Positions 1-64,000 of a stretch of DNA of 64,000 bases are shown one piece after another (the first letter of the stretch is position 1; the number at the start of each line of letters is the position of its first letter). Source of the DNA: Rhodosorus marinus CCMP1338 (lineage: Eukaryota > Plantae > Rhodophyta); NCBI GenBank assembly GCA_029953675.1, contig JAMWBK010000011.1, positions 1,054,001 through 1,118,000 on the forward strand, read 5' to 3'. The notes under the pieces were generated by a model. That model did not search any database. It was not told where the DNA came from and saw only the letters and a program-made list of their open reading frames with translations. The position numbers were made by a program, and so were the translations under genes.

Positions 1-303
1 GGAGCGCTCGGGTCGGTTGAAGGCAGGCCCCGCTGTGCCGTGCGGATCCGCGGGGACGTCCACCGGGGGGTATGGGGCAGGCGCGGAGGCGGAGAAGCGC
101 TCCAAATAGGCGATCAGCAGGGGCAGGCGGTGTTCCTGGGAAGCAGTCACAAGAAGACTCGTCAGTTTCGAGCAGATCCCATGGGCCAACTCGTCAGCGC
201 AGTCCGTGAGGGTGGCCGCGGTACTAAACCCGCCCACGCTGAGCTCCACGCGCGCTGAGAGAACGGCTCCGTCCACCGGAATAGGTGGGGAAACCCCAAC
301 CAT
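1..303 (-). CDS. Possible 5' part of an unknown GC-rich ORF running off the left edge (MVGVSPPIPVDGAVLSARVELSVGGFSTAATLTDCADELAHGICSKLTSLLVTASQEHRLPLLIAYLERF...)
   Basis: ATG at 303-301, then 101 codons with no stop down to base 1. The stretch is markedly more GC-rich than the spacer at 430-1400. No family recognised; not in the ORF track, probably because it is open-ended. Confidence 0.3.
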   Translation of the reverse strand, partial: MVGVSPPIPVDGAVLSARVELSVGGFSTAATLTDCADELAHGICSKLTSLLVTASQEHRLPLLIAYLERFSASAPAPYPPVDVPADPHGTAGPAFNRPERS

Positions 304-1240
304 AACGATAGGAAGGTGTGAAAAACCGATTCCCCCACAATATCGTCAATGCGCCTTTTCGCGGCCAAAATGTGCGGTTCGCTTGTACTCAACGTTGTTA
401 GACTGGTGAGTACCAAAAAGGGCAAGTTGCGCTTGATCTCGTGGGTTCAGTAATTTATTTTTCCCTCGTGACTTGTTTTCACGTGACTATAGAGACACCC
501 GCAAATAGTTTTGTTTATGTATGGAGAGAGGATGTATTCGGACTCTCGAAGAGGTTACTCGGCCTGAAGGGAAAAGGAGGTTTTATTGACTTTTTGCAAC
601 ATCCTTTCAAATCTGGAGTTCTCGGTATTTTGTGGATTTGATCGATTGTATGACACAGCATGTCAAGCTTGTTTTCTCTCGTCGTTTCATTCGGACCTCA
701 TCCGAGTCTCCGCAAGGAAACACATCCGGAGCTTAAAAAGGACCCCCTTGACGTCGCTTACAATTGTTGGCCGCAACGCAATGTATTTTCGACGCTCTAA
801 AACCCTCAACAACAGCATCAGACCGTGCAGCACCGTCTCCGAGTTTCCCGCCAAATTCAGCACTAGCAGTACACGTGCGCTGTGTACTTCAGTCTGTCCG
901 AAATCCTGCAAACACACAAAAAAAAATACAGTCCCTCAAAACACGTCCTTGGGAACTCGATGGACCAGAGTTTCGGGTAGAAAGCCTACTTTGCTCTAGA
1001 TGCTTACCAAATCAGCGTCATGCGAATCATGTGTATAGTAACGAGAATACGGCAGTCACCTTTTGCGTGCTAGTAGTGGAGGTTTTCCTCGTTTTCCCCC
1101 CTAACCTCAATTGTAGACAGCCCCCGGCTCTCTCTCTAACACGCCAACTCTTCAAGAAAATGTAAGAACGACTCTCGATACGCGGCAGGAGTGGAATTTT
1201 TCATCTTCTAGTTGATCGGGCTTGGCTAGAGCAAGCAGAT

Positions 1241-1246
1241 TTTATT
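1241..1246 (-). promoter_or_regulatory. Candidate polyadenylation signal (AATAAA) of gene 1
   Basis: tttatt on + strand, ~170 nt downstream of the gene 1 stop. Confidence 0.3.
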
Positions 1247-1414
1247 CGAGGCTCCATGCTAATAAGGGCCTGTATAAAACACCCCATTTCCTATTTTGCC
1301 GTCCTTTTGGGGAGGATTCCACTAGAACCACACCACCATCACCTTCTCCCAGTTACTGAATCGATTGCTCTTCCTGCTCACAGCTGACCATGAATCTCGC
1401 GACCCTAGGGTTCT

Positions 1415-4400
1415 CTAACTCAGCTCTGGATCAGTGAGCGCCCCGCTAAACTGCAGCAACGTGCAAAAGTCAACGAGACATTCGCTGTTTCCTACGTTGT
1501 ATAAGAGCACCTCGTTCGTGATTCCGGCGGCGTCAAAGACCATTTCCTTGTAGCCCCAGTCCCCATAGGGAATCGGAGTAACTGGCCCGAAGGAGTTCTT
1601 GCATAACCTGTTGTTCTGGTAGAGGATCTCCATGGTCAGCGGTCCCGATCCGCGGACATAGCACCGCATTCTGTACCGCTCGTCTCTGCTCAGCCACACA
1701 GTCTGACGAGCGACAGTCTCCGCGGGATAGAGGTACATAGCTCGCACGTTGCGCAGTGGCTGGACTGCGGAAAACTCAAGAGAACCGCTCACAGTCCATC
1801 GAAAATTCCTTTGGGGCTCAAAACTCGGGTTCTTCAGCTCCTGACCGGGCTCTAAAAGTACCGCTGGAGGATCCCATGTCGGGAAATCTGTTGCTAGGTT
1901 GTAAGCTCCCGAACCGACGTAAGGAGGGACCCCGTCAGTAGCGAGATAGAGTGAGCAGTCATCTACCCAGACGCCACCGCTCTGAGCTGCGGGATCACCG
2001 CCATCGTCTCGCTCCAGAACGATCTCATAGTCAGCTGAAAGAAGGATCTCAACGTCAACTTCCTGGTTCTTCCAGTCCGAGTTGTCCACATCGGACGTAT
2101 CTCCCAGATTCTCCGCATACATCGTCGAATCCCTCCAGATCGAAAGCCGGATGCTCCCCTTCACGTAGCAGTGCAATCTGTACACCTGGTTACGGCTCAA
2201 AGAGACGAGTTGTACTGCCTTTGAGCCCTCTTGTGTCAAGCTGAGAGCCTGCGTTCCACTGAAATTTTCAGATCTCGCCGTCTCGGCACCGTCAGAGAAA
2301 GCCCACACCCCAGCGTTCTCTTCGAAACTCGGGTCCGTCAAAAGTGAGTCGTACTCCGGATCCGTCTGTGCTCCCGAGAAAGGGAACAGGGTGCAAAAAT
2401 CGACCACGCACTCGCCGTCTCCGATGTTGTACAGAGATATATTCAGCGCTGCTTTCGTCGCATCAAAAATCACATCCTTGTATCCCCAATTGCCCCTCCC
2501 AATTATCGTCACCGCCCCGAACGAGTTCTTAGATATCCTCTCTCCCTGATAATTAACCTCCATGGTCAGTGACCCAGGTCCACGCACATAACACCTTAGC
2601 CTGTACCTCTCGTTCTGGTCCAAATACACCAACTGCGTTGCAACGGTGTTCGGGTAAACAAACATTGACCGCTCGCCTCTCAATGAGTCAACTACAGTGA
2701 ACTTGAGATCACCGTTCACAGTCCATCGAAAATTCCCCTGGGGCTCAAAACTCGGGTTCCTCAGCTCCTGACCTGACTCTAAAAGTACCGCTGGAGGATC
2801 CCATGTCGGGAGATCTGCTGGTAGGTTGTAAGCTCCCGAACCGACGTAAGGAGGGACCCCATCAGTAGCGAGATAGAGTGAGCAGTCATCTACCCATACG
2901 CCACCGCTCTGAGCTGCGGGATCACCACCATCGTCTCGCTCCAGAACGATCTCATAGTCAGCTGAGAAAAGGATCTCAAAGTCGACTTCCTGGCTCTTCC
3001 AGTCCGAGTTGTCCACATCGAATGTATCTCCCAGATTCTCCGCATACATCGTCGAATCCCTCCAGATCGAAAGCCGGATGCCTCCCTTCACGTAGCAGTG
3101 CAATCTGTACACCTGGTTACGGCTCAAAGAGACGAGTTGTACCGCCTTTGATCCGTCGCGCGTCAAGCTGAGAGCCTGCGTTACACTGAAACTTACAGAT
3201 GTTGCCAGCTCGGCACCGTCAGAGAGAGCCCACACCGCAGCGTCTTCTTCGAAGCTCGGGTCCCTCAAAAGTGAGTCGTACTCCGGATCCGTGAGTGGTC
3301 CCGAGTAAGGGAACAAAGTGCAAAAATCGACAACGCATTCGCTATCTCCGATGTTGTACAGAGATATATCCTGCGCTAGCTTCGTTGCATCATATATCAC
3401 ATCTTTGTATCCCCAGTCGCCTCTTCCGATCGGTGTCACCGCTCCGAACGAGTTCTTCGATATCCTCTCCCCTTGATGAGAAACCTCCATTGTCAACGAT
3501 CCAGGTCCCCGCACGTAACACCTTAGTCTGTACCTCACTTTCTGAGCTAAATATAACGACTGCGTTGCAACGGTGTTCGGGTAAACAAACATTGACCGTT
3601 GGTTCAGCAACGAGTCAATTGCGGTGAACTTGAGATCACCGCTCACAGTCCATCGAAAATTCCCTTGCGGCTCAAAACTCGGGTTCCCGAGCCCTTGACC
3701 TGACTCTAAAAGTACCGCTGGGGGATTCCATGTCGAGAGATCTGTTGGTAGGTTGTACGCACTGGACCCGACGTAAGGAGTGACCCCATCAGTAGCGAGA
3801 TAGAGTGAGCAGTCATCTACCCAGACGTCACCGCTCTGAGCTCCAGGCTCACCACCATCGTCTCGCTCCAGAACGATCTCGTAGTCAGCCGAGAGAAGGA
3901 TCTCAAAGTCGACTTCCTGGTTCTTCCAGTCCGAGTTGTTCACATTGAACGTATCTCTCAGATTGTCGGCATAGATTGTCGAATCACTCCAGATCGAAAG
4001 CCGGATGCCTCCCTTCACGTAGCAGTGCAGTCTGTACGCCTTGTTACGCCTCAAAGAGACGAGTTGTACTGCCTTTGACCCCTCCTGCGTCAAGCTGAGA
4101 GCCTGCGTTCCACTGAAACTTTCAGACGTCACCATCTCGGCACCGTCAGAGAGAGCCCATACCCCAGCGTCTTCTTCGAAGCTCGGGTCCGTCAAAAGTG
4201 AGTCGTACTCCGGATCCGTGAGTGGTCCCGAGAACCGGAACAAAGTGCAAAAATCGACAACGCACTCGCTATCTCCGATGTTATATAGAGATATATCCTG
4301 CGCTACCTTCGTCGCATCAAAAATTACATCTTTGTATCCCCAATCGCCTCTTTCGATCGGCGTCACCGCTCCGAACGAGTTTTTAGATATCCTCTCTCCC

Positions 4401-6990
4401 TGATGAGAAACCTCCATTGTCAACGATCCGGGTCCACGCACGTAACACCTTAACCTGTACCTCTCGTTCTGGTCCAAATACACCAACTGCGTTGCAACGG
4501 TGTTCGGGTAAACAAACATTGACCGTTGGTTCAGCAACGAGTCAATTGCGGTGAACTTGAGATCACCGCTCACAGTCCATCGAAAATTCCCTTGCGGCTC
4601 AAAACTCGGGTTCCCGAGCCCTTGACCTGACTCTAAAAGTACCGCTGGGGGATTCCATGTCGAGAGATCTGTTGGTAGGTTGTAAGCCCCGGAACCGACG
4701 TCAGGAGGGACCCCGTCAGTCGCCAGATAGAGTGAGCAGTCATCTACCCAGACGTCACCGCTCTGAGCTCCAGGCTCACCACCATCGTCTCGCTCTAGAA
4801 CGATCTCGTAGTCAGCCGACAGAAAGATCTCAAAGTCAACTTCCTGGTTCTCCCAGTCCGAGTTGTTCACATTGAACGTATCTCCCAGATTCTGCGCATA
4901 CATCGTCGAGTCACTCCAGATCGAAAGCCGGATGCCTCCCTTCACGTAGCAGTGCAATCTGTACGCCTTGTTACGCCTCAAAGAGACGAGTTGTACCGCC
5001 TTTGACCCCTCCTGCGTCAAGCTGAGAGCCTGCGTTCCACTGAAACTTTCAGACGTCACCATCTCGGCACCGTCAGAGAGAGCCCATACCCCAGCGTCTT
5101 CTTCGAAGCTCGGGTCCGTCAAAAGTGAGTCGTACTCCGGATCCGTGAGTGGTCCCGAGAACCGGAACAAAGTGCAAAAATCGACAACGCACTCGCTATC
5201 TCCGATGTTATATAGAGATATATCCTGCGCTACCTTCGTCGCATCAAAAATTACATCTTTGTATCCCCAATCGCCTCTTTCGATCGGCGTCACCGCTCCG
5301 AACGAGTTTTTAGATATCCTCTCTCCCTGATGAGAAACCTCCATTGTCAACGATCCGGGTCCACGCACGTAACACCTTAACCTGTACCTCTCGTTCTGGT
5401 CCAAATACACCAACTGCGTTGCAACGGTGTTCGGGTAAACAAACATTGACCGCTCGCCTATCAACGAGTCAACAACAGTGAACTTGAGATCACCGCTCAC
5501 AGTCCACCGGAAGTCGTATTGGTACTCAAAGCTTGGGTTCTTAATCTCCCCGTTGTCGCCAAGAAGTTCAACTGGCGGATCCCAAGGCGAAAGATCTGGT
5601 AGGTTGTAATCACCGGAGCCGACGTAAGGAGGGATGCCGTCAGCTGCTGCATAGAGGGAGCAGTCATCTGTCCAGACCCCATTCCTCTGGCGGCTCGGAA
5701 CACCCCCATTGTCTCGCACAAAGGTCAGCTCGTACTCGCCGGATTCTTCGATCATCACGTCGACTTCTTGATTGTTCCATTCGGAATTCGGTTCCGGAAA
5801 CGTGTCTCCAAAGTTCTCTGCGTACAAGATTGAATCCTTCCATAGCGTGAAGTGGATGTTCCCTGTTGAGTAGCAGTGCCACCTGTAGATATTTCCTCCG
5901 TCCAAATAGACGCGTTGAACGGCTGTTGATCCCTCCTGGGCGAGCCGGAGGCCCCGCACGCCCGTAAATGTTCTAAATCCCCGTATACTCGCGCCATTGG
6001 AGAACAACCACGGCTCGGTGCCTTGCTCGAAACTAGGATTTTGCACAAGTTGCTCGTTTTCAGGATCTGTGATCGGCCCCGAGTACTTGAACATGGTGCA
6101 GAAGTCAACGATGCATTCACTGTCCCCGTCGTTGTAGAGGAAAACATCCATCGCAATCTTCGGCGCGACGAAGACTACATCCTTGTACCCCCACGAACCA
6201 TATCCGATCGGCGTTACAGGACCAAATGCGTTCTTGGACACACGATCTCCTTGAAACGATACCTCCATGGTAAGCGATCCCGGCCCATTAACATAACAAC
6301 GTAATCTGTACGTATCTTCTAGGTCTAAGAAGACGGTCTGGTTTAGCACCGTGCCTGGGAAAACAACCATCGCCCGAGTTCCTTCCAAATTGTTTTGCCC
6401 GGTCAACTGTAGAGGGCCGGTGACACTCCATCGAAAGTCTGCGGTCGAAAATTCAAAGCTCGGGTTTCTAATAACTCCATCGTCGCCCAGAAGTTCCGCT
6501 GGTGGATCCCACGCAGGTATTGGCTCGGGAGGGTAGTTGACAGATGCCGAGCCGACGAAGGGTGGAACGTTGCCAGCAGCGTAAAGAGAACACTCATCTG
6601 CCCGAACCCCTGCGCTCTGGAGGCCTCGAGTACCACCATTGTCTCGCTCGATGACAATGTCGTATTCGCCCGAGCTGCGGATCAGAAAATCGAACTCTTG
6701 ATTCTTCCACCGGTTGTCTGGCCCTGGAAACGTGTTGCGGAGACTGTCACCGAAGATCGCCGAGTCATCCAATATCGAGAAGCGGATGCTCCCTCTCACG
6801 TAGCAGTGCAGCCTGTACACATTGTTTTCTCTGAGGTAGACGCGTTGAACGGCCTTGGCCCCTTCCTGACCGAGTCTGAGGCGATTAGCTCCCGTGAAAG
6901 CCTGGGCACTGCTCTGGAATTCGGCCCCGTCCAGCAAAGACCACGCTCCGTCTTGTTCTTCGAAGCTGGGGTCCTTCAAAAGCTGCTCTG
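1415..6990 (-). repeat. Intragenic tandem repeat, six ~927-bp (309-aa) A+B units
   Basis: Twelve PSFE-initiated modules alternate between type A (LHCYV..ERD.GG..DCSLY) and type B (FRW.V.G..LRCYV.GPG..DFCTLF..TDPE). Matching antisense ORFs recur at an exact 927-bp offset (4041/4968, 1951/2878). Confidence 0.95.
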
Positions 6991-9046
6991 CGTTGGGTGG
7001 AGACCTATACGGGTAGTCCTCAGGATTGGTTAGCGTTCCACACGGCAGACCTTCGTTTACCCCACCACCCAAGAGGCAGCACGCTCCCCCCACGCATTCA
7101 TCAACTTCCAAAACCACGCTGCTCAGCCAGCCGCCATCGTCAGAGTACTGCACCTTAATCTCCGGAGATGATCCCAGATCTTCCAGCCTGTAGGGAACGA
7201 CAAAAGTCCCAAAGTACCTGGCGTCATAGTTCCGCTTCGGACCAGCCATTCGCTCGTCATAGTCGGCAATCGGTTCTGCGGCATCGTTTACCCACACCTT
7301 GGGCTTGGCATCGTCGGAGAGCCTTCTGGAGTGTGAGATACGTATGTAACCAACGCCGTTCGGACTCTGTGGAACGCCGCTGAACTGAAACGTATAGGTC
7401 TCGTTCGCATCAACGGGCACGGGATATTCCCGAGTTTGTCCAGTACTGTCCAAGATCTCGCCCATGTAGTGCCTTGACCTCTCAACCTTGCGAAGTTCAC
7501 GTACAGGTGTAGTGAAGGTAACTGCCAGAACGTGCATCGCCTCCGGTTCGATCTGGACGCTTTCCGGAAGGGAACTAAGAGTCGAGTTGCTCCACCTGAC
7601 CGTTCCTGCTCGTGCGATACTCTGAGCTATGTCGTCCGCAGTCGGTTCGCCCTCCTCCAGCCAGAGTTTTCTTTCAACAACGCTCTCTACCACGCCAGAT
7701 CCGAATGGAAGGTTCAGATCGACCTGGGCCGCATCGCTTTCTGTGGCCAGGTTCTGAAGCAGAACGTAGGCGCGGTTCGAGTTCGCCACAGAGAGAACCT
7801 TGACGTATGGATCGTCGCTATAGGAGTACACAAAATCTCCTTCAACGCCTTTAAACAGCTCCAAGTAGTGCAGAAGCTCCGTCCACTCGAGCACGTCGTC
7901 TTTTCCTCCATCAGTAAGCGACCACGGATATGGATGGGTCAAGCCGTTCCGGCTATCCGTCGGATCCAAAGTTAGAAAGTTAATAAACTTGAGGACATTG
8001 TCGTGTACTCTTATTGTACTCATAAACGCCTTGAACGCGTCGGCCATAATGATAAAGTCCCTTCCACCAGTCGGCGGGAGAGATTCCCGGGTGTCCTTCG
8101 AGTGCCATGAGCCGTGATACGCACCGGTCTCAGTTATCATGTACTTGATGGGTTTACCATCATCAGATGTCTTCACCGTATAAGTCTCCAAAAGATCCAG
8201 ATTGGCGTCCTGGACGGCACCTCCCGATGAGTACGGATGTTGCGAGATGAAGTCGACACAGCCTGCACTGCGTGCAGAGTCGATAAAGTTCTTCATACGT
8301 GTCTGCCATCGACTAAAATTCTGAAGATGTGGTCTGCCGCTGTTTGCCCCTGGCCCTCCGGCGAGCATGTCAGGGTTTGCCGCTTTAATATCCCTACACA
8401 TTTGACCGCAAATGTTTCCGATCCTGCTGACCACCGAGTATTCGGACTCCTCTGGATATCGCTTGAACATCCTATACTCGCCCATCGGTTCATTGAAACA
8501 CTCCGAGTATCGTGGCTTTGGAAATCCCTCCTCAGCGTTGAAGAATCTGCTGAAGTACTCCCCGGAGAACGCGGCGGCATCGGAGATAAGTTGATCGCTG
8601 TGCTGGAACCTGAGTAACTGGTCTGCCCTGTCAGTAGCGACTCGCTCTTCGTCTATCATTCTCTTCCTGAGAGGGTCGCAGTTGGCGCATTTAATCTGGT
8701 TAAGTCTTAGTGCACCTTCCTCCTCGAGTCCGTCCACGCCGTCCGGGAAGCCCTGTGATCCTGAGAAAGGACCCTCATTCGACGACCTGGTAAACCGCAC
8801 GTCCAGGTCCATCGCGAGGTACTCCATCATAGCCCGCGCGTTCGTCGGCGACGCGAGGTTTCCATGAGCGTTAACGAATCGGTGTCGATCGAACACTTGC
8901 TCTCCGTTCGTTACCAAAGTCGTTCGGAAATCAACAGTCACAACCGCGCCCTTGATGCTCAGCACCAGCATCAATAACACCAGCACCACCTCGCTCGAAG
9001 CCATCGACCTCATCCTCGGAGTTATGGGACAGCCTGTCTTCCTCAT
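1415..9046 (-). CDS. Gene 1: secreted GH86-like (beta-porphyranase/agarase-type) glycoside hydrolase with 6 tandem A-B CBM-like module pairs, 2543 aa
   Basis: Uninterrupted 7.6-kb ORF. Hydrophobic signal peptide (start may be Met12 or Met15, the latter at 9004). GH-A motifs CFNEP (E186) and MITETG (E306). BpGH86A-like segments GGP..RP....[31 protein letters not shown]...SD.P.V, YFG.FVVP..L and DGG..SSVVLEV. Twelve (N/D)PSFE..W modules follow. Confidence 0.9.
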   Translation of the reverse strand: MRKTGCPITPRMRSMASSEVVLVLLMLVLSIKGAVVTVDFRTTLVTNGEQVFDRHRFVNAHGNLASPTNARAMMEYLAMDLDVRFTRSSNEGPFSGSQGFPDGVDGLEEEGALRLNQIKCANCDPLRKRMIDEERVATDRADQLLRFQHSDQLISDAAAFSGEYFSRFFNAEEGFPKPRYSECFNEPMGEYRMFKRYPEESEYSVVSRIGNICGQMCRDIKAANPDMLAGGPGANSGRPHLQNFSRWQTRMKNFIDSARSAGCVDFISQHPYSSGGAVQDANLDLLETYTVKTSDDGKPIKYMITETGAYHGSWHSKDTRESLPPTGGRDFIIMADAFKAFMSTIRVHDNVLKFINFLTLDPTDSRNGLTHPYPWSLTDGGKDDVLEWTELLHYLELFKGVEGDFVYSYSDDPYVKVLSVANSNRAYVLLQNLATESDAAQVDLNLPFGSGVVESVVERKLWLEEGEPTADDIAQSIARAGTVRWSNSTLSSLPESVQIEPEAMHVLAVTFTTPVRELRKVERSRHYMGEILDSTGQTREYPVPVDANETYTFQFSGVPQSPNGVGYIRISHSRRLSDDAKPKVWVNDAAEPIADYDERMAGPKRNYDARYFGTFVVPYRLEDLGSSPEIKVQYSDDGGWLSSVVLEVDECVGGACCLLGGGVNEGLPCGTLTNPEDYPYRSPPNAEQLLKDPSFEEQDGAWSLLDGAEFQSSAQAFTGANRLRLGQEGAKAVQRVYLRENNVYRLHCYVRGSIRFSILDDSAIFGDSLRNTFPGPDNRWKNQEFDFLIRSSGEYDIVIERDNGGTRGLQSAGVRADECSLYAAGNVPPFVGSASVNYPPEPIPAWDPPAELLGDDGVIRNPSFEFSTADFRWSVTGPLQLTGQNNLEGTRAMVVFPGTVLNQTVFLDLEDTYRLRCYVNGPGSLTMEVSFQGDRVSKNAFGPVTPIGYGSWGYKDVVFVAPKIAMDVFLYNDGDSECIVDFCTMFKYSGPITDPENEQLVQNPSFEQGTEPWLFSNGASIRGFRTFTGVRGLRLAQEGSTAVQRVYLDGGNIYRWHCYSTGNIHFTLWKDSILYAENFGDTFPEPNSEWNNQEVDVMIEESGEYELTFVRDNGGVPSRQRNGVWTDDCSLYAAADGIPPYVGSGDYNLPDLSPWDPPVELLGDNGEIKNPSFEYQYDFRWTVSGDLKFTVVDSLIGERSMFVYPNTVATQLVYLDQNERYRLRCYVRGPGSLTMEVSHQGERISKNSFGAVTPIERGDWGYKDVIFDATKVAQDISLYNIGDSECVVDFCTLFRFSGPLTDPEYDSLLTDPSFEEDAGVWALSDGAEMVTSESFSGTQALSLTQEGSKAVQLVSLRRNKAYRLHCYVKGGIRLSIWSDSTMYAQNLGDTFNVNNSDWENQEVDFEIFLSADYEIVLERDDGGEPGAQSGDVWVDDCSLYLATDGVPPDVGSGAYNLPTDLSTWNPPAVLLESGQGLGNPSFEPQGNFRWTVSGDLKFTAIDSLLNQRSMFVYPNTVATQLVYLDQNERYRLRCYVRGPGSLTMEVSHQGERISKNSFGAVTPIERGDWGYKDVIFDATKVAQDISLYNIGDSECVVDFCTLFRFSGPLTDPEYDSLLTDPSFEEDAGVWALSDGAEMVTSESFSGTQALSLTQEGSKAVQLVSLRRNKAYRLHCYVKGGIRLSIWSDSTIYADNLRDTFNVNNSDWKNQEVDFEILLSADYEIVLERDDGGEPGAQSGDVWVDDCSLYLATDGVTPYVGSSAYNLPTDLSTWNPPAVLLESGQGLGNPSFEPQGNFRWTVSGDLKFTAIDSLLNQRSMFVYPNTVATQSLYLAQKVRYRLRCYVRGPGSLTMEVSHQGERISKNSFGAVTPIGRGDWGYKDVIYDATKLAQDISLYNIGDSECVVDFCTLFPYSGPLTDPEYDSLLRDPSFEEDAAVWALSDGAELATSVSFSVTQALSLTRDGSKAVQLVSLSRNQVYRLHCYVKGGIRLSIWRDSTMYAENLGDTFDVDNSDWKSQEVDFEILFSADYEIVLERDDGGDPAAQSGGVWVDDCSLYLATDGVPPYVGSGAYNLPADLPTWDPPAVLLESGQELRNPSFEPQGNFRWTVNGDLKFTVVDSLRGERSMFVYPNTVATQLVYLDQNERYRLRCYVRGPGSLTMEVNYQGERISKNSFGAVTIIGRGNWGYKDVIFDATKAALNISLYNIGDGECVVDFCTLFPFSGAQTDPEYDSLLTDPSFEENAGVWAFSDGAETARSENFSGTQALSLTQEGSKAVQLVSLSRNQVYRLHCYVKGSIRLSIWRDSTMYAENLGDTSDVDNSDWKNQEVDVEILLSADYEIVLERDDGGDPAAQSGGVWVDDCSLYLATDGVPPYVGSGAYNLATDFPTWDPPAVLLEPGQELKNPSFEPQRNFRWTVSGSLEFSAVQPLRNVRAMYLYPAETVARQTVWLSRDERYRMRCYVRGSGPLTMEILYQNNRLCKNSFGPVTPIPYGDWGYKEMVFDAAGITNEVLLYNVGNSECLVDFCTLLQFSGALTDPELS

Positions 9047-12000
9047 TTTTTTGGATTAGAATGCTCTCCTAACTTTTCACCTCCTCAAGGCGCGTATCAG
9101 TTTCCAATCCAGAGTTCGACCTTCGGGTTAAATAAACTTCACTCTCCTCGTGCTTCCCTACCTTCCGCGCTTCTACGTGCATGTTGGCTGCGCACTGTAT
9201 GCCGCTCACGGAGGTTTATAACGCTCGACCTCGCCTCCAAAGCTCTTTTTTTTGTGTTGCCTCCAAAATAATAAACGCAGCCGGGGGGTGGGGTATTAGA
9301 TGCATTGCCATGAACGACACTTTTTCATTAGCTTAACTCCGGATCTAGTGCAACGAGCTCATCTTCTTTCCGTTCTTAAGCAGCTATGAACGGAGTGATC
9401 GGGTTCGAGTTGTGGACTTATCGGCTCATATGCACCATGCAATCCCGATGTGTGAAAAGAAAACAAGTAGCAATCTTCCCAGATGACTGAATGTGTTTCG
9501 TCCGATGGGCCTTCCAATAAAACGAAGCAGTTCCGAATACAGTGAAGCTCAATTAAATTGGGGCAATATGTCGTTGACGTTGTCTTTGCCCCCGTCCCAT
9601 TCTGAAAATTTGTTGTATTGACATCGACCTCCTGTACAAAGCAAGTCCAAAATTTTGGAAGCGAGCTTGAGATCCTGGAGGGTGCACGAGGTACAGTGGA
9701 TACTAACCGTGGAGACCTACAGAACCAGAGATTTTGATAAAAAAGTGCATTCATCTTCAAACCAATAAAAATCAGTTGGGAGGCCTTGTGCAGTTCGTTG
9801 GTTACCATAACCATCGGCAGGTATTCCACTGAAATGGCGTTTCCAATGCCCAAAAACTGAAGCCAGTTACAGGACAGCCTCAACAGAAAGGAGATTCTCG
9901 TGAGACTTTAACAAATAACCAAAATTGATGTACGGTGAAATGTAAAGAACACTTGTAGAGAATGAGAAACACATCCTCTTTTGGTCAATCCCATCCGGGG
10001 TAGCCTTCCAAGACACCATTCCAAGACACACAGTCGCATAAGGTTCCTCTCATATGCCCTTGGAAACGACCTTGTTCCTTTCAATCCGGATCTCCCTCCT
10101 CCCCTTGAAAGAATACACAAAAGCACGACTTCTCGAATCTACACAAAAACTAACCCCTCGGTTGTTGATTAGATAGTTGCATCCAGTCACCTCAAATCAG
10201 AAAAGTATAATCGCGCCCCCTGAGGCCCCAACTCTTAAACGCGAAACAAGAAATGACTCCAAGGTGGGGGGGGGGAGGGGGAGAGAAAGGGGAGCGCACG
10301 ATTAATTTTTTCACTTAGAATACGAACGTTTTTAACCAAATCGTGAGCATCTTCTCTCAATATCTGTGGGGCTGTCGATCGGATACTTCGTTGGCTGACG
10401 ACTTGCCTCGCTTCAACCGGTAGAGTTTCAAGGCCAACATCCGGGACAGAAAATGACTACTAGAGCAATTATAATGTAAAAACAGTATTGCGCATTGCCA
10501 CCAATAATCAATTTTGATACGGAATATTAGGTGGAAAGAACAAATTTGTGGACCATGAGTTTTTTCCTCTCCTACTTGTGAAATACGTTATTATGTTCAA
10601 AAGAAGTAAATATGCGATTCCAGAAAGACGTGTGATATCTGTATCTTTTTGTCGCCTCCTGGTCCTAACCACGTTAACAGCGTGAACGCTATCGATCTTT
10701 TTGGAGTATTTGGTGTATTTGGATGATGAAAATATTTTATTTATTGGAGGGTCGCATATTTGGAAAAGGAACAGCTCCTCTACCGATTTGTTCTTGCCGA
10801 TATTTGGCCTTTATTTACTCGTATTTGAAAGATTTATTGAGTACACCATTTGTTTAAGGCATTTTTTTCGGGCGGATTTGGACTAGAAAAAGTCGCGTGC
10901 AACGACTCTGAAATATGGTGCAATTCTTTCCAATTCGGTTTCAGTTCTTTGAAAGCCGAGATTGAATATTCGACAAATTTTGCCATTTAATCTTTTTTCG
11001 GCTTTTTGGAGGCAAAAACAAAAACTTTGTTTGTTTATAGGAGTTCTATGTCTCAGACCTATCAATTTTGGTGAATGTGCAAATTTATCTGGTGAAAATT
11101 GAAAACAAAGGATACTTTTGATCTATCCAATTTTCATATATATATAGGTAACGAAAACTGGACACGCCGAAATCTTCTGGATTATAAGATTAGCTTATAG
11201 CAGGTGGTGGATTTACAAACATCGCCCGATGCGCCTCAGCGAGTATGTTGCTAGAATACCGCCAGAAACGCGACAGCAGGGGGTTCTTCTCGTTTGTATA
11301 ACATAGTGTGCCACCTTCATCATGGATCGAGAAGGGAAACCTCGTAAAGTTATATGGATCGAGCATGGAAACGTCCTAGTCATTCCGGATTTGTATTGAA
11401 AATTGGAAGGTGAGTAGCAGCCATGAGAACTCACAGTACCAATAGAATGAATATGTCAAAACCACAGGGAAGCCTAGCTTTCCACAGTATTTGGTGTCTG
11501 GTCCTTGACGATCGAAACGCTGTGGGGTCCAAGTGTCTGCAAACTTCAAGCGTGTGCAAGGACGCTTCATGTTAGCCACTTTGAATATTACCATCCTCTT
11601 GATGCTGTTACGAATATGCCACATCGCATGCGGATGAAGAAGACCTTTTCGCAGAAGGGAGGGGATAGCATGTCGTCCTCCCCCCATAGACTGCGAGACG
11701 GAGACTAAACACCAATTTTACAACCATTAGACTCATCCAATGTGTTTGGGACACTTCCTTTTTTTTAAGTATTAAATTTCAGTTCTGAAGCATTCCGCTG
11801 AGTGGTGGTTGATTTTGAAACACTGACCGCCTGTGAAACGTGGGGAGATCTGATGGAAGGAGGCAACAGAACGCGATTGAGGAAAGCTCTTATCATACAA
11901 TAAGTCAAGGCCAAGTTGGCCGAGGGCTAGCCAGCGGATCATTCGGTACGGGCTTTGGAGTTGGGGTGAGAAGGAGAAACCTGTTTTTGGGGCAGACCAA

Positions 12001-14207
12001 TTGTTGCATTCCTCACGGCCCACACAGCAAGGCGAGAGCAAGGCGGAGACAAAAAGGGTCGGAAAGATCCGTCAGGTCATTTTTGAACCTGAAAAACCCC
12101 GCCACGTTATCATCATCGAATGATAGTCCACGGTCAACTCGCTGTTTTCCGCAGATTGACAGGGAGAGAGTCGCCCTTGGTATCTTATGCAGGTAAATTG
12201 TGCACTTTCTTAGCAGTGCAAAAAGACCTGCAACTTGCGTGCAGGGTACGATCACCATTATCTAAGAGATCTACTGCAAAAACGGCTCCCAAGTTTCCTC
12301 CGATGTTCTTTCCAGTTTTAGGTTTGGTGCTAACACAATGATTTCGAGAGTTTTTCGTCCATGGCCAAGTTTCCACCGACGAACCGAGAGTCCAAGGGGG
12401 CCCCAGGCTCGATGTTGCCATCTCCTCCAGCTTACCAGGGAGTTCATTTACCACGTGGAGCCTAGAGCTATTCACTTCAATCGACCAGGGGACATGAAAA
12501 ATAATCCTCGCGAAACAAAAGCATTTGAATTGCTCGTTGAAAGCAGAAACTGAGAAGACAGAACTCCAGGTCAGCTACTGCGGACGCTGCCGATTCGATT
12601 TGGTTGTTCTACTATTGCTTTTATGTTCGTTTGAGCTCCCGCAGATAAGCGAAAAAAAAGAGCTTCAAAGGACATTCGGGCACCGGTCAGTTGCTCTCTT
12701 TTTTCTCCAATTCATGAACACTCGCAATCTCCCGAGGAACGATCACCCTCTCTCCACCATTTCCAACCCATTCAATCACGCAAAAACTTGGTTTCAAGCT
12801 CGAGGGAATGTCGTTTTTCAACTACACTTTATATAAGAACGTCGAGGCCCAAAATTTAGAGCTGCGCCACGTGCAAGGGACTTTGTTTTGTCACAGTCTT
12901 GGTTCCAACACAAGAAGCGATTCCTAGTTCACGCAGATGTCTGCGTTAGTCAGACGGGGCAATGTTGTGAAGTAATCACGTGGCATATACTCGACACTCC
13001 ATTAATTTCGATAATTCAAGGGCCTACACCTATCCGCATCCCGAGCTCCAGCTCCACCAAATCCGTGGTTTTTTTGAGTACTTTTCAGTATTCAATGCCG
13101 GCTCTGAAAAACTCAAACTTTGCCGATGCAGGCAAAAAAATTAGGCACGATTTGGCAGATTTCGATCCTAATCATCTCAATATAAACCAATTCACTCTAG
13201 TTAGGGTGTATGTCCGCAAACTACGGATTTTAGGCCTACTACTGGCCTTCTATATTTTCCGGAATTCTTGGCAAAAGCCAAAATTAACTTATTTTTTTCT
13301 GGGTTCTCAAAATTGATCCGACGAGATCCTAAAAGGCTTTTGAATTAGATGCCAACTTGTAAACCAAACCACATGTGAGTTTCGCGAGGCCCCGACCTGC
13401 ACACACCTCGCAGTTACCCGTTTGAGTTTCCTGATGTGGTAAAACCACCACTTGGAAAACCAACAACGTCGGGAGGGCTAACTACGAAGAACTACTGGTA
13501 GTACCTGTAAAACCAACACTGTTGTGGGGTATGAACGCGGCTTTGATACTTGAGGAGCCCGACATGCGCTTTGAGTAGTCTTTTTTCGCCCTCCGGGCCC
13601 CCCTTTCAGTATCGAACGAATGGTTTAAAAGTATCAGTGTCCTCCGATGCGGATTTTGTGGCCCGCGACTCGACTGGCAACCGGTTGGATCATGCCGATG
13701 TTGAGATCTATGGAAGCCCTACCCTATGGCTTTGTTTCCAGCTTCTAGAGCTGCACAACGCCAGGTTCAGATGAGAACCACTCTCCCTCCGTGCTTAACC
13801 AGACGAAAACCGAGTTCTTCGGGTACGCGATTCCCGATTCTCACTAGCATCGTTCCAGAAAACTCATCGGGGCCTCCTTCCGTTAGAGTTCAGCGTTAGA
13901 GTTTTCTCTGTGTGCTTTCCGGACTTTCTTGAATGCCGCGGTTCGTGAACGCCAAAACGTCATCAGACCAGATAGTTTCGAAACTCTTTTTCAATCTGAG
14001 TTTAACTTTTTCCTTTGCACAGTTCGGCTCTTTGGCATTAGCGCAGCTCGCTACTCGTAAGGTGGTTTACTAATAGGGTCCACTCATCATGTCCTTTGCG
14101 TAGCCATATATATATAGAGTCTCCTTAGGCTATTTTAATTTGCCCTTCTTGCGTATTCTTAGCGTTAGAATCGCTAACAGAAGTAAATCTACTAACGCAT
14201 TGCACCT

Positions 14208-17200
14208 CTACGTCGAAGACAGGTTAATGCTGTAAACACCACAGTCGTCTACGTGGGCGAAGTCATCACTTCGCGTTCTGATAATGAAAAGGAACTTCCC
14301 GTTACCTGGCGCCGTGAATTTTAGGTTTCTCTCCGTCCATTCTCCACTGGACGTCGGAGCCTCACGCTCACCCCTGACCACAAGCGTTTGACCTTTCTGT
14401 ATGTCCATGATCACAGGTGCGTTCCTCCATACCATGCACTGGAAGCGGTATTCAGTTCCGCTCAAAAGCTCAACCCTTTGGAACGCTCCGCTTACGTGTC
14501 TTCTCAACTTAACAGCTCCTGATCCACTTCGTACAATGCGACTCTGGAATATTGCGAGCCCGAAAAGGGTCCAGTGCGTCTCAGATTTAGATTCGAAGCT
14601 TCCATCCGAGAGCAGCTGCACAACAGGCTCCAATGTGGGCTCAGGCGTGGGCACAGGCGTGGGCTCAGGCGTGGGTTCAGGTGTCGGTTCAGGCGTGGGT
14701 TCAGGCGTGGGTTCAGGCGTGGGTTCAGGCGTGGGTTCAGGCGTGGGTTCAGGCGTGGGTTCAGGCGTGGGTTCAGGCGTGGGTTCAGGCGTGGGTTCAG
14801 GCGTGGGTTCAGGCGTGGGTTCAGGCGTGGGTTCAGGCGTGGGTTCTGGCGTGGGTTCAGGCGTGGGTTCAGGTGAGGGCTCAGGTGTCGGCTCAGGTGT
14901 CGGCTCAGGTGTCGGCTCAGGTGTCGGCTCAGGTGTCGGCTCAGGTGTCGGCTCAGGTGTCGGCTCAGGTGTCGGCTCAGGTGTCGGCCCAGGTGTCGGC
15001 TCAGGTGTCGGCTCAGGTGTCGGCTCAGGTGTCGGCTCAGGTGTCGGCTCAGGTGTCGGCTCAGGTGTCGGCTCAGGTGTCGGCTCAGGTGTCGGCTCAG
15101 GTGTCGGCTCAAGTGTCGGTTCAGGTGTCAGCTCAGGTGTTGGTTCAGGTGTCGGCTCCGGAGTGGGTTCTGGCGTCGGCTCTAGTGTCGGTTCCGGCGT
15201 GGGTTCTGGCGTCGGCTCTGGTGTCGGCTCAGGCGTGGGCTCAGGCGTGGGATCAGGGGTGGGCTCAGGCGTGGGCTCAGGCGTGGGTTCAGGTGTCGGT
15301 TCTGGCGTCGGCTCTGGCGTCGGCTCTGGCGTCGGCTCTGGCGTCGGTTCTGGCGTGGGTTCCTGCGTGGGTTCAGGCGTGGGTTCAGGCGTGGGCTCAG
15401 GTGTCGGCTCCGGCGTCGGCTCCTGCGTGGGCTCTGGCGTAATCTCCGGTGTCGGTTCAGGCGTAGGCGCAGACGTCGGCTCCAGTGTCGGTTCAGGCGT
15501 AGGCACAGGCGTCGGTTCAGGCGTAGGCACAGGCGTCGGCTCTGGTGTCGGCTCCGGCGTCGGTTCAGGCGTCGGTTCAAGCGTCGGTTCAGGCGTCGGT
15601 TCAGGCGTAGTCACAGGCGTCGGTTCAGGCGTAGGCACAGGCGTCGGCTCTGGTGTCGGCTCCGGCGTCGGTTCAGGCGTCGGTTCAAGCGTCGGTTCAG
15701 GCGTCGGTTCAGCCGTAGGCACAGGCGTCGGTTCAGGCGTAGGCACAGGCGTCGGCTCTGGTGTCGGCTCCGGCGTCGGTTCAGGCGTCGGTTCAAGCGT
15801 CGGTTCAGGTGTCGGTTCAGGCGTCGGTTCAAGCGTCGGTTCAGGTGTCGGCTCCGGCGTCGGGTCAGGCGTCGGTTCAGGCGTGGGGTCAGCCGTTGGC
15901 TTAGACGTTGGCTCTGGTGTCGGTTCAGGCGTATTGTCGGAAAGCTCCGGATCCGTTAGAGATCCCGAAAAATTGAACAACGTGCAAAAATCGACTATAC
16001 AGTCCCGTTTTCCGATGTTGTAAAGACGAATCTCCTGCGCGATTCCTCCGGCGTCAAACACCATATCCTTGAATCCCCATGAGTCCCGCTCAATTCCCAC
16101 AACCGGGCCATAGGAGTTCTTGGATAGCCTGTTGCCCTTGAAAGTAACTTCCATTGTCAGGGATCCCGGTCCGGATACATAGCATCGCAACCTATACCTC
16201 TCTCCTTTGTTTAAGTAGACAGTCTGATATGCGACGGTACTCGATGCACGGATGTACAGCGCTCGGGAACCATCCAACACATTCAGCGATGTTAGCTCCT
16301 TCGGGCCGCCACTGAAGGCCCACTGAAATTCGTTGTGCGGCGAGAAGCTCGGATTTCTAGTTTCTCCTTTGCCCTGAAGTTCCGCTGGTGGATCCCACGG
16401 AGGTAGCTCCGGCGGGTAGGCGAAGGACTCGGAACCAGCATAGGTTCGCCCTTCTGGAGCAGGATAGAGGGAGCACCCATCCGCCCAGACTTCCGCACTC
16501 TGCGATTCTGGGTTGCCAAAGTTGTCGCGCTCCAAGACGATCTCATACTCACGCGACTCGCGAATTACGAAATCAGCTTCTTGGCTCTCCCAAACCGTGC
16601 CGGGCAAACCAAACGTGTCGGCACGGTTATCTCCGAACAACGTTGAATCGGCCCATACTGAGAAACGAATGCTCCCCCTGACGTAGCAATGTAGTCGATA
16701 AGCCACATTCCTCTCCAAGAACAAGCTCTGAACGGCTTTGGATCCTTCTTGACCAAATCTGAGCCGTCGATTTCCACTGAAACTCGCCGCTGTCTGCATA
16801 TCGGCGCCGTTGGAAAGGGACCAAGCGCCTTGAGCTTCTTCAAAATCTGCGTTTTCCAAAAGCTGCTCAGGCTCCGGATCGGTTCTGGGTCCATCAAATA
16901 GAAACACTGTGCAAAAGTCCACGACAACCTCACTTTCTCCACTGTTATACAGGTACAATTCCTGCGAGATTGCAGACGCGTCAAAGACCATATCCTTGAA
17001 TCCCCATTGAGCCCGTTCAATTGGCACCACAGGATCAAACATGTTCCTAGATACCCTCCTACCCCTAAACCGAACTTCCATTGTCAACGACCCGCTTCCA
17101 GTAACGTAGCATCTCCACCTGTATCTCTTCCCCTTCTCCAAGAAGATCATCTGGCTTGCTACAGTCCTCGCGGGGTAGACTAGCAAGGCTCGCGAACCAT

Positions 17201-20200
17201 ACAGTACGTCGAGCGCGCTAAAATTCAGAGGCTCGTCAGCGTCCCACTTTAAGTCTTTCTGGTATTTGAAACTCGGGTTCTTCACCTCCTGGTCCTCACC
17301 CATAAGCTCAGCTGGTGGTTCCCACGTTGGGAGCACTGGGGGAAATTCGTAGGAATCAGATCCGGCAGTGGGTGGGACACCGTCGAAAGCAACGTAGAGC
17401 GAGCACTCATCTACACGTACGCCAGAGCTCTGGAGCTCGGGATTTCCCGCGTTATCACGTTCAAGGACAATATCATAGTCGCCGCTCGTGGGTATGAAGA
17501 AGTCAATCTCCTGGCTCTTCCACCCCGAGCTTTGAACATCCAAGACATCTCCGTGGTTATTCCCGTACAGTGTCGACCGCCTCCACACCGAGAAGCGGAT
17601 ACTTCCGGTGACATAGCAGTGTAATCGGTAGTTAGAGTCCTTCTCCAAGTAGACTTGTTGGGTCGCCTTCGAGCCTTCCTGATTGAATTTCAACACGCGA
17701 CTGCCTGCGAAACTCTGAAAACTCTGGGTCAACGCTGCACCAGTAGACAGCGACCACGACTCGGTGTCCTCTTCAAAGCCTGGGTTTCCCAAGATCTGGT
17801 CCAGCTCAGGATCCGTCAGCGGTCCGTCAAACAGGAACATGGTACAGAAGTCGACAAGGCATTCGGTGTCCCCTATGTTGTAGAGGGACACCTCCTGCGT
17901 CACTCCCACCGCGTCGAACACTATCTCTTTGTACCCCCATTGACCCCTCGATGTCGAGAAGACAGGTCCGAATGAGTTTCTAGATACTAGTTTTCCCCGG
18001 AAATCAATCTGCATACTCAACGGTCCTGTTCCAGAAACATAGCACCGCATCCTATACCTTTCACCTTTCTCCAAGAAGACATTCTGCTTTGCGAAAGTGC
18101 TCATTGGATAGATCCACATCGCCCGAGAGCCTTCTAGAGCTTTCAGTCCATCAAATTGCAAACGTCCGGTGACAATCCATCGAAAGTCCGTCCGCCTCTC
18201 AAAGCTCGGATTTCGAATCTCTCCATCCTCGCCCAGAAGCTCGGGGGGGGGATCCCACCGAGGCGACTCTGGTGGGTAGTTGACGTACTCTGATCCAACG
18301 TAGCTTGGAACGTTGGGAGCAGCATATACGGAGCACTCATCCGCCCAGACGCCCGAGCTCTGGAGCATCGGGTTACCCTGGTTGTCTCGCTCAAAAGTAA
18401 TCTCGTACTCACCGTCATCCCGAATCAGGAAATCGATCTCTTGATTGTACCAGAACGAACTCAGCACCGGGAACGTATCGCCAAGGTTCTCACCAAAAAG
18501 AGTTGAGTCTGCCCATATAGAAAATCGGATGCTCCCAATCACATGGCAGTGCAATCTGTACACATTGTTTCCCCTCAAATATACCCTCTGAACGGCCTTG
18601 GACCCCTCCACTTTAAACTGGAGAGCTTGGTCTCCTGTGAAACTGTTGTGATTTCGAATCTCGATCTCGTCTGATAACAGCCACCGCCCGGCCTCATCCT
18701 CGAACCCGGCATTTTTCAACAGCTGCTCCGCATTGGGTGTCCTCCTCCTCGGGTAGTCCTGAGGGTTTGTTGTACTTCCACACGGTAGATCGTCGTTTGT
18801 GCCTCCGCCCAAAAGGCAACAGGCTCCGCCGTCACATTCGTCAACCTCCAAGACGACGCTGCTCAGCCATCCTCCATTATCAGAGTACTGCACCTTAATC
18901 TTCGGAGCGCTTCCTAGGCTCTCTACTGAATACGGAATGACAAACACTCCAAAGTATTTATCGCCATAGGGCCTCTTCGGTCCAGCCATTCTCTGATCAT
19001 AGTCCTCAATTGGCTGCTTCGCGTCGTTAACCCACACCTTGGGCTTGTCGTCTCCGCTAGGCTTTCTAGAGTGTCCGATACGAATGTATCCGACTCCATG
19101 CAGACTTTGCGGAATTTCTTTGAACGAAAACGTGTAGATCTCGTCCGTCTCAATGAGCACCGGAAGCTCCAGAGGTCGGTTGGTGCTATCAACAACCTCG
19201 GTCATGTAGTGCCTAGATCGCTGCACCTTTCGGAGCTCAACCACGGGTCGATAGAAGTTGAAGGCCAGCACGTGCATTGACTCTGGCTCTATCTGAATAC
19301 TTTCCGGAACGGAGAACATCGTCGAATTGCCCCACTTGACGTGTCCTGCTCGTTTGAGATTCTGGGCAGTGTCTTCCTCCGTCAGCTCTCTTTCCTGCAA
19401 CCATATCTTCCTTTCAACAACGTTCGTCACAGTGCCAGGTCCGAATGGAAAGCCCAGCTTCACCTCCGCCGGTTCGCCTTCCGTTGCAAAATTCTGTAGG
19501 AGTATGTATGCGCGATTGGAGTTGGCAATGGCGTGAACCTTAATAAATGGGTCGTCACTGTAGGAGTATGCAAGGTCTCCTTCGACGCCCTTGAACAGTT
19601 CTAAATAGTACAAGAGCGGCGTCCACTTGACGTCGTCCTCGGTCCCGCCCTCAGAAAGCGACCACGGATATCGATATTCCTTGCCGTTCCGGTCGTCCCC
19701 GGGATCCAGAGTCAGAAAATTAACAAACTTGAGGAGGTTGTCATGGACTCTAAGTGTACTCATAAACGCCTTGAACGCTTCAGACATAATAATAAAGTCT
19801 CTGCCTCCCCGCGGGGGTGCGGATATCTCGGTGCTCTTCCGGAACCAGGACATGTCATACGCCCCGGTCTCCGTTATCATGTATTTGATCGGCTTACCAT
19901 CGTCAGATATGTGACTGCTGTAGGTCTCCAGAAGATCTAGATTCGCATCTTGGACCGCACCTCCGGACGAGTAAATGTGCTCTGAAATGAAATCCAGGCA
20001 TCCTGCACTCCGCGCGGAGTCGATGAAGTTCTTCATACGCGTTCGCCATCGAGCAAAATCTTTCAGATGCGGCCTAGCACTGTTTGCCCCTGGACCTCCT
20101 GCGAGCATGTCCGGGTGGGCTGCGTTGACCTGCGTGCACATCTGGCCGCAGATGCTTCCGATCCTGGAAACCACAGACTCTTCTGTCTCCGTCGGAAATC

Positions 20201-20780
20201 TCACAAACTGTTTCCACAATCCCATCGGTTCATTGAAGCATTCCGAATACCGCGGTTTCGGGACGCCCTCCTCAGCACTGAAAAATGCGCTGAAGTAGTC
20301 GGCAGCAAACGCCACAGCGTTGGAGATGCCTTGATCTGTATCCTGAAAACTTCCCAACTGCTCCGCTCTGTCCACCGCGACTCGCTCTTCATTGATCAAT
20401 CTCCTCCTCAAAGGATCGCAGAAGTTGTCGCATGTGATCTGGAGGCGGTATTGCCTCCCCTCCTCTTCAAGCTGATCCAACTTATTCGGGAAGCTGTTTG
20501 ATCCTCCGAAAGGACCTATCCCAGATGATCTTGCAAACCTCACGTCCAAGTCCAAAACCGCGTACTCCATCTTAGCCCTTGCATTTCTCGGCGAGGCCAG
20601 GTCCCCATGAGCATTGACGAACCGGTGTCGATCGAACACATACTCCCCATTCGTTATCAAAGTCGTTCGGAAGTCAACCGTCACAGTCGAGCAATCCACA
20701 CAGAGGAGCAGCAGCCCCATAAACAAGACCACCAACCCCGTCATCCTTCCCGGCTCCTTAAATAGAGGACAGTTTGTCAT
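14208..20780 (-). CDS. Gene 2: secreted GH86-like hydrolase with 3 A-B module pairs, a Pro/Thr/Glu stalk and a terminal CBM-like module, 2190 aa
   Basis: Single ORF with signal peptide (likely start Met13 at 20744, MTGLVVLF...). CFNEP and MITETG motifs. Six A/B modules, ~109 PEPT units, then a final [33 protein letters not shown] module. Confidence 0.9.
14626..15933 (-). repeat. Coding 12-bp minisatellite encoding (TPEP)n, ~109 units, with codon-variant blocks and a 108-bp higher-order repeat
   Basis: Homogeneous ggttcaggcgtg block at ~14690-14860 and ggctcaggtgtc block at ~14880-15110. ggctctggtgtcggctccggc recurs at 15538, 15646 and 15754 (108-bp period = 9 tetrapeptides). Confidence 0.97.
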
Positions 20781-23700
20781 ATTGAGATATTAGCTTTTCT
20801 CTCGCAAACCTCTGAGCAACAACGGCTTTTCATTCAACTGTCCATCCCATCACATCCAAACCAACAGAAGCACGATCACAGACCTCGTCCATTTCTCCTC
20901 GATCTTCCAGGGCTCCGCCGGTATGGAATTGCCCACGGGCGTCGTAAGGTACGAATATATAGTTTCCGTCTTTTCTTCCATACTGACGGAGAGGAAAGCC
21001 GAAACTGCTGTTGAATCCCGTGTCTTTTTTGTAAAGCATTGGGTGCAAAAACCCAGCAATTCACTCCGTGCTCTCCAACTCGTTCTCCACTCGGCACAAC
21101 CGATTTTTTACAACTCACCAAATACTCCATTTCCTTTCTTCAGAAAAACAAAGGAGAAAAACTGGCGAGAGACATTGGAGGACTGCTTCGGTCTAAACGA
21201 AAGGATTTGAGGATCCCTAAACCATTCACCCTCCCCACCCCTTTGAACCGACAGGCTGCCGAACTCCATTTTACAACCTCATCAGCGCAAATCCCGAAAT
21301 GCGATAAAAACTACAGTATCTATAGCAGTGTCAGGTTCCTTCAGTAACGGCAAGCGGATCTTCAAGCACTCCGAGCAATCGACATTCTGTCCTTAACGAC
21401 CAAATATAGAAGTTTTAATTCTGAAAATGTAAACTATACAGTATTTTTAGGACAATAGTACCTTTATTCAAGAACAAAAATGATGTTCTAGGATTGTTCG
21501 CAAATCGGCCAAGGGCGGGTGAGGGAATATTGAAGGGGGTGGGCAAACTCACCAATGTTGAACATTCAAGTGTTACTTTTATTTTCACTAAACGAAAAAT
21601 GGTTTTCCAAAGAGGGGTGGACCGATAATGACAAAAACTGTTGGTGGTGTTGGAAATTGAACCCTCAAAAATAGAGCTTGCTGGGATATAATTCACCTCA
21701 TTTCTGCGCTCCCTTCCCTGAGCAGATCAGCCGTTCCACATCCGCTCCCCCGCGGACACCCAGTCCCGCACAATCGTAAAAGTGAAACGATCGTTTTGAC
21801 CTTTGTTAGCGGCTACTATTCGCCCCGTAGTTGATGAGAAAAGCGGTTGGCGGTACAATGACTTCGTACTACATATTCAACCCGACGACCCTGGGGTGTT
21901 AGGGTGGTGGAGTTGAATGTGCCGTGCTGTGCCCGTCTCTATCGATTGCTTTAGCAGCTAAAAAACAAAAAAAATTCCTGGAGTGCTTGTTGATTAATCA
22001 CCAATTTTCGGCCTCGAGATTTCCATTCACTGGCTTGTAGGTACTTTCATACGTTTTCAGGTTTTCACAACCAATGATGGTGTGTAACGGCAAATTTGCG
22101 ACTATATGGGGAGTTTTTTCTTGTGAGAAGCGAGGGGGTCCATGCTTCGGTAAAACGGCATCCAGGCTTCAAACGGATACAAAACGATAGCTTTTTTTAC
22201 TGCACAACAAGTGCACCAGCCGGCCCCTTCTACAATCACAAGATTTTGGGGTGGACTGGACGTAGGGGGATATGAAAAGTTTTTGCAGCTGCTTTGTCGG
22301 CTTACAGCAATTCTGAACAGAGGAAGGTTCGGCTTCGAGGGTTTTTTTTTGGCTGTGGCCCATGGAAATTGTGGACACGGACGGTGCTGCTGGTTGTTTG
22401 GACATCTCCAAGTTGAAAAATACCACGTTGACTAAAAGGCGCGAAGGTGTGGAACTCGGGTTTCGCATGGGTGCTTGTTCAGGCTCCACTATCCAAATAC
22501 GTGAATTACCATTGCTTTGAAACATGAGCACAACTGCATCCCAGCAATTTCTTGTAACCCCTAGCCAACGCATGCAGAACTGCCATACGACCACGAATAA
22601 AAGTATTGAATTCATTTAATTTGTTAACCTTCTCACCAATAGTTTGTCCCATTTTCTACTTATCAAATAACGCAATAAAAAACTCCGTCCGTTTCATATG
22701 ATTCACTTAACGCTCAAGCGGGACCCTACAGGCCCTTTAATATCTCAATAATACACACTTTAAATATATCTCATTTACACTAAAATAAACCCCCTATTTC
22801 TCTTGCTTATCACCCCCTTTTTAAAAAAGAGTATTTCTGATCAAAATAATCCGCCTGAGTATCGAGCGGTAGATATTTCTATGCTCAGCTTCCCAATTAT
22901 CTTTGCACTTGGCCTACTGAGCCTATCGGGCCTCAGCGGGAAATAACTTTTTTTTTGGTTTGGTTTGTTTTTCTAATCTAGTTTTTGTTTTTTTTCCCCG
23001 AGGAATAAATTGTTTTAAGAAGAAAAGGCTCATCATCGCTTTCGCTTAGGCATTGGATACTATTCAATCAACTGGAAATTGATTGAAAATATGTGAAAAG
23101 CTCGAAATTCGATTTCCTCTTTGGTTTTCGTTTCATCGCTACTAAAGTTGTGATTTTTTTTTTCGGTAATGTTTTTCACAATTAAAGGAGGAAGGTTTGG
23201 GAAGCGCCACTTCGTTTCATTAGGTATATGACTTTACTCGCTCCAGCGCTTGATGGCGGGAGTTTGGTACGAGCGTCTTTCGTTTAAACCCTCTCCACTA
23301 TGTGTTTAGCTCTGACAAAAATGCCAAGAGGGAGCAGATACACTCTTGAGTCCTGGCGGAGGCAGGGGTTTCCGCCTTTTTTTGGAGTGTTCAGAAGCTC
23401 TTGGATATCTCTTCTAGTTCTGTGGATCAGATTAGTTTATTCGCACATAACCAGCTTGGTCGGAAGTTAATCCAAGACTCGTAAACACCCCGGTGCGGCC
23501 TACCAGATACAATTCAAAGTTGTTCGACCAAATTGGTACAACCCTTCCTCTTCCGCGAGCTATCCTGGCGTGAACTGGCCACCCCTGATCTGTATGTCAA
23601 TATCCCAAACGAGCTTGCAGTGTGATTCCTCTTTTCTCTTGAATTCACGCTGAGCCGATAAGGTACGAGAACGCCCTTTCTTTAGCGAATGTTGAACGGG

Positions 23701-23803
23701 ACAAGGATATTGCTACTGCGACTGTTTCTTGGCGTCGCTCTATGACGACAGTCGAGGGTCCATGCTGGCCGAGGATCGTCGCCGCTGAAAAAAATTTTAT
23801 CCG

Positions 23804-23891
23804 TGCCGTGAGCTGGGATCGAACCGGCGACCTTGAGTCTTTATCTCTGTCGGGCTGCAGACTTCTGTTGCTCCCATTATTAGTCGACCGC
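23804..23891 (-). pseudogene. Degenerate intron-containing tRNA gene (Phe-like 3' half, GCA at the anticodon position), probably a pseudogene
   Basis: Minus strand: B-box GGTTCGATCCC, variable loop AGGTC, 3' acceptor TCACGGC plus discriminator A, and a T7 run 9 nt downstream. Loop CT-GCA-G is followed by a 15-nt insert (23840-23854) at the canonical 37/38 position. The 5' acceptor GCGGTCG sits at the canonical distance but pairs 5/7; the D arm and A-box are decayed. Confidence 0.6.
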
Positions 23892-24013
23892 ACGAAATCA
23901 AAATCTGACTTGTAGGTTTGGAGTAGTTCACAGTGAACGGAAGTAAAACTATGATCGAAAGGATGCTGACAACGTCAAAATGCCTTGCTTCAAAAGCGTA
24001 TGTTACAGTATAA

Positions 24014-24019
24014 TTTATT
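24014..24019 (-). promoter_or_regulatory. Candidate polyadenylation signal (AATAAA) of gene 3
   Basis: tttatt on + strand, 44 nt downstream of the stop. Confidence 0.4.
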
Positions 24020-24062
24020 ATTCAGGATCAGGGAGACTATACAGCGGATCACTTTCGGATCA

Positions 24063-26996
24063 TTATGCTCGCCAGACTGAGCAGTAGTCGATGACACATG
24101 GTTTACTACCCGTCGCCTCAACTGTAAAGTTGTGTTGCGTTCCGATGGAGTTGAACGTCACTTGCCTGAACCCCCATTTGCCTCGACCAATCGTTTCCAC
24201 TCGTTCGCCCTCGCTTTCACTGACCCGCGTACCCAGTCTCACCACGGACATAGAGAGCCGACAAGATTCCGCCATGTAACAACGAAATCGGTAGGTCCTG
24301 CCCTTGATAAGTCCCACCTTTTGTCTCGCTCGAGATCCTGAATATAACTCCAGCGATCTGTAGTCGTGGAGAGCATTATCGGCTCTAAAACGATAGCCTC
24401 TGTCAATCTTCCACCCGAACGTTCTCTCACTGCGTTGCTCCTCAAAGCTCGGATTGACAAACAGCTGTCCCCTTTCGACTATTCCTGGCGGGTACCACCG
24501 GGGCAGTTTCGCGGGTGGGCTGACTTTCTCAGGCCCAATTCCTGATGGAATCTGATCAGACCTGTGAAGTGTACAGAGGTGTACCATCACGCCTCCATTT
24601 TGCAAACTTGGATTTCCACCATTGTCCCTGTTCAGTCGCACTTCGTAGAATCCCTTCTGTTCGATGCGGAAGTCAAGTTGCATCTGCCTCCACTGCGTGT
24701 TGGGCACTACCGAGGACCGGCCAAAATTAGCCCCGTAGAAGGTGTCTCCAGTCCGTATGATCATATGAATCCGTCCTTTCATGAAACAGTGGAGTCTGTA
24801 GACGCTGTTTTCCCTCAAGTACACATCCTGATACGCACCCGAAGACTCGGCGTTCATCTCGAGCGCGTAGTCTCCGTATAAGAGATTCGGCATCTTCGTG
24901 TAGGATGTCCGACCAAAGCGCTTCCACGCACTGTTTTCCAAGGGCAGGAATGGTGGGTTCTTCAGGAGTTGCTCGCCATACGGGAACCTCCGGCGTCGAG
25001 ATACTGTACTTGAAGTCGTGCCGACACATCTAAAGGATTTGCCGCGGCCACCGAGTACACAGCATGATCGGCTGTCGCATCGATCAACCTCCAATGTAAC
25101 TGTACTGATCCATCCTCCGTCGTCCGGGTACTGTAGCGATACTTTGGGTCTCCCGACGCTGGTAAGCTGCCCCAGATCGAACGGAACGACAATGACGCCA
25201 AAGTACTTGTCGCCATAGTCTCGCTTAGGACCCGCCATTCGAGAGCTGAAGTTTGTCACTTGCTTGTCGTTAATCCAGACTTTAGGCTTAGCCACACTCG
25301 TCGGTCTCCTCGAGTGCGCTATTCTGATGTACGCCAAGCCATCTCTCCCCTGTGGGATATCTTCGAAAAACACGTTGTACTTCTCACCTCCGTCGATCTC
25401 GAACGGATATGAGTTGATAGTCCTTCCCTTGTTCGTCACATTGTCCATGTAGTGCCTGGTCCGCCGGACTGAGCCCCGCTCAACCAGCATTCTTGACAAC
25501 CTCAGCTCTAGCACTGTCATCGCACCTGCCTTGAGCTCCACCGTTTTCGGAATGGCGTTCAAAGTGGCGTTGGTCCACCTCAGATCTCCGCCTCGAAGGA
25601 GGTTTTGACTTCTATCTGCAGCCGTGAGTTTCCTTTGGTTCAGGTACAGCCTTCTGTGAACAACGCTCTCCACTGGAGGTTTTCCTCGAGGGAAACTAAG
25701 ATCCACATTAACCGAGCCGCTTGTTGCGAAATTTTGAAGCAACACATACGCCTTGAAAGCGTTTCCAACAGCATGTACTTTCACGTTTGCGTCGTCCGAA
25801 TACGAGTACACAAAGTCACCCTGCACCCCTTTGAGCAGCTCAAAGTAGTTGATCAACGGAGTCCACTTGACCTTGGCGTTTTCTCCATACCCTTCGACCA
25901 GAGCCCACGGGTAGCGGTGCCTTCCAGAGGCCTGCCGGCTGATCGGATCCAAAGTCAGGAAGTTTACATACTTGAGGAGATTATCGTGCGTCCTCAGCGA
26001 GCTCATGAATCCCCCAAAAGCATCCGAAAGGATCTTAAAATCTCTACCTCCCAATGGTGGTGCCGAGTAGATCCCACCGTTGTCGTCGTACCAAGTTTTG
26101 TCGTAGTCTCCGGATTCGGTGACCATGTATGGAAGGATCTTCTTGCGGCCGCTGGTCTTGTAAGTGTACGTCTCAATGAGGTCGAGATTAGCATCCTGAA
26201 CTGCACCACCAGAGCCGTAGAGATGCTCGGAGATGAAGTTGATGCACCCGGCCCGGCGTGCGCTGTCCAAAAAAGTCTTCATTCGTTTCCTGAAGTTGTC
26301 GAAGTTGCTGAGATGGGGTCTGGCACTGGATGCTGCTGGACCTCCAGCCATAACTTCCGGGTTTGACCTTGTGATCGCGGTGCACATTCTTCCGCAGATG
26401 TTCCCGATTCGGCTCACGACGGACTCCTCGCTCTCCGTGTTTGAGGTGCGGAACGACTTCCACTTTACCATCGGCTCGTTGAAGCACTCGGCGTACCGCG
26501 GCTTCGGGTATCCTCTATTTTCGTCGAAGAAGTACCTGAAGAAATCTGCCGCGAAGTTTGCGCCAGCATTGATCTTGGCGTTGCTTCCCTGCACAAGGTT
26601 CAACCTCTGGGCAATGTCGACCACAACCCGTTCCTCCGTTATCATCCTCTTCCGAAGTGGATCGCACCAGTCACAGTCAACCTTGTCGATGTTCTTCTGG
26701 CCTTCCGAACGGACCTGACCTGTCCTGCTGGGGAAAATCTTCTGCGATAGCGGACCGTTGTTCGATCTCCCGAAAAACACTCCGAGCTCCTCCACGATGT
26801 ACTCCATCAATGCTCTCGCGTTTGCGGGCGCCTGAAAATCTCCATGAGCGTTGACAAAACGCTCCCTATCGAACTGACGCTTTCCATTGGTGTACAGGGT
26901 ACTCCCGAAATCCAAGTTAACTTTGGCACAGTCCGAAGCCCTGAAAAGAACCAGGGCCAAGACGGCAACAGCCCCCCAGCTCCTCAACCCAAGCAT
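24063..26996 (-). CDS. Gene 3: secreted GH86-like hydrolase with one A-B module pair, 977 aa
   Basis: ATG start, signal peptide, CFNEP and MVTESG, DANLDLIETY, Cys linker C-x4-CC, modules A (NPPF..W) and B (NPSFE). Confidence 0.9.
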   Translation of the reverse strand: MLGLRSWGAVAVLALVLFRASDCAKVNLDFGSTLYTNGKRQFDRERFVNAHGDFQAPANARALMEYIVEELGVFFGRSNNGPLSQKIFPSRTGQVRSEGQKNIDKVDCDWCDPLRKRMITEERVVVDIAQRLNLVQGSNAKINAGANFAADFFRYFFDENRGYPKPRYAECFNEPMVKWKSFRTSNTESEESVVSRIGNICGRMCTAITRSNPEVMAGGPAASSARPHLSNFDNFRKRMKTFLDSARRAGCINFISEHLYGSGGAVQDANLDLIETYTYKTSGRKKILPYMVTESGDYDKTWYDDNGGIYSAPPLGGRDFKILSDAFGGFMSSLRTHDNLLKYVNFLTLDPISRQASGRHRYPWALVEGYGENAKVKWTPLINYFELLKGVQGDFVYSYSDDANVKVHAVGNAFKAYVLLQNFATSGSVNVDLSFPRGKPPVESVVHRRLYLNQRKLTAADRSQNLLRGGDLRWTNATLNAIPKTVELKAGAMTVLELRLSRMLVERGSVRRTRHYMDNVTNKGRTINSYPFEIDGGEKYNVFFEDIPQGRDGLAYIRIAHSRRPTSVAKPKVWINDKQVTNFSSRMAGPKRDYGDKYFGVIVVPFDLGQLTSVGRPKVSLQYPDDGGWISTVTLEVDRCDSRSCCVLGGRGKSFRCVGTTSSTVSRRRRFPYGEQLLKNPPFLPLENSAWKRFGRTSYTKMPNLLYGDYALEMNAESSGAYQDVYLRENSVYRLHCFMKGRIHMIIRTGDTFYGANFGRSSVVPNTQWRQMQLDFRIEQKGFYEVRLNRDNGGNPSLQNGGVMVHLCTLHRSDQIPSGIGPEKVSPPAKLPRWYPPGIVERGQLFVNPSFEEQRSERTFGWKIDRGYRFRADNALHDYRSLELYSGSRARQKVGLIKGRTYRFRCYMAESCRLSMSVVRLGTRVSESEGERVETIGRGKWGFRQVTFNSIGTQHNFTVEATGSKPCVIDYCSVWRA

Positions 26997-27107
26997 TATG
27001 CCGAGTTCCTGACATTCACAAACACAAGGTGTAGGTCATCCCAGATTTCTCAGCAGTCCCTGAGCATTCTCCTTTCCCCTTCCGCCCTGCGCATGTCAGA
27101 TAGCGGT

Positions 27108-27118
27108 CGTCCTTTATA
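27108..27118 (-). promoter_or_regulatory. Candidate TATA box of gene 3 (TATAAAGGACG)
   Basis: ~115 nt upstream of the ATG. A near-identical CATAAAAGGACG lies ~105 nt upstream of the sister gene 4. Confidence 0.4.
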
Positions 27119-29779
27119 CACCTGACGGCGTATTGCGCTATCGCAATTCGACTTAGAGACAACTTGCATATCGAGATTATAAGATTCAACCCCACCTCTC
27201 CGCGCGCAGAAAGTTTCTCCTTTTTCGCAACGGAAATAATGTAAACGTGGTCGGAAGAGCATTCATTTGGTCGATAAAAAACATCGAAATTGGGAGATGG
27301 AAAGGGGATTTTCAGGCAGCCATGTGTCCGAACCATCTTCCTAACCACCCCCATCCGTTTCTGGGCCCCACGTCTTCCTCAGGACTTGAGAACGAAAATG
27401 GATCCAAATCTTGTGCTTGTATTTCGTCATAATCAGAAAACTGAAATCGCGTCACCCCTACCGGCTGAAGGAAGAGAGGGGGGGTAGGAGGTGTGGGGTG
27501 GTCCCTCCATATGGGATTGAGCTTGAAAGAGTTCAGCCAGTGAGGGGAACGGACGAGATGTCGTGGCCATGATCTGGATGTTCGGTGAGCAGGTTAAAAC
27601 AGTCATCACCGAGTCTATTCACTCATTTGCCTTTGATTAAAGATCTTCATGGTTTGATCTACTCCCAGACTGTTCGTGGAAAACCCCTAAACGGCGGTGG
27701 GTTCTTGCTGCCGTTTCTCGGGTCAACACGTTTCATGAGAGGTAGGATTCTGGTGACTTAATGGTTTTTCTTCGGGAGCTCGCGGAATTATTTTTGGACG
27801 GATTTGTGATATTCTTTTTTTGAATTTTTTGGAGTGTGATTTTGTTTTTGTTTTGAAGCTAAACTTTTGCTCAAAAAAAAAATGAACGCCCGAAAATTCC
27901 ATGGACAGTTTTTTTGTTCCAAATTTCTGAAATGATTAGGTTGCTTCCAAAACAATTAAAATAAATATTAAGAAAGGAGCCAGAATTGAAAAATAGAGAC
28001 GAACACTATCATTTCTTCTATTTTTTTTTACTGAACAAAAGGGCCCAGCAAATTGCAAATTAAAATCTGCCTTTTTCTGCGAACATTGGAACACTAAAAA
28101 AAGTCCCCCTAGGACAAAATTTCAACGAATTGATTGCCGAGATGGATTTTCCCATACGTCGTTGGAATTGTTCAATTTCCAGGAAAACAATCGCAAATCT
28201 GAAATTGAGGCTCAATCCTGCGAATCCTTCCCAACTTTTTACCTGACTTTCAGCTGTCCGGACAACAAACTGCTTCCAAAACAAAATGTCGTGAAGCCGA
28301 ATTTTCACGTACCCACCAGTTTCATGTCGCCTCGTTGGAGACTTGTTCCTTAGCCTTCCACGCCCCACGATGCAACCTAACCGAACTGATGACGCGAGTG
28401 GTCTTCTTTTTTCAATATTACAAATATATAGAACTGGTTTCAAGGAATAAACAATTACGCTGGTAGGAATATTTGACTAAACGTGTATGCATACGTGTTT
28501 TTTAGTGGAAATTCACAATTGTACCCTTTAAAAGTATGTGGAGGGAATTATTGGTTTTCGAGGTTCGTTTATGGGCCTATGAAGTTCGTTTATTACTCGG
28601 GTTGGATGTTATATATTTGCTTTTCAATATAATTATTTATGTTTTTTAAAATATATTCACCGTCCAATATTTGTGGGTGATCTATTGGTGGAGATCCTCG
28701 TCTTCAGTGAGTCTTGTCGCGACTGATGTTGTACGAAATCTGGATTAGATTCGGGACATATTTTGCACGATCGACTAGATTTTGAGCGGTGCATGGATCT
28801 ATCTCTACCGTGTTACGACTTCGTTCGCCGGCGCCGAGTTCCATCGCGGAAGGGTTGTCGCTCGTAGGGTGTGCTTGACAAGAATCTAGCCTGTAGCGCT
28901 GATCTCCCAAGTGCAATGAGGTGGGTCATGTTATGATTGAGTGTGTGTACTAGCAGGAGAAAGGATAGGTATGACGGTGCCGGAAGGATAGGGACTGATC
29001 TAGAACTCGGGTTGTTGATCTTGTCGGTAGACAATGACTGAGCCGTTCATTTTCAATTGGGAGGATCGCAATTGGAATCCAATCGGTTTTGAGAAGCTGC
29101 TGTACTTGAACTAGGGCGTATACTGAGCATAGACGTGGACAACCCCAGTCGCGACGGAGAGAGTTTGTCTACGTTAGCACAGGTTTACGGACACCGAAGC
29201 GTACGCTGTTCTTCGTTAAATGAAGTAGGTGCAATCTGCTTGGAGTAATATTTATAACCAATTCAGTTTTTGAAGCGCCTCGTGTGAGGTCTGAGATGGA
29301 AGGAAAACATTTCTTCGGAGACCGGAAAAAAACAAAAGAACAGAAATCACGAGGAAAAATAGATCTGCCAACAGGTGAAGCTCACTCGCACTCAGAGAGA
29401 AAGTTGCTTTGCGGGACGAAAAAAAACACACGTGACGCGTGTTGCGGTAGCTAAACCCCTTTAGCAAAAAGCGAAAAAAAAAGGCCTTGCACGGGACAGA
29501 ACTACTCCATGGCCTGCGATGAGTGTGCTCGAACCGAAAAGAGTGCTCTGTGCAAAAAGTATTATGATACGCGTGCAGTCTCGACAGCAAATTGAAAGGG
29601 GAAGATGATCATGGGAGCCACAAGTATCGGGAGATAATGCTTGTGGAGGTGCTGACCACGTTTTTCTCCTTTTGCAAACAAGACATATATCCGGGCACGC
29701 AACGTTCAAGCCACCGGTAGGCGACGCAGTACGACAGTCGTATCTTGCAAATGTTAGAGCCTTATGGACAAGGATACAG

Positions 29780-30540
29780 CTTCCTCCTTAGCTTCAAGAG
29801 ACCAAGTTCCGCCTGTGAGCCAAGTCAACAGGCCACTTACGCTGGGCATGAGCAATATGCTGATTCATGGCGAGGTATAATTGGTTTACGTGAGGAGAAA
29901 ATTATATAACAAAGCGTTTCTTATCCACATGGTCGCATTTCATTGGATGAAGCTTCGTATATTTCGTACAAATATTAAAAAATGGTACATTAAGGAATTC
30001 GCTGCTCAAGGCGAGGTACCCCAGCTGTATATGGGTTTTGTACAAAACGGATGCAGTCACTCACCGCAGCACTTCATCCATTGCGCTGGAGAGATGCTAA
30101 GTACCCTGGGCCGAAGAGACTCACCTTCGCTCGCAATTCAAGATGTTCGCGCTTCGGCGAATTTTTATGGGCCCTTCTTAACCGACTTCATCTAATTTCT
30201 CGGAAACGGCTATTAACACGCACAGAAACATGGTGTTCTGAAAGCACCTAGGCGTACCCGTTGATTCACGTCAGCGGGGTGCATACAGTCCTCAATCGGA
30301 AAGCTAAATCTGAGCTCAAGGATTTCGGCAGTTTCTCCCCACCTCTTGAATCAGTACATCCAATGATGAATTCAACCATCACCACTCTCGAGGTTCGCTT
30401 CTACTAATGCCCAAGCTAGTTTCCTAACAGTTCGGGACGGACGGCTGCGAGAGAAACTACAAGTCCAGAGAATCTTCTGCTCGTGTATAACCTACTCACC
30501 CAAGTGGAAAAGCTCGTCCGATGTGGCTGTACTATGCGCC
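29780..30540 (+). mobile_element. Degenerate Ty3/gypsy LTR-retrotransposon pol fragment (RT / RNase H)
   Basis: Motif remnants in gypsy order across frameshifts and stops: DSWRGIIGLR (DGSWR..DYR), KAFLIHM..IFRT, QDVRASANFYGPFLTDF (DVRSFLG.ANFY.RFI.DF), VRFY*...ENLLLVYNLL (AFYS..ELLAIV.AL). The YxDD region is absent. By-eye match only. Confidence 0.4.
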
Positions 30541-32163
30541 GGAGAAAGCCGTTCTCGAAACTAATCAACAACCAGTCAAGACAAATACGTCAAAACACCA
30601 AAAACTAAAAAACACCAAAAAACCCAAATCGGTTGCAGTAGAATGAACAAAAACGTCTTTTGGTCATTGCGCAGTTAGCTAAACTTATTTCTCACAAACA
30701 AAAAAAAAAACGACAGTCCCTTCATCCTATAGGACCAAAGAACCAGCGAAAAAAGGCATATTTTGGTCTTTTCGCTCGTCGCAGTGGCTCCAGACCGATG
30801 CAACATACTCTGCTAATTGACTTCTTCTCATTCGGAGAAGACAACGACCCTCTTCCCCGATGCAACCTTAAACAATTCACTTTCTATTATATTCCATAAA
30901 CTTTTATGCACCCATTTCTTCTGGGCCAAATTTAAGACCAATGTTCCCTTTCCACGCCTCTAAGGCCAATTGTTTCCCAGTGGTCGTCCATCTCGCCATG
31001 GCACAAAAAAATAACAAAACTACATGTTTCCAATTTTTGCCAAATAATCAAAGTACGTTCGTAAAAAGTCTTCTGTCAGCTAGTGACGTATGTCGCGTTC
31101 AACTACTTTTCAGCAGAGCAAAGACGGTGTTTCCCCGTCGGATGGAAGATCTGAAATTAATATTCCAATTAAATTTTACCACCTCTCTAGAAAAGATTCA
31201 TTTTCCATACAAAATAGAACAGCATTAAATATATAATTTCAATAATAAAAAAGAGTCCGTTGTAATATTGATTTACAAAAACAATTGGGCGAAGCGTGGA
31301 GACTTGTGCTTCAAAGTTGAGGAGGCTTCAGGAGTGTCCACGGTGGAGCTTCGTCATTGACAGCATTAACGTGGCTAAGGATCGCGAAGGTGAAAATGCA
31401 TCGGATGCTATTCGAAAGGAGTTCTTCGGAAAGAGAGTGGCTTGATGTTGTAACCTGTTTTGGGATCCCGTTGTCCTAGAATTCGGATCCATATCTGACC
31501 ATCACTGGACTGGCGTTTGGAGCGCTGACTGTCTTCCTGTCCGCAGAGTATAGTCGAAGTTGAGGGAAAGGCCACACTTTGACGAAGTTCCCAAGGTTGG
31601 GGTGTTCCGTGCCTTGTGAAAGTCAGGATTGTCTGATCATGACATGGCAAGTGTCCGTGCACCAACTGATATCCAGTCAGACGCCCAAAGGCGTGGTGAG
31701 GGAGCAGCCATATAATATCACCAGAAAATATCGACGCTAAATGGAGATCATGCCGAGCCCTCGGCGAGGTGCAAGTTCAACCACTCAAAACTTTCAACGT
31801 GGAAGATTTTCTGAGCTCGGAATACCCTCCGCTAGAGCGCCGCGGAGCGTCCACGGGAACATACAGCACTGTCACATCTGGCGAACGTACCGATAGGGCG
31901 TTGTTCTAGCATTCTCCTTGTTGCGGACTCGGGTTCTTGAGATTGTGGGTTAGTGCCTTTAGTACTCAAACCCGTCCTCGCGATTTACGAAGCGTTCGTA
32001 CAAGTACTTGACTAACAGCTATCCAGTCATTACAAACAGTAGGCGAATGCGCTAGTGACGATGGCCGCGTCGTGCGTCACCTCCAAGTCGACTCCTGGTG
32101 TGAGTTCGAGTGCTAGGAGGCTGACAAGGACGGCGATTGGATATAGGATCAGTTGATAGTTGT

Positions 32164-32169
32164 TTTATT
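32164..32169 (-). promoter_or_regulatory. Candidate polyadenylation signal (AATAAA) of gene 4
   Basis: tttatt on + strand, 25 nt downstream of the stop. Confidence 0.4.
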
Positions 32170-32193
32170 TAACAAATGCTATGAAAAGTGCTT

Positions 32194-35142
32194 TCAGATC
32201 GCCTTGTATAATGTGCAGTAGTCGATAATAGTTGGTGTGGCTCCGTTTGCTACAGCGGTGAAGTTGTGCTGCGTTCCAATCGCCTTGAACGTAACCTGTT
32301 TGTACCCCCAGTTGCCATATCCGATGCTCTGAACGTGCTCGTCATTATTCTCAGCGACCAAAGTATCCAACCTCACCACCGAGAGCCCAAGTGAACCCTC
32401 TTCAGTCAAGTAGCACCGGAAGTTGTAGTCCACCCCCTTGACGAGCTTCACTTTCTGCGTAACTATAGACCCGGACTCCAGTTCCAGGGCTCGGTGGTCG
32501 TGGAGTGGCATATCAGCTCTGAAACGGTGGCTCTGCTCAATTGTCCATCCGAACTTGTTTGCGCTCGTTGCCTCCTCAAAGCTCGGATTGATGAACTTCT
32601 CGCTCCCTCCGCTGGGCCTCGGCGGAGGTGTCCAGAGGGTCCTTTCCCGGGGAGGCTTGAACCCATCCGTTCCAATGGATCGCGGGACATTATCAGACCG
32701 GTGAATCGTACAGAGGTGAAGAAACACGCCGTTGTCCTGAACTGTCGGTTCTCCGTTATCGTCCCTCTCCAGTCTCACAGTGTAGAATCCAGCCTTTTCG
32801 ATGCGGAAGTCAAGCTCCGTGCTTCTCCACACAGTGTTCGGCACCGGTTGGGAGTTCCCATTCTTCGCCGCGTAGAAGGTTTGCCCGGACTCAATGATCA
32901 TATTAATCCGACCTCTGAGGAAGCAGTGAAGTCGGTACATACTACCCTCCCTCAAATAGACCGTCTGAGTAACACCCGCACCCTCGTTTTTCAGCTGCAG
33001 AGCACGATCTCCGTATAAGAGGACTGGGGAGTAGACGTTCCTGGTACCGCCGTAGGGTTTCCAAGCAGACGCGCCCTCTCTCCGATCAAATTCTGGATTC
33101 ACTATGATTTGCTCTCCGGACGGAACGTCCCTCCTTCTCGCCAAGACGTTTGCAATCCCAGATGAGCACTTGATATTCTCATCACGACCGCCCAGCAGGC
33201 AGCAGGATCGGCCATCGCACTGGTCGATCTCCAGGACGACGGTGCTGATCCACCCTCCCTCATCAGGGTACTGCAAAGTGACCTTGGGCTTGGAGACAGC
33301 TGTGAGCTTTTCCAGAGGGTACGGAATCACGAACGTGCCAAAGTACTTGTCGCCGTAGTCCCTCATTGGACTCCCCATCTTGGCACTGTATTCGGTCACG
33401 ATCTCGTCGTTGATCCATACGGTAGGTTTCTCGACCAAGTGCGGTTTCCTCGAGTGAGAAATCCTGACGTACGCCATCCCGTTCACACCCGTTGGAATGC
33501 GCCGAAAGTACACGTCGTAGGATTTCCCTGCCTGGATCGCGAAGGGTATCTCTTCAATTTTTTCGCCAAGGCTGGCGACACGATAACTGTAGTGTCTCGT
33601 TCTCTCCACAGCCCCACGCTCGATCACCATCTTCGTCATCTTGAACTCCAACACCGTCATGTCGCCGGCCATCATCTCAATGCTCTTCGGAACCGCCTCC
33701 AAGGTCTCGTTGCTCCACCTTAGTTTGCCCGCGCGCGTAAGACCTTGTGCCTTGTCTGCTGGATATAGGGTTCTCTCGTCGAGCGAAAGCTTTCTGTAGA
33801 CCACCTCCTCAACTTTGGGCGTTCCACGCGGGAATTTGAGCTCCACCGTCGTCGACCCGCTGGTGGCAAAGTTCTGAAGCAATACGTAGCCCTTGAAAGC
33901 ATCCGCAACGGCGTGGACCTTCACGAAGGCATCGTCGGAATAGGAATAGGTAAATTCGCCCTGGACACCCTTGAGAAGCTCAAAGTAGTCGATCAGAGGC
34001 GTCCACTTGACTTTGGCATCGTGTCCATACCCTTCCGTCAACGACCATGGGTATCGATGCTCTCCAGACGCCTGCCTGCTGATCGGGTCCAGCGTGAGGA
34101 AGTTGACGTACTTGAGGAGGTTATCGTGAGTCCTCAGGGAGCTCATAAGCCCTCCAAACGCGTCTGAGAGAATTTTGAAGTCTCTTCCTCCTCGCGGTGG
34201 TGCCGAGTAGACTCCGTTGGTGTCGTTGTACCAGGTCTTGTGGTAGGCTCCGGCCTCGGTGACCATGTAGGGAAGGACCTCCCTCTTACGACCGCTGGTT
34301 TGGTACGTATAGGTCTCCATGAGGTCGAGGTTGGCATCCTGGATAGCACCTCCGGAGTTGTAGATGTGCTCTGATAGAAAGTTGACGCACCCAGCCTCTT
34401 TCGCGCTCTCCAGATACGCTCTCTGTCGAATTCTGAACATGTCAAAGTTTCTCAGATGTGGTGTCCCGTTCGATGCCGACGGTCCTCCAGCCATAACCTC
34501 TGGGTTGGTCTCGGTGATTGCGCTGCAGAACCTTCCACAGATGTTTCCAACTCGTCGCACAACAGATTCCTCCGTCTCCTGGTTGTTGCGGCGCAGCGAC
34601 TTCCACTTGACCATGGGCTCGTTGAAGCACTCTGCGTAGCGAGGCTTTGGGAGACCCTTCGACTCGTCGAAGAAGTACTGGAAATAATCGGCCGCGAAGC
34701 TCGCTCCGAGCTCAATCTTTTCCTCGCTGTTGTGCACAAGCTTGATCTTGTCGGCAACATCGACCACCACTCGCTCGCGAGTGATCATTCTCTTCCGAAG
34801 CTCATCACAACCACGATCGCACACAACCGATTCCACGTTCTTGGCGCCCTCCTCGACAACCTTCTTGACGTTGTAGGGGAATATCTTCTCCGAGATTGGA
34901 CCATCGTTGGATCTTCCGAAATGTACCCCAAGTTCTTCAACGAGATATTCCATCAAATGGATGGCGTTTTTTGGTGCCTTAAAGTCCCCATGGGCGTTGA
35001 CGAATCGCTGCCTACTAAAATCCCGCTTCCCATTCGTATTCAACGTGCTCGAAAAGTCAACCGTAACTTTCACACCGAGTGTAGCCCTGCACAACAGCAG
35101 AGCTACAATGACATACACTCTCCAGTTCGTAAAGTAAGACAT
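32194..35142 (-). CDS. Gene 4: secreted GH86-like hydrolase with one A-B module pair, 982 aa
   Basis: ATG start, signal peptide, CFNEP and MVTEAG. Most similar to gene 3 (shared SRQASG.HRYPW and VQN(G/A)FATSGS-type segments). Confidence 0.9.
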   Translation of the reverse strand: MSYFTNWRVYVIVALLLCRATLGVKVTVDFSSTLNTNGKRDFSRQRFVNAHGDFKAPKNAIHLMEYLVEELGVHFGRSNDGPISEKIFPYNVKKVVEEGAKNVESVVCDRGCDELRKRMITRERVVVDVADKIKLVHNSEEKIELGASFAADYFQYFFDESKGLPKPRYAECFNEPMVKWKSLRRNNQETEESVVRRVGNICGRFCSAITETNPEVMAGGPSASNGTPHLRNFDMFRIRQRAYLESAKEAGCVNFLSEHIYNSGGAIQDANLDLMETYTYQTSGRKREVLPYMVTEAGAYHKTWYNDTNGVYSAPPRGGRDFKILSDAFGGLMSSLRTHDNLLKYVNFLTLDPISRQASGEHRYPWSLTEGYGHDAKVKWTPLIDYFELLKGVQGEFTYSYSDDAFVKVHAVADAFKGYVLLQNFATSGSTTVELKFPRGTPKVEEVVYRKLSLDERTLYPADKAQGLTRAGKLRWSNETLEAVPKSIEMMAGDMTVLEFKMTKMVIERGAVERTRHYSYRVASLGEKIEEIPFAIQAGKSYDVYFRRIPTGVNGMAYVRISHSRKPHLVEKPTVWINDEIVTEYSAKMGSPMRDYGDKYFGTFVIPYPLEKLTAVSKPKVTLQYPDEGGWISTVVLEIDQCDGRSCCLLGGRDENIKCSSGIANVLARRRDVPSGEQIIVNPEFDRREGASAWKPYGGTRNVYSPVLLYGDRALQLKNEGAGVTQTVYLREGSMYRLHCFLRGRINMIIESGQTFYAAKNGNSQPVPNTVWRSTELDFRIEKAGFYTVRLERDDNGEPTVQDNGVFLHLCTIHRSDNVPRSIGTDGFKPPRERTLWTPPPRPSGGSEKFINPSFEEATSANKFGWTIEQSHRFRADMPLHDHRALELESGSIVTQKVKLVKGVDYNFRCYLTEEGSLGLSVVRLDTLVAENNDEHVQSIGYGNWGYKQVTFKAIGTQHNFTAVANGATPTIIDYCTLYKAI

Positions 35143-35239
35143 TCTGCTCTAGTGTTCTTCCTACAAACTCGCAGTATGACTCCTTCTGTTGTCCTTGTAG
35201 TCAAGAATACGACCATCTCCTCCAGAAGTCATCCGGGCC

Positions 35240-35251
35240 CGTCCTTTTATG
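35240..35251 (-). promoter_or_regulatory. Candidate TATA-like box of gene 4 (CATAAAAGGACG)
   Basis: ~105 nt upstream of the ATG; shares ATAAA(A)GGACG with gene 3. Confidence 0.35.
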
Positions 35252-37696
35252 CTCTCAGTTCTCAGACGGAGGTCTCCGTACAATGACACAAAAGGAACTC
35301 ATCTTAAGCAGGTTTGATGGTCCCACTTCCGAAGTTCGTTGCTGCTGACAGTATTCGACATCACAATGTTGCTGGTTTTACTAACAATAATGCCGTGCTC
35401 AGGGGTAAAAACCCAAACGGAGCTTTCCTTTCGCACAAGACAAGGCCGTATCAACAAATCATCCTTGTGGACAAACCGTTGTACGGCAAGGATCGCACCG
35501 GGTGATTGACAGCCAAAGCGCAAACGGACTATGGCGTCGTGCAGTGCTCGTCAGCAACCGGGCTGCCAGTGGTTCCACTGGTGGTCTACTAACATAGCAC
35601 TGGGTTGCGTAGTGCACAAACGCTACTGAACTCACCATTTTACAAAAAAAAAAGTCACTCCACATATTCAAGAGCTCCTGATGTGAGCTCCTGACGAACC
35701 CTTCTGCACTGAGAGCCAAGCGCTCCACAAAAAGGTACAAAACGAACAAACCCAACTCGTGCTGGACTCCTATGAAAGAAACTACAGGAAAACTCCATCT
35801 GCTTTACGGATCCGGCTTCAATGTGGTTGTCAAAGATCTATATTTAGTTCCCGCAAACTCATCCAGGCGATTAGACCGGCGTCCTAGTGTAGCCGAGTCC
35901 CTAACGCTGTACTGACAAAACAAAAACGAAAGAAACCCACTGGAGTTGGACCCCTCCGAACGAAGCTCCGGGGGGATGGAGAGCTGCTTCCAAACAGATA
36001 ACCGGGGTGTCGATGGTCTATTTTTAGCTTTGTACCGTTTAACCTCAATTCCCTGTGACAATCAGTCGTTTTCCTCGGCAGGCTATGCACCGATGGGGGT
36101 TGCAATCAACCTTTATTGAAGTTGCAATGAAATGAAAAGTTTGTGCTGAGAGTGACTACGTGGTTTCCAAACCGCAACGGCTTTTTTTTCCCTTCGTGGT
36201 TGTGAACAACTCCTTTTTATTATTCAGTTGTTTTTGATCCCACAGCTTTAGAGGACACGACAAGAGAGCTTTTTTTTCGGTTGGAATTGTTCGTTGAGGT
36301 GACCAATGACGGTTAACTGGCCGGGATGAGGATTTCTTGGTGTTTTCTTCGACGAATCAATGTGAGAACCGTTTACTTGGTTGCTAACCGCCGTCGTTGT
36401 CCGGTGAGTGGCAATGATTTGGATCTGCTATCGACCCACAGACAGCGACAAGCTCATGAGGCCGTGGACGATGCCTGGTAAACGGGATAGGGGAAGGGAT
36501 AGCCACCACTTGAACGACACGAGATGCCTAAGCCATCTTCAAAACGTCATCGAGTCAGTCTTCTACCGGTCCTTTTCAGATGCCGTACCTGAGACTCTAC
36601 AGTGAGAGCACCTCAGCCGCCAAGCGGCAGGCCTTCATCATGCGAAAAGTCTTAGTACAGCATCCGTCCGTCAAATTTTGGATCCTCCCCATCCACCCTC
36701 TCCGTGGCTTATCTCCTTCCTATGCTCTACAAGTTTTATTTAACAAATAGGATCTTGCGACACTTCGTTTTCATCCCAAGAGGTAAGCGTAGACGAGTGT
36801 GTCGTACTGGATATATAGGATATACCATACCCGTAGTGTTTCACCATTAGAAGGGGTCACCGGTGATGACGACAAAGAACTTATGAGGGGGTTCTGACAC
36901 CGTACCAGCAATGGGTCCAACACATCGAGAATATCCGTTTGGCGGATCTCGAGGGAAACATTGCCCAGGTTTGGGTAAGATTAGATTTTTTACCCGCTTT
37001 CGACGTTGAACGTACTCCTTAAAGTCCGAAGACCGCAAACAAATACTCGCATGCGAACATATTTTGTAAGTTGACATGAGTTAGCCCGGAATTTTCGTGT
37101 CAAACACATATCCTTTCGGCGCTAAAACATATAGAAAAGATAGTTAGGCCCCCTTCATCGGGAAAGGCATTGTCCTGAAATAGTGGCCCATATGTATATT
37201 ACAAATTTTCTGATCGTGGGCGTAATTTAACACAATATGAAAATACAAGTCGCGACAAAATCGTTAAAGACTATTATTGATGGTAATAATCTACCATGTC
37301 AAATTATTTATACCTTCTAATTTTAATATGTCTAACCCCTCAATTTATAGCTATTAGTTTAAAAATGACCGAAGTTTGGAGTTCATATATCGTATTGTTA
37401 AAATGATAAATATCCGAAATGCTTTTTTCGTCTCCGACTAATGATTTCCTTCTGAGATATTGAATGAATGGTTAACCCTGAGATATTAACGCTTAATCCA
37501 ACATAATTTTTGCTCGATCAATGTGCGTTACTTATTTGTACGGGTGAGTAGCTTATTTGTATTCTCCCTACACCTATGCTTTCTTTTCTCACAATATTGA
37601 TATCGAATGAAGCAGCGAATTCTTGGAAGAGGGGGGAGTGCGAGGGACTTTGGACCCAGGCGATTACAAGCACCTGTTAAAATGTGACTGTCACCT

Positions 37697-37752
37697 GGTC
37701 ACTGTCATCCGGTCACCGTCATCCGGTCACCCTCATCCGGTCACCGTCATCC
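37697..37752. repeat. 14-bp tandem repeat x4 (ggtcacYStcatcc)
   Basis: ggtcactgtcatcc / ggtcaccgtcatcc / ggtcaccctcatcc / ggtcaccgtcatcc, directly adjacent. Confidence 0.9.
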
Positions 37753-37759
37753 CCGACGA

Positions 37760-38360
37760 CGAACGACGAATGATTTTATCATCCCCAGGGCAAGGCCAAA
37801 ACCCGTATAAAGAGACTTCCGAAGTCTCTTTCTTTGGTTGGGGGATTGAAGGCGTGCTTTGACGTAAATTTTGATGCTCGGTCCTCCGCGCTTCGAATGT
37901 CCAGGTTCTAACCGCGTCAGCGCTTCACTGACCTTCTCCATTTGGCATATTTCGGTAACTTGTGTCGTCAAACTAGGCTGCCCTATCAACAGAACTCTTC
38001 CCTATTCACTATACTCCAAGGGAATCCCGAGGATAGTTCTCGGGAGCGGAAGATGGGGTTATGTCTTCAACCAACACAACACCTCTTTCGCGCTTCCGCA
38101 TCCTCCTGCCGTATAAATCTCGAAAAGCTGTACAGATTCGAGGAGGGTAGCCAGGTCCGCTGGGAGGGTGAGGACGACGGGCTTTCGTGAGCTGAAGAAT
38201 TTCGGGGGTTGCGGTGCTGTTGATACCTTTGTATTCGCCGCCATGTTCAGCAAATCTGCAGACCCAACGAGGAATTCAAATAACCCGTAGCAGGAATGCG
38301 ACTGTTTCATTACATTAGTGGATATCTCAATGACTAGTTCATTAACTGAAAACACCGATC
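37760..38360 (-). mobile_element. Possible degenerate pogo/Tc1-like DDE transposase fragment
   Basis: One ~200-codon frame with two in-frame stops: ...PQPPKFFSSRKP...FEIYTAGGCGSAKEVLCWLKT*...GRVLLIGQPSLTTQVTEICQ...LTRLEPGHSKRGGPSIKIYVKARL. It loosely follows the DDE_1 pattern (PP..IF.GK / GW...F..WL / LL.D.H.SH / QPLD...GP.K). Weak by-eye match. Confidence 0.3.
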
Positions 38361-39341
38361 CATTGAGGCAAGGTCGAAGCCCTTTAGCAATGCGCTAAAC
38401 CCTTGAACCCAACTCATCATCATCGTCTGTTCAGAGACGACAACAACCCTGAGAGGAGGCTAGGCGAAAAGCCGAGAGAACGGGTCTCGAAAACCAAGAC
38501 TCCAATAGAACGCCGCTGCCAAGAAGACGAGCACGTCTCATTTCGCTCCCAACCGTCAAGTGATCAGAACGATTGCCTTTTCACCTAGGAAGTTGATATT
38601 CAGAGGACCCCCCGTCCCAGTATGCAGTATGCAAGGACCCATCTGTGCCAATTCTTCTAAATTAATACCAGTTCATCTTGTTCCCATCAAAAACATATTC
38701 TAAACATGTTGGAGATATAGGTACAATATTTCATTTCAATTCTTGAACTGTTAGCCAATAGTATACGTTACGATGCTTATACGCCTTATTCATCACTTTT
38801 CAGTTAGCATAATTAGATGTGCTTATATTTTGATTGCGTAATAATAAATACTGCATTTTCATTCGCGGAAGGGGATTTTGATTGGACTCTGGGCTATTTG
38901 GCCCCGGAGTCAACTGTTCTCCATCGAGGGCCAGGTTCCCTCGGGAGCCAACTTCGTAAGGGAGCAGGCTAGTGATTTCGTCGATTGAGTACACTCTTAT
39001 AGACCGGGAGCTGTCAACCTTATCTCAAATACAAGCAACCAGATAAATGCAAGGGGTTACAAAGATAGTTTCTGTTCACCGCCTTCCCAAAGCTTCCGAA
39101 TGGCAATCCAAAAGAGGTTCCAAGGGGAACCCCTTGGTCACTTTATAGCTACGTCCGAGAATGAGGAACTCCCAGAGATGAGCTGGATAACCGTCCCCAA
39201 GAGTAAACTGTGTGGTACTCGCAGCTGTACTGCATGTTCAATAGAACCGAGATCGGCACAAGCTACTAGGTACGAGTTGTTTTTACAAAAGCATATATAT
39301 AGCATTTATAGTACATTGCTCATGAGTTTTTAGATGTTGAG

Positions 39342-42293
39342 TCAACGGGAGCGATCAGTTACAGCACAATAGTCAACCATACACGGTTCAGATGTCGAAC
39401 GAACGTAGATCTTAAAGAAGTGGATGCCAGCTTTTGCCTCGAAGCTGAAGTGTTTCATTCTCCAGCTCCCTTGGCCGACTGGGATGAAGGGCCCGCCTTC
39501 TTCAAGGGTTTGGAGTACCTGTCCACTCTTCTGAATCTCCATAACGAGCGGGCACTTGTCAAATACGTAGCAGCGGAACTCATAGGTCTGGCCCTTCACA
39601 AGAGAAAAGCTTTGTTCAGCGAGACCACCCGGGTATAGCATCAAACATTGCTCCCCTTCGAGTTGCTCGTTCGCGCGAAATTCTCTCGGACCCTCCAAAA
39701 GCCATCCGAAGCTGCTCTCCATCTCAAAGCTCGGATTTTTGAAGAGATTACGATGCTCCTGCACCCCAACCGGAGGTGTCCAAGCGTTTAGACCTGAATA
39801 CCCCACCGTGGAGGACCCGACGTAAGGCGGGACGGCATCCGCCTTGTACAGTGTACAAGTATCCGCGTAGACGCCGCCACCTTGTAGGTTCGGATTTCCT
39901 CCATCATCACGTTCGAGCATGATATCATATTCCCCACGGTTTTTGAGGAAAAAGTCAATCTCCTGGTTCTTCCACGTCGCGCTGTTGGCCTCGTCAAAGG
40001 TCTCGGCGTGGTTGTAACCGTAGATGACTTTGCTCGTTCGCGGTTCAGGCCAGTTCGAGGAGAAGGAGCGCTCAATCGACATCCGAATACTCCCCTTGAC
40101 GTGACAATGTAGTCGATAGTTGGTGTCCCCCTTCAGGAACACAACCTGCTTCGCAGAAGCGCCCTCATCTATAAATCTCAGTGATCGATCTCCCCAATAT
40201 TGGTCCTTGGTGGTCAACTTGGCCCTTCCGGTGAACTCCCACTTCGAGTCGACGTGCTCGAAGCTCGGATTGTCAAGAACCTGTTCGTTCATCGGAATGG
40301 GCCTCCTGATGCCGGCAAAACTACCGGCAGTGGTAGTCACACAGTCCATAGCGGACTCTCTGCCGCCAAGCAAACAACACGAGCGTCCTCGACACTCATC
40401 AGCCTCTATAACGACTGTGCTTATCCACCCGCCCTCATCGGGGTACCTCAGTGAGACCTTCGGATTTGACCCGAGCTGCTCCAGAGGATACGGAACGACA
40501 AACGTGCCAAAGTATTTGTCGGAGTAGAACCTCTTGGGTCCAGCCATCTTACTGCTGTAATCGTTGATTCGAACGTCGTTTATCCAGAGCTGTGGTGTAT
40601 CTGCCCTGCTCAACCTCCTCGCGTGTGAAATTCTGATGTACGCCATGCCACTAGGACTCACCGGAATGCCCTCAAAGTACGCATTGTATTTCAATTTCGT
40701 CTGGATCTCAACCGGGTACTCCACGACTTGTTCCTTTGCTTCGATTCGAGTCATGTAGTGTCTCGTTCGCTGAACTCTCCCAAGCTCAGTCACAGGATTC
40801 TGGTACTTGAATTCCAGCACGGTCATTCCCTCAGCTCTCAGGGTGATCTTGGCCGGCACACCCGGCAGGGTGGCGTTCTTCCACTTCAGATCACCACCAC
40901 GCTGGAGTTTTTGCAGCAATTCCTCGCTGTTGAGCGGCTTTTCGTTCAGGTAGAGCCGCCTCTCGACAACCTGGCTCACTGGAGGCATGCTGTAGGGGAA
41001 CTTGAGATCAACCACGGTGCTCCCGGAAGTGGCAAAGTTCATGAGCATGATGTAGGCCTTGTTCGCATTCGCCACAGCATGGACCTTGATGTAGGCATCG
41101 TCCGAGTAGGAGTATCCAAAATCCCCTTCAACACCTTTGAGCAACTCAAAGTAGCTGATCAGCGGCGACCACGTGACCTCGCTGTTCTGGTCCCCAACCG
41201 AAAGCGACCAGGGATACCGATGCTCGCCAGAGCTCCTCAGATCGGAGGGGTCGAGCGTCAGGAACGTGATAATCTTTCCGACGTTGTCGTGCGTTCGCAG
41301 GGTACTCATGAGCGCTCCGAAAGCGTTCTGGAGGATATTAAAGTCCCTGCCACCCAGAGGAGGTGATGACTCGTAGTTCTTGCCCTTGTACCAGGCGCTG
41401 TTGTACGCGCCCGTCTCCGTGATGAGGTACGGAATGAGCTCCTGATTGTTCTTGTTGTACCCATAGGTCTCCAGGAGATCCAAGTTGGCATCCTGGACCG
41501 CACCCCCCGACGTGTACACGTGTTCGGATATAAATTTGAGGCAACCGCTTTCCAGCGCCCCATCGATAAAAGCCTTGGTGCGATCCCGCCAGCGCGCGAA
41601 ATTAAACAAGTGGGGTTGTGCCGCGGATTGTGCAGGGCCCCCAACCAAGATATTCGGAAGGGCAGCTGTTGTATGCTTGCAGAAATTACCACAAATCTTT
41701 CCAACTCGGCTGCAGACATCCCTCTCCGTATCCATATCGTCAATCTGCAAAAGCCTCCACTTTACAAGCGGCTCGTTGAAGCACTCGTAGTACTTGGGCA
41801 TGGGATAGCCCTTCTCCGGCGCGAAGAAGTTTTGAAAGTACCTAACGCCAAATCTACTCGCCGCATCGATCTTCGACTGCTTCTTCTGAATAGTCCTGAT
41901 GACATAGTACTTGTTAGTAGCGACGCGATCCTCGGTGATCTTCCTCTTCCTCAACTCATCACAGGAGGGGCACGTGACGCTGTTCACCGCCGCAGTGGCC
42001 TCCTCCTCGAAGATTTCAGGATGGTCCGGGAATGCGTCCGATCCGGAAAGCGGCCCTTCGTTGGAAGCGCGAGAGAATAAAACACCAAGATCGTCGACCA
42101 CATACTCGATCATAGACCTCGCGTTGCTGGACGCCTGAAAATCACCATGGGCGTTTACGAACTTGGCTCTGCTGAACTCCTGTTTACCATTTGTCACAAG
42201 CGTCGTCCCAAAATCAATGGTGACCTCTTGCGCTGCTACCGCCAGAAGTAAAAAGATTCCAAAACAGGTCCATCCGTACATCCCACCCATCAT
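39342..42293 (-). CDS. Gene 5: secreted GH86-like hydrolase with one A-B module pair, ~983 aa
   Basis: The ORF-track start at 42311 is GTG; the first in-frame ATG is 42293 (MMGGMYGW...). Signal peptide, CFNEP and LITETG, Cys linker, modules A and B. Confidence 0.9.
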   Translation of the reverse strand: MMGGMYGWTCFGIFLLLAVAAQEVTIDFGTTLVTNGKQEFSRAKFVNAHGDFQASSNARSMIEYVVDDLGVLFSRASNEGPLSGSDAFPDHPEIFEEEATAAVNSVTCPSCDELRKRKITEDRVATNKYYVIRTIQKKQSKIDAASRFGVRYFQNFFAPEKGYPMPKYYECFNEPLVKWRLLQIDDMDTERDVCSRVGKICGNFCKHTTAALPNILVGGPAQSAAQPHLFNFARWRDRTKAFIDGALESGCLKFISEHVYTSGGAVQDANLDLLETYGYNKNNQELIPYLITETGAYNSAWYKGKNYESSPPLGGRDFNILQNAFGALMSTLRTHDNVGKIITFLTLDPSDLRSSGEHRYPWSLSVGDQNSEVTWSPLISYFELLKGVEGDFGYSYSDDAYIKVHAVANANKAYIMLMNFATSGSTVVDLKFPYSMPPVSQVVERRLYLNEKPLNSEELLQKLQRGGDLKWKNATLPGVPAKITLRAEGMTVLEFKYQNPVTELGRVQRTRHYMTRIEAKEQVVEYPVEIQTKLKYNAYFEGIPVSPSGMAYIRISHARRLSRADTPQLWINDVRINDYSSKMAGPKRFYSDKYFGTFVVPYPLEQLGSNPKVSLRYPDEGGWISTVVIEADECRGRSCCLLGGRESAMDCVTTTAGSFAGIRRPIPMNEQVLDNPSFEHVDSKWEFTGRAKLTTKDQYWGDRSLRFIDEGASAKQVVFLKGDTNYRLHCHVKGSIRMSIERSFSSNWPEPRTSKVIYGYNHAETFDEANSATWKNQEIDFFLKNRGEYDIMLERDDGGNPNLQGGGVYADTCTLYKADAVPPYVGSSTVGYSGLNAWTPPVGVQEHRNLFKNPSFEMESSFGWLLEGPREFRANEQLEGEQCLMLYPGGLAEQSFSLVKGQTYEFRCYVFDKCPLVMEIQKSGQVLQTLEEGGPFIPVGQGSWRMKHFSFEAKAGIHFFKIYVRSTSEPCMVDYCAVTDRSR

Positions 42294-43370
42294 GGCGATA
42301 CTAATGCACACCGCTACTTGTCCAACGTCCCCCGCTTCTATCAGGATCCAACTTTTCTAGCACACCTATTGTACATGCTGCTCAGCGAAATTTTGATGTG
42401 CCCCCGCAGCTCGTCTCCTCCACCTGCGACAGCGAGCAAATAAGGGACCACAAACGTATATATATTCGTTCAGTCGACCGTTTGACTTCCAAACGTGACC
42501 AGCTGCGGACCCGCCATACACGGTCAATACCCTCCCGCGACGAAACGATGCGTAAAATCATATTCCTTCCCCAAAAAAATAAATGGGAAGAAGAACTACA
42601 TTAACGGGAATGGCGAGGGAAGTGGAACAAAAAAATTGCATCGTCAATTTCTTCCCTCAAATCATCTGCTGCAAACCAATTTTCCATCAAAACCACAAAA
42701 CACCTTGTAAAACCTCACCACGCCGGAATATACCATGATCACCTTACGTACCCGCACATACCCTCCCAGCCCCGTTTCGCCTGCCCGAAAGACTCACACC
42801 CTAGGCAACGATAATAATCCAATTTCATTCAACTGTGCTGCAACAAAAATTCAAATTTAGTCGAAATACACCAAACAAAAACCAAAAAAATGCCACGCTT
42901 ACCGATCACCCTCCCAATCGCCCCCCTCTCCTTCCCCACCACCGAACAATAGGAAACACTAGCACACCACCAAAACCCGACAGACCTGCAGAAAAAGTCT
43001 TCCGAAGTCTGAAAACCAAAAACAAAATAGGGGAAAAAATGAGTAGCCATAAAAAGCGCCATCATCGCCTCTCATCTTCTTCATCAACAAACTAACGACA
43101 AGCTTTCTCTATAGCCAAAGTAACCTAACCCTCGAGAAGATGCCCTCAACCGGAACATTAGTTTTTTGAAGTTTTCGAAGGGTTTTGTTTTTTTCTAAAC
43201 TTCAAGGATGAAATGATATAAGTAATTGGAAGTTTTTTCAGGGGGTAAGGAGGAAGGAACCGGAATTGAACTGTAAGTGTACTCTTGTACCTCCCCTTTT
43301 CTGATCCTTTTGTTAATTGTCATTATTGTCTGTCAATAATTTATTGAGGGTTTGTAGGGTGGGTTGGAGC

Positions 43371-43408
43371 GGGGTGGGGTGGGGTGGGGAGGGGAGGGGA
43401 GGGGAGGG
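43371..43408 (+). other. G-quadruplex-prone run (GGGGT)x3 (GGGGA)x4 GGG
   Basis: Eight G-tracts of 3-4 G separated by single nucleotides. Confidence 0.7.
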
Positions 43409-46239
43409 TAGGTGGACACCTACTTGTCGCAGCTAAAATCTTTTCAACTTGCGGTGGAAAATGTTTGGAAAGGGGGGCGTTTCATGGTGCGACGATAGCA
43501 TGTTGTGGTTTTTTTTTTGGAGAATCGTCCTCCTGGGTTATGCATCCTTTCATTGGATCGCACAAGCGAGACATCTAAGGGAAGGTAGGTGATTGACTAG
43601 GATTCCCTGAAACGAATCGGTGCATGGGAAGCTGCACGTGGATAGAAGAAAGAGAGAGTCAGCGGGAAGTTACGAGAGTTGAGGTTTCGCGCCCCATCCT
43701 ATTGCCGTCAATTCTCCTTGCATTTTTCGCCGGTTTAGTGGGATATCAGAAGTTCAGCACTGTCGGAGTTTGGAACCATCAGGTCCTTTCTTTGCAGGTT
43801 GAGCACTAGCACGGACACGTCTCGTCCTCGTCACTAACTCACCTCACACGATCCACGGCAGTCCAGAAACTAGTGGGAAGTTGTTTTTCAGATACAAGCA
43901 TAAGCCTGGGCCCGATGGGAATTCGGGGGGCGAGGATGCTACTACAGCTGAACTGCTTCTAGGGAATATCTAGAGCCATACTTCCAGATGTGGGTTCCTC
44001 TCCAAAACAAGAAACTTATTCCTCATATTACGATAGTATTTCCACAATCTTATCAGTTTCGATGTCGTTTTTTGGCAGATTTGGTCACTTTCCGGGTCGA
44101 CGAGACGTCGTAGTTCTCCTCAGCTCCCCCACCGCAACCTCAACTTTGGTCCAAGTGTTCAATCCGGAGCGAACATAGAACGCTTTCCTAAATATGTTCA
44201 GTTTTAATTTTGCAAGATTGGGAATAATATGTTATAAACCATCGAAAAAATTGGCCTCCTTTGCAAAACACGTCTTAGAATGCAAATTTAGTTCAGATAA
44301 CTAGTCTTACAAAAAAACGTGCTTGCTGCACTAAATGGTGTTAACTCGATCGAACTAGCAAAACTAGTTGCGTCCTTTCGCTCCGTTTTAACCCCCAACG
44401 TCACGTTCTGATCCCTCGCGCCGTCTCTTGAAAAGCTTGGATCTGTTTGGATGAAAGCTCAATATGAAGAAATTCTATTGCTCAGTCGACTGGAGAATGT
44501 TTTGTTTTGTAATAAAATATACCGGACCTCCGCTTCATGTACTTGGCAAAAAACATAATGTCATGTTGCAATATCTGGCTCGTCATCTTTGCCACTTTTT
44601 TTTGAATCCCTATAAATTTCTTTTTAACGAGCCTTTCGACGACGTGGTCAAAGTTGGTCTCAAAATAATGCAACCCGTCTGTGTCTCTTGAACTGTCTAT
44701 TTTTCGCTAGAATTCATTTTTGGATTGTAAGTTGGCGGGGTGGGGTTGAAAAGAGCGCTTTTTTAAAAATAATTTCTACATGCAAAAGTTGTATTAAAAA
44801 CTGTTTTTTTCCTTCATCATCGTGACGTGGGGTTCGCTGACATTCCTCTACGTTGGGGACAGTTAGCTTACCATACATCAACGGGAAATTATATGCACGT
44901 TATTTTCATCAAATTTTCAATGTTGAGATGTTTAGGGAGAGATAATTGGTTGCGATGAGGGTATTGCAGCAAATTAACTGCTTGGGAACGCGGATACGAT
45001 ATTTTTTATTTATAATATAGAACAGGGTTGGATGTCGTTTTGGATTAACAATGGGAGCACGTGCGAATCTAGGCCAAAATGGAACCGTTTTGGCTTTGGC
45101 CATCGTGGGCCTTTTTTTTTTTTTAGAGAACGGACAACTTACAAAGTGGCGGTTTTCCATAGCAAGTTGCATGAGGAGATAGAGTCAGTCGGTATGTCTC
45201 GGATAGACCGCGGAGAGAAGCCGGTAGGGAGTGCCAGAAAAAGAGCACAAATTGGAAACGACTTAGCTATTTCTGTGCTCACGGAATCGGTTTCGACACG
45301 TTGTGTGCCCGTATTCGCCGATGCGCATGCACCAAACTCCGTTTGCTTCCTCTACGTAGGATCCGGTTGTCCCAGAGATATCCATGTGAATATGAATGAG
45401 CAAATACGAGAGTGACGTACTCACCTCCCAAACAGCTTTCCTGCTGCCTGTAGAACATCCTTACGTCGTTTGAGGTAACTTCGTTGTCGCCTGACACTGG
45501 AAAGCTAGCTTTCACATGCAACCTTTTCTGAAGCTGTCTGCAGCCAAAAAGATGTTTTTTTTGGTTTTCTTGTTGTCGGCCTGTTTGTTAAGGATTGACT
45601 TTCAACAGCTGGCGAATACGTCTCCTGAGACGCAGTGAACCCACTTCGAACGTCTGGGACAGTGTTCTTGAGTATGAAATTACTGAAAATTGAACCAAGC
45701 TACCATCAAAAAAAAAAATTTGACCTCCACGGATGCCCCACCACTTGACGAAAATAGAATGATCGCGTGCACGTTCAACCCCAACAGGAATCGTTTCGAA
45801 TTTGGTTCCGGCAAACTGAAGACAAAGAAAGGTAGCCCTTTATGATTACTGTTCCTACAGCTCTCACTCAACTCAGCTGTGGAACGGGCCTACAAGTCAG
45901 AACTGAGCAGAAAGCAGAAGAAATGAAGACGTTGCACGCTAGCTAACACAATCAAAAGAATAAACGCGATACGATAAAAGTTACCGAAATTTACGTCGCA
46001 CGGTGTGTCCGTGACTGGGATGACAACAACAAATAATGGCGCTAGGGAACGCAAAAACAAGCAGTGAACGTGAGGAGCCCCCTAGCTCCTGCACGGGTTA
46101 GCAAACTAGATTCTACTGGGAGAATACTCTTTGGGTACTCGCTTGCCATCGCACGTACCGCGAACTGGACACTACCGCGCCAGAGAGTTACGATTGATTC
46201 CTACCCTCACCGAACCGAAAGCCTCACCCTTGGGCTCAA

Positions 46240-46700
46240 GATGTTGGGAAACTCCAAGATATTTCCGTTGCCGCTTTTCCAAGCCGTCCAAATCCCTCCT
46301 TTACAATAAAAGGGAGAAGGATGAAATCCTTGTGGTCGCGCTTAGCAGCTCGATAATTCGTTCGCTTCCTAGCTTCGCTCGGATGCTCGCATAAGCCGAT
46401 GAACTAGCTGCGGATGACATATTGTTCCGATTGGTGAGGTCGGACCACGATGCCCGGACGAGTCGACTTCCAGTTAAAAACTGCTCAGGTTCCACGGGTA
46501 CTATATCAGGTAAATGCCACTTCGGAGATGTGCAGCTAGCTCGTTTCGGGTGCAGTTGCCCACCATATGTTGCATCACCGGATCATCTTCTACACACCCT
46601 GAAGCAACGATCCAAGTCTTGGGAAACCCACTTTGCAAGGAAAGCACTCGCTAGCATAATGAAAGAATAGACGCCCAACAAACAAGAAAACTTGTGGAGA
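46240..46700 (-). mobile_element. Degenerate 3' end of an RLE-type (CRE/R2-like) non-LTR retrotransposon
   Basis: In order across frameshifts: C..DDPVMQHMVGNC..NELAAHL (zinc-knuckle-like), HLPDIV, ..D..., then EARKRTNYR....DFILLPFIVKEGFGRLGKAATE. This matches the PD..D..E..K..Y / F.P...E..G.LG..A restriction-like endonuclease pattern. Confidence 0.5.
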
Positions 46701-47425
46701 TTCTGGTGGTATTGTATCCGTCCATGTTGCCTCAGCAGAGTCTCTTGAACACCCTGAAGCAATGGCCCAATCCCTCGGGCGCTCCAGCACTTTGCCGCCT
46801 GGATTCCCTCGCTGTAGGTAACCTCCTCTCCTAGACTTCGCTGCTGATCGTGGTGGGTGGATAGGGCGGGAGCTGTGATACACTGTCTGACGAAAGCGAC
46901 TTTCTTGATCCGTCAGAGGACATACCCAGTTCGGAGTTCGAAGGGGAAACCAGTTCATTGACCGCGCCTGAGCGCTGCGCACTTTTCTGAGAATCTCGTC
47001 ATCGCCATCATTTGACGACTAAAACCGTTTATATGATTCCAAATAAAAGAAATATGTTCAACGGTATCCAAGAAATGTCAATTATTAAATGTCACCCATA
47101 TTTTATACTATACATTTATAGTATAAACGATATATTCGCGAAATAACCGTGGGCAGCGGATTTACGAAAGATGTCCCCTTAATTTCCTTGCGAACAGCTG
47201 TTTTTCGGAAGACATTTGGCCGCTGTACTTTTTTTAGATCTACAGCTTCTTAAAACTGGTGCAAAATCAGTCATTTGCTCCGTGCGTTCCTGCATATGCA
47301 CCAAATGAGCATGGTTTCTGGTACCAAATTAGGAGTCATCTTTTTTTAAAGTGGTGGCACCAGGGATGGATCCGCGGACGTCGAGTAAGCTCGCCAGTGT
47401 TGTCAAGGGGAGACAGCTCGAGATC

Positions 47426-47527
47426 TTATACTATTTCTGGATCTGTTAGTGGGGTGTTTGCGACCACGTAGGGTCAAAGCCAGGGTTGGTGGGCGTTGTC
47501 TATTCGCGATTGGCGGGTCCCAGCAAC
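47426..47527 (-). pseudogene. Relic of gene 6 module B (frameshifted, ~285 bp deleted)
   Basis: Out-of-frame LPVEL / WDPPIANRQR / TNPGFDP is joined directly to ...LTDPEIV*, the family C-terminal motif. Confidence 0.8.
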
Positions 47528-49999
47528 TCAACGGGAAGCTTGAACCTTCTCCGATCCGACGAAGGGGGGCACTTCGGTCGACTTGTAGATCGTACATGAA
47601 TCCACGAACACTCGACCTGCAGTCTTCGGGCTGGCCTTCAGCGAAATCTCGTAGGAACCTCGGTCCCTGCTCCAGAAATCGACCTCCTGTGATCTCCAAG
47701 AAGAGCCTTCGACGGGATCGGTATCCTTCAGATTCTCCGCGTACACTGCGTTCTTCGATCCTACAAGCATGTCAAGTTCCCCCTTCACGACACAGCGCAA
47801 CCTGTAGAGAGTCTTCTCCTTGAGGTGCACCCACTGCGTAGCGCTACCTCCTGGGGCTCCAATCTCGAGCGACTGATCGCCGTTAAACCTCTGCCACTTG
47901 CTCAGGCGAGCTGCTCCACGGAAATTCCACTCCTCCGCTTCGTCTTCAAAGCTGGGATCCTTCAGTCTCTGTCCGTTGTTCGGAATAGGTCTCGTCTTGG
48001 ATTCCTCTCCACCTATTGCGGTGTACTTACACGACTGGTACCCCGGGCTTTTTTCCATTAGACAACACACGTTCCCTCTGCATTCGTCCACTTCAATCAC
48101 CACAGAGCTGATCTTACCTCCCGTGTCGCTGTACTCGAGCGTGACCTCGGCTGGAGAACGCCTCATCATTGTTCGCAGAGGAATCTCTATTACAAAAGTC
48201 CCAAAGGTCACTCTGGAGAACGACGGCTTGGGTCCGGACATACCCGGATCGTAGTCCGCCACTGGGATGCCGTTGATAACCACGACCGGTTTCGACGACA
48301 TCTTGATGGACCTCGAGTGGCTCACTCTGACTTTGGCAACAGCGTCTGGCATCCCTGCGGGCAGGTCGTCGAACAAAAAAGTTGTCCGCGACCACCGGTC
48401 GATCTTTACAGGAGCCTCAATGGAGGCTCCTGTGCGGTTCTTCACGTCCCTGGCATAGTGCCTCGTGCGCCTCACCGTCCTCAGCTCCGCCATCGGGCTG
48501 ATGAAGGTCAGCTCGAGAATCGTCATCGCCTCCGGCTTCAGCGTGACGGACTGAGGAATCGAGGGGAAGGTCGTATTACTCCACATAAACTGCCCAGCCC
48601 GTTTAAGGTTCTGGGCGATGTCAGCTTGCACCAGAGCACGCTCGGCCAACCAGATCCTACGCTCAACCACCTTATCAACCTTCCCGACTCCATACGGCAG
48701 CTTAAGGTTCACCTCATAGCTCCTTGACGTGTCCATATTCTGCAGCAGGATGTACCCCTTGTCAGAATTGGCCACCGCGTGCACTTTAACGTCCGGTTCG
48801 TTCGACGATGAATAGACAAAGTCCCCCTCGACACCCCTCAGCAGCTCAAAGAAATACAACAGAGGTGTTGGCTTGACCCTTCCCCGGGGGCCACCTTCCG
48901 ACAGAGACCATGGGTACCTGTGCTTCCCTTTGTTTCTCTGGTCGTTCGGATCCAGAGTCAAGAAGTTCACTATCTTGAGAACATTGTCGTGTACTCGTAA
49001 CGTGCTCATGAGCACCTTGAAGGCTTCAGTCACGATTCGGAAGTCTCTTCCACCTCGAGGTGGCGCCGCGATGTCCTTGGGGAACCATTGGACTTCGTAG
49101 GAGCTGGATTCCGAGATCATGTACTTGAGTGGCGCCTTCTTCGGACCACTACTCTGTTGGTACGTATACGACTCGAGTAGATCCAAGTTGGCATCCTGAG
49201 CAGCGCCACCGGTGTTATAGACATGCTCGGAGAAGAAATCCAGACATCCAGATCGCTGGGCTTGCTCTATAAACTCCTTGGTACTGCTGAACCTCGCAAA
49301 GTCGTTAAGAAAGGGACTCGCACTGGACGCTGACGGACCGCCGACCAGAACCGAGGGATGTTTTCTGGAGACTGCTTTGCACAGACGCCCGCAGATCTCC
49401 CCGATTCGACGGACGACCGATTGTTCGGTCTCGTTGGGATGGCGCTTGAACTGTCGCCACTTGATTAGGACCTCGTTGAAGCATTCGTAATATCTCGGTT
49501 CTGGGTATCCCGCTTCTTCGCTGAAAAAATAGGTAAAATAGTCCGGAACCATAGAAACGGCCTGCCTAATCATCGATTCGCTTTTGTACAGCTTCTTCAG
49601 AGCAGTGGCTTTGTCGACGACGATCCGATCTTTCGAGATGAACCGTTTCCGGAGATGATCACACGCGGGACACGTCATTATCTTGATCTTATGGGCACCA
49701 TCCGTTCGCATCTTGTCGATTCTGTTGGGGAAATTGCTCGCCCCTAAGGGCGCCTCACTCGCCGATCGACCAAACGAAACCCCCAGCTCATCCAGAACAT
49801 ACTCCATGAGATTTTTTGCATTGCTCGGAGCCGCCGAATTTCCGTGAGCGTTAACGAATCGAACTCGGTCAAACGATTTTTGATCATTCGTATACAGCGA
49901 TGTCCAAAAATCTACTTTCACCTCAACCGCGCCGATTTCCCCAACTATTGATGCACTGAACATCAGTGGCAGAAGAAGAGTCCCCCACTGGCCACCCAT
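47528..49999 (-). CDS. Gene 6: secreted GH86-like hydrolase, module A only (C-terminally truncated), 823 aa
   Basis: ATG, signal peptide, catalytic Glu motifs as CFNEV and MISESS, Cys linker, module A. A premature stop follows GSEKVQ. Confidence 0.88.
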   Translation of the reverse strand: MGGQWGTLLLPLMFSASIVGEIGAVEVKVDFWTSLYTNDQKSFDRVRFVNAHGNSAAPSNAKNLMEYVLDELGVSFGRSASEAPLGASNFPNRIDKMRTDGAHKIKIMTCPACDHLRKRFISKDRIVVDKATALKKLYKSESMIRQAVSMVPDYFTYFFSEEAGYPEPRYYECFNEVLIKWRQFKRHPNETEQSVVRRIGEICGRLCKAVSRKHPSVLVGGPSASSASPFLNDFARFSSTKEFIEQAQRSGCLDFFSEHVYNTGGAAQDANLDLLESYTYQQSSGPKKAPLKYMISESSSYEVQWFPKDIAAPPRGGRDFRIVTEAFKVLMSTLRVHDNVLKIVNFLTLDPNDQRNKGKHRYPWSLSEGGPRGRVKPTPLLYFFELLRGVEGDFVYSSSNEPDVKVHAVANSDKGYILLQNMDTSRSYEVNLKLPYGVGKVDKVVERRIWLAERALVQADIAQNLKRAGQFMWSNTTFPSIPQSVTLKPEAMTILELTFISPMAELRTVRRTRHYARDVKNRTGASIEAPVKIDRWSRTTFLFDDLPAGMPDAVAKVRVSHSRSIKMSSKPVVVINGIPVADYDPGMSGPKPSFSRVTFGTFVIEIPLRTMMRRSPAEVTLEYSDTGGKISSVVIEVDECRGNVCCLMEKSPGYQSCKYTAIGGEESKTRPIPNNGQRLKDPSFEDEAEEWNFRGAARLSKWQRFNGDQSLEIGAPGGSATQWVHLKEKTLYRLRCVVKGELDMLVGSKNAVYAENLKDTDPVEGSSWRSQEVDFWSRDRGSYEISLKASPKTAGRVFVDSCTIYKSTEVPPFVGSEKVQASR

Positions 50000-50949
50000 A
50001 GTTTATGGATACCACCTGACCTCGATCTTCACACTGGTAAAGCACACTCACCCTACAGTTGGCTTGGCACCTACCCACCCGCCTCCTCGAAAGTATGACA
50101 GCACTTTAATAACCTGTACGGGTTCAGAACCAATGTCTTCTAAACCACAGCCTGATCCAGCACCATTGCCCACAATCGAACACGCCATGAATCATCAAGC
50201 AGTCCATTCGTCGATTGATCAGGTTGTCAAGCCACCACCCGAATTATCCCAATCGATATCCCCGATGGTTGCCATCGAACCATCCAATGGAAAAAACACG
50301 AATGTATTCTTGTTACGGCGGGGTGAATCAAAACGGCTATCGCCGAGCAGACAACGCGGGATCCGCGAAAAAACTACCGCATCCACCCGCCCGGGCAATT
50401 CCGATATGTGCGGGCAAGAGTGCCACCATTGCAACTGACAGGGTCTATCCCATTCCAAACGCTAGCGGCAGACGACTTGCGTAAACACCAACCAGCAAAA
50501 GACTATCTCTGCCACATCCTTTTCATAATCAAGATCAAATGTACGGAGTTTGGTGAAGTGAAGCACTGTGTCGAATCTTTCGCACTGTCCAACACTTGAA
50601 TTTCGGGAATACGATGAGGGAGTTCCCATCAAAATTAGGAACAGTTTGTACTAGAATCGAAGCAAGATGTTCTTGATTAGGACTTCTTTCGGAACAGGTT
50701 GGTAGAGGAATGTTCGGAGCATTTGTATAAAATCGGATGAATTCATATTGGCACACTTGTGGAAAACTTGTTTGGCTTGGTTTTAGTGGTTGTTTTTCTG
50801 AAGATCTGGTAGTTGGAGATGTGTAGGGCGACAGGCCTTGGATGGAAGTGCTCAACTGAGTGGGTGAAATCGAAATGAGGATGAAACAGAAAGGTTTTTT
50901 GAGGCGGTGGGAGTTGCTACCCTCCTGAAAACCAGGAGTTGTGGGAATT

Positions 50950-51545
50950 AGTGTTTTCTACTTTTCCAACCGACCGGGGAAGGGATGGATGCTTGCATAA
51001 GTAGAAAGTGATCTACGGGCAGTCCCTGATGAATGAATTTGCTTAAGCGAAACCCTAAAAAAGAACCCCGACGGGAAAAACAGACTAGGCGCGTCGAAGA
51101 TCGCGCGCCTCCAACATCAAAGCAGCGTTCATACTCCACAGCAGGAAGCTTAGAGACGGGTAAACAACGAGAAGAATATGGCCAGGGCGTTCGCGGAACA
51201 ACTCCCGAAGCCAACGAGAGCCAACGAGAGCCAACGGAATCCATAAACCCGAAGCACTCAATGACCATAGGTATGTGTACCAGGCAATGAGCTAAAGCCG
51301 AAGCGTGAACGTCTGGGGAAGACAAAGCCCCCTGCAAAATTCAATTCTTTGCGACTATCGCTAATGACCGGAAGGAGTGTCAACAAAATCCATTTGCAGA
51401 GGACTAATAATGCTCCCAACAAAAAGGGACCTTTTCCACACGTTGGTTGCCATGGGTGCATACCGATATTCCCACTTTAGCAACTTCGAAAAATCGGCTA
51501 CCGTGGCATAGTCCGTTCAACGTCTGTCCCTGTTCTAGTGATCAT
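50950..51545 (+). mobile_element. Degenerate LINE ORF2 fragment (copy upstream of gene 6)
   Basis: ARLQHQSSV...MARAFAEQ, then FNSLRLSLMTG...PNKKGP...IPIFPL (LFN..L..G..P..KKG..RPISL-like). Homologous to 56950-57515 and 59390-59580. Confidence 0.45.
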
Positions 51546-53074
51546 GCACGAAATGACATAAGCAATTTGGAGTTTTTTCGAGAGGTAAGTAGAAGGAAGG
51601 ATCCGGAATTGAACTGTAAGTATACTTTTGCTCTACCTCCCCGTTTCAGATCTTTTCGTAGTTGTCGTTATTGTCTGTCAATGATTTCTTGAGGGTTTGT
51701 AGTGTGGGATAGGGTGGGGTGGAGGAGGGAAGGTGTTTCCTCAGATGTCTCCCAAGCGAGACATTTAAGGGAAGGTGGGTGATTGAGCGGGGTTCCCCCA
51801 TCGGATCCGGTGAATGGGAGGCTGCACGTCGATAGAATATAGGGAAAGTCAACGGGAAGTTACGAGAGGTGAAGTTTCGCACCCCATCGTATTGCCGTCA
51901 ATTCTCCTTGCTTTTTTCCTTGGTTTCTTGGGAAATCAGAAGTTATGTTCAGTCACTCCCGGAGTTTGGAACCTCCAGGTCCTTTCTTTGGAGGGTGAGA
52001 CGTGTTGGAAAAGTAGGTGTTTTGTTCCTGCTTCTTATGTCTCTTGTTGCTTTATCTTAGAGTCTCCCTCACTGGTATGTCAATGAGCTTGGCTTATATA
52101 GGCATCAAACTTGGTTAACCCCAATGCTTCTAAGTCACTTCACGTCTACACGTGTGTGTCTCGATTCAACTTGTTAGTTTCCATTCTAGAGCCTGCGCGC
52201 TCATTGTCAGCCATCACACGTTTCAGGGCCACGTGCTGGGATGTCAATTATTTCAGCAACTCTGACAAAGTCTTCATGGTGGAGGGAGTTGCTTCGATTG
52301 TACACGTTTGCTAACAGGACGGACACGTTCGTGTTGGAAGCCCCAAGTGTCAGGAGTCGAGTGAGACTCAGAACGAAGTACATCAGATGGGGCAACCAAG
52401 TTCGGATGAGACTCATGCTATGATCATGAGTCTCATCCAAACTTGGTCGTACTTCTAGGGAATATCTAGACCTATACATCCAGATGTGGGCTCCTCTCCA
52501 AAACAAGAGACTCGTTGCTCATATTACGATAGCATTTGGGACATCGTATCAGTTTCGATCTCGCTTTTTCGCAGATTTGGTCACTTCCCGGTTGGATCGA
52601 CGGGGCTTCAATAGTTCTGCTCCCGCGCAACCTCAAGCTTGGTCCTAGATTTCAATCGAGAGCAGACATAGAACTCTTTCCTAAATATATCCTGTTTAGT
52701 ATTGCAAAATCGTGATTGTTTTTTAATATATGATAAATCATAGAAAAAAATTACCCCAAATAACGTAACCCCAGATACTACTTCTTAAAATGGGTGCAAA
52801 AATCAATGTGTAGGAACGCATAGAGCCAATGAGAACATTTTCTGGTACCAAATTAAGAGCCATGTTTTTCAATAATTAAATTTACTTGGCGTTATCTTGC
52901 CGAGAAACGCGAGGAATTCAAATTTTCAATTAATACTCGCGTTTCACGATGCAGACGTCTATCTATTTAGTGGTTATTTTACTATCATCCACTAAAACAA
53001 TTAGCGCCACCCAGGATGGATCCACGGACGTCGAGAAGGTCGCCAGGGTTGTCAAGAGGAGACAGATCGAGATC

Positions 53075-53461
53075 TTATCCCATTTCTGGATCTGTTAGTG
53101 TGGTGTTTGCGACCACGTACAGGGTGGAGTAGTAAATAATACTCGGCTGCCAGTGTCTGCATGATTGTAGACGGGTCTAACATCCGCAAACTCGTTGCTT
53201 CGTAGCCTCTTCCCGGCAAAAATAACCTCCGTTGTCGCCGCGGCCGCCGTTCTCATGTACCCACAACACGTGTAACAGCGGGACCTATATTTTCGGCCCT
53301 TCCCCAGGAACACCCTCTGGTATACACCTGCATCCCCAGGCACTAGTCTCACGCCTCTCTGAACTTGGTACGACCGCTCCGCTTCCATCCATCTCGTGAC
53401 TGTGGTTTAAAGTCAGGGTTGGTGATCCTTTGTCCATTCGCGATTGGCGGGTCCGAGCAAC
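53075..53461 (-). pseudogene. Relic of gene 7 module B (several frameshifts)
   Basis: Successive frames read LPDEL / SDPPIANGQRITNPDFKPQSRDGWKRSGRTKFRE / RGVRLVPGDAGVYQRVFLGKGRKYRSRCY...SNEF / PSIIYYSTLYVVANTTLTDPEMG*. These are colinear with intact B modules. Confidence 0.85.
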
Positions 53462-55933
53462 TCATCGGGAAGCCTGAACCTTCTCCGATCCGACGAAGGG
53501 GGGCACTTCGGTCGACTTGTAGATCGTACACGAATCTACGAACACTCGACCTGCATTCTTCGGGCTGGCCTTCAGCGAAATCTCGTAGGAACCCCGGTCC
53601 TTGTTCCAGAAATCGACCTCCTGTGATCTCCAAGAAGAGCCTTCGATGGGATCAGTATTCTTCAGATTCTCCGCGTACACTGCATTCTTCGATCCTACAA
53701 GCATGTCAAGTTCCCCCTTCACGACACAGCGCAACCTGTATAGAGTCTTCTCCTTGAGGTGCACCCACTGCTTAGCGCTACCTCCTGGGGCTCCAATCTC
53801 GAGCGACTGATCGCCGTTAAACCTCTGCCACCTGCTCAGGCGAGCTGCTCCACGGAAATTCCACTCCTCTGCTTCGCCTTCAAAGCTGGGATCCTTCAGT
53901 CTCTGTCCGTTGTTCGGAATAGGTCTCGTCTTGGATTCCTCTCCGTCTATTGCGGTGAACTTACACGACTGGTACCCGGGGCTTTTGTCCATTAGACAAC
54001 ACACGTTCCCTCTGCATTCGTCCACTTCAATCACCACAGAGCTGATCTTACCTCCCGCGTCGCTGTACTCGAGCGTGACCTCGGCTGGAGAACGCCTCTT
54101 CAGTGTTCGCAGAGGAATCTCTATTACAAAAGTCCCAAAGGTCACTCTGGAGAACGACGGCTTGGGTCCGGACATACCCGGATCGTAGTCCGCCACTGGG
54201 ATGCCGTTGATAACCACGACCGGTTTCGGCGACATCTTGATGGACCTCGAGTGGCTCACCCTGACTTTGGCAACAGCGTCTGGCATCCCTGCGGGCAGGT
54301 CGTCGAACAAAAACGTTGTCCGCGACCACCGGCCGATTTTGACAGGAGCCTCAATGGAGGCTCCTCTGCGGTTCTTCACGTCGCTAGCATAGTGCCTCGT
54401 GCGCCTCACCGTCCTCAGCTCCGCCACCGGGCTGATGAAGGTCAGCTCGAGAATCGTCATCGCCTCCGGCTTCAGCGTGACGGACTGCGGAATCGAGGGG
54501 AGGGTCGTATTTCTCCACATAAACTGCCCAGCCCGTTTAAGGTTCTGGGCAATGTCAGCTTGCACCAGAGCACGCTCGGCCAACCAGATCCTACGCTCAA
54601 CCACCTTCTCAACCTTCCCGACTCCATACGGCAGCTTAAGGTTCACCTCATAGCTCCTTGACGTGTCCATATTCTGCAGCAGGATGTACCCCTTGTCAGA
54701 ATTGGCCACCGCGTGCACTTTAACGTCCGGTTCGTTCGATGACGAATAGACAAAGTCCCCCTCGACACCCCTCAGCAGCTCAAAGAAATACAACAGAGGT
54801 GTTGGCTTGACCCTTCCCCGGGGGCCACCTTCCGACAGAGACCATGGGTACCTGTGCTTCCCTTTGTTTCTCTGGTCGTTCGGATCCAGAGTCAAGAAGT
54901 TCACTATCTTGAGAACATTGTCGTGTACTCGTAACGTGCTCATGAGCACCTTGAAGGCTTCAGTCACGATTCGGAAGTCTCTTCCACCTCGAGGTGGCGC
55001 CGCGATGTCCTTGGGGAACCATTGGACTTCATAGGAGCTGGATTCCGAGATCATGTACTTGAGTGGCGCCTTCTTCGGACCACTACTCTGTTGGTACGTA
55101 TACGACTCGAGTAGATCCAAGTTGGCATCCTGAGCAGCGCCACCGGTGTTATAGACATGCTCGGAGAAGAAATCCAGACATCCAGATCGCTGGGCTTGCT
55201 CTATAAACTCCTTGGTACTGCTGAACCTCGCAAAGTCGTTAAGAAAGGGCCTCGCACTGGACGCTGACGGACCGCCGACCAGAACCGAGGGGTGTTTTCT
55301 GGAGACTGCTTTGCATATACGCCCGCAGATCTCCCCGATTCGACGGACGACCGATTGTTCGGTCTCGTTGGGATGGCGCTTGAACTGTCGCCACTTGATT
55401 AGGACCTCGTTGAAGCATTCGTAGTATCTCGGCGCCGGGTATCCCGCTTTTTCGCTGAAAAAATAGGTAAAATAGTCCGGAACCATAGAAACGGCCTGCC
55501 TAATCATCGATTCGCTTTTGTACAGCTTCTTCAGAGCAGTGGCTTTATCGACGACGATCCGATCTTTCGTGATGAACCGCTTCCGGAGATGATCACATGA
55601 GGGACACGTCATTATCTTGATCTTATGGGCACCATCCGTTCGCATCTTGTCGATTCTGTTGGGGAAATTGCTCGCCCCTAGGGGCGCCTCATTCGCCGAT
55701 CGACCAAACGCAACCCCCAGCTCATCCAGAACATACTCCATGAGATTTTTTGCATTGCTCGGAGCCGCCGAATTTCCGTGAGCGTTAACGAATCGAGCTC
55801 TGTCAAACGATTTCTGATCATTCGTATACAGCGATGTCCAAAAATCTACTTTCACCTCAACCGCGCCGATCTCCCCAACTATTGATGCACTGAACATCAA
55901 TGGCAGAAGAAGAATCCCCCACTGGCCACCCAT
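53462..55933 (-). CDS. Gene 7: secreted GH86-like hydrolase, module A only, 823 aa; recent duplicate of gene 6
   Basis: About 30 aa differences from gene 6 counted by eye (~96% identity). Same truncation point (KVQASR*). Confidence 0.88.
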   Translation of the reverse strand: MGGQWGILLLPLMFSASIVGEIGAVEVKVDFWTSLYTNDQKSFDRARFVNAHGNSAAPSNAKNLMEYVLDELGVAFGRSANEAPLGASNFPNRIDKMRTDGAHKIKIMTCPSCDHLRKRFITKDRIVVDKATALKKLYKSESMIRQAVSMVPDYFTYFFSEKAGYPAPRYYECFNEVLIKWRQFKRHPNETEQSVVRRIGEICGRICKAVSRKHPSVLVGGPSASSARPFLNDFARFSSTKEFIEQAQRSGCLDFFSEHVYNTGGAAQDANLDLLESYTYQQSSGPKKAPLKYMISESSSYEVQWFPKDIAAPPRGGRDFRIVTEAFKVLMSTLRVHDNVLKIVNFLTLDPNDQRNKGKHRYPWSLSEGGPRGRVKPTPLLYFFELLRGVEGDFVYSSSNEPDVKVHAVANSDKGYILLQNMDTSRSYEVNLKLPYGVGKVEKVVERRIWLAERALVQADIAQNLKRAGQFMWRNTTLPSIPQSVTLKPEAMTILELTFISPVAELRTVRRTRHYASDVKNRRGASIEAPVKIGRWSRTTFLFDDLPAGMPDAVAKVRVSHSRSIKMSPKPVVVINGIPVADYDPGMSGPKPSFSRVTFGTFVIEIPLRTLKRRSPAEVTLEYSDAGGKISSVVIEVDECRGNVCCLMDKSPGYQSCKFTAIDGEESKTRPIPNNGQRLKDPSFEGEAEEWNFRGAARLSRWQRFNGDQSLEIGAPGGSAKQWVHLKEKTLYRLRCVVKGELDMLVGSKNAVYAENLKNTDPIEGSSWRSQEVDFWNKDRGSYEISLKASPKNAGRVFVDSCTIYKSTEVPPFVGSEKVQASR

Positions 55934-56949
55934 AGTTTATGGATACCACCTGACCTCGATCTTCACACTGGTAAAGCACACTCACCCGACGGTTGGCTTG
56001 GCACCTACCCACCCGCCTCCTCGGAAATATGACGCCGCTTTAATAACCTCTACGGGTTCAGAACCAATGCCTTCTAGACCACAGCCTCTCCAGCACCAAT
56101 GCTCACAATCGGACACGCAATGGATTATCAGGCAGTCCATTCGTCGATTGATCAGGTTGTCAAATCACGACAATAATTATCCCAATCGATCTCCCCGATG
56201 GCTGCCATGGAACCAGCCAATGAAAAAACACGAAGGTATTCTTGTTGCGGCGCGGTGAATCAAAACGGCTATCGGTCGCGCACACAACGTGGGTTCGGTA
56301 CAAAAATTAAAGCATCCAACCACCCTGGCAATGCCGATATGTACGGGCAAGAGTGCCACCACTGCAACTGACAGGGTCTATCCCAATCCAAACGCCAGGG
56401 CAGACGACTTGTGTGAACACCAACCAGCAAAAGACTAACTGCCACATCCTTTTCATAATTAAGATCGAATGTACGGAGTTTGGTGAAGTGAAGCACTGTG
56501 TCGAATCTTTCACACCCCGTCCAATACTTGAATTTCGGGAATACGATGAGAGAGTTCGCAATCGAAATTAGGAAAAGCTCGTACTAGAATTAAAGCAAGA
56601 TGTTCTTGATTAGGAGTTCTTTCGCAACAGGTCGGTAGAGGAATATTTGGGGCATTTGAATAAAAAAGGATGAATTTATATTTGCCGCACCTGTGGAAAA
56701 ATTTGTTTGGCTTAGTTTTGGTGGTTGTTTAGGGGAAGATCTGGTAGTTGGAGATGTAGGGCGACAGGCCTTGGATGGAAGTGCTCAACCGAGTGGGTGA
56801 AATCGAAATGAGGATGAAACAGAAAGGTTTTTTTGGGGCGGTGGGAGTTGCTACCCTCCTGAAAACCAGGTGTGGGAATTGGTGTTTTCTACTTTCCAAA
56901 CGAATGGGAAGAGACGCTTGCAATAAGTAGAAAGTGATCAACGGCTGTC

Positions 56950-57515
56950 CCTGATGAATGAACTTGCTTAATCGGAACCCTAAAAAAGAACCCCGACGGG
57001 ACAAAAAAGGACTAGGCGCGTCGAAGATCGCGCGCCTCCAACATCAAAGCTGCGTTCAGACGCCACGGCAGGAAGCTTAGAGACGGGTAAATAACGAGAA
57101 GAATATGGTCAAGGCGTTCGCGGAACAACTCCCGAAGCCAACGAGAGCCAACGAGAGCCAACGGAATCCATAAACCCAAAGCACTCGATGACCAGAGGTA
57201 TGTGTACCAGGCAATGAGCTAAAGCCGAAGCGTGAATGTCTGGGGAAGACAAAGGGCCCTGCAAAATTCAATTCTTTGCGACTATCGCTGATGACCGGAA
57301 GGAGTGTCAACAGAATCCTTTTTCAGAGCACTAATAATGGTCACCAACAAAAAGGGACCCTTTCCAAACGTTGGTTGCCTGGGGCGCGTATCGATATTAC
57401 CACTCCCTTCAAATCCTAAATATTCCCACGTGAATAACATGAACAACAGACTTCGAAAAATCGGCCACCCTTGGGATAGTCCGTACAACATCTCTCCCTG
57501 TTCAACAGTGACCAT
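56950..57515 (+). mobile_element. Degenerate LINE ORF2 fragment (copy upstream of gene 7)
   Basis: Duplicate of 50950-51545, including the agccaacgag x3 micro-repeat. Confidence 0.45.
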
Positions 57516-58658
57516 ACACCCCCACCTATAGGCAGAAAAAACTCGCTCCCCACCCTCTCACCCTAGAGAAAATGGATCCCAACCCCGTTTACGGTTAGGC
57601 TGGGGTTTCCAACCCCAAAGATCTCACAAAGTCGTGTTTGGCCTCCAAACGCCCTTCGCACAACCCCTCCGTCATTCACTAACATACCTCAACAGAGAAA
57701 CACCACCTCCACCCCCCTGTCCCACCAAAATGAGGAAGCAACCATCAAATTCCTAACAATTACCCATCAACTAAGAAACGAAACCATTACCAATGTGAAT
57801 GAACCCCTCCCCTCACAGGAAATGAATCCCTCCTGTAGAACAAACCTCAATATATTTCGTTTTCAATGCGATCGATCGCGACGACTTATACCTCTAATTT
57901 AATTCATATTTCAATAGATCCACACAAATTATCCAATAAAAAAACCGACTTCGTTTGTAAATGAATTGAATGAAATATGTATCTAATCAATTTCGAAACC
58001 TCCGTTAAGTTATCTACCAATTAAGTTCCAGAGCATATCGAAAAGTTTTGGGGAGTGCTTGGCGTTTTCTTGTAGTTCTTCTTCGTAATGGAATAATGTA
58101 TTTCTTTTTCATGTTTTTATGTGTTCAAAAGGGTAGTTAAGGAGGGGTAAAACGAAAGTCGACAGTCTGCCAGTAGTCCATGTTGGCGTTACGATCATGA
58201 AATATAGTAGTTTTTGAAGGTTCGTGTGGATGTGATCAATTTTAGAGCATGGGTAGTCCTAGAGTTCGGTATTTACGCTTATTTTGGATAGTACAGTATT
58301 GAATTATGTAATCAATTTGGTGTGTGACGTCGCGAGTGCTGAAAGTTCGGTATTCCTAAAAGGGTTAATAAAGGGCGGCGGGTGGGAGGCGAAAAATACG
58401 ATTTGTTCTAGGGTTTTGTGAGTGTGTGGTGCGTGGTGGTTTTTGCGAAGCCTAAAGGCTCGTCGGGAGAAAAATGAAGTAAGTATTGAATAAATTTGAT
58501 CAATAGTATGTACTAGGGCCAAACGTATGATCGCTGCCTGGGCTTGCATGCTTCTATGAGTGTTTTTTTGTGTGGATTGGGAGGAGGTTTGGTATTGAAG
58601 GGCTGTGGTCCGTTGTCGCGAACGTGGGCGACGACGGTGTTCTGGTAAGAAGGGTCCA

Positions 58659-58736
58659 TGTGGCGACGATCTACTCGGAGTCCTTGTGGCGACGATCTAC
58701 TCAAAAGTCCCTGTGGCGGCGGTCTACTCAGCAACC
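58659..58736. repeat. 26-27-bp tandem repeat x3 (tgtggcgRcgRtctactc...)
   Basis: Units start at 58659, 58685 and 58712. Confidence 0.85.
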
Positions 58737-59199
58737 TTGGGTTGCTTCAAATATTGGTTGCTTCAAAATAATTGTGTAGATCGCGCTCGCGCTAGCAGGT
58801 GTTTTTGTCTGCTCCGGATGTTGAGTACTTCCGCTGGTGACGGCCATGATGTGGTGGCCGGGCTCGTACTCCTCTTCGGTCGATATTCCACAAAATTCCA
58901 ATAGATCCGGAATTATCAAAAAATAACTTCGTTTATACATGATGGCACTCTGCTCATCCGACTCGGCTTGTGGACACCTTAAGCCGATCCTCTCCAGAAA
59001 GACTGGTGAAGGGGGAGTGGATAACTCTGGCCCCTTTGCGCTCAGCTTCCGCTAGGTCTTCCTATTCGGGAACGTGTCATATCGGACTTTCCAGATATGT
59101 CCCAACTATAGCCCGGTATCTCAACACAGCACCGCTGGTAACCCTGCTCAAGAAACTCGAGAATCCATGCATGGAAACCCTTCAACTTACAAAGTTGCA

Positions 59200-60130
59200 A
59201 CTCGGAGCAGTCTCAAAGAGGTCCGAGGTCCTTTGCTTTGAAAGCAGAAAAAAATGTTGTTATTCGGAGACCTGGAAAAAAAAACAAAAAAATGGAGGGG
59301 GAAAAAGGGACCGATGAAGGCGAAAGATGGCGCTGAACAAATTTGCTAGCGTTGGTGGTCGTCTGCTGAATGAATTTGTTTAGTCGGATTGTGCGCGCCT
59401 CCAACACAAAGGCAGTGTTCCTACGCTACAGCGGGATACTCGAACTCGTACACAGCGAGGAGAGCAGGTCCGGGCGCTCACGGAACAATTCGCGAAGCCA
59501 ACGGGTACCAACGGAATCCGGGAAGCCAAAACACTCAAAAACCAAGGGTAGCAGGCGATGGGCCGAAGCCGAAGCTCTTAAGATATAGTTCCATCGTGCT
59601 TCGCTTCTTTGTCACGTCGCGTAGTGGTAACGGCAGCTCCCCGCCTATTCCCCGCCGCCGACAGATAACGGCTAGCCTTGGACTGGCACGGCAAGATCTA
59701 CATACTTCGATCGACGCCCAATCTTCACAGACGACAATGAGATCGGTGACAAGGCGCTCTACCTTCTAATAGCTTTCGTGGCCCGCGCTTTGTCCCACAC
59801 ACGATTGGGACAATATCAATTTTTTGTACGTGGCTCGAATACAATTGTGACAACTACTCGAAAACACAATTGCATTACTGTATATCTCGAACTGAAGGAA
59901 CTGGAGGATCGTGTGGTTCAGAACTTGACTCCCTTCCTCAAGTAGAGATACACTCCTGAGTTTTTTTTTGACGGTCTTGGCGGAGGCTGGTTGAGAAATT
60001 TTGGAATCATTGAGCGCCATGGGCGTTGGCCTCGAAAACTTAAAACTATTGCAATGATCGAGCGCCTGAAAATACGTTTTACGGGGGTCCATCAGAGCTG
60101 TGGTAGTCAAATTGGTGGCTTTTAGTTCCA
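59200..60130 (+). mobile_element. Degenerate LINE (non-LTR) reverse-transcriptase fragment
   Basis: Ordered remnants: VRALTEQFA; LLRYSSIVLRFFV..GNG..P; RRPIF...DKALYLLIA...LGQYQFFVRGS; ITVYLELKELEDRV (V.LDL.KAFD.V); GWLRNF; TGVHQSC (GVPQG). Stops and frameshifts are present. Confidence 0.6.
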
Positions 60131-60445
60131 AATGATTTGTCGCGGATGAAGGTACCTGGAATGGGGGACGGTTCCTATTCGCTATTAGTTCGTTTGAAGC
60201 TGGTTCTTGCATCATGTTTCATTGTACGCAGTGCAGATAGCCTTGCTTCTCTTAAATAAAAATCTGCACAACGTAGGCTCGTCTACATCTACATTACGGC
60301 AGTAAAAATACATTATTATTGAGTTCCGGTAGCGTCAACTAGTACACCAGTTTTTCCAGTAAGAAAAAAGTATCTCCAGGTTCTGTTACAATTCGTGCCT
60401 TCGTATGCCGACACCTCAACTGCCTGCAGTTACCCCCTCCGGTTG

Positions 60446-63406
60446 TCACAGCTCAGGATCTGTTGCTCGGATACCAGCCACTAGATGCAAACTGCAAAAG
60501 TCCAAGTAACAGCTTCCCTTGCCACTCGGGGAAACTGTCAGGCTGAAAGAATTCCTTCTGGTTTCAAAAATGATGTCCTTGAAAACCCACTGCCGTCCAC
60601 CTCTCACGGCCGCGAGCTTCACCGGGCCAAACTCATTCTTGGACACCAGGACATCCGCATGTGACACTTTCATCACGAAGGGAAACGCCTTTGTTGCGTA
60701 ACATCGAAACCTGTACATCGTTCTACCCTGTAAGTAGATTCGCTGTGTTGCTTCCGCCCCCCCACGCAGCTCCAAACCGCGCCTGCCCTCTAGGAAGATG
60801 TCTTCACGATACTTGTACGATCCAGAAATCTTCCATCTGAACGGAGAAATATCCTCAAAGCCTGGATTGATAATGAGCTGAGGCCCGCCTTGGCTCAAAT
60901 ACGGTGACGGATTCCATACCTCTTGAGCTGGCGGTTGCGTCAATATCGACGATCCAACGTATCGAGGTAGACTACCCGATGGATACAAAGTGCACGTGTC
61001 CACGTACGTTGGGCCGGTCAAACCACCAAGGTCGTCCCTGTATACAGCCGCAGTGTAGAATCCAGTCTCACGCACACGATAATCCAACTCAAGTGACTCC
61101 CAGTTGGGACTCGGAATCGGGAGGAGCTTGGCCTCGTTGTGAGCAAATACGACGGACTCGGATTCTATCGCGAGATGCACGGGCCCAGTAACTGCGCAGT
61201 GAAATCGATACAAGACCCCCGCTTTCAGGTAGACCCGCTGTCTGGCTGCTGCAGTGCGGATTCCGAGCTGCAGGCCGCGGTATCCTCGATGGGCCGCGGC
61301 TGGCAATAGGTAACATCCGGCGCTCAGCTCCCAGAGCTGCTTCGTGTTTTCTTCAAAACTTGGATCCTTGATAACTTGTTGCGTCAGTGGGATCGGTCTC
61401 TCCCATCGCGTCAGAGCAGGGGTTCGATTTGAGCACCGAACGGGTGTCGATCTTCCCGGCAAAAGGCAACACGCGCCATTAGTACATCTCTCGACCTCCA
61501 GGGTGATTGTACTAAGGAATCCACCGCTGTCCGGGTACTGAACGGCAACCTGGGGACTTTTCTCGAGGTTGAGCTGTGCGAGTTCATATGGAACAATGAT
61601 GACTCCAAAGTAGGAGCTGCTGTACGTGCGCTTCGGTCCAGCCAAATTGTGGTTCCGAACGGGTACAGAGACGCCGTTGATCCACACCTTGGGGGCTTGG
61701 GCTCTCCTTAAAGTCCTGGAGTGAGCGATTCGAACGTACACCATTCCCAAACGAGACTTTGGTACGTTGTTGAAGAAGACGTTGATCGTTTCTCCCTCCT
61801 TGATCGGCACTGGAAACTCCACCTCGTTCTTCGCTTCGTCCTGAATGCTTTCCATCATATGCCTCGAGCGCAACACCTTTCTCACGTTTACCAGCGGCTT
61901 TGCAAACGTGAGTTCGAGCACAGTCATGGCGCGCGGAAACACCAAAACACTGGACGGCATCGTGTCCAGTGTCCGGTTTGTCCAGCGCATGTCCCCACCC
62001 CGTAGAAGATTCTGTTGCATCTCCTGGCCGGTTCGGTGCTTCCGCAGCAGCCAAATCTTCCGCTCAACGACTTTTAGGACCGGCGCTAAGCCGGTTGGAA
62101 ATCTCAAGTCGACAGTTTCGGCGTTTTTCCTGCTGAGATTCTGTAACATGATGTAACCCTTGTCTCGATTGGCGACAGCGTGCACGGCCAGGTTGGGCGT
62201 GTTGGAGTAGGAGTACACGAAGTCGCCCTCGATGCCTTTCAAGAGCTCAAAGTACTTCACCAAAGGCGTCCATTTTTGCTTCCTGTCTTTGCCGCCCTCA
62301 GTCAATGCCCACGGATACCTGTTCCAGTGGTTACACCTGCGATCGTTTGGGTCGAGGATCAGAAACGGAATGATCTTGAGGACGCTATCGTGGATTCTTA
62401 GCGTGCTCATGAACGCGCTGAAAGCCTCTGAAAGGATAAAAAAGTCGCGACTATTCAGGGGTTTGGCAGATATATAGTGCTCCTTGTTGTACCACCGGGT
62501 GTCATAGCCCCCAGATTCTGTAATCATATACTTGAACGGAGCAGATCGGTTGGCGTGGTAGAAGTAGTTCTCCAGAAGGTCCAGGTTGGCGTCTTGAACC
62601 GCCCCACCGGTGTTGTAAACATGCTCGGAGAAGAAGCTCAGACATCCTGCTTTCAAAGCGTTGTCGATGAAGTTCTTCGTGCGCACGCGCCAGCGGTCAA
62701 AGTCATCCTGATCTGGTCTTGCCGTCGCCGCAGCTGGACCTCCAACCATGAAAAAATTATCTTTCGATGTCACGCTCGCACAGAATCGACCAGTAATCTC
62801 GCCAAGTCTCGCTACCACGCTCTCTTGCTTCTCATTGGGGAGCTTGAAGTCCCTAGACCTTGTAAACGGCTCGTTGAAAGTCTCGATGTACTTTGGCGGA
62901 GGATACCCTTCCTCCGCGTTGAAAAAGTATTCAAGAAACTTCGGAACCCATTTTGCCGCAGCCTCAATTCGGCTTGGTGGATCATAGAACTTTTCAATCA
63001 CATCGGCCTTGTCGACTGCTACTCGATCAGAGCTAAGAAACCGTTTCTCCAACGGATCGCACAATCTACAGGTTGTCCTTTTAGCAAATAATATCCCGTC
63101 TTCAACTGCAGAATCCATTCGGTTCGGGAAGTTGTCAGACGCGCCGAACGCGCCCTCACCGGCTGACCGACCAAACTGCACCCCCAGGTCATCCATTACG
63201 TATTCCATCATCTCCCGAGCGTTCGCTGGAGAACCGCTATTCCCATGGGCTTGGACAAACCGTGCACGGCTAAAATCCCGCTTTTCGTTCGTGACCAACG
63301 TCGCCCAAAAGTCGACCGTCACCGTCGCCCCCATGGCTCCGGAACTCAGAACCAACACCGCGGTGAGGACACCCACCAGAGCTCCCACACAGTTCCTTGG
63401 TTTCAT
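60446..63406 (-). CDS. Gene 8: secreted GH86-like hydrolase with one A-B module pair, 986 aa
   Basis: ATG, long signal peptide, TFNEP and [16 protein letters not shown], Cys linker, modules A and B, ending ATDPEL like genes 1 and 2. Confidence 0.9.
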   Translation of the reverse strand: MKPRNCVGALVGVLTAVLVLSSGAMGATVTVDFWATLVTNEKRDFSRARFVQAHGNSGSPANAREMMEYVMDDLGVQFGRSAGEGAFGASDNFPNRMDSAVEDGILFAKRTTCRLCDPLEKRFLSSDRVAVDKADVIEKFYDPPSRIEAAAKWVPKFLEYFFNAEEGYPPPKYIETFNEPFTRSRDFKLPNEKQESVVARLGEITGRFCASVTSKDNFFMVGGPAAATARPDQDDFDRWRVRTKNFIDNALKAGCLSFFSEHVYNTGGAVQDANLDLLENYFYHANRSAPFKYMITESGGYDTRWYNKEHYISAKPLNSRDFFILSEAFSAFMSTLRIHDSVLKIIPFLILDPNDRRCNHWNRYPWALTEGGKDRKQKWTPLVKYFELLKGIEGDFVYSYSNTPNLAVHAVANRDKGYIMLQNLSRKNAETVDLRFPTGLAPVLKVVERKIWLLRKHRTGQEMQQNLLRGGDMRWTNRTLDTMPSSVLVFPRAMTVLELTFAKPLVNVRKVLRSRHMMESIQDEAKNEVEFPVPIKEGETINVFFNNVPKSRLGMVYVRIAHSRTLRRAQAPKVWINGVSVPVRNHNLAGPKRTYSSSYFGVIIVPYELAQLNLEKSPQVAVQYPDSGGFLSTITLEVERCTNGACCLLPGRSTPVRCSNRTPALTRWERPIPLTQQVIKDPSFEENTKQLWELSAGCYLLPAAAHRGYRGLQLGIRTAAARQRVYLKAGVLYRFHCAVTGPVHLAIESESVVFAHNEAKLLPIPSPNWESLELDYRVRETGFYTAAVYRDDLGGLTGPTYVDTCTLYPSGSLPRYVGSSILTQPPAQEVWNPSPYLSQGGPQLIINPGFEDISPFRWKISGSYKYREDIFLEGRRGLELRGGAEATQRIYLQGRTMYRFRCYATKAFPFVMKVSHADVLVSKNEFGPVKLAAVRGGRQWVFKDIIFETRRNSFSLTVSPSGKGSCYLDFCSLHLVAGIRATDPEL

Positions 63407-64000
63407 TTTTTTTTACCACTTCGAAGCCTTCCGAAAACTTCACCCTCGCCAAAGATAAAAAGTCATGCCATCCATTGCTCCAAACCCATAAACCAATCCG
63501 GCCAGCTATGAAAAAAAAAAACACCTCCAAAACTCGAAGAGGAAAAAAATCCCGCAAAAGCTCTTCTACACACGAACCTTGACAGGTCCACCCCCAACCT
63601 CCTATTACCATCCTATCCTTCTGCCTCCTCTCCCCCACCAAACCCGTATCCCCAACTACTCAAATCCATGCATTATATACCCTCACGACCATACCAGATC
63701 CAAACTGCCAAAAATGACATAAACTCATCCACAACCAAACACCAACTCACCACACACCCCCCCTCCCCCAAACCCTCAAGAGGAAAAAGCGCTCCAACCC
63801 CAATCCGCATTAAGCAAACATTTGCTATTCACAATATGAGAGTCAAACACCACTACCCCCGCCCACCCAAACCCCCCTACAATCCCGGCGAACGCTCTAT
63901 GAAACTCAAACCCACATCATTGACAATGTGTTTTTATATGCGACAGACTGGTTATTGGATAGGGAACCTTCCCCAAGACTCTCTCTCCTACTTTGTATAA

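Follow-up and report, generated by a model that had tools for sequence, protein, structure and literature searches.

Investigation of a 64,000-nt stretch of the genome of the red alga Rhodosorus marinus CCMP1338 (the window in what follows) revealed eight genes of the glycoside hydrolase family GH86, which belong to a larger cluster comprising at least 11 nuclear, intron-free GH86 genes. The encoded proteins appear to be secreted and combine a GH86 part with a variable number of putative glycan-binding modules, and we consider it probable that this cluster, presumably of single bacterial origin, serves to remodel the alga's own sulfated, galactose-containing matrix. GH86 is usually regarded as belonging to bacteria that degrade seaweeds; here the family is nuclear, large, expressed and expanded in tandem, and its host is an alga from a polymer-making lineage, which reverses the usual roles.

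Cluster organization and genomic context

The window contains eight uninterrupted open reading frames of 823–2543 aa on the minus strand, numbered g1 to g8 by position and spanning positions 1415–63406 (Table 1). A preliminary description of this DNA had eight co-oriented paralogs of a eukaryote filling the window and possibly continuing past its right edge. Number, orientation and outer limits (first stop at 1415, last start at 63406) are exact, the host is indeed a eukaryote, the cluster sitting within the 1.44-Mb nuclear contig JAMWBK010000011.1 (GCA_029953675.1) of the alga, and past the right edge the cluster goes on with three more GH86 genes (g9, g10, and g11), but the genes do not fill the window: coding sequence accounts for 48% of it, and the intergenic spacers, which have a lower G+C content, measure 3.3–5.2 kb. 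Over a 13.6-kb overlap, the window and contig JAMWBK010000011.1 are 100% identical.

At least 16 GH86 copies are present per R. marinus genome, and a paralog outside the cluster has XPG, Cpn10, cyclin, and zinc-finger genes as its neighbors. No introns were detected over the 43.9 kb of cluster coding sequence, the genome average being approximately three introns per gene. Over the N-terminal ~680 aa, pairwise identity among the eight genes is 42–68%, with g6 and g7 at 96%. Regarding the genes beyond the window, g9 (658 aa) has a GH86 part without any carbohydrate-binding module (CBM), and g10 and g11 are giants like g1 and g2, these four genes carrying 7–12 CBM modules each.

Table 1. Coordinates of GH86 genes and associated features in the window (positions in nt of the window; residue numbers in aa; domain assignments as predicted from sequence and models).
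Feature	Position	Strand	Description
g1	1415..9046	-	2543 aa; signal-like leader, GH86 core aa ~36-650, Cys-rich knot C651...C669, 12 CBM_4_9-type modules; Pfam matches BPA_C, Porphyrn_cat_1, CBM_4_9
g1 CBM array	1418..7009	-	six ~309-aa CBM-A/CBM-B di-modules; linkers L-T-D-P-E
g1 E306 codon	8129..8131	-	predicted nucleophile, motif I-T-E-T-G
g1 E186 codon	8489..8491	-	predicted acid/base, motif F-N-E-P
g2	14208..20780	-	2190 aa; leader, GH86 core, 6 CBM modules, long Pro/Thr/Glu linker, 1 terminal CBM
g2 linker	14638..15932	-	12-nt unit x108 (TRF), encodes (T-P-E-P)n, ~430 aa
g3	24063..26996	-	977 aa; leader 1-24, (beta/alpha)8 barrel, beta-sandwich 1 405-519, beta-sandwich 2 543-637, Cys knot 640-660, CBM-A 674-813, CBM-B 842-977
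g4	32194..35142	-	982 aa; GH86 + CBM-A + CBM-B
g5	39342..42293	-	983 aa from first ATG; GH86 + CBM-A + CBM-B
Tandem duplication copy 1	47476..51476		g6 + 1.5 kb upstream
g6	47528..49999	-	823 aa; GH86 + CBM-A only
CBM-B remnant	53170..53461	-	decayed, frameshifted, directly past g7 stop codon; tblastn + three-frame translation
Tandem duplication copy 2	53409..57404		g7 + 1.5 kb upstream
g7	53462..55933	-	823 aa; GH86 + CBM-A only; recent g6 duplicate
g8	60446..63406	-	986 aa; GH86 + CBM-A + CBM-B

Assignment to family GH86

The window proteins are true GH86 proteins. The Pfam family BPA_C (PF18040) exceeded its cut-off in each of the eight window genes as well as in g9–g11, while Porphyrn_cat_1 (PF18206, cut-off 27) was above it in g1, g3, g5, g6, g7, and g11, just under it in g2 (21.0), g4 (26.6), g8 (16.5), and g10 (22.7), and not listed for g9 at E ≤ 0.001. 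None of the NCBIfam models matched. The solved bacterial members of the family are the beta-agarase BuGH86 of Bacteroides uniformis (5TA0/5TA1/5TA5), the beta-porphyranase BpGH86A of Bacteroides plebeius (4AW7) and the beta-agarase Aga86A_Wa (8H97). A phmmer search with g3 as the query detected all three (BuGH86, 2e-17; BpGH86A, 2.6e-12; Aga86A_Wa, 9e-12), as did a profile of the eight genes run against the PDB (1e-30, 1.5e-26, and 2.5e-27, respectively), and no other PDB family matched either g3 or the eight-gene profile at E ≤ 0.001. Identity to characterized GH86 enzymes is 18–27%.

The family had been assigned as GH86-like in the preliminary description, which named GH39, GH5, and GH79 as places where a better match might be found. 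The best HMM and the best structural matches are both GH86, and the nearest other families of clan GH-A are far weaker; GH39 was rejected, having left a Pfam trace of only 14 bits, in g1.

Fold and catalytic residues

Comparison of an AlphaFold model of g3 (pLDDT 77.9) with the PDB using Foldseek returned the three solved GH86 proteins as the top seven matches (TM by target 0.81–0.85, E 8e-40 to 1e-33, ~640–670 aligned columns). The first non-GH86 match came only at 2e-18, its E-value 15 orders of magnitude higher, and GH30, GH51, and GH79-like (heparanase-like) barrels, at E-values of 1e-16 to 1e-11 and at least 15 orders weaker than GH86, were rejected. In the model, the GH86 part begins with a (beta/alpha)8 barrel, to which two beta-sandwich (Ig-like) domains are joined on the C-terminal side. 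This three-domain fold is common to the bacterial and the algal proteins, together with the N-E-P acid/base motif, the S/T-E nucleophile motif and the Pfam domains.

Both putative catalytic glutamates were found to be kept in every gene, in agreement with what had first been noticed, down to the two residues named for g1: the glutamates of the motifs N-E-P/V (E186 in g1) and T/S-E-S/T/A (E306 in g1) are invariant in g1–g8, and the pair is also present in g9–g11. E186 of g1 aligns with the NEP motif of BuGH86, Aga86A_Wa, and BpGH86A. E306 of g1 and E294 of g3 occupy one alignment column, and in the phmmer alignment E294 of g3 is placed opposite E322 of BuGH86, the column being E in 5ta1 and Q in 5ta0, which is the BuGH86 nucleophile mutant E322Q (PMC5849685). 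For BuGH86, T82 and M396 have been named as residues of the -2 subsite. On the basis of these alignments, E186 and E306 of g1 are predicted to be the acid/base and the nucleophile.

The algal proteins differ from the characterized bacterial GH86 enzymes in a barrel-adjacent loop that is 10 residues shorter and in a four-Cys knot past the catalytic region, and given the low identity and the shorter loop, the catalytic cleft may differ as well. It is conceivable that the substrate is not a galactan and that these proteins have a new GH86 specificity, for example for a xylose- or uronic acid-containing backbone of red-microalgal heteropolymers, a reading that draws on the identity of only 18–27% to characterized members, the loop deletion and Cys knot that are the subfamily's own, the strong divergence of the paralogs and the reported matrix composition (Glc/Gal/Xyl/GalA). 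We regard this as quite improbable, as galactose is a main matrix sugar, the barrel is covered over its whole length by the HMM and structural alignments, and no change is seen in the catalytic motifs.

Carbohydrate-binding modules, duplication and selection

A total of 29 CBM modules, mutually homologous by jackhmmer, are present in the window, with 0–12 CBM_4_9-type modules per enzyme across the cluster. CBM_4_9 (PF02018) was above its cut-off in g1 (82.8 bits, five stretches), g2 (44.2), and g11 (44.7), and sub-threshold in g5 (17.5). A model of a CBM di-module (pLDDT 76.7) consists of two beta-sandwiches (jelly-rolls), and its Foldseek matches include the CBM22 tandem 4XUP and, as a weak match, the porphyran-binding CBM 8XMZ (TM by target 0.69, rank 49); by sequence, the CBM pair gave marginal PDB matches only (best E 1e-4). 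By Pfam and this model, the C-terminal modules are of the CBM_4_9 type with a jelly-roll fold and are putative glycan binders. The fold and an N-P-S-F-E-type start are common to the algal modules and those of the CBM_4_9 clan (CBM4/9/16/22/61 types), and tandem pairing is common to them and the CBM22-1/CBM22-2 pair of 4XUP. The alternating A/B di-module, the one disulfide predicted in each module and the six-fold amplification were seen in none of the other proteins examined. The (T-P-E-P)n linker of g2 is probably an extended, O-glycosylated spacer.

Regarding duplication, the two copies that contain g6 and g7 are 94% identical overall (97.3% in the coding sequence and 91% in the flank), with a dN/dS of 0.28 between the two genes, and di-modules 3–5 of g1 have a nucleotide identity of 88–94% and a dN/dS of 0.16–0.27. 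These values show tandem duplication with the copies under purifying selection.

The selection acting on the CBM repeats, the extreme module numbers of g1, g2, g10, and g11 and the long Pro/Thr spacers would also fit proteins that are mainly transglycosylases or matrix organizers, which would cut and re-join chains in the manner of plant XTH, with the giants cross-linking or scaffolding the mucilage; the retaining mechanism of clan GH-A permits such transglycosylation. Against this reading, both catalytic glutamates are retained in every copy, including the CBM-less g9, and no GH86 member is known as a transglycosylase, sequence giving no means of telling transfer from hydrolysis. This reading seems rather improbable to us, and hydrolytic remodeling of the alga's own matrix is preferred.

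Leaders and cysteines

A hydrophobic N-terminal leader was detected in all eight proteins, ending just ahead of a conserved V-x-V-D-F that marks the start of the mature domain across the window genes; this hydropathy check bears out the signal peptide that had been ascribed to each of them, and no later transmembrane-like segments were detected by hydropathy in g1–g8. The cysteines of the knot and of each CBM are conserved. Judging from the leaders and the protein sequences, the proteins are presumably secreted, with a eukaryotic-style signal peptide instead of the lipoprotein or T9SS ending of bacterial GH86 proteins.

Transcripts and public gene models

Lack of expression, which according to the preliminary description would speak against such a system, is not what was found: full-length orthologous MMETSP transcripts, which derive from other R. 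marinus strains and not from CCMP1338, exist for the lineages of g1, g3, g6/g7, g8, and g9, with 81–92% identity across the five lineages. Transcript P0003 is 82% identical to g1, P0001 and P0002 are 89% and 85% identical to g3, full length and colinear, P0005 is 87% identical to g7 with equal length and end, and P0004 is 81% identical to g8. For the lineages of g2, g4, and g5, transcript matches were missing or limited to truncated gene models.

Regarding public gene models, the GenBank-derived model P0164 covers the last 248 aa of g4 only, P0162 the last 335 aa of g5 only and the GenBank model NDN08_007292 (P0163) the last 336 aa of g8 only. The public annotation of the region consists of C-terminal fragments only, and the GH86 catalytic domains of the window are absent from public protein sets; exact full-length g3, g6, and g8 were not found in public protein records because the public gene models are truncated. 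The cluster will escape CAZyme surveys that rely on the deposited proteome.

Fragmentary public gene models, intron-free genes and bacterial relatives could together suggest an artefact, be it bacterial contamination, misassembly or dead genes. This is extremely improbable, given that the genes lie inside the 1.44-Mb nuclear contig, have spacers of 3–5 kb without bacterial-style gene packing, are matched by full-length MMETSP transcripts in other R. marinus strains and have reading frames open for up to 2543 codons with a dN/dS of 0.28, and that the T9SS or lipoprotein ends found in bacterial relatives have no resemblance to the signal leaders, Pro/Thr linkers and Cys patterns of the algal proteins.

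Relatives and origin

Word-indexed protein searches detected few relatives, and an exhaustive profile search gave 414 database relatives, approximately 30 of them named; the named non-algal relatives are Bacteroidota and Verrucomicrobiota of marine agarolytic-type taxa, and one bacterial relative sits in a GH2-sulfatase-GH16-GH2-GH86 locus. The read set SRR22824290 yielded three further homologs (P0010, P0015, and P0016). In a distance-based, unrooted neighbor-joining tree of 470 columns, 26 red-algal sequences (Rhodosorus, Bangiopsis, and one further read set) were monophyletic in 100 of 100 bootstraps against 132 other top hits, and the eight window genes and their orthologs grouped together in 79 of 100. 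The 10-residue loop deletion is present in 24 of the 26 algal sequences and in none of the 132 others.

An old bacterial transfer followed by tandem duplication is suggested, because the coding sequences of the cluster are without introns in an intron-rich genome, and from taxon distribution and this lack of introns we infer that transfer was from bacteria to alga. Full-text literature searches detected no paper on algal GH86 and no characterized orthologous family, in line with the earlier designation of the system as a candidate undescribed one.

Proposed function

Regarding bond specificity, substrate and physiological role, we infer the following. The family would have entered an ancestor of the Stylonematophyceae once, from marine bacteria, and later grown through tandem duplication. 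The signal peptide would take each protein into the ER, disulfides of the four-Cys knot after the catalytic region and of one Cys pair per CBM would stabilize it, and it would be delivered to the extracellular matrix. There the enzyme would use the retaining double-displacement mechanism of clan GH-A, with the N-E-P glutamate (g1 E186) as the acid/base and g1 E306 as the nucleophile, and its target, if it works as beta-agarases and beta-porphyranases do, would be beta-galactosidic bonds within a galactan backbone. The 0–12 C-terminal CBM_4_9-type jelly-rolls, some on Pro/Thr-rich spacers, would hold the enzyme on the polysaccharide, and the 7–12 modules of the giants g1, g2, g10, and g11 could provide high-avidity binding or anchoring in the matrix. 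The diverged copies may each be directed at regions of different substitution in the sulfated, galactose-containing wall or mucilage that the alga itself produces, with possible roles in loosening the wall, releasing daughter cells and turning over mucilage.

What has been reported for Rhodosorus is a sulfated heteropolymer of Glc, Gal, Xyl, and GalA, not a classical agar or porphyran; the substrate precedent of GH86 may therefore not carry over. We tentatively raise the possibility, doubtful as it is in its full extent, that these are the first eukaryotic GH86 enzymes, forming a new subfamily whose natural substrate is the complex sulfated heteropolysaccharide of unicellular red algae, for which we know of no defined degrading enzyme. 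If this were true, the cluster would be a dedicated multi-enzyme system of bacterial ancestry for wall loosening and mucilage processing, its hydrolases tethered to the matrix by multivalent CBM arrays, and would provide the first enzymatic tools for dissecting red-microalgal exopolysaccharides.

Members of this algal class often live on red seaweeds, and the enzymes could instead act on foreign agars and porphyrans of such hosts, or of seaweeds whose exudates the alga meets, in attachment, penetration or sugar uptake (osmotrophy). All characterized GH86 enzymes degrade agarose or porphyran, the polymer reported for Rhodosorus is not agar-like, and the porphyran-binding 8xmz, at rank 49 with a TM by target of 0.69, is among the structural neighbors of the CBMs. 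A precedent exists in the heterotrophic cryptomonad Goniomonas avonlea, whose agarase-like GH50 gene, with a secreted product, has been interpreted as serving digestion in a predator (PMC6260743). This is likewise a eukaryotic nuclear gene of an agarase family with a signal peptide, but it belongs to another family, is a single copy, and its host is not a polysaccharide-producing alga. Action on foreign substrates is nevertheless unlikely: R. marinus is a phototroph in unialgal culture, where the MMETSP orthologs are transcribed without seaweed substrate, the match to 8xmz is weak, and a family of at least 16 diverged copies, with as many as 12 binding modules, is more suggestive of a matrix system than of scavenging. 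Remodeling of the alga's own matrix is the reading we retain.

Comparison with known systems

The algal GH86 genes have a eukaryotic nuclear host, number at least 16 per genome with a tandem cluster, and have up to 12 CBM_4_9-type modules and Pro/Thr spacers added, whereas bacterial genomes have 1–4 GH86 genes in a polysaccharide utilization locus with sulfatases, GH2, and GH16. Chondrus crispus makes a beta-porphyranase of its own, CcGH16-3, which has bacterial ancestry and a measured activity (Manat et al., 2022; PMC9771727), and the red-algal GH16 enzymes, which are explained by one bacterial transfer into a red-algal ancestor and subsequent duplication, are proposed to act on the alga's own matrix (PMC9771727). 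Common to the two cases is a red-algal hydrolase whose family is otherwise typically found in marine bacteria that degrade galactans. They differ in fold, GH16 being a beta-jelly roll and the algal GH86 a predicted TIM barrel, and in copy number, with three GH16 copies in macroalgae and a large tandem expansion of GH86, known here from sequence, in a unicell. Next to GH16, the GH86 cluster would be a second and independent instance in which red algae acquired matrix hydrolases from the bacteria that consume them.

To our knowledge, the loosening, turnover and shedding of the sulfated matrix in red algae are largely unexplained, and we know of no candidate enzymes for unicellular red algae. The cluster makes this question testable with a handful of recombinant proteins, and enzymes that cut red-microalgal exopolysaccharides would be useful for structural work on these commercially used polymers.

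Other features of the window

No tRNA genes and no Rfam families at the gathering threshold were detected in the window, and Pfam gave no match at E ≤ 0.01 for the ten intergenic ORFs of greatest length, among them the two that reach the ends of the window. No common upstream motif in seven independent promoter regions was above shuffled controls, and none of ten Met-to-stop fragments of g1 that were looked up is on record in public databases. Pfam lines for Filamin, MAM, Gmad1, Peptidase_C36, and others in g1 were rejected as summed noise from the 12 repeats, with zero significant stretches each. The first ATG of g5 is at 42293, and its ORF is open from a GTG at 42311, the listed start. An anomaly in G+C and AT skew at 14–16 kb of the window is caused by the 12-nt linker repeat of g2.

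Assignment of the window genes to GH86

All eight window genes (g1 to g8) encode proteins that match BPA_C (PF18040) above the Pfam cut-off, and Porphyrn_cat_1 (PF18206) is over its cut-off in g1, g3, g5, g6, and g7 and slightly under it in g2, g4, and g8. A PDB-wide sequence search matched the three solved GH86 proteins only, BuGH86 (E = 2e-17 with g3 alone and 1e-30 with an eight-gene profile), BpGH86A (2.6e-12 and 1.5e-26) and Aga86A_Wa (9e-12 and 2.5e-27). The seven best Foldseek PDB matches of an AlphaFold model of g3 (pLDDT 77.9) were all GH86 entries, BpGH86A among them, with target TM-scores of 0.81-0.85 and E-values of 8e-40 to 1e-33, the next match being at 2e-18. The first ~680 residues of g1 to g8 align throughout (42-68% identity between proteins), and both putative catalytic glutamates named in the preliminary description, in N-E-P (g1 E186) and T/S-E (g1 E306), are invariant; the g3 equivalent of the latter, E294, aligns with the nucleophile mutated in BuGH86 E322Q (PMC5849685), where the mutant entry 5TA0 carries Q and 5TA1 carries E. 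Based on these sequence matches, the fold and the catalytic residues, the earlier assignment to a GH86-like family holds for all eight genes, with activity predicted.

Full-text literature searches on GH86 in red algae, eukaryotes, and Rhodosorus returned bacterial work only and no already characterised orthologous family, which the preliminary description had named as counting against it; the paper on the R. marinus CCMP1338 nuclear assembly (PMC10250338) is silent on glycoside hydrolases, on porphyranase and on the cluster genes. What is new is that an already known enzyme family occurs in another kingdom, where its domain architecture and its genomic organisation are new as well.

Cluster extent and public gene models

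As had been guessed, the array runs beyond the right edge of the window, where three more GH86 ORFs (g9 to g11) were detected in the flanking sequence (record JAMWBK010000011.1, 1,118,001-1,145,381), g10 and g11 being arranged tail to tail with 0.9 kb between them. Window and right flank together contain at least 11 GH86 genes in ~88 kb of this nuclear contig of 1,442,050 bp. Short proteins encoded by the window, recovered with the CBM pair as query, map to this contig, and the locus of one of them matches window 64000-50446 at 100% identity over its positions 7745-21299, which places the window at 1,054,001-1,118,000 of JAMWBK010000011.1 in assembly GCA_029953675.1. More diverged paralogues are present on other contigs (KAJ8904124.1, KAJ8904075.1, KAJ8900832.1, and KAJ8905636.1), and one off-cluster paralogue is flanked by XPG, Cpn10, cyclin and zinc-finger genes.

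Features of the GH86 cluster (window numbering unless stated; aa, amino acids)
Feature	Position	Strand	ORF product	Modules after the core	Public model
g1	1415-9046	minus	2543 aa	12 (six A/B pairs)	
g2	14208-20780	minus	2190 aa	6 + 1, separated by a (TPEP)n stretch (12-nt unit repeated 108 times)	
g3	24063-26996	minus	977 aa	2	
g4	32194-35142	minus	982 aa	2	32194-33000, last 248 aa
g5	39342-42311	minus	989 aa from GTG; 983 aa from first ATG at 42293	2	39342-40350, last 335 aa
g6	47528-49999	minus	823 aa	1	
g7	53462-55933	minus	823 aa	1	53462-53992, last 176 aa
g8	60446-63406	minus	986 aa	2	60446-61750, last 336 aa
g9	65185-67161 (window-equivalent)	same as g1-g8	658 aa	none	none
g10	1,130,147-1,135,381 (record)	opposite	1744 aa		KAJ8901447.1, first 447 aa missing
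g11	1,136,277-1,142,048 (record)	minus	1923 aa		
Window-end open frames	1-345; 63512-63997	minus; plus			
Dispersed repeat	51103-51304; 57030-57231; 59393-59575				
Minisatellites	37690-37752; 58654-58730				
Type B remnant, g7	53170-53461	minus			
Type B remnant, g6	compare 47400-47527				
Spacers downstream of g6; g7	43202-44250; 51542-52749				

Within the window, the eight paralogues are co-oriented as described, but they do not fill it, coding sequence amounting to 48%. The spacers between g1 and g8 are 3.3-5.2 kb long with 44-47% G+C, compared with ~52% in the genes, and no tRNA, Rfam family or ORF with a Pfam match was detected in the window spacers. The open frames at the window ends, having neither a Pfam match nor similarity to the GH86 genes, are probably non-coding. 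A dispersed repeat of ~200 bp (~70% identity) is present in three spacers, and there are two small intergenic minisatellites with units of 14/28 nt and 26 nt.

Regarding public gene models, the GenBank (BRAKER) models for g4, g5, g7, and g8 are C-terminal fragments only, one of them with a doubtful intron. Because of this, the full cluster proteins have no exact database record and the cluster catalytic domains are missing from public protein sets; with partial or missing models for g4, g5, and g7 to g10, CAZyme counts from the deposited R. marinus proteome will be too low. UniProt and GenBank names are automatic only, examples being "hypothetical protein" and "Beta-porphyranase A C-terminal domain-containing protein".

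Leader and binding modules

Each of the eight proteins has an N-terminal hydrophobic segment ending right ahead of a conserved V-x-V-D-F, in line with the signal peptides claimed earlier and here predicted from sequence, and no further membrane-like segments were found after this leader. The second beta-sandwich is followed by an invariant four-cysteine motif (D-E-C-x-G-x-x-C-C-L-L...C) and then by homologous modules of ~135 aa, alternating between types A and B, with two conserved cysteines each. Their Pfam label is CBM_4_9 (82.8 bits in g1), and sequence matches to solved CBMs were marginal. A modelled A/B pair (pLDDT 76.7) consists of two jelly-rolls; among structures it is closest to tandem CBM-like pairs, with the porphyran-binding CBM 8XMZ at rank 49 (target TM 0.69). 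Leader, cysteine pattern and Pro/Thr spacers would fit extracellular proteins.

Possible function

The genes belong to GH86, have competent catalytic residues, are under constraint and have transcribed orthologues. Characterised GH86 enzymes cleave agarose or porphyran, and the R. marinus enzymes possibly act on foreign agars; the polysaccharide reported from Rhodosorus is a sulfated Glc/Gal/Xyl/GalA polymer, and a new specificity is possible, as is a mode of action by transglycosylation. We consider it moderately probable that they act on the alga's own galactose-containing matrix, a reading favoured by the number of copies, by their multivalent binding modules and by expression when the alga is grown in unialgal culture, with Chondrus CcGH16-3 taken as a precedent for such action.

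Relatives and origin

The best protein matches of the window genes were R. marinus transcripts (81-89% identity), and P0157, the orthologous transcript of g9, is 92% identical to it. Searched exhaustively with a profile, a set of 1.84 billion representative proteins yielded 414 relatives at E<=0.001, the top ones all from Rhodosorus, Bangiopsis sp. CCMP1999 (same class) and read set SRR22824290, followed by bacterial ones (Marinoscillum, Flammeovirga, and Lentimonas); the bacterial assembly GCA_947492285.1 has a homologue in a GH2-sulfatase-GH16-GH2-GH86 locus, and a separate search added Polaribacter atrinae. In a neighbour-joining tree (158 sequences, 470 columns), 26 algal sequences form one clade (100/100 bootstraps); g1 to g8 group with their orthologues (79/100), g1 with g2 (100/100) and g3 with g4 (99/100). 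A loop of 11 residues is common to 24 of the 26 algal sequences and has 17-32 residues in all others. The two long-loop algal sequences, P0111 (an R. marinus MMETSP0011 transcript) and P0021 (a read-set sequence), have a bacterial-type loop of 21 residues and Gly/Asp-rich linkers, and may be early-branching paralogues older than the loop deletion.

The 8,392 genes of the R. marinus genome contain 24,821 introns in total, yet there is no intron in the 43.9 kb of cluster coding sequence. Such an intron-free cluster in an intron-rich genome, considered along with the taxon distribution, speaks for a single, old transfer out of marine bacteria and subsequent local duplication; since the tree was built from distances and has no root, the direction from bacteria to alga is one that we infer. 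Given the intron-rich genome, 5' UTR introns are possible in g1 to g8; the 5' splice site-like GGTGAGT occurs in four of seven independent regions (590 nt upstream of the starts), roughly as often as chance would give in shuffled sequence. Another three diverged homologues (P0010, P0015, and P0016) lie on gene-poor SRR22824290 Logan contigs (L002, L004, and L005), and precomputed annotation gives two of the three a match to Porph_assoc (PF27624), a family that did not come up for the window proteins.

Duplication of g6 and g7

The proteins of g6 and g7 are 96% identical and stem from a recent 5.9-kb tandem duplication (CDS 97.3% identical, flank 91%, dN/dS 0.28); the other GH86 copies are old. 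Both stop codons fall within the linker between type A and type B modules, and a decayed, frameshifted type B remnant (W-D-P-P...N-P-D-F, then ...Y-Q-R-V-F-L-G-K-G-R-K-Y-R-S-R-C-Y) lies immediately 3' of the g7 stop, with only ~25 codons left in g6. P0005, the transcript orthologue of g6 and g7, ends at the same residues, which indicates that the truncation is old and that the one-module form would be the functional one. The spacers downstream of g6 and g7 are 77-82% alike outside the 94%-identical 4-kb unit, suggesting an older, larger duplication of which the gene-plus-promoter part was homogenised later, possibly by gene conversion.

Follow-up and report, generated by a model that had tools for sequence, protein, structure and literature searches.

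Alternating A-B module tails on a tandem array of predicted GH86 enzymes in the red alga Rhodosorus marinus

Enzymes of glycoside hydrolase family 86 (GH86), a family of bacterial β-agarases and β-porphyranases, are known together with carbohydrate-binding modules (CBMs) as tools with which marine and gut bacteria eat red-algal walls. Their catalytic glutamates lie in an N-E-P motif (acid/base) and at the end of strand 7 (nucleophile). The nucleophile has been named E322, in a numbering offset from that used here (PMC5849685). The described modules most like those reported below belong to PF02018 (CBM_4_9; gathering score 25.9 bits), a superfamily that holds CAZy families CBM4, 9, 16, and 22. 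Its CBM16 examples include CBM16-1 of ManA from Caldanaerobius/Thermoanaerobacterium (2ZEX, 2ZEY, 3OEB) and a porphyran-binding CBM, 8XMZ, which is presumably the CBM16 reported by Mei et al. 2024 and cited in PMC11678492. A tandem example is CBM22-1/CBM22-2 of Paenibacillus barcinonensis Xyn10C (4XUP), in which, as in the pairs described here, two diverged copies of the CBM_4_9 fold adjoin on a glycoside hydrolase.

A GH86 gene array in Rhodosorus

Its sequence assigns the window (the whole 64,000-nt stretch of DNA that was analyzed) to the nuclear genome of the unicellular red alga Rhodosorus marinus: pieces of its proteins match NCBI R. marinus proteins at 100% identity, and R. marinus transcripts are 85–89% identical to its genes. 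It contains a tandem array of eight GH86-type genes, all single-exon and all on the minus strand, whose tails are built from two module types, A and B:

1415–9046, minus strand: gene 1 (2543 aa, single exon), signal peptide, GH86-like region, and six A-B pairs
6989–9046, minus strand: GH86-like region of gene 1, a TIM barrel with the Glu motifs ECFNEP and ITETG, and two β-sandwich domains (PF18206, PF18040)
14208–20780, minus strand: gene 2, three A-B pairs at 15945–18728
24063–26996, minus strand: gene 3, one A-B pair at 24066–24974
32194–35142, minus strand: gene 4, one A-B pair at 32197–33114
39342–42311, minus strand: gene 5, one A-B pair at 39345–40286
47528–49999, minus strand: gene 6, A module only at 47531–47974, without the RDxGG loop
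53462–55933, minus strand: gene 7, A module only at 53465–53908, without the RDxGG loop
60446–63406, minus strand: gene 8, one A-B pair at 60449–61381

The pair counts for genes 1–8 (6, 3, 1, 1, 1, A-only, A-only, 1) match exactly the series proposed in a first-pass annotation of this DNA (6, 3, 1, 1, 1, 0.5, 0.5, 1), and its claim that copy number varies among the paralogs is borne out by the module counts of the eight genes. The strict A-then-B order that it described is kept across all eight genes, and other strains' transcripts show it as well; AA, BB, and B-only arrangements were absent from the window and from the Rhodosorus transcript orthologs.

The array products are predicted to be secreted GH86-family glycoside hydrolases. 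Over residues ∼145–640 the catalytic region matches the PDB entries 5TA1 (E 5e-18), 4AW7, and 8H97, with the GH86 layout of a (β/α)8 barrel followed by two β-sandwich domains; PF18206 and PF18040 were matched in all five proteins scanned. FNEP aligns with INEP, and TESG with ISE, of BuGH86 (5TA1), and both catalytic Glu motifs, FNE(P/V) and (I/V)(T/S)E, are present in every one of the eight genes. The three-part architecture and both Glu motifs are common to the Rhodosorus enzymes and to bacterial BuGH86, BpGH86A (4AW7), and the β-agarase 8H97, but identity in the catalytic region is only 22–27%, and the Rhodosorus genes, unlike the bacterial ones, are eukaryotic, intronless, and arranged in a tandem array of eight. 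No A/B-like module lay within 3 kb at any of 79 bacterial GH86 loci.

Two module types and their relatives

Gene 1 encodes twelve modules, all opening with an N/D-P-S-F-E motif (at residues 692, 861, 1003, 1170, 1311, 1479, 1620, 1788, 1929, 2097, 2238, and 2406), which make up six pairs of A (∼168 aa including the linker) and B (∼141 aa) at 1418–6988 with a period of 927 nt. The two types are cleanly separable, far beyond chance, with HMM scores of 160–250 bits for a module's own type vs. 28–54 bits for the other (E 1e-49 to 1e-77). Each type has a conserved Cys pair, YRLHC...DxCSLY in A and YRLRCY...VDFCTL in B, that probably forms a disulfide; the A-specific RDxGGxPxxQ loop is a 5–7-residue insertion right before the last strand. 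Profile comparison shows A and B to be homologs (hhalign 99.3%, E 1.6e-20) whose cysteines fall in aligned columns, and in the module tree each forms one clade (support 100/98 for A, 78/81 for B). Sequence comparison identifies them as two anciently diverged paralogs of one domain, whose split predates the gene family. The first-pass description of two distinct conserved types with a Cys pair is upheld by the HMM separation and by the homology of that pair, and the other motifs it quoted (ERDxGGxPxxQSxGV in A, KNxFGPVxPI..GxWGYK in B) are present. In the ∼35-aa A-to-B linker, G146, W160, and P162 are invariant, and P142 and P163 nearly so, among paralogs only 30–40% identical. All modules are under purifying selection (dN/dS 0.13–0.43 in every module pair tested), and between strains they are 76–92% identical vs. 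84–90% for the catalytic region.

Both types had been likened to CBM4/9-type galactose-binding folds, which agrees with PF02018 scores on whole proteins of 82.8 bits for gene 1 (five stretches) and 44.2 bits for gene 2, and with the structural matches below. Both totals exceed the gathering score. When isolated modules were searched against Pfam, a check that the first-pass annotation had suggested, single B modules fell below that score at 12–17 bits (12.4 bits for B in the direct comparison), as did the C-terminal module of gene 2 (17.4 bits), and A had no PF02018 match at E ≤ 1. A B-like module of the Rhodosorus protein P0014 passes it alone, at 40.8 bits. Among 1.84 billion representative proteins, the A/B profile matched bacterial stretches that coincide with bona fide PF02018 domains (83–154 bits total for PF02018 in their host proteins). 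These domains of bacterial multi-CBM proteins, some of which include glycan-active modules (a GH141-type insertion domain, dockerin), are the nearest sequence relatives outside Rhodosorus. Within that set, typed A/B modules occur in Rhodosorus alone.

The AlphaFold (AF2) model of A is an all-β sandwich (pLDDT 81, pTM 0.79). Its best single-domain match in Foldseek is 8XMZ (TM 0.69, rmsd 4.1), followed by CBM16 structures 2ZEY/2ZEX/3OEA (TM 0.60–0.65) and further by CBM61, CBM4, and an agarose-binding CBM6; over the A and AB models, the Foldseek probability is 1.00 to CBM16, CBM61, CBM4, CBM22, and CBM6 structures. The structural TM-scores are moderate (0.5–0.7). Searched against PDB sequences, the A and B profiles gave no significant match to CBM16-1 (2ZEW/2ZEX/2ZEY/3OEA/3OEB; E 0.34–0.84) and did not detect 8XMZ at E ≤ 10. 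Taken together, profiles and models place A and B as remote members of the PF02018 superfamily, with a β-jelly-roll closest to CBM16. Like CBM16, they are jelly-rolls of ∼135–145 residues with an N-terminal N-P-[SG]-F-E...W strand, and they are appended to polysaccharide-degrading enzymes; B also shares the W-x-Y-K...F strand (GxWGYKDVxF vs. DWTYKQLLF in CBM16-1). They differ in the lack of significant sequence similarity, in a eukaryotic host, in the RDxGGxPxxQ loop, which is unique to A, and in the Cys pair (YRxxC ... vDxC), which is absent from all three of the closest bacterial relatives aligned and is apparently specific to Rhodosorus. The idea of an unclassified CBM family is not supported in that form, given that A and B are mutually homologous, that searches with their profile recover genuine PF02018 domains of bacteria, and that the fold is a known one. 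As diverged versions of the CBM4/9/16-type fold, the modules are a lineage-specific variant rather than a new kind of domain, and their value accordingly lies in the biology of the system. The same fold class has non-carbohydrate roles in other proteins, e.g., insecticidal protoxins.

Related Cys-pair modules also occur on Rhodosorus S1 peptidases (P0023/P0024) and on other GH86s, namely P0007 (KAJ8901447.1; a partial GH86 match plus six modules) and P0014 (three or more modules), all with the fold signature and Cys pair seen in A/B. Unlike the A-B tails, these homotypic arrays show no alternation and have ordinary Pro/Thr-rich linkers, and their modules are undifferentiated, with close HMM scores (e.g., 66 vs. 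44).

Growth and decay of the tails

The repeat region of gene 1 is divided into old copies and a recently amplified block:

6482–6988, minus strand: module A1, including the A-to-B linker
6056–6481, minus strand: module B1
5555–6055, minus strand: module A2, an old copy (dS 1.3 to A3)
1847–5554, minus strand: amplified block B2-A3-B3-A4-B4-A5-B5-A6, four 927-nt units in B-A phase
1418–1846, minus strand: module B6, an old copy (dS about 2 to B5), ending ...TDPELS

Within the block, AB units share 73–94% protein and 72–94% nucleotide identity. At its edges dS is 1.3 for A2/A3 vs. 0.15 for B2/B3, and 0.135 for A5/A6 vs. 2.07 for B5/B6. A B-A-phased unit of 927 nt has gone from one copy to four, taking gene 1 from three pairs to six. 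The ortholog in another strain's transcript reads A1B1-A2B2-A3B3, with its B3 nearest to B6 of gene 1, a count of three pairs that comes from transcript assembly, which can collapse near-identical repeats. Array size would change only through in-register unequal crossing-over with a 927-nt period, which would keep the alternation in any phase; together with an A-B duplication older than the gene family, this process would account for the strict A-B order.

Gene 2 has two further elements, and genes 6 and 7 have lost B:

14625–15944, minus strand: Pro/Glu/Thr-rich linker of gene 2, ∼430 aa, (PEPT)n, encoded by a 12-nt tandem repeat of ∼108 copies (14638–15932)
14211–14624, minus strand: C-terminal third-type module of gene 2 (residues 2053–2190), which shares the fold signature and Cys pair; PF02018 17.4, B-HMM 44.8, and A-HMM 37.1 bits
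47360–47527, minus strand: B remnant 3′ of the gene 6 stop, with the linker/NP-F start and TDPE end kept and a ∼289-nt internal deletion relative to gene 7
53078–53464, minus strand: pseudo-B 3′ of the gene 7 stop, broken up among three reading frames; match of 32.6 bits (E 5e-9) to B-HMM positions 26–94, readable motifs WDPP, NPDFKPQ, YQRVFLGKGRKYRSRCY, and TDPE

The half copies of the first-pass series are right as A-only counts, to which a frameshifted B remnant beyond the stop codon must be added in both genes. The A-only enzymes are intact, duplicated, and expressed (dN/dS 0.25–0.29) and are 87% identical to a transcript from another strain, which ends at the same residues. B is dispensable in this one lineage, where genes 6 and 7 keep A beside a decayed B.

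Tail function and alternative readings

We hold with moderate confidence that the array encodes eight secreted GH86 enzymes with diverged CBM_4_9 A/B tails, and that the tail most likely anchors them multivalently to the sulfated galactan bound to the alga's own cells. The tail would bind this matrix and tether the catalytic domain at or close to the polymer it acts on, A (with its RDxGGxPxxQ loop) and B would supply two binding sites of differing shape, and more A-B pairs would give greater avidity and longer reach. Carbohydrate binding, the ligand, and the tuning of avidity or reach by copy number are our inferences. The tandem CBM22 of 4XUP and the heterotypic tandem CBMs of bacterial glycanases offer the best analogy for the tail's mode of action. 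In Foldseek, 4XUP is among the top matches to the AB model (E 5e-11), at a TM of only 0.32, meaning that just one of the domains can be superposed, the two being oriented differently; moreover, 4XUP has a single pair, whereas the Rhodosorus pair is iterated up to six times in strict alternation with a conserved Trp-containing linker. The idea of a matrix anchor gains support from the Cys-pair modules on S1 peptidases and other GH86s, and from the polysaccharides of Stylonematophyceae, which are reported to be bound to the cells and rich in sulfate, FTIR giving a hint of anhydrogalactose (PMC9031348). The literature searched yielded no characterization of the matrix polysaccharide of Rhodosorus itself.

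What are known as bacterial tools are here predicted to be encoded by a red alga itself, as an expanded, secreted GH86 family with lineage-specific binding modules. If the modules bind the alga's matrix, they would point to an agar- or porphyran-like galactan being remodeled endogenously, in a class about whose wall chemistry little is known, and A, B, and AB would be ready-made probes for the matrix polymer. The natural series A, AB, (AB)3, (AB)6, and (AB)3 plus long linker and further module would then suit tests of CBM valency and heterotypy as determinants of avidity.

A possible though doubtful alternative is that the two lobes of each AB pair form a single rigid unit and share a composite binding site, neither half binding usefully alone. 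The conserved linker (G146, W160, and P162 invariant despite the divergence of the paralogs) would fit such a unit, as would the ordinary Pro/Thr-rich linkers of the homotypic P0007 array, the lack of B-only, AA, or BB arrangements in the window and the Rhodosorus transcript orthologs, and the loss of the A-specific loop from those A modules that lack a B partner; loop loss and B loss are, however, a single evolutionary event (n = 1). The structure prediction of AB, also suggested in the first-pass annotation, cuts both ways: the 311-residue, all-β AF2 model (pLDDT 85) has a pTM of 0.74, which may exceed what two freely hinged domains would be expected to give, but the linker pLDDT is only 64–72 and the underlying alignment is shallow (12 paralogs). 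Against such a unit also stand the intact, duplicated A-only genes 6 and 7, with their purifying dN/dS and the same end in another strain, and the recent amplification unit of gene 1, which is B-A and not A-B. Further-reaching, and in our estimate unlikely, is the proposal that AB is an obligate two-lobed unit meriting its own CAZy CBM family number(s) and reading a repeat motif of an agar-/porphyran-like Stylonematophyceae sulfated galactan, with the array as the first eukaryotic GH86 system, an endogenous wall-remodeling toolkit whose reach and avidity would be set by a fast-evolving AB copy number (3 vs. 6 between strains).

We consider it improbable that the tail binds no carbohydrate and serves instead as a stalk or spacer, or as a protein-protein or self-association module by which the enzymes are positioned or packed within the extracellular matrix. 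CBM-like domains from insecticidal protoxins and Vip3-type proteins do appear among the best two-domain matches to AB, along with reelin repeats, and in these proteins the fold serves packing or receptor contacts; there is also weak MAM and filamin-like Pfam noise over the repeats. Yet the top structural hits for a single domain are CBMs of galactans, mannans, and porphyran in ligand-bound form, the nearest sequence relatives outside Rhodosorus are PF02018 domains of bacterial multi-CBM proteins, and glycoside hydrolases are the enzymes on which CBMs are classically found. The module family's presence on peptidases, enzymes that do not act on glycans, is equally compatible with a matrix anchor. 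An assembly or annotation artifact in repeat count and alternation is very improbable: long tandem repeats of 84–94% nucleotide identity are hard to assemble and the ortholog transcript has only three pairs, but the ORF is unbroken across 7.6 kb, the copies differ (dS 0.13–0.44) and give a coherent tree, the published R. marinus assembly is long-read and chromosome-level (PMC10250338), and eight genes, as well as other strains' transcripts, show the alternation independently.

Gene 1 and the tandem GH86-type array

Gene 1 is a single uninterrupted minus-strand ORF of 2543 codons (1415–9046), containing the interval flagged in the first-pass annotation, and seven other ORFs in the window share its strand and its N-terminal region. 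Its parts are as follows.

N-terminal segment, minus strand: hydrophobic, signal-like
GH86-type region of ~686 residues, minus strand: matches to PF18206 and PF18040, the two beta-sandwich domains of GH86 porphyranases
1418–6988, minus strand: twelve modules, each starting with an N/D-P-S-F-E motif

Cut at these motifs, A modules are ~168 residues long (a ~35-residue linker included) and B modules ~141, with a DNA period of 927 nt. Type-specific HMMs separated A from B without overlap, scoring 160–250 bits on their own type and 28–54 bits on the other. The strict A-then-B order described from first inspection was borne out, with A always first and the two types distinct by HMM. The copy-number list given with it (6, 3, 1, 1, 1, 0.5, 0.5, 1) was correct, genes 2–8 carrying 3, 1, 1, 1, A-only, A-only and 1 pairs, and the motifs quoted for A and B are present. 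Chance or an assembly artefact as the source of the repeats and their alternation was rejected, as the ORF is unbroken, the copies have diverged with a coherent tree, and alternation recurs in eight genes and in transcripts.

PDB matches of the N-terminal region include bacterial GH86 enzymes (BuGH86, 5TA1, E 5e-18; BpGH86A, 4AW7; beta-agarase, 8H97). Each of the eight paralogs contains both catalytic motifs, FNE(P/V) for the acid/base and (I/V)(T/S)E for the nucleophile; the BuGH86 nucleophile is E322 in the numbering of PMC5849685. Catalytic regions are 42–68% identical among paralogs (96% for genes 6 and 7). Identity to bacterial GH86s is only 22–27%. The eight GH86-like genes are single-exon and lie in tandem on the minus strand over 1415–63406, against an average of ~3 introns per gene in the long-read assembly of the R. 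marinus genome (PMC10250338). No Pfam matches were found in short ORFs of the intergenic spacers of the window.

Transcripts from R. marinus are 85–89% identical to gene 3 across all 977 residues, which, with the protein matches below, identifies the window as nuclear DNA of this unicellular red alga. For genes 4, 5, 7, and 8, the C-terminal pieces are 100% identical to the NCBI R. marinus proteins P0010 (248 aa), P0008 (335 aa), P0013 (176 aa), and P0009 (336 aa); because these public proteins match C-terminal pieces only, the deposited models of the four genes seem truncated. Full-length ORFs are backed by transcripts of 977, 980, and 823 aa in other strains. The mechanically called ORF of gene 5 begins with GTG (42291–42311), and an ATG seven codons downstream (…MMGGMYGW…) is the probable real start in a eukaryote.

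Classification of modules A and B

Modules A and B are homologous to each other (hhalign probability 99.3%, E 1.6e-20), and their two cysteines align. A tree of both types had A as one clade (support 100/98), whereas B occupied one side of a less well supported branch (78/81). Genes 3/4, 6/7, and 1/2 paired identically within A and within B, so A and B must have diverged before the gene family arose. When isolated modules were compared with Pfam, nothing exceeded the threshold: B reached 12–17 bits against PF02018 (CBM_4_9) and A had no match. Summed over the whole protein, gene 1 scored 82.8 bits and gene 2 scored 44.2 bits for PF02018, values that arise only from adding B-type stretches. Since isolated modules remain below the threshold, they were classified by their summed scores, by transitive homology and by fold. 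In P0014, another Rhodosorus GH86 from outside the window, one B-like module passes PF02018 alone (40.8 bits).

An AB profile run against 1.84 billion representative proteins gave 189 matches at E ≤ 1e-3, 18 of them at E ≤ 1e-14. All but three of the latter group were looked up; the members traced are from Rhodosorus, and four are long multi-module bacterial-type proteins, two of which come solely from metagenome or read-archive assemblies. The few weaker matches examined were likewise long bacterial-type proteins, in which the matched stretches coincide with strong PF02018 domains.

AlphaFold models were all-beta and confident (pLDDT 85 and pTM 0.74 for AB; pLDDT 81 and pTM 0.79 for A). The best single-domain Foldseek match to A was the porphyran-binding CBM 8XMZ (TM 0.69, rmsd 4.1), which probably corresponds to the CBM16 described by Mei et al. 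(2024). It was followed by CBM16 structures (0.60–0.65), CBM61, CBM4, and an agarose-binding CBM6; for the AB model, a tandem CBM22 (4XUP) and the CBM-like domains found in insecticidal protoxins came first. A passage of PMC11678492 cites Mei et al. (2024) on porphyran-binding CBM16. By predicted structure, the nearest CBM family to A and B would be CBM16; by sequence they did not fall within it, their profiles giving non-significant CBM16 matches against PDB sequences. The N-terminal half of the A profile also matched residues 3–83 of an alginate lyase chain (4Q8K_A) significantly (E 8.8e-6).

Several features are specific to the lineage. A Cys pair (YRxxC … vDxC) is kept in A, B, the C-terminal module of gene 2 and nearly all aligned modules of other Rhodosorus proteins, and is lacking in the three bacterial relatives included in the alignment. 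In the A and AB models, both cysteines fall within predicted strands, and a disulfide between them is plausible. In the alignment, A alone has a 5–7-residue insertion, RDxGGxPxxQ, ahead of the last strand, and B alone has an extra Cys (SEC) and a KNxFG…GxWGYK stretch, which shares "WxYK" with CBM16-1. Further Rhodosorus proteins outside the window (P0007, accession KAJ8901447.1; P0014; P0021–P0024) carry the same Cys-pair module, typed as neither A nor B; the hosts of such modules include a protein that combines a partial GH86 match with six homotypic modules, a GH86 with at least three, and two trypsin-like S1 peptidases that carry theirs C-terminally.

On PF02018 sums, homologous bacterial domains and fold, A and B are best classed as divergent branches, specific to this lineage, of the known CBM4/9/16/22 superfamily, and the suggestion of an unclassified CBM family is not upheld in that form. 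The domain class is known; what is new is a typed, strictly alternating pair with a putative disulfide on a eukaryotic GH86 array. The system offers a useful way into the wall biology of red microalgae and the multivalency of CBMs, but the domain is of a known kind.

History of copy number

All module pairs had dN/dS of 0.13–0.43 (Nei-Gojobori), and the modules are therefore under purifying selection. In gene 1, with copies numbered from the N-terminal side, dS was 1.3 for A2/A3 vs. 0.15 for B2/B3, and 0.135 for A5/A6 vs. 2.07 for B5/B6, in agreement with the trees. Old A2/A3 and B5/B6 divergences alongside young B2/B3 and A5/A6 ones place the recent expansion in the block B2…A6, which is four copies of the 927-nt unit in B-A phase. 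The gene 1 ortholog from another strain (P0003, 82% identical) reads A1B1-A2B2-A3B3 with the same C-terminus; its B3 is nearest to gene 1 B6, and its A3 is equally near A3–A6. Three pairs, as in gene 2, were for this reason probably ancestral for gene 1, although P0003 comes from a transcript assembly, which can collapse repeats.

The half copies of genes 6 and 7 and the tail of gene 2 contain these features.

53078–53464, minus strand: pseudo-B just downstream of the gene 7 stop, in three frames with frameshifts and stops
47360–47527, minus strand: B remnant downstream of the gene 6 stop, like that of gene 7 minus ~289 nt internally
14625–15944, minus strand: Pro-Glu-Pro-Thr (PEPT) linker of gene 2, ~430 aa, with ~108 copies of a 12-nt repeat (14638–15932)
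14211–14624, minus strand: third-type CBM_4_9-like module of gene 2, after the PEPT linker

The gene 7 pseudo-B matches B-HMM positions 26–94 (32.6 bits, E 5e-9), with WDPP, NPDFKPQ, YQRVFLGKGRKYRSRCY, and TDPE as readable pieces. The A module of both genes has lost the RDxGG loop. An A-only ortholog transcript from another strain also ends in …VQASR and keeps 80% identity in A and 89% in the catalytic region, which shows the A-only form to be an old one that is expressed and has been conserved. Genes 6 and 7, whose catalytic regions differ by a dS of 0.054, belong to a segment of ~5.93 kb that was duplicated recently, intergenic DNA included (44500–57400; 95% identity at 47496/53430 and 51076/57003). 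Antisense to gene 2, a 540-aa ORF with GSGV repeats (14401–16023) is a by-product of the 12-nt repeat.

Proposed role of the tail and origin of the array

Our best reading, predicted from fold class, nearest relatives and CBM context, is that the tail is a multivalent matrix anchor. In this reading, GH86 enzymes would be secreted and then kept by the tail on polysaccharide that the alga itself makes, A and B may supply two binding-site shapes, and avidity and reach would be set by copy number together with the PEPT spacer of gene 2. That related modules also occur on Rhodosorus peptidases speaks for an anchor of general use in the matrix. Also consistent with it, Stylonematophyceae are reported to keep a cell-bound, highly sulfated polysaccharide with an FTIR hint of anhydrogalactose, in a sample that did not include Rhodosorus (PMC9031348).

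The first-pass annotation had proposed AB as the functional binding unit. That the pair forms one composite binding site is, with evidence on both sides, rather unlikely in our judgement. Conservation of the linker between A and B is unusually high, Gly, Trp, and Pro being invariant in it, whereas another Rhodosorus GH86 with a homotypic module array has ordinary Pro/Thr linkers. In-register unequal crossing-over suffices to explain the strict alternation, which alone is therefore no evidence for such a unit. A multivalent anchor remains our preferred reading.

No A/B-like module was found at 79 bacterial GH86 loci with 3-kb flanks; none of the bacteria sampled can thus have passed on this architecture along with the catalytic domain. 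When gene 3 and an alignment of catalytic domains were used in word-indexed protein searches, the matches listed were from Rhodosorus and one bacterial protein only; limited to 8000 candidates, these searches say nothing about other eukaryotes. The literature searched yielded no report on eukaryotic GH86 and none that connects Rhodosorus, or the nuclear genome of any red alga, with GH86 or porphyranase. The array could stem from an old horizontal transfer or from ancient inheritance; its nearest bacterial GH86s are mostly from marine Bacteroidota, plus some from Planctomycetota and Verrucomicrobiota.
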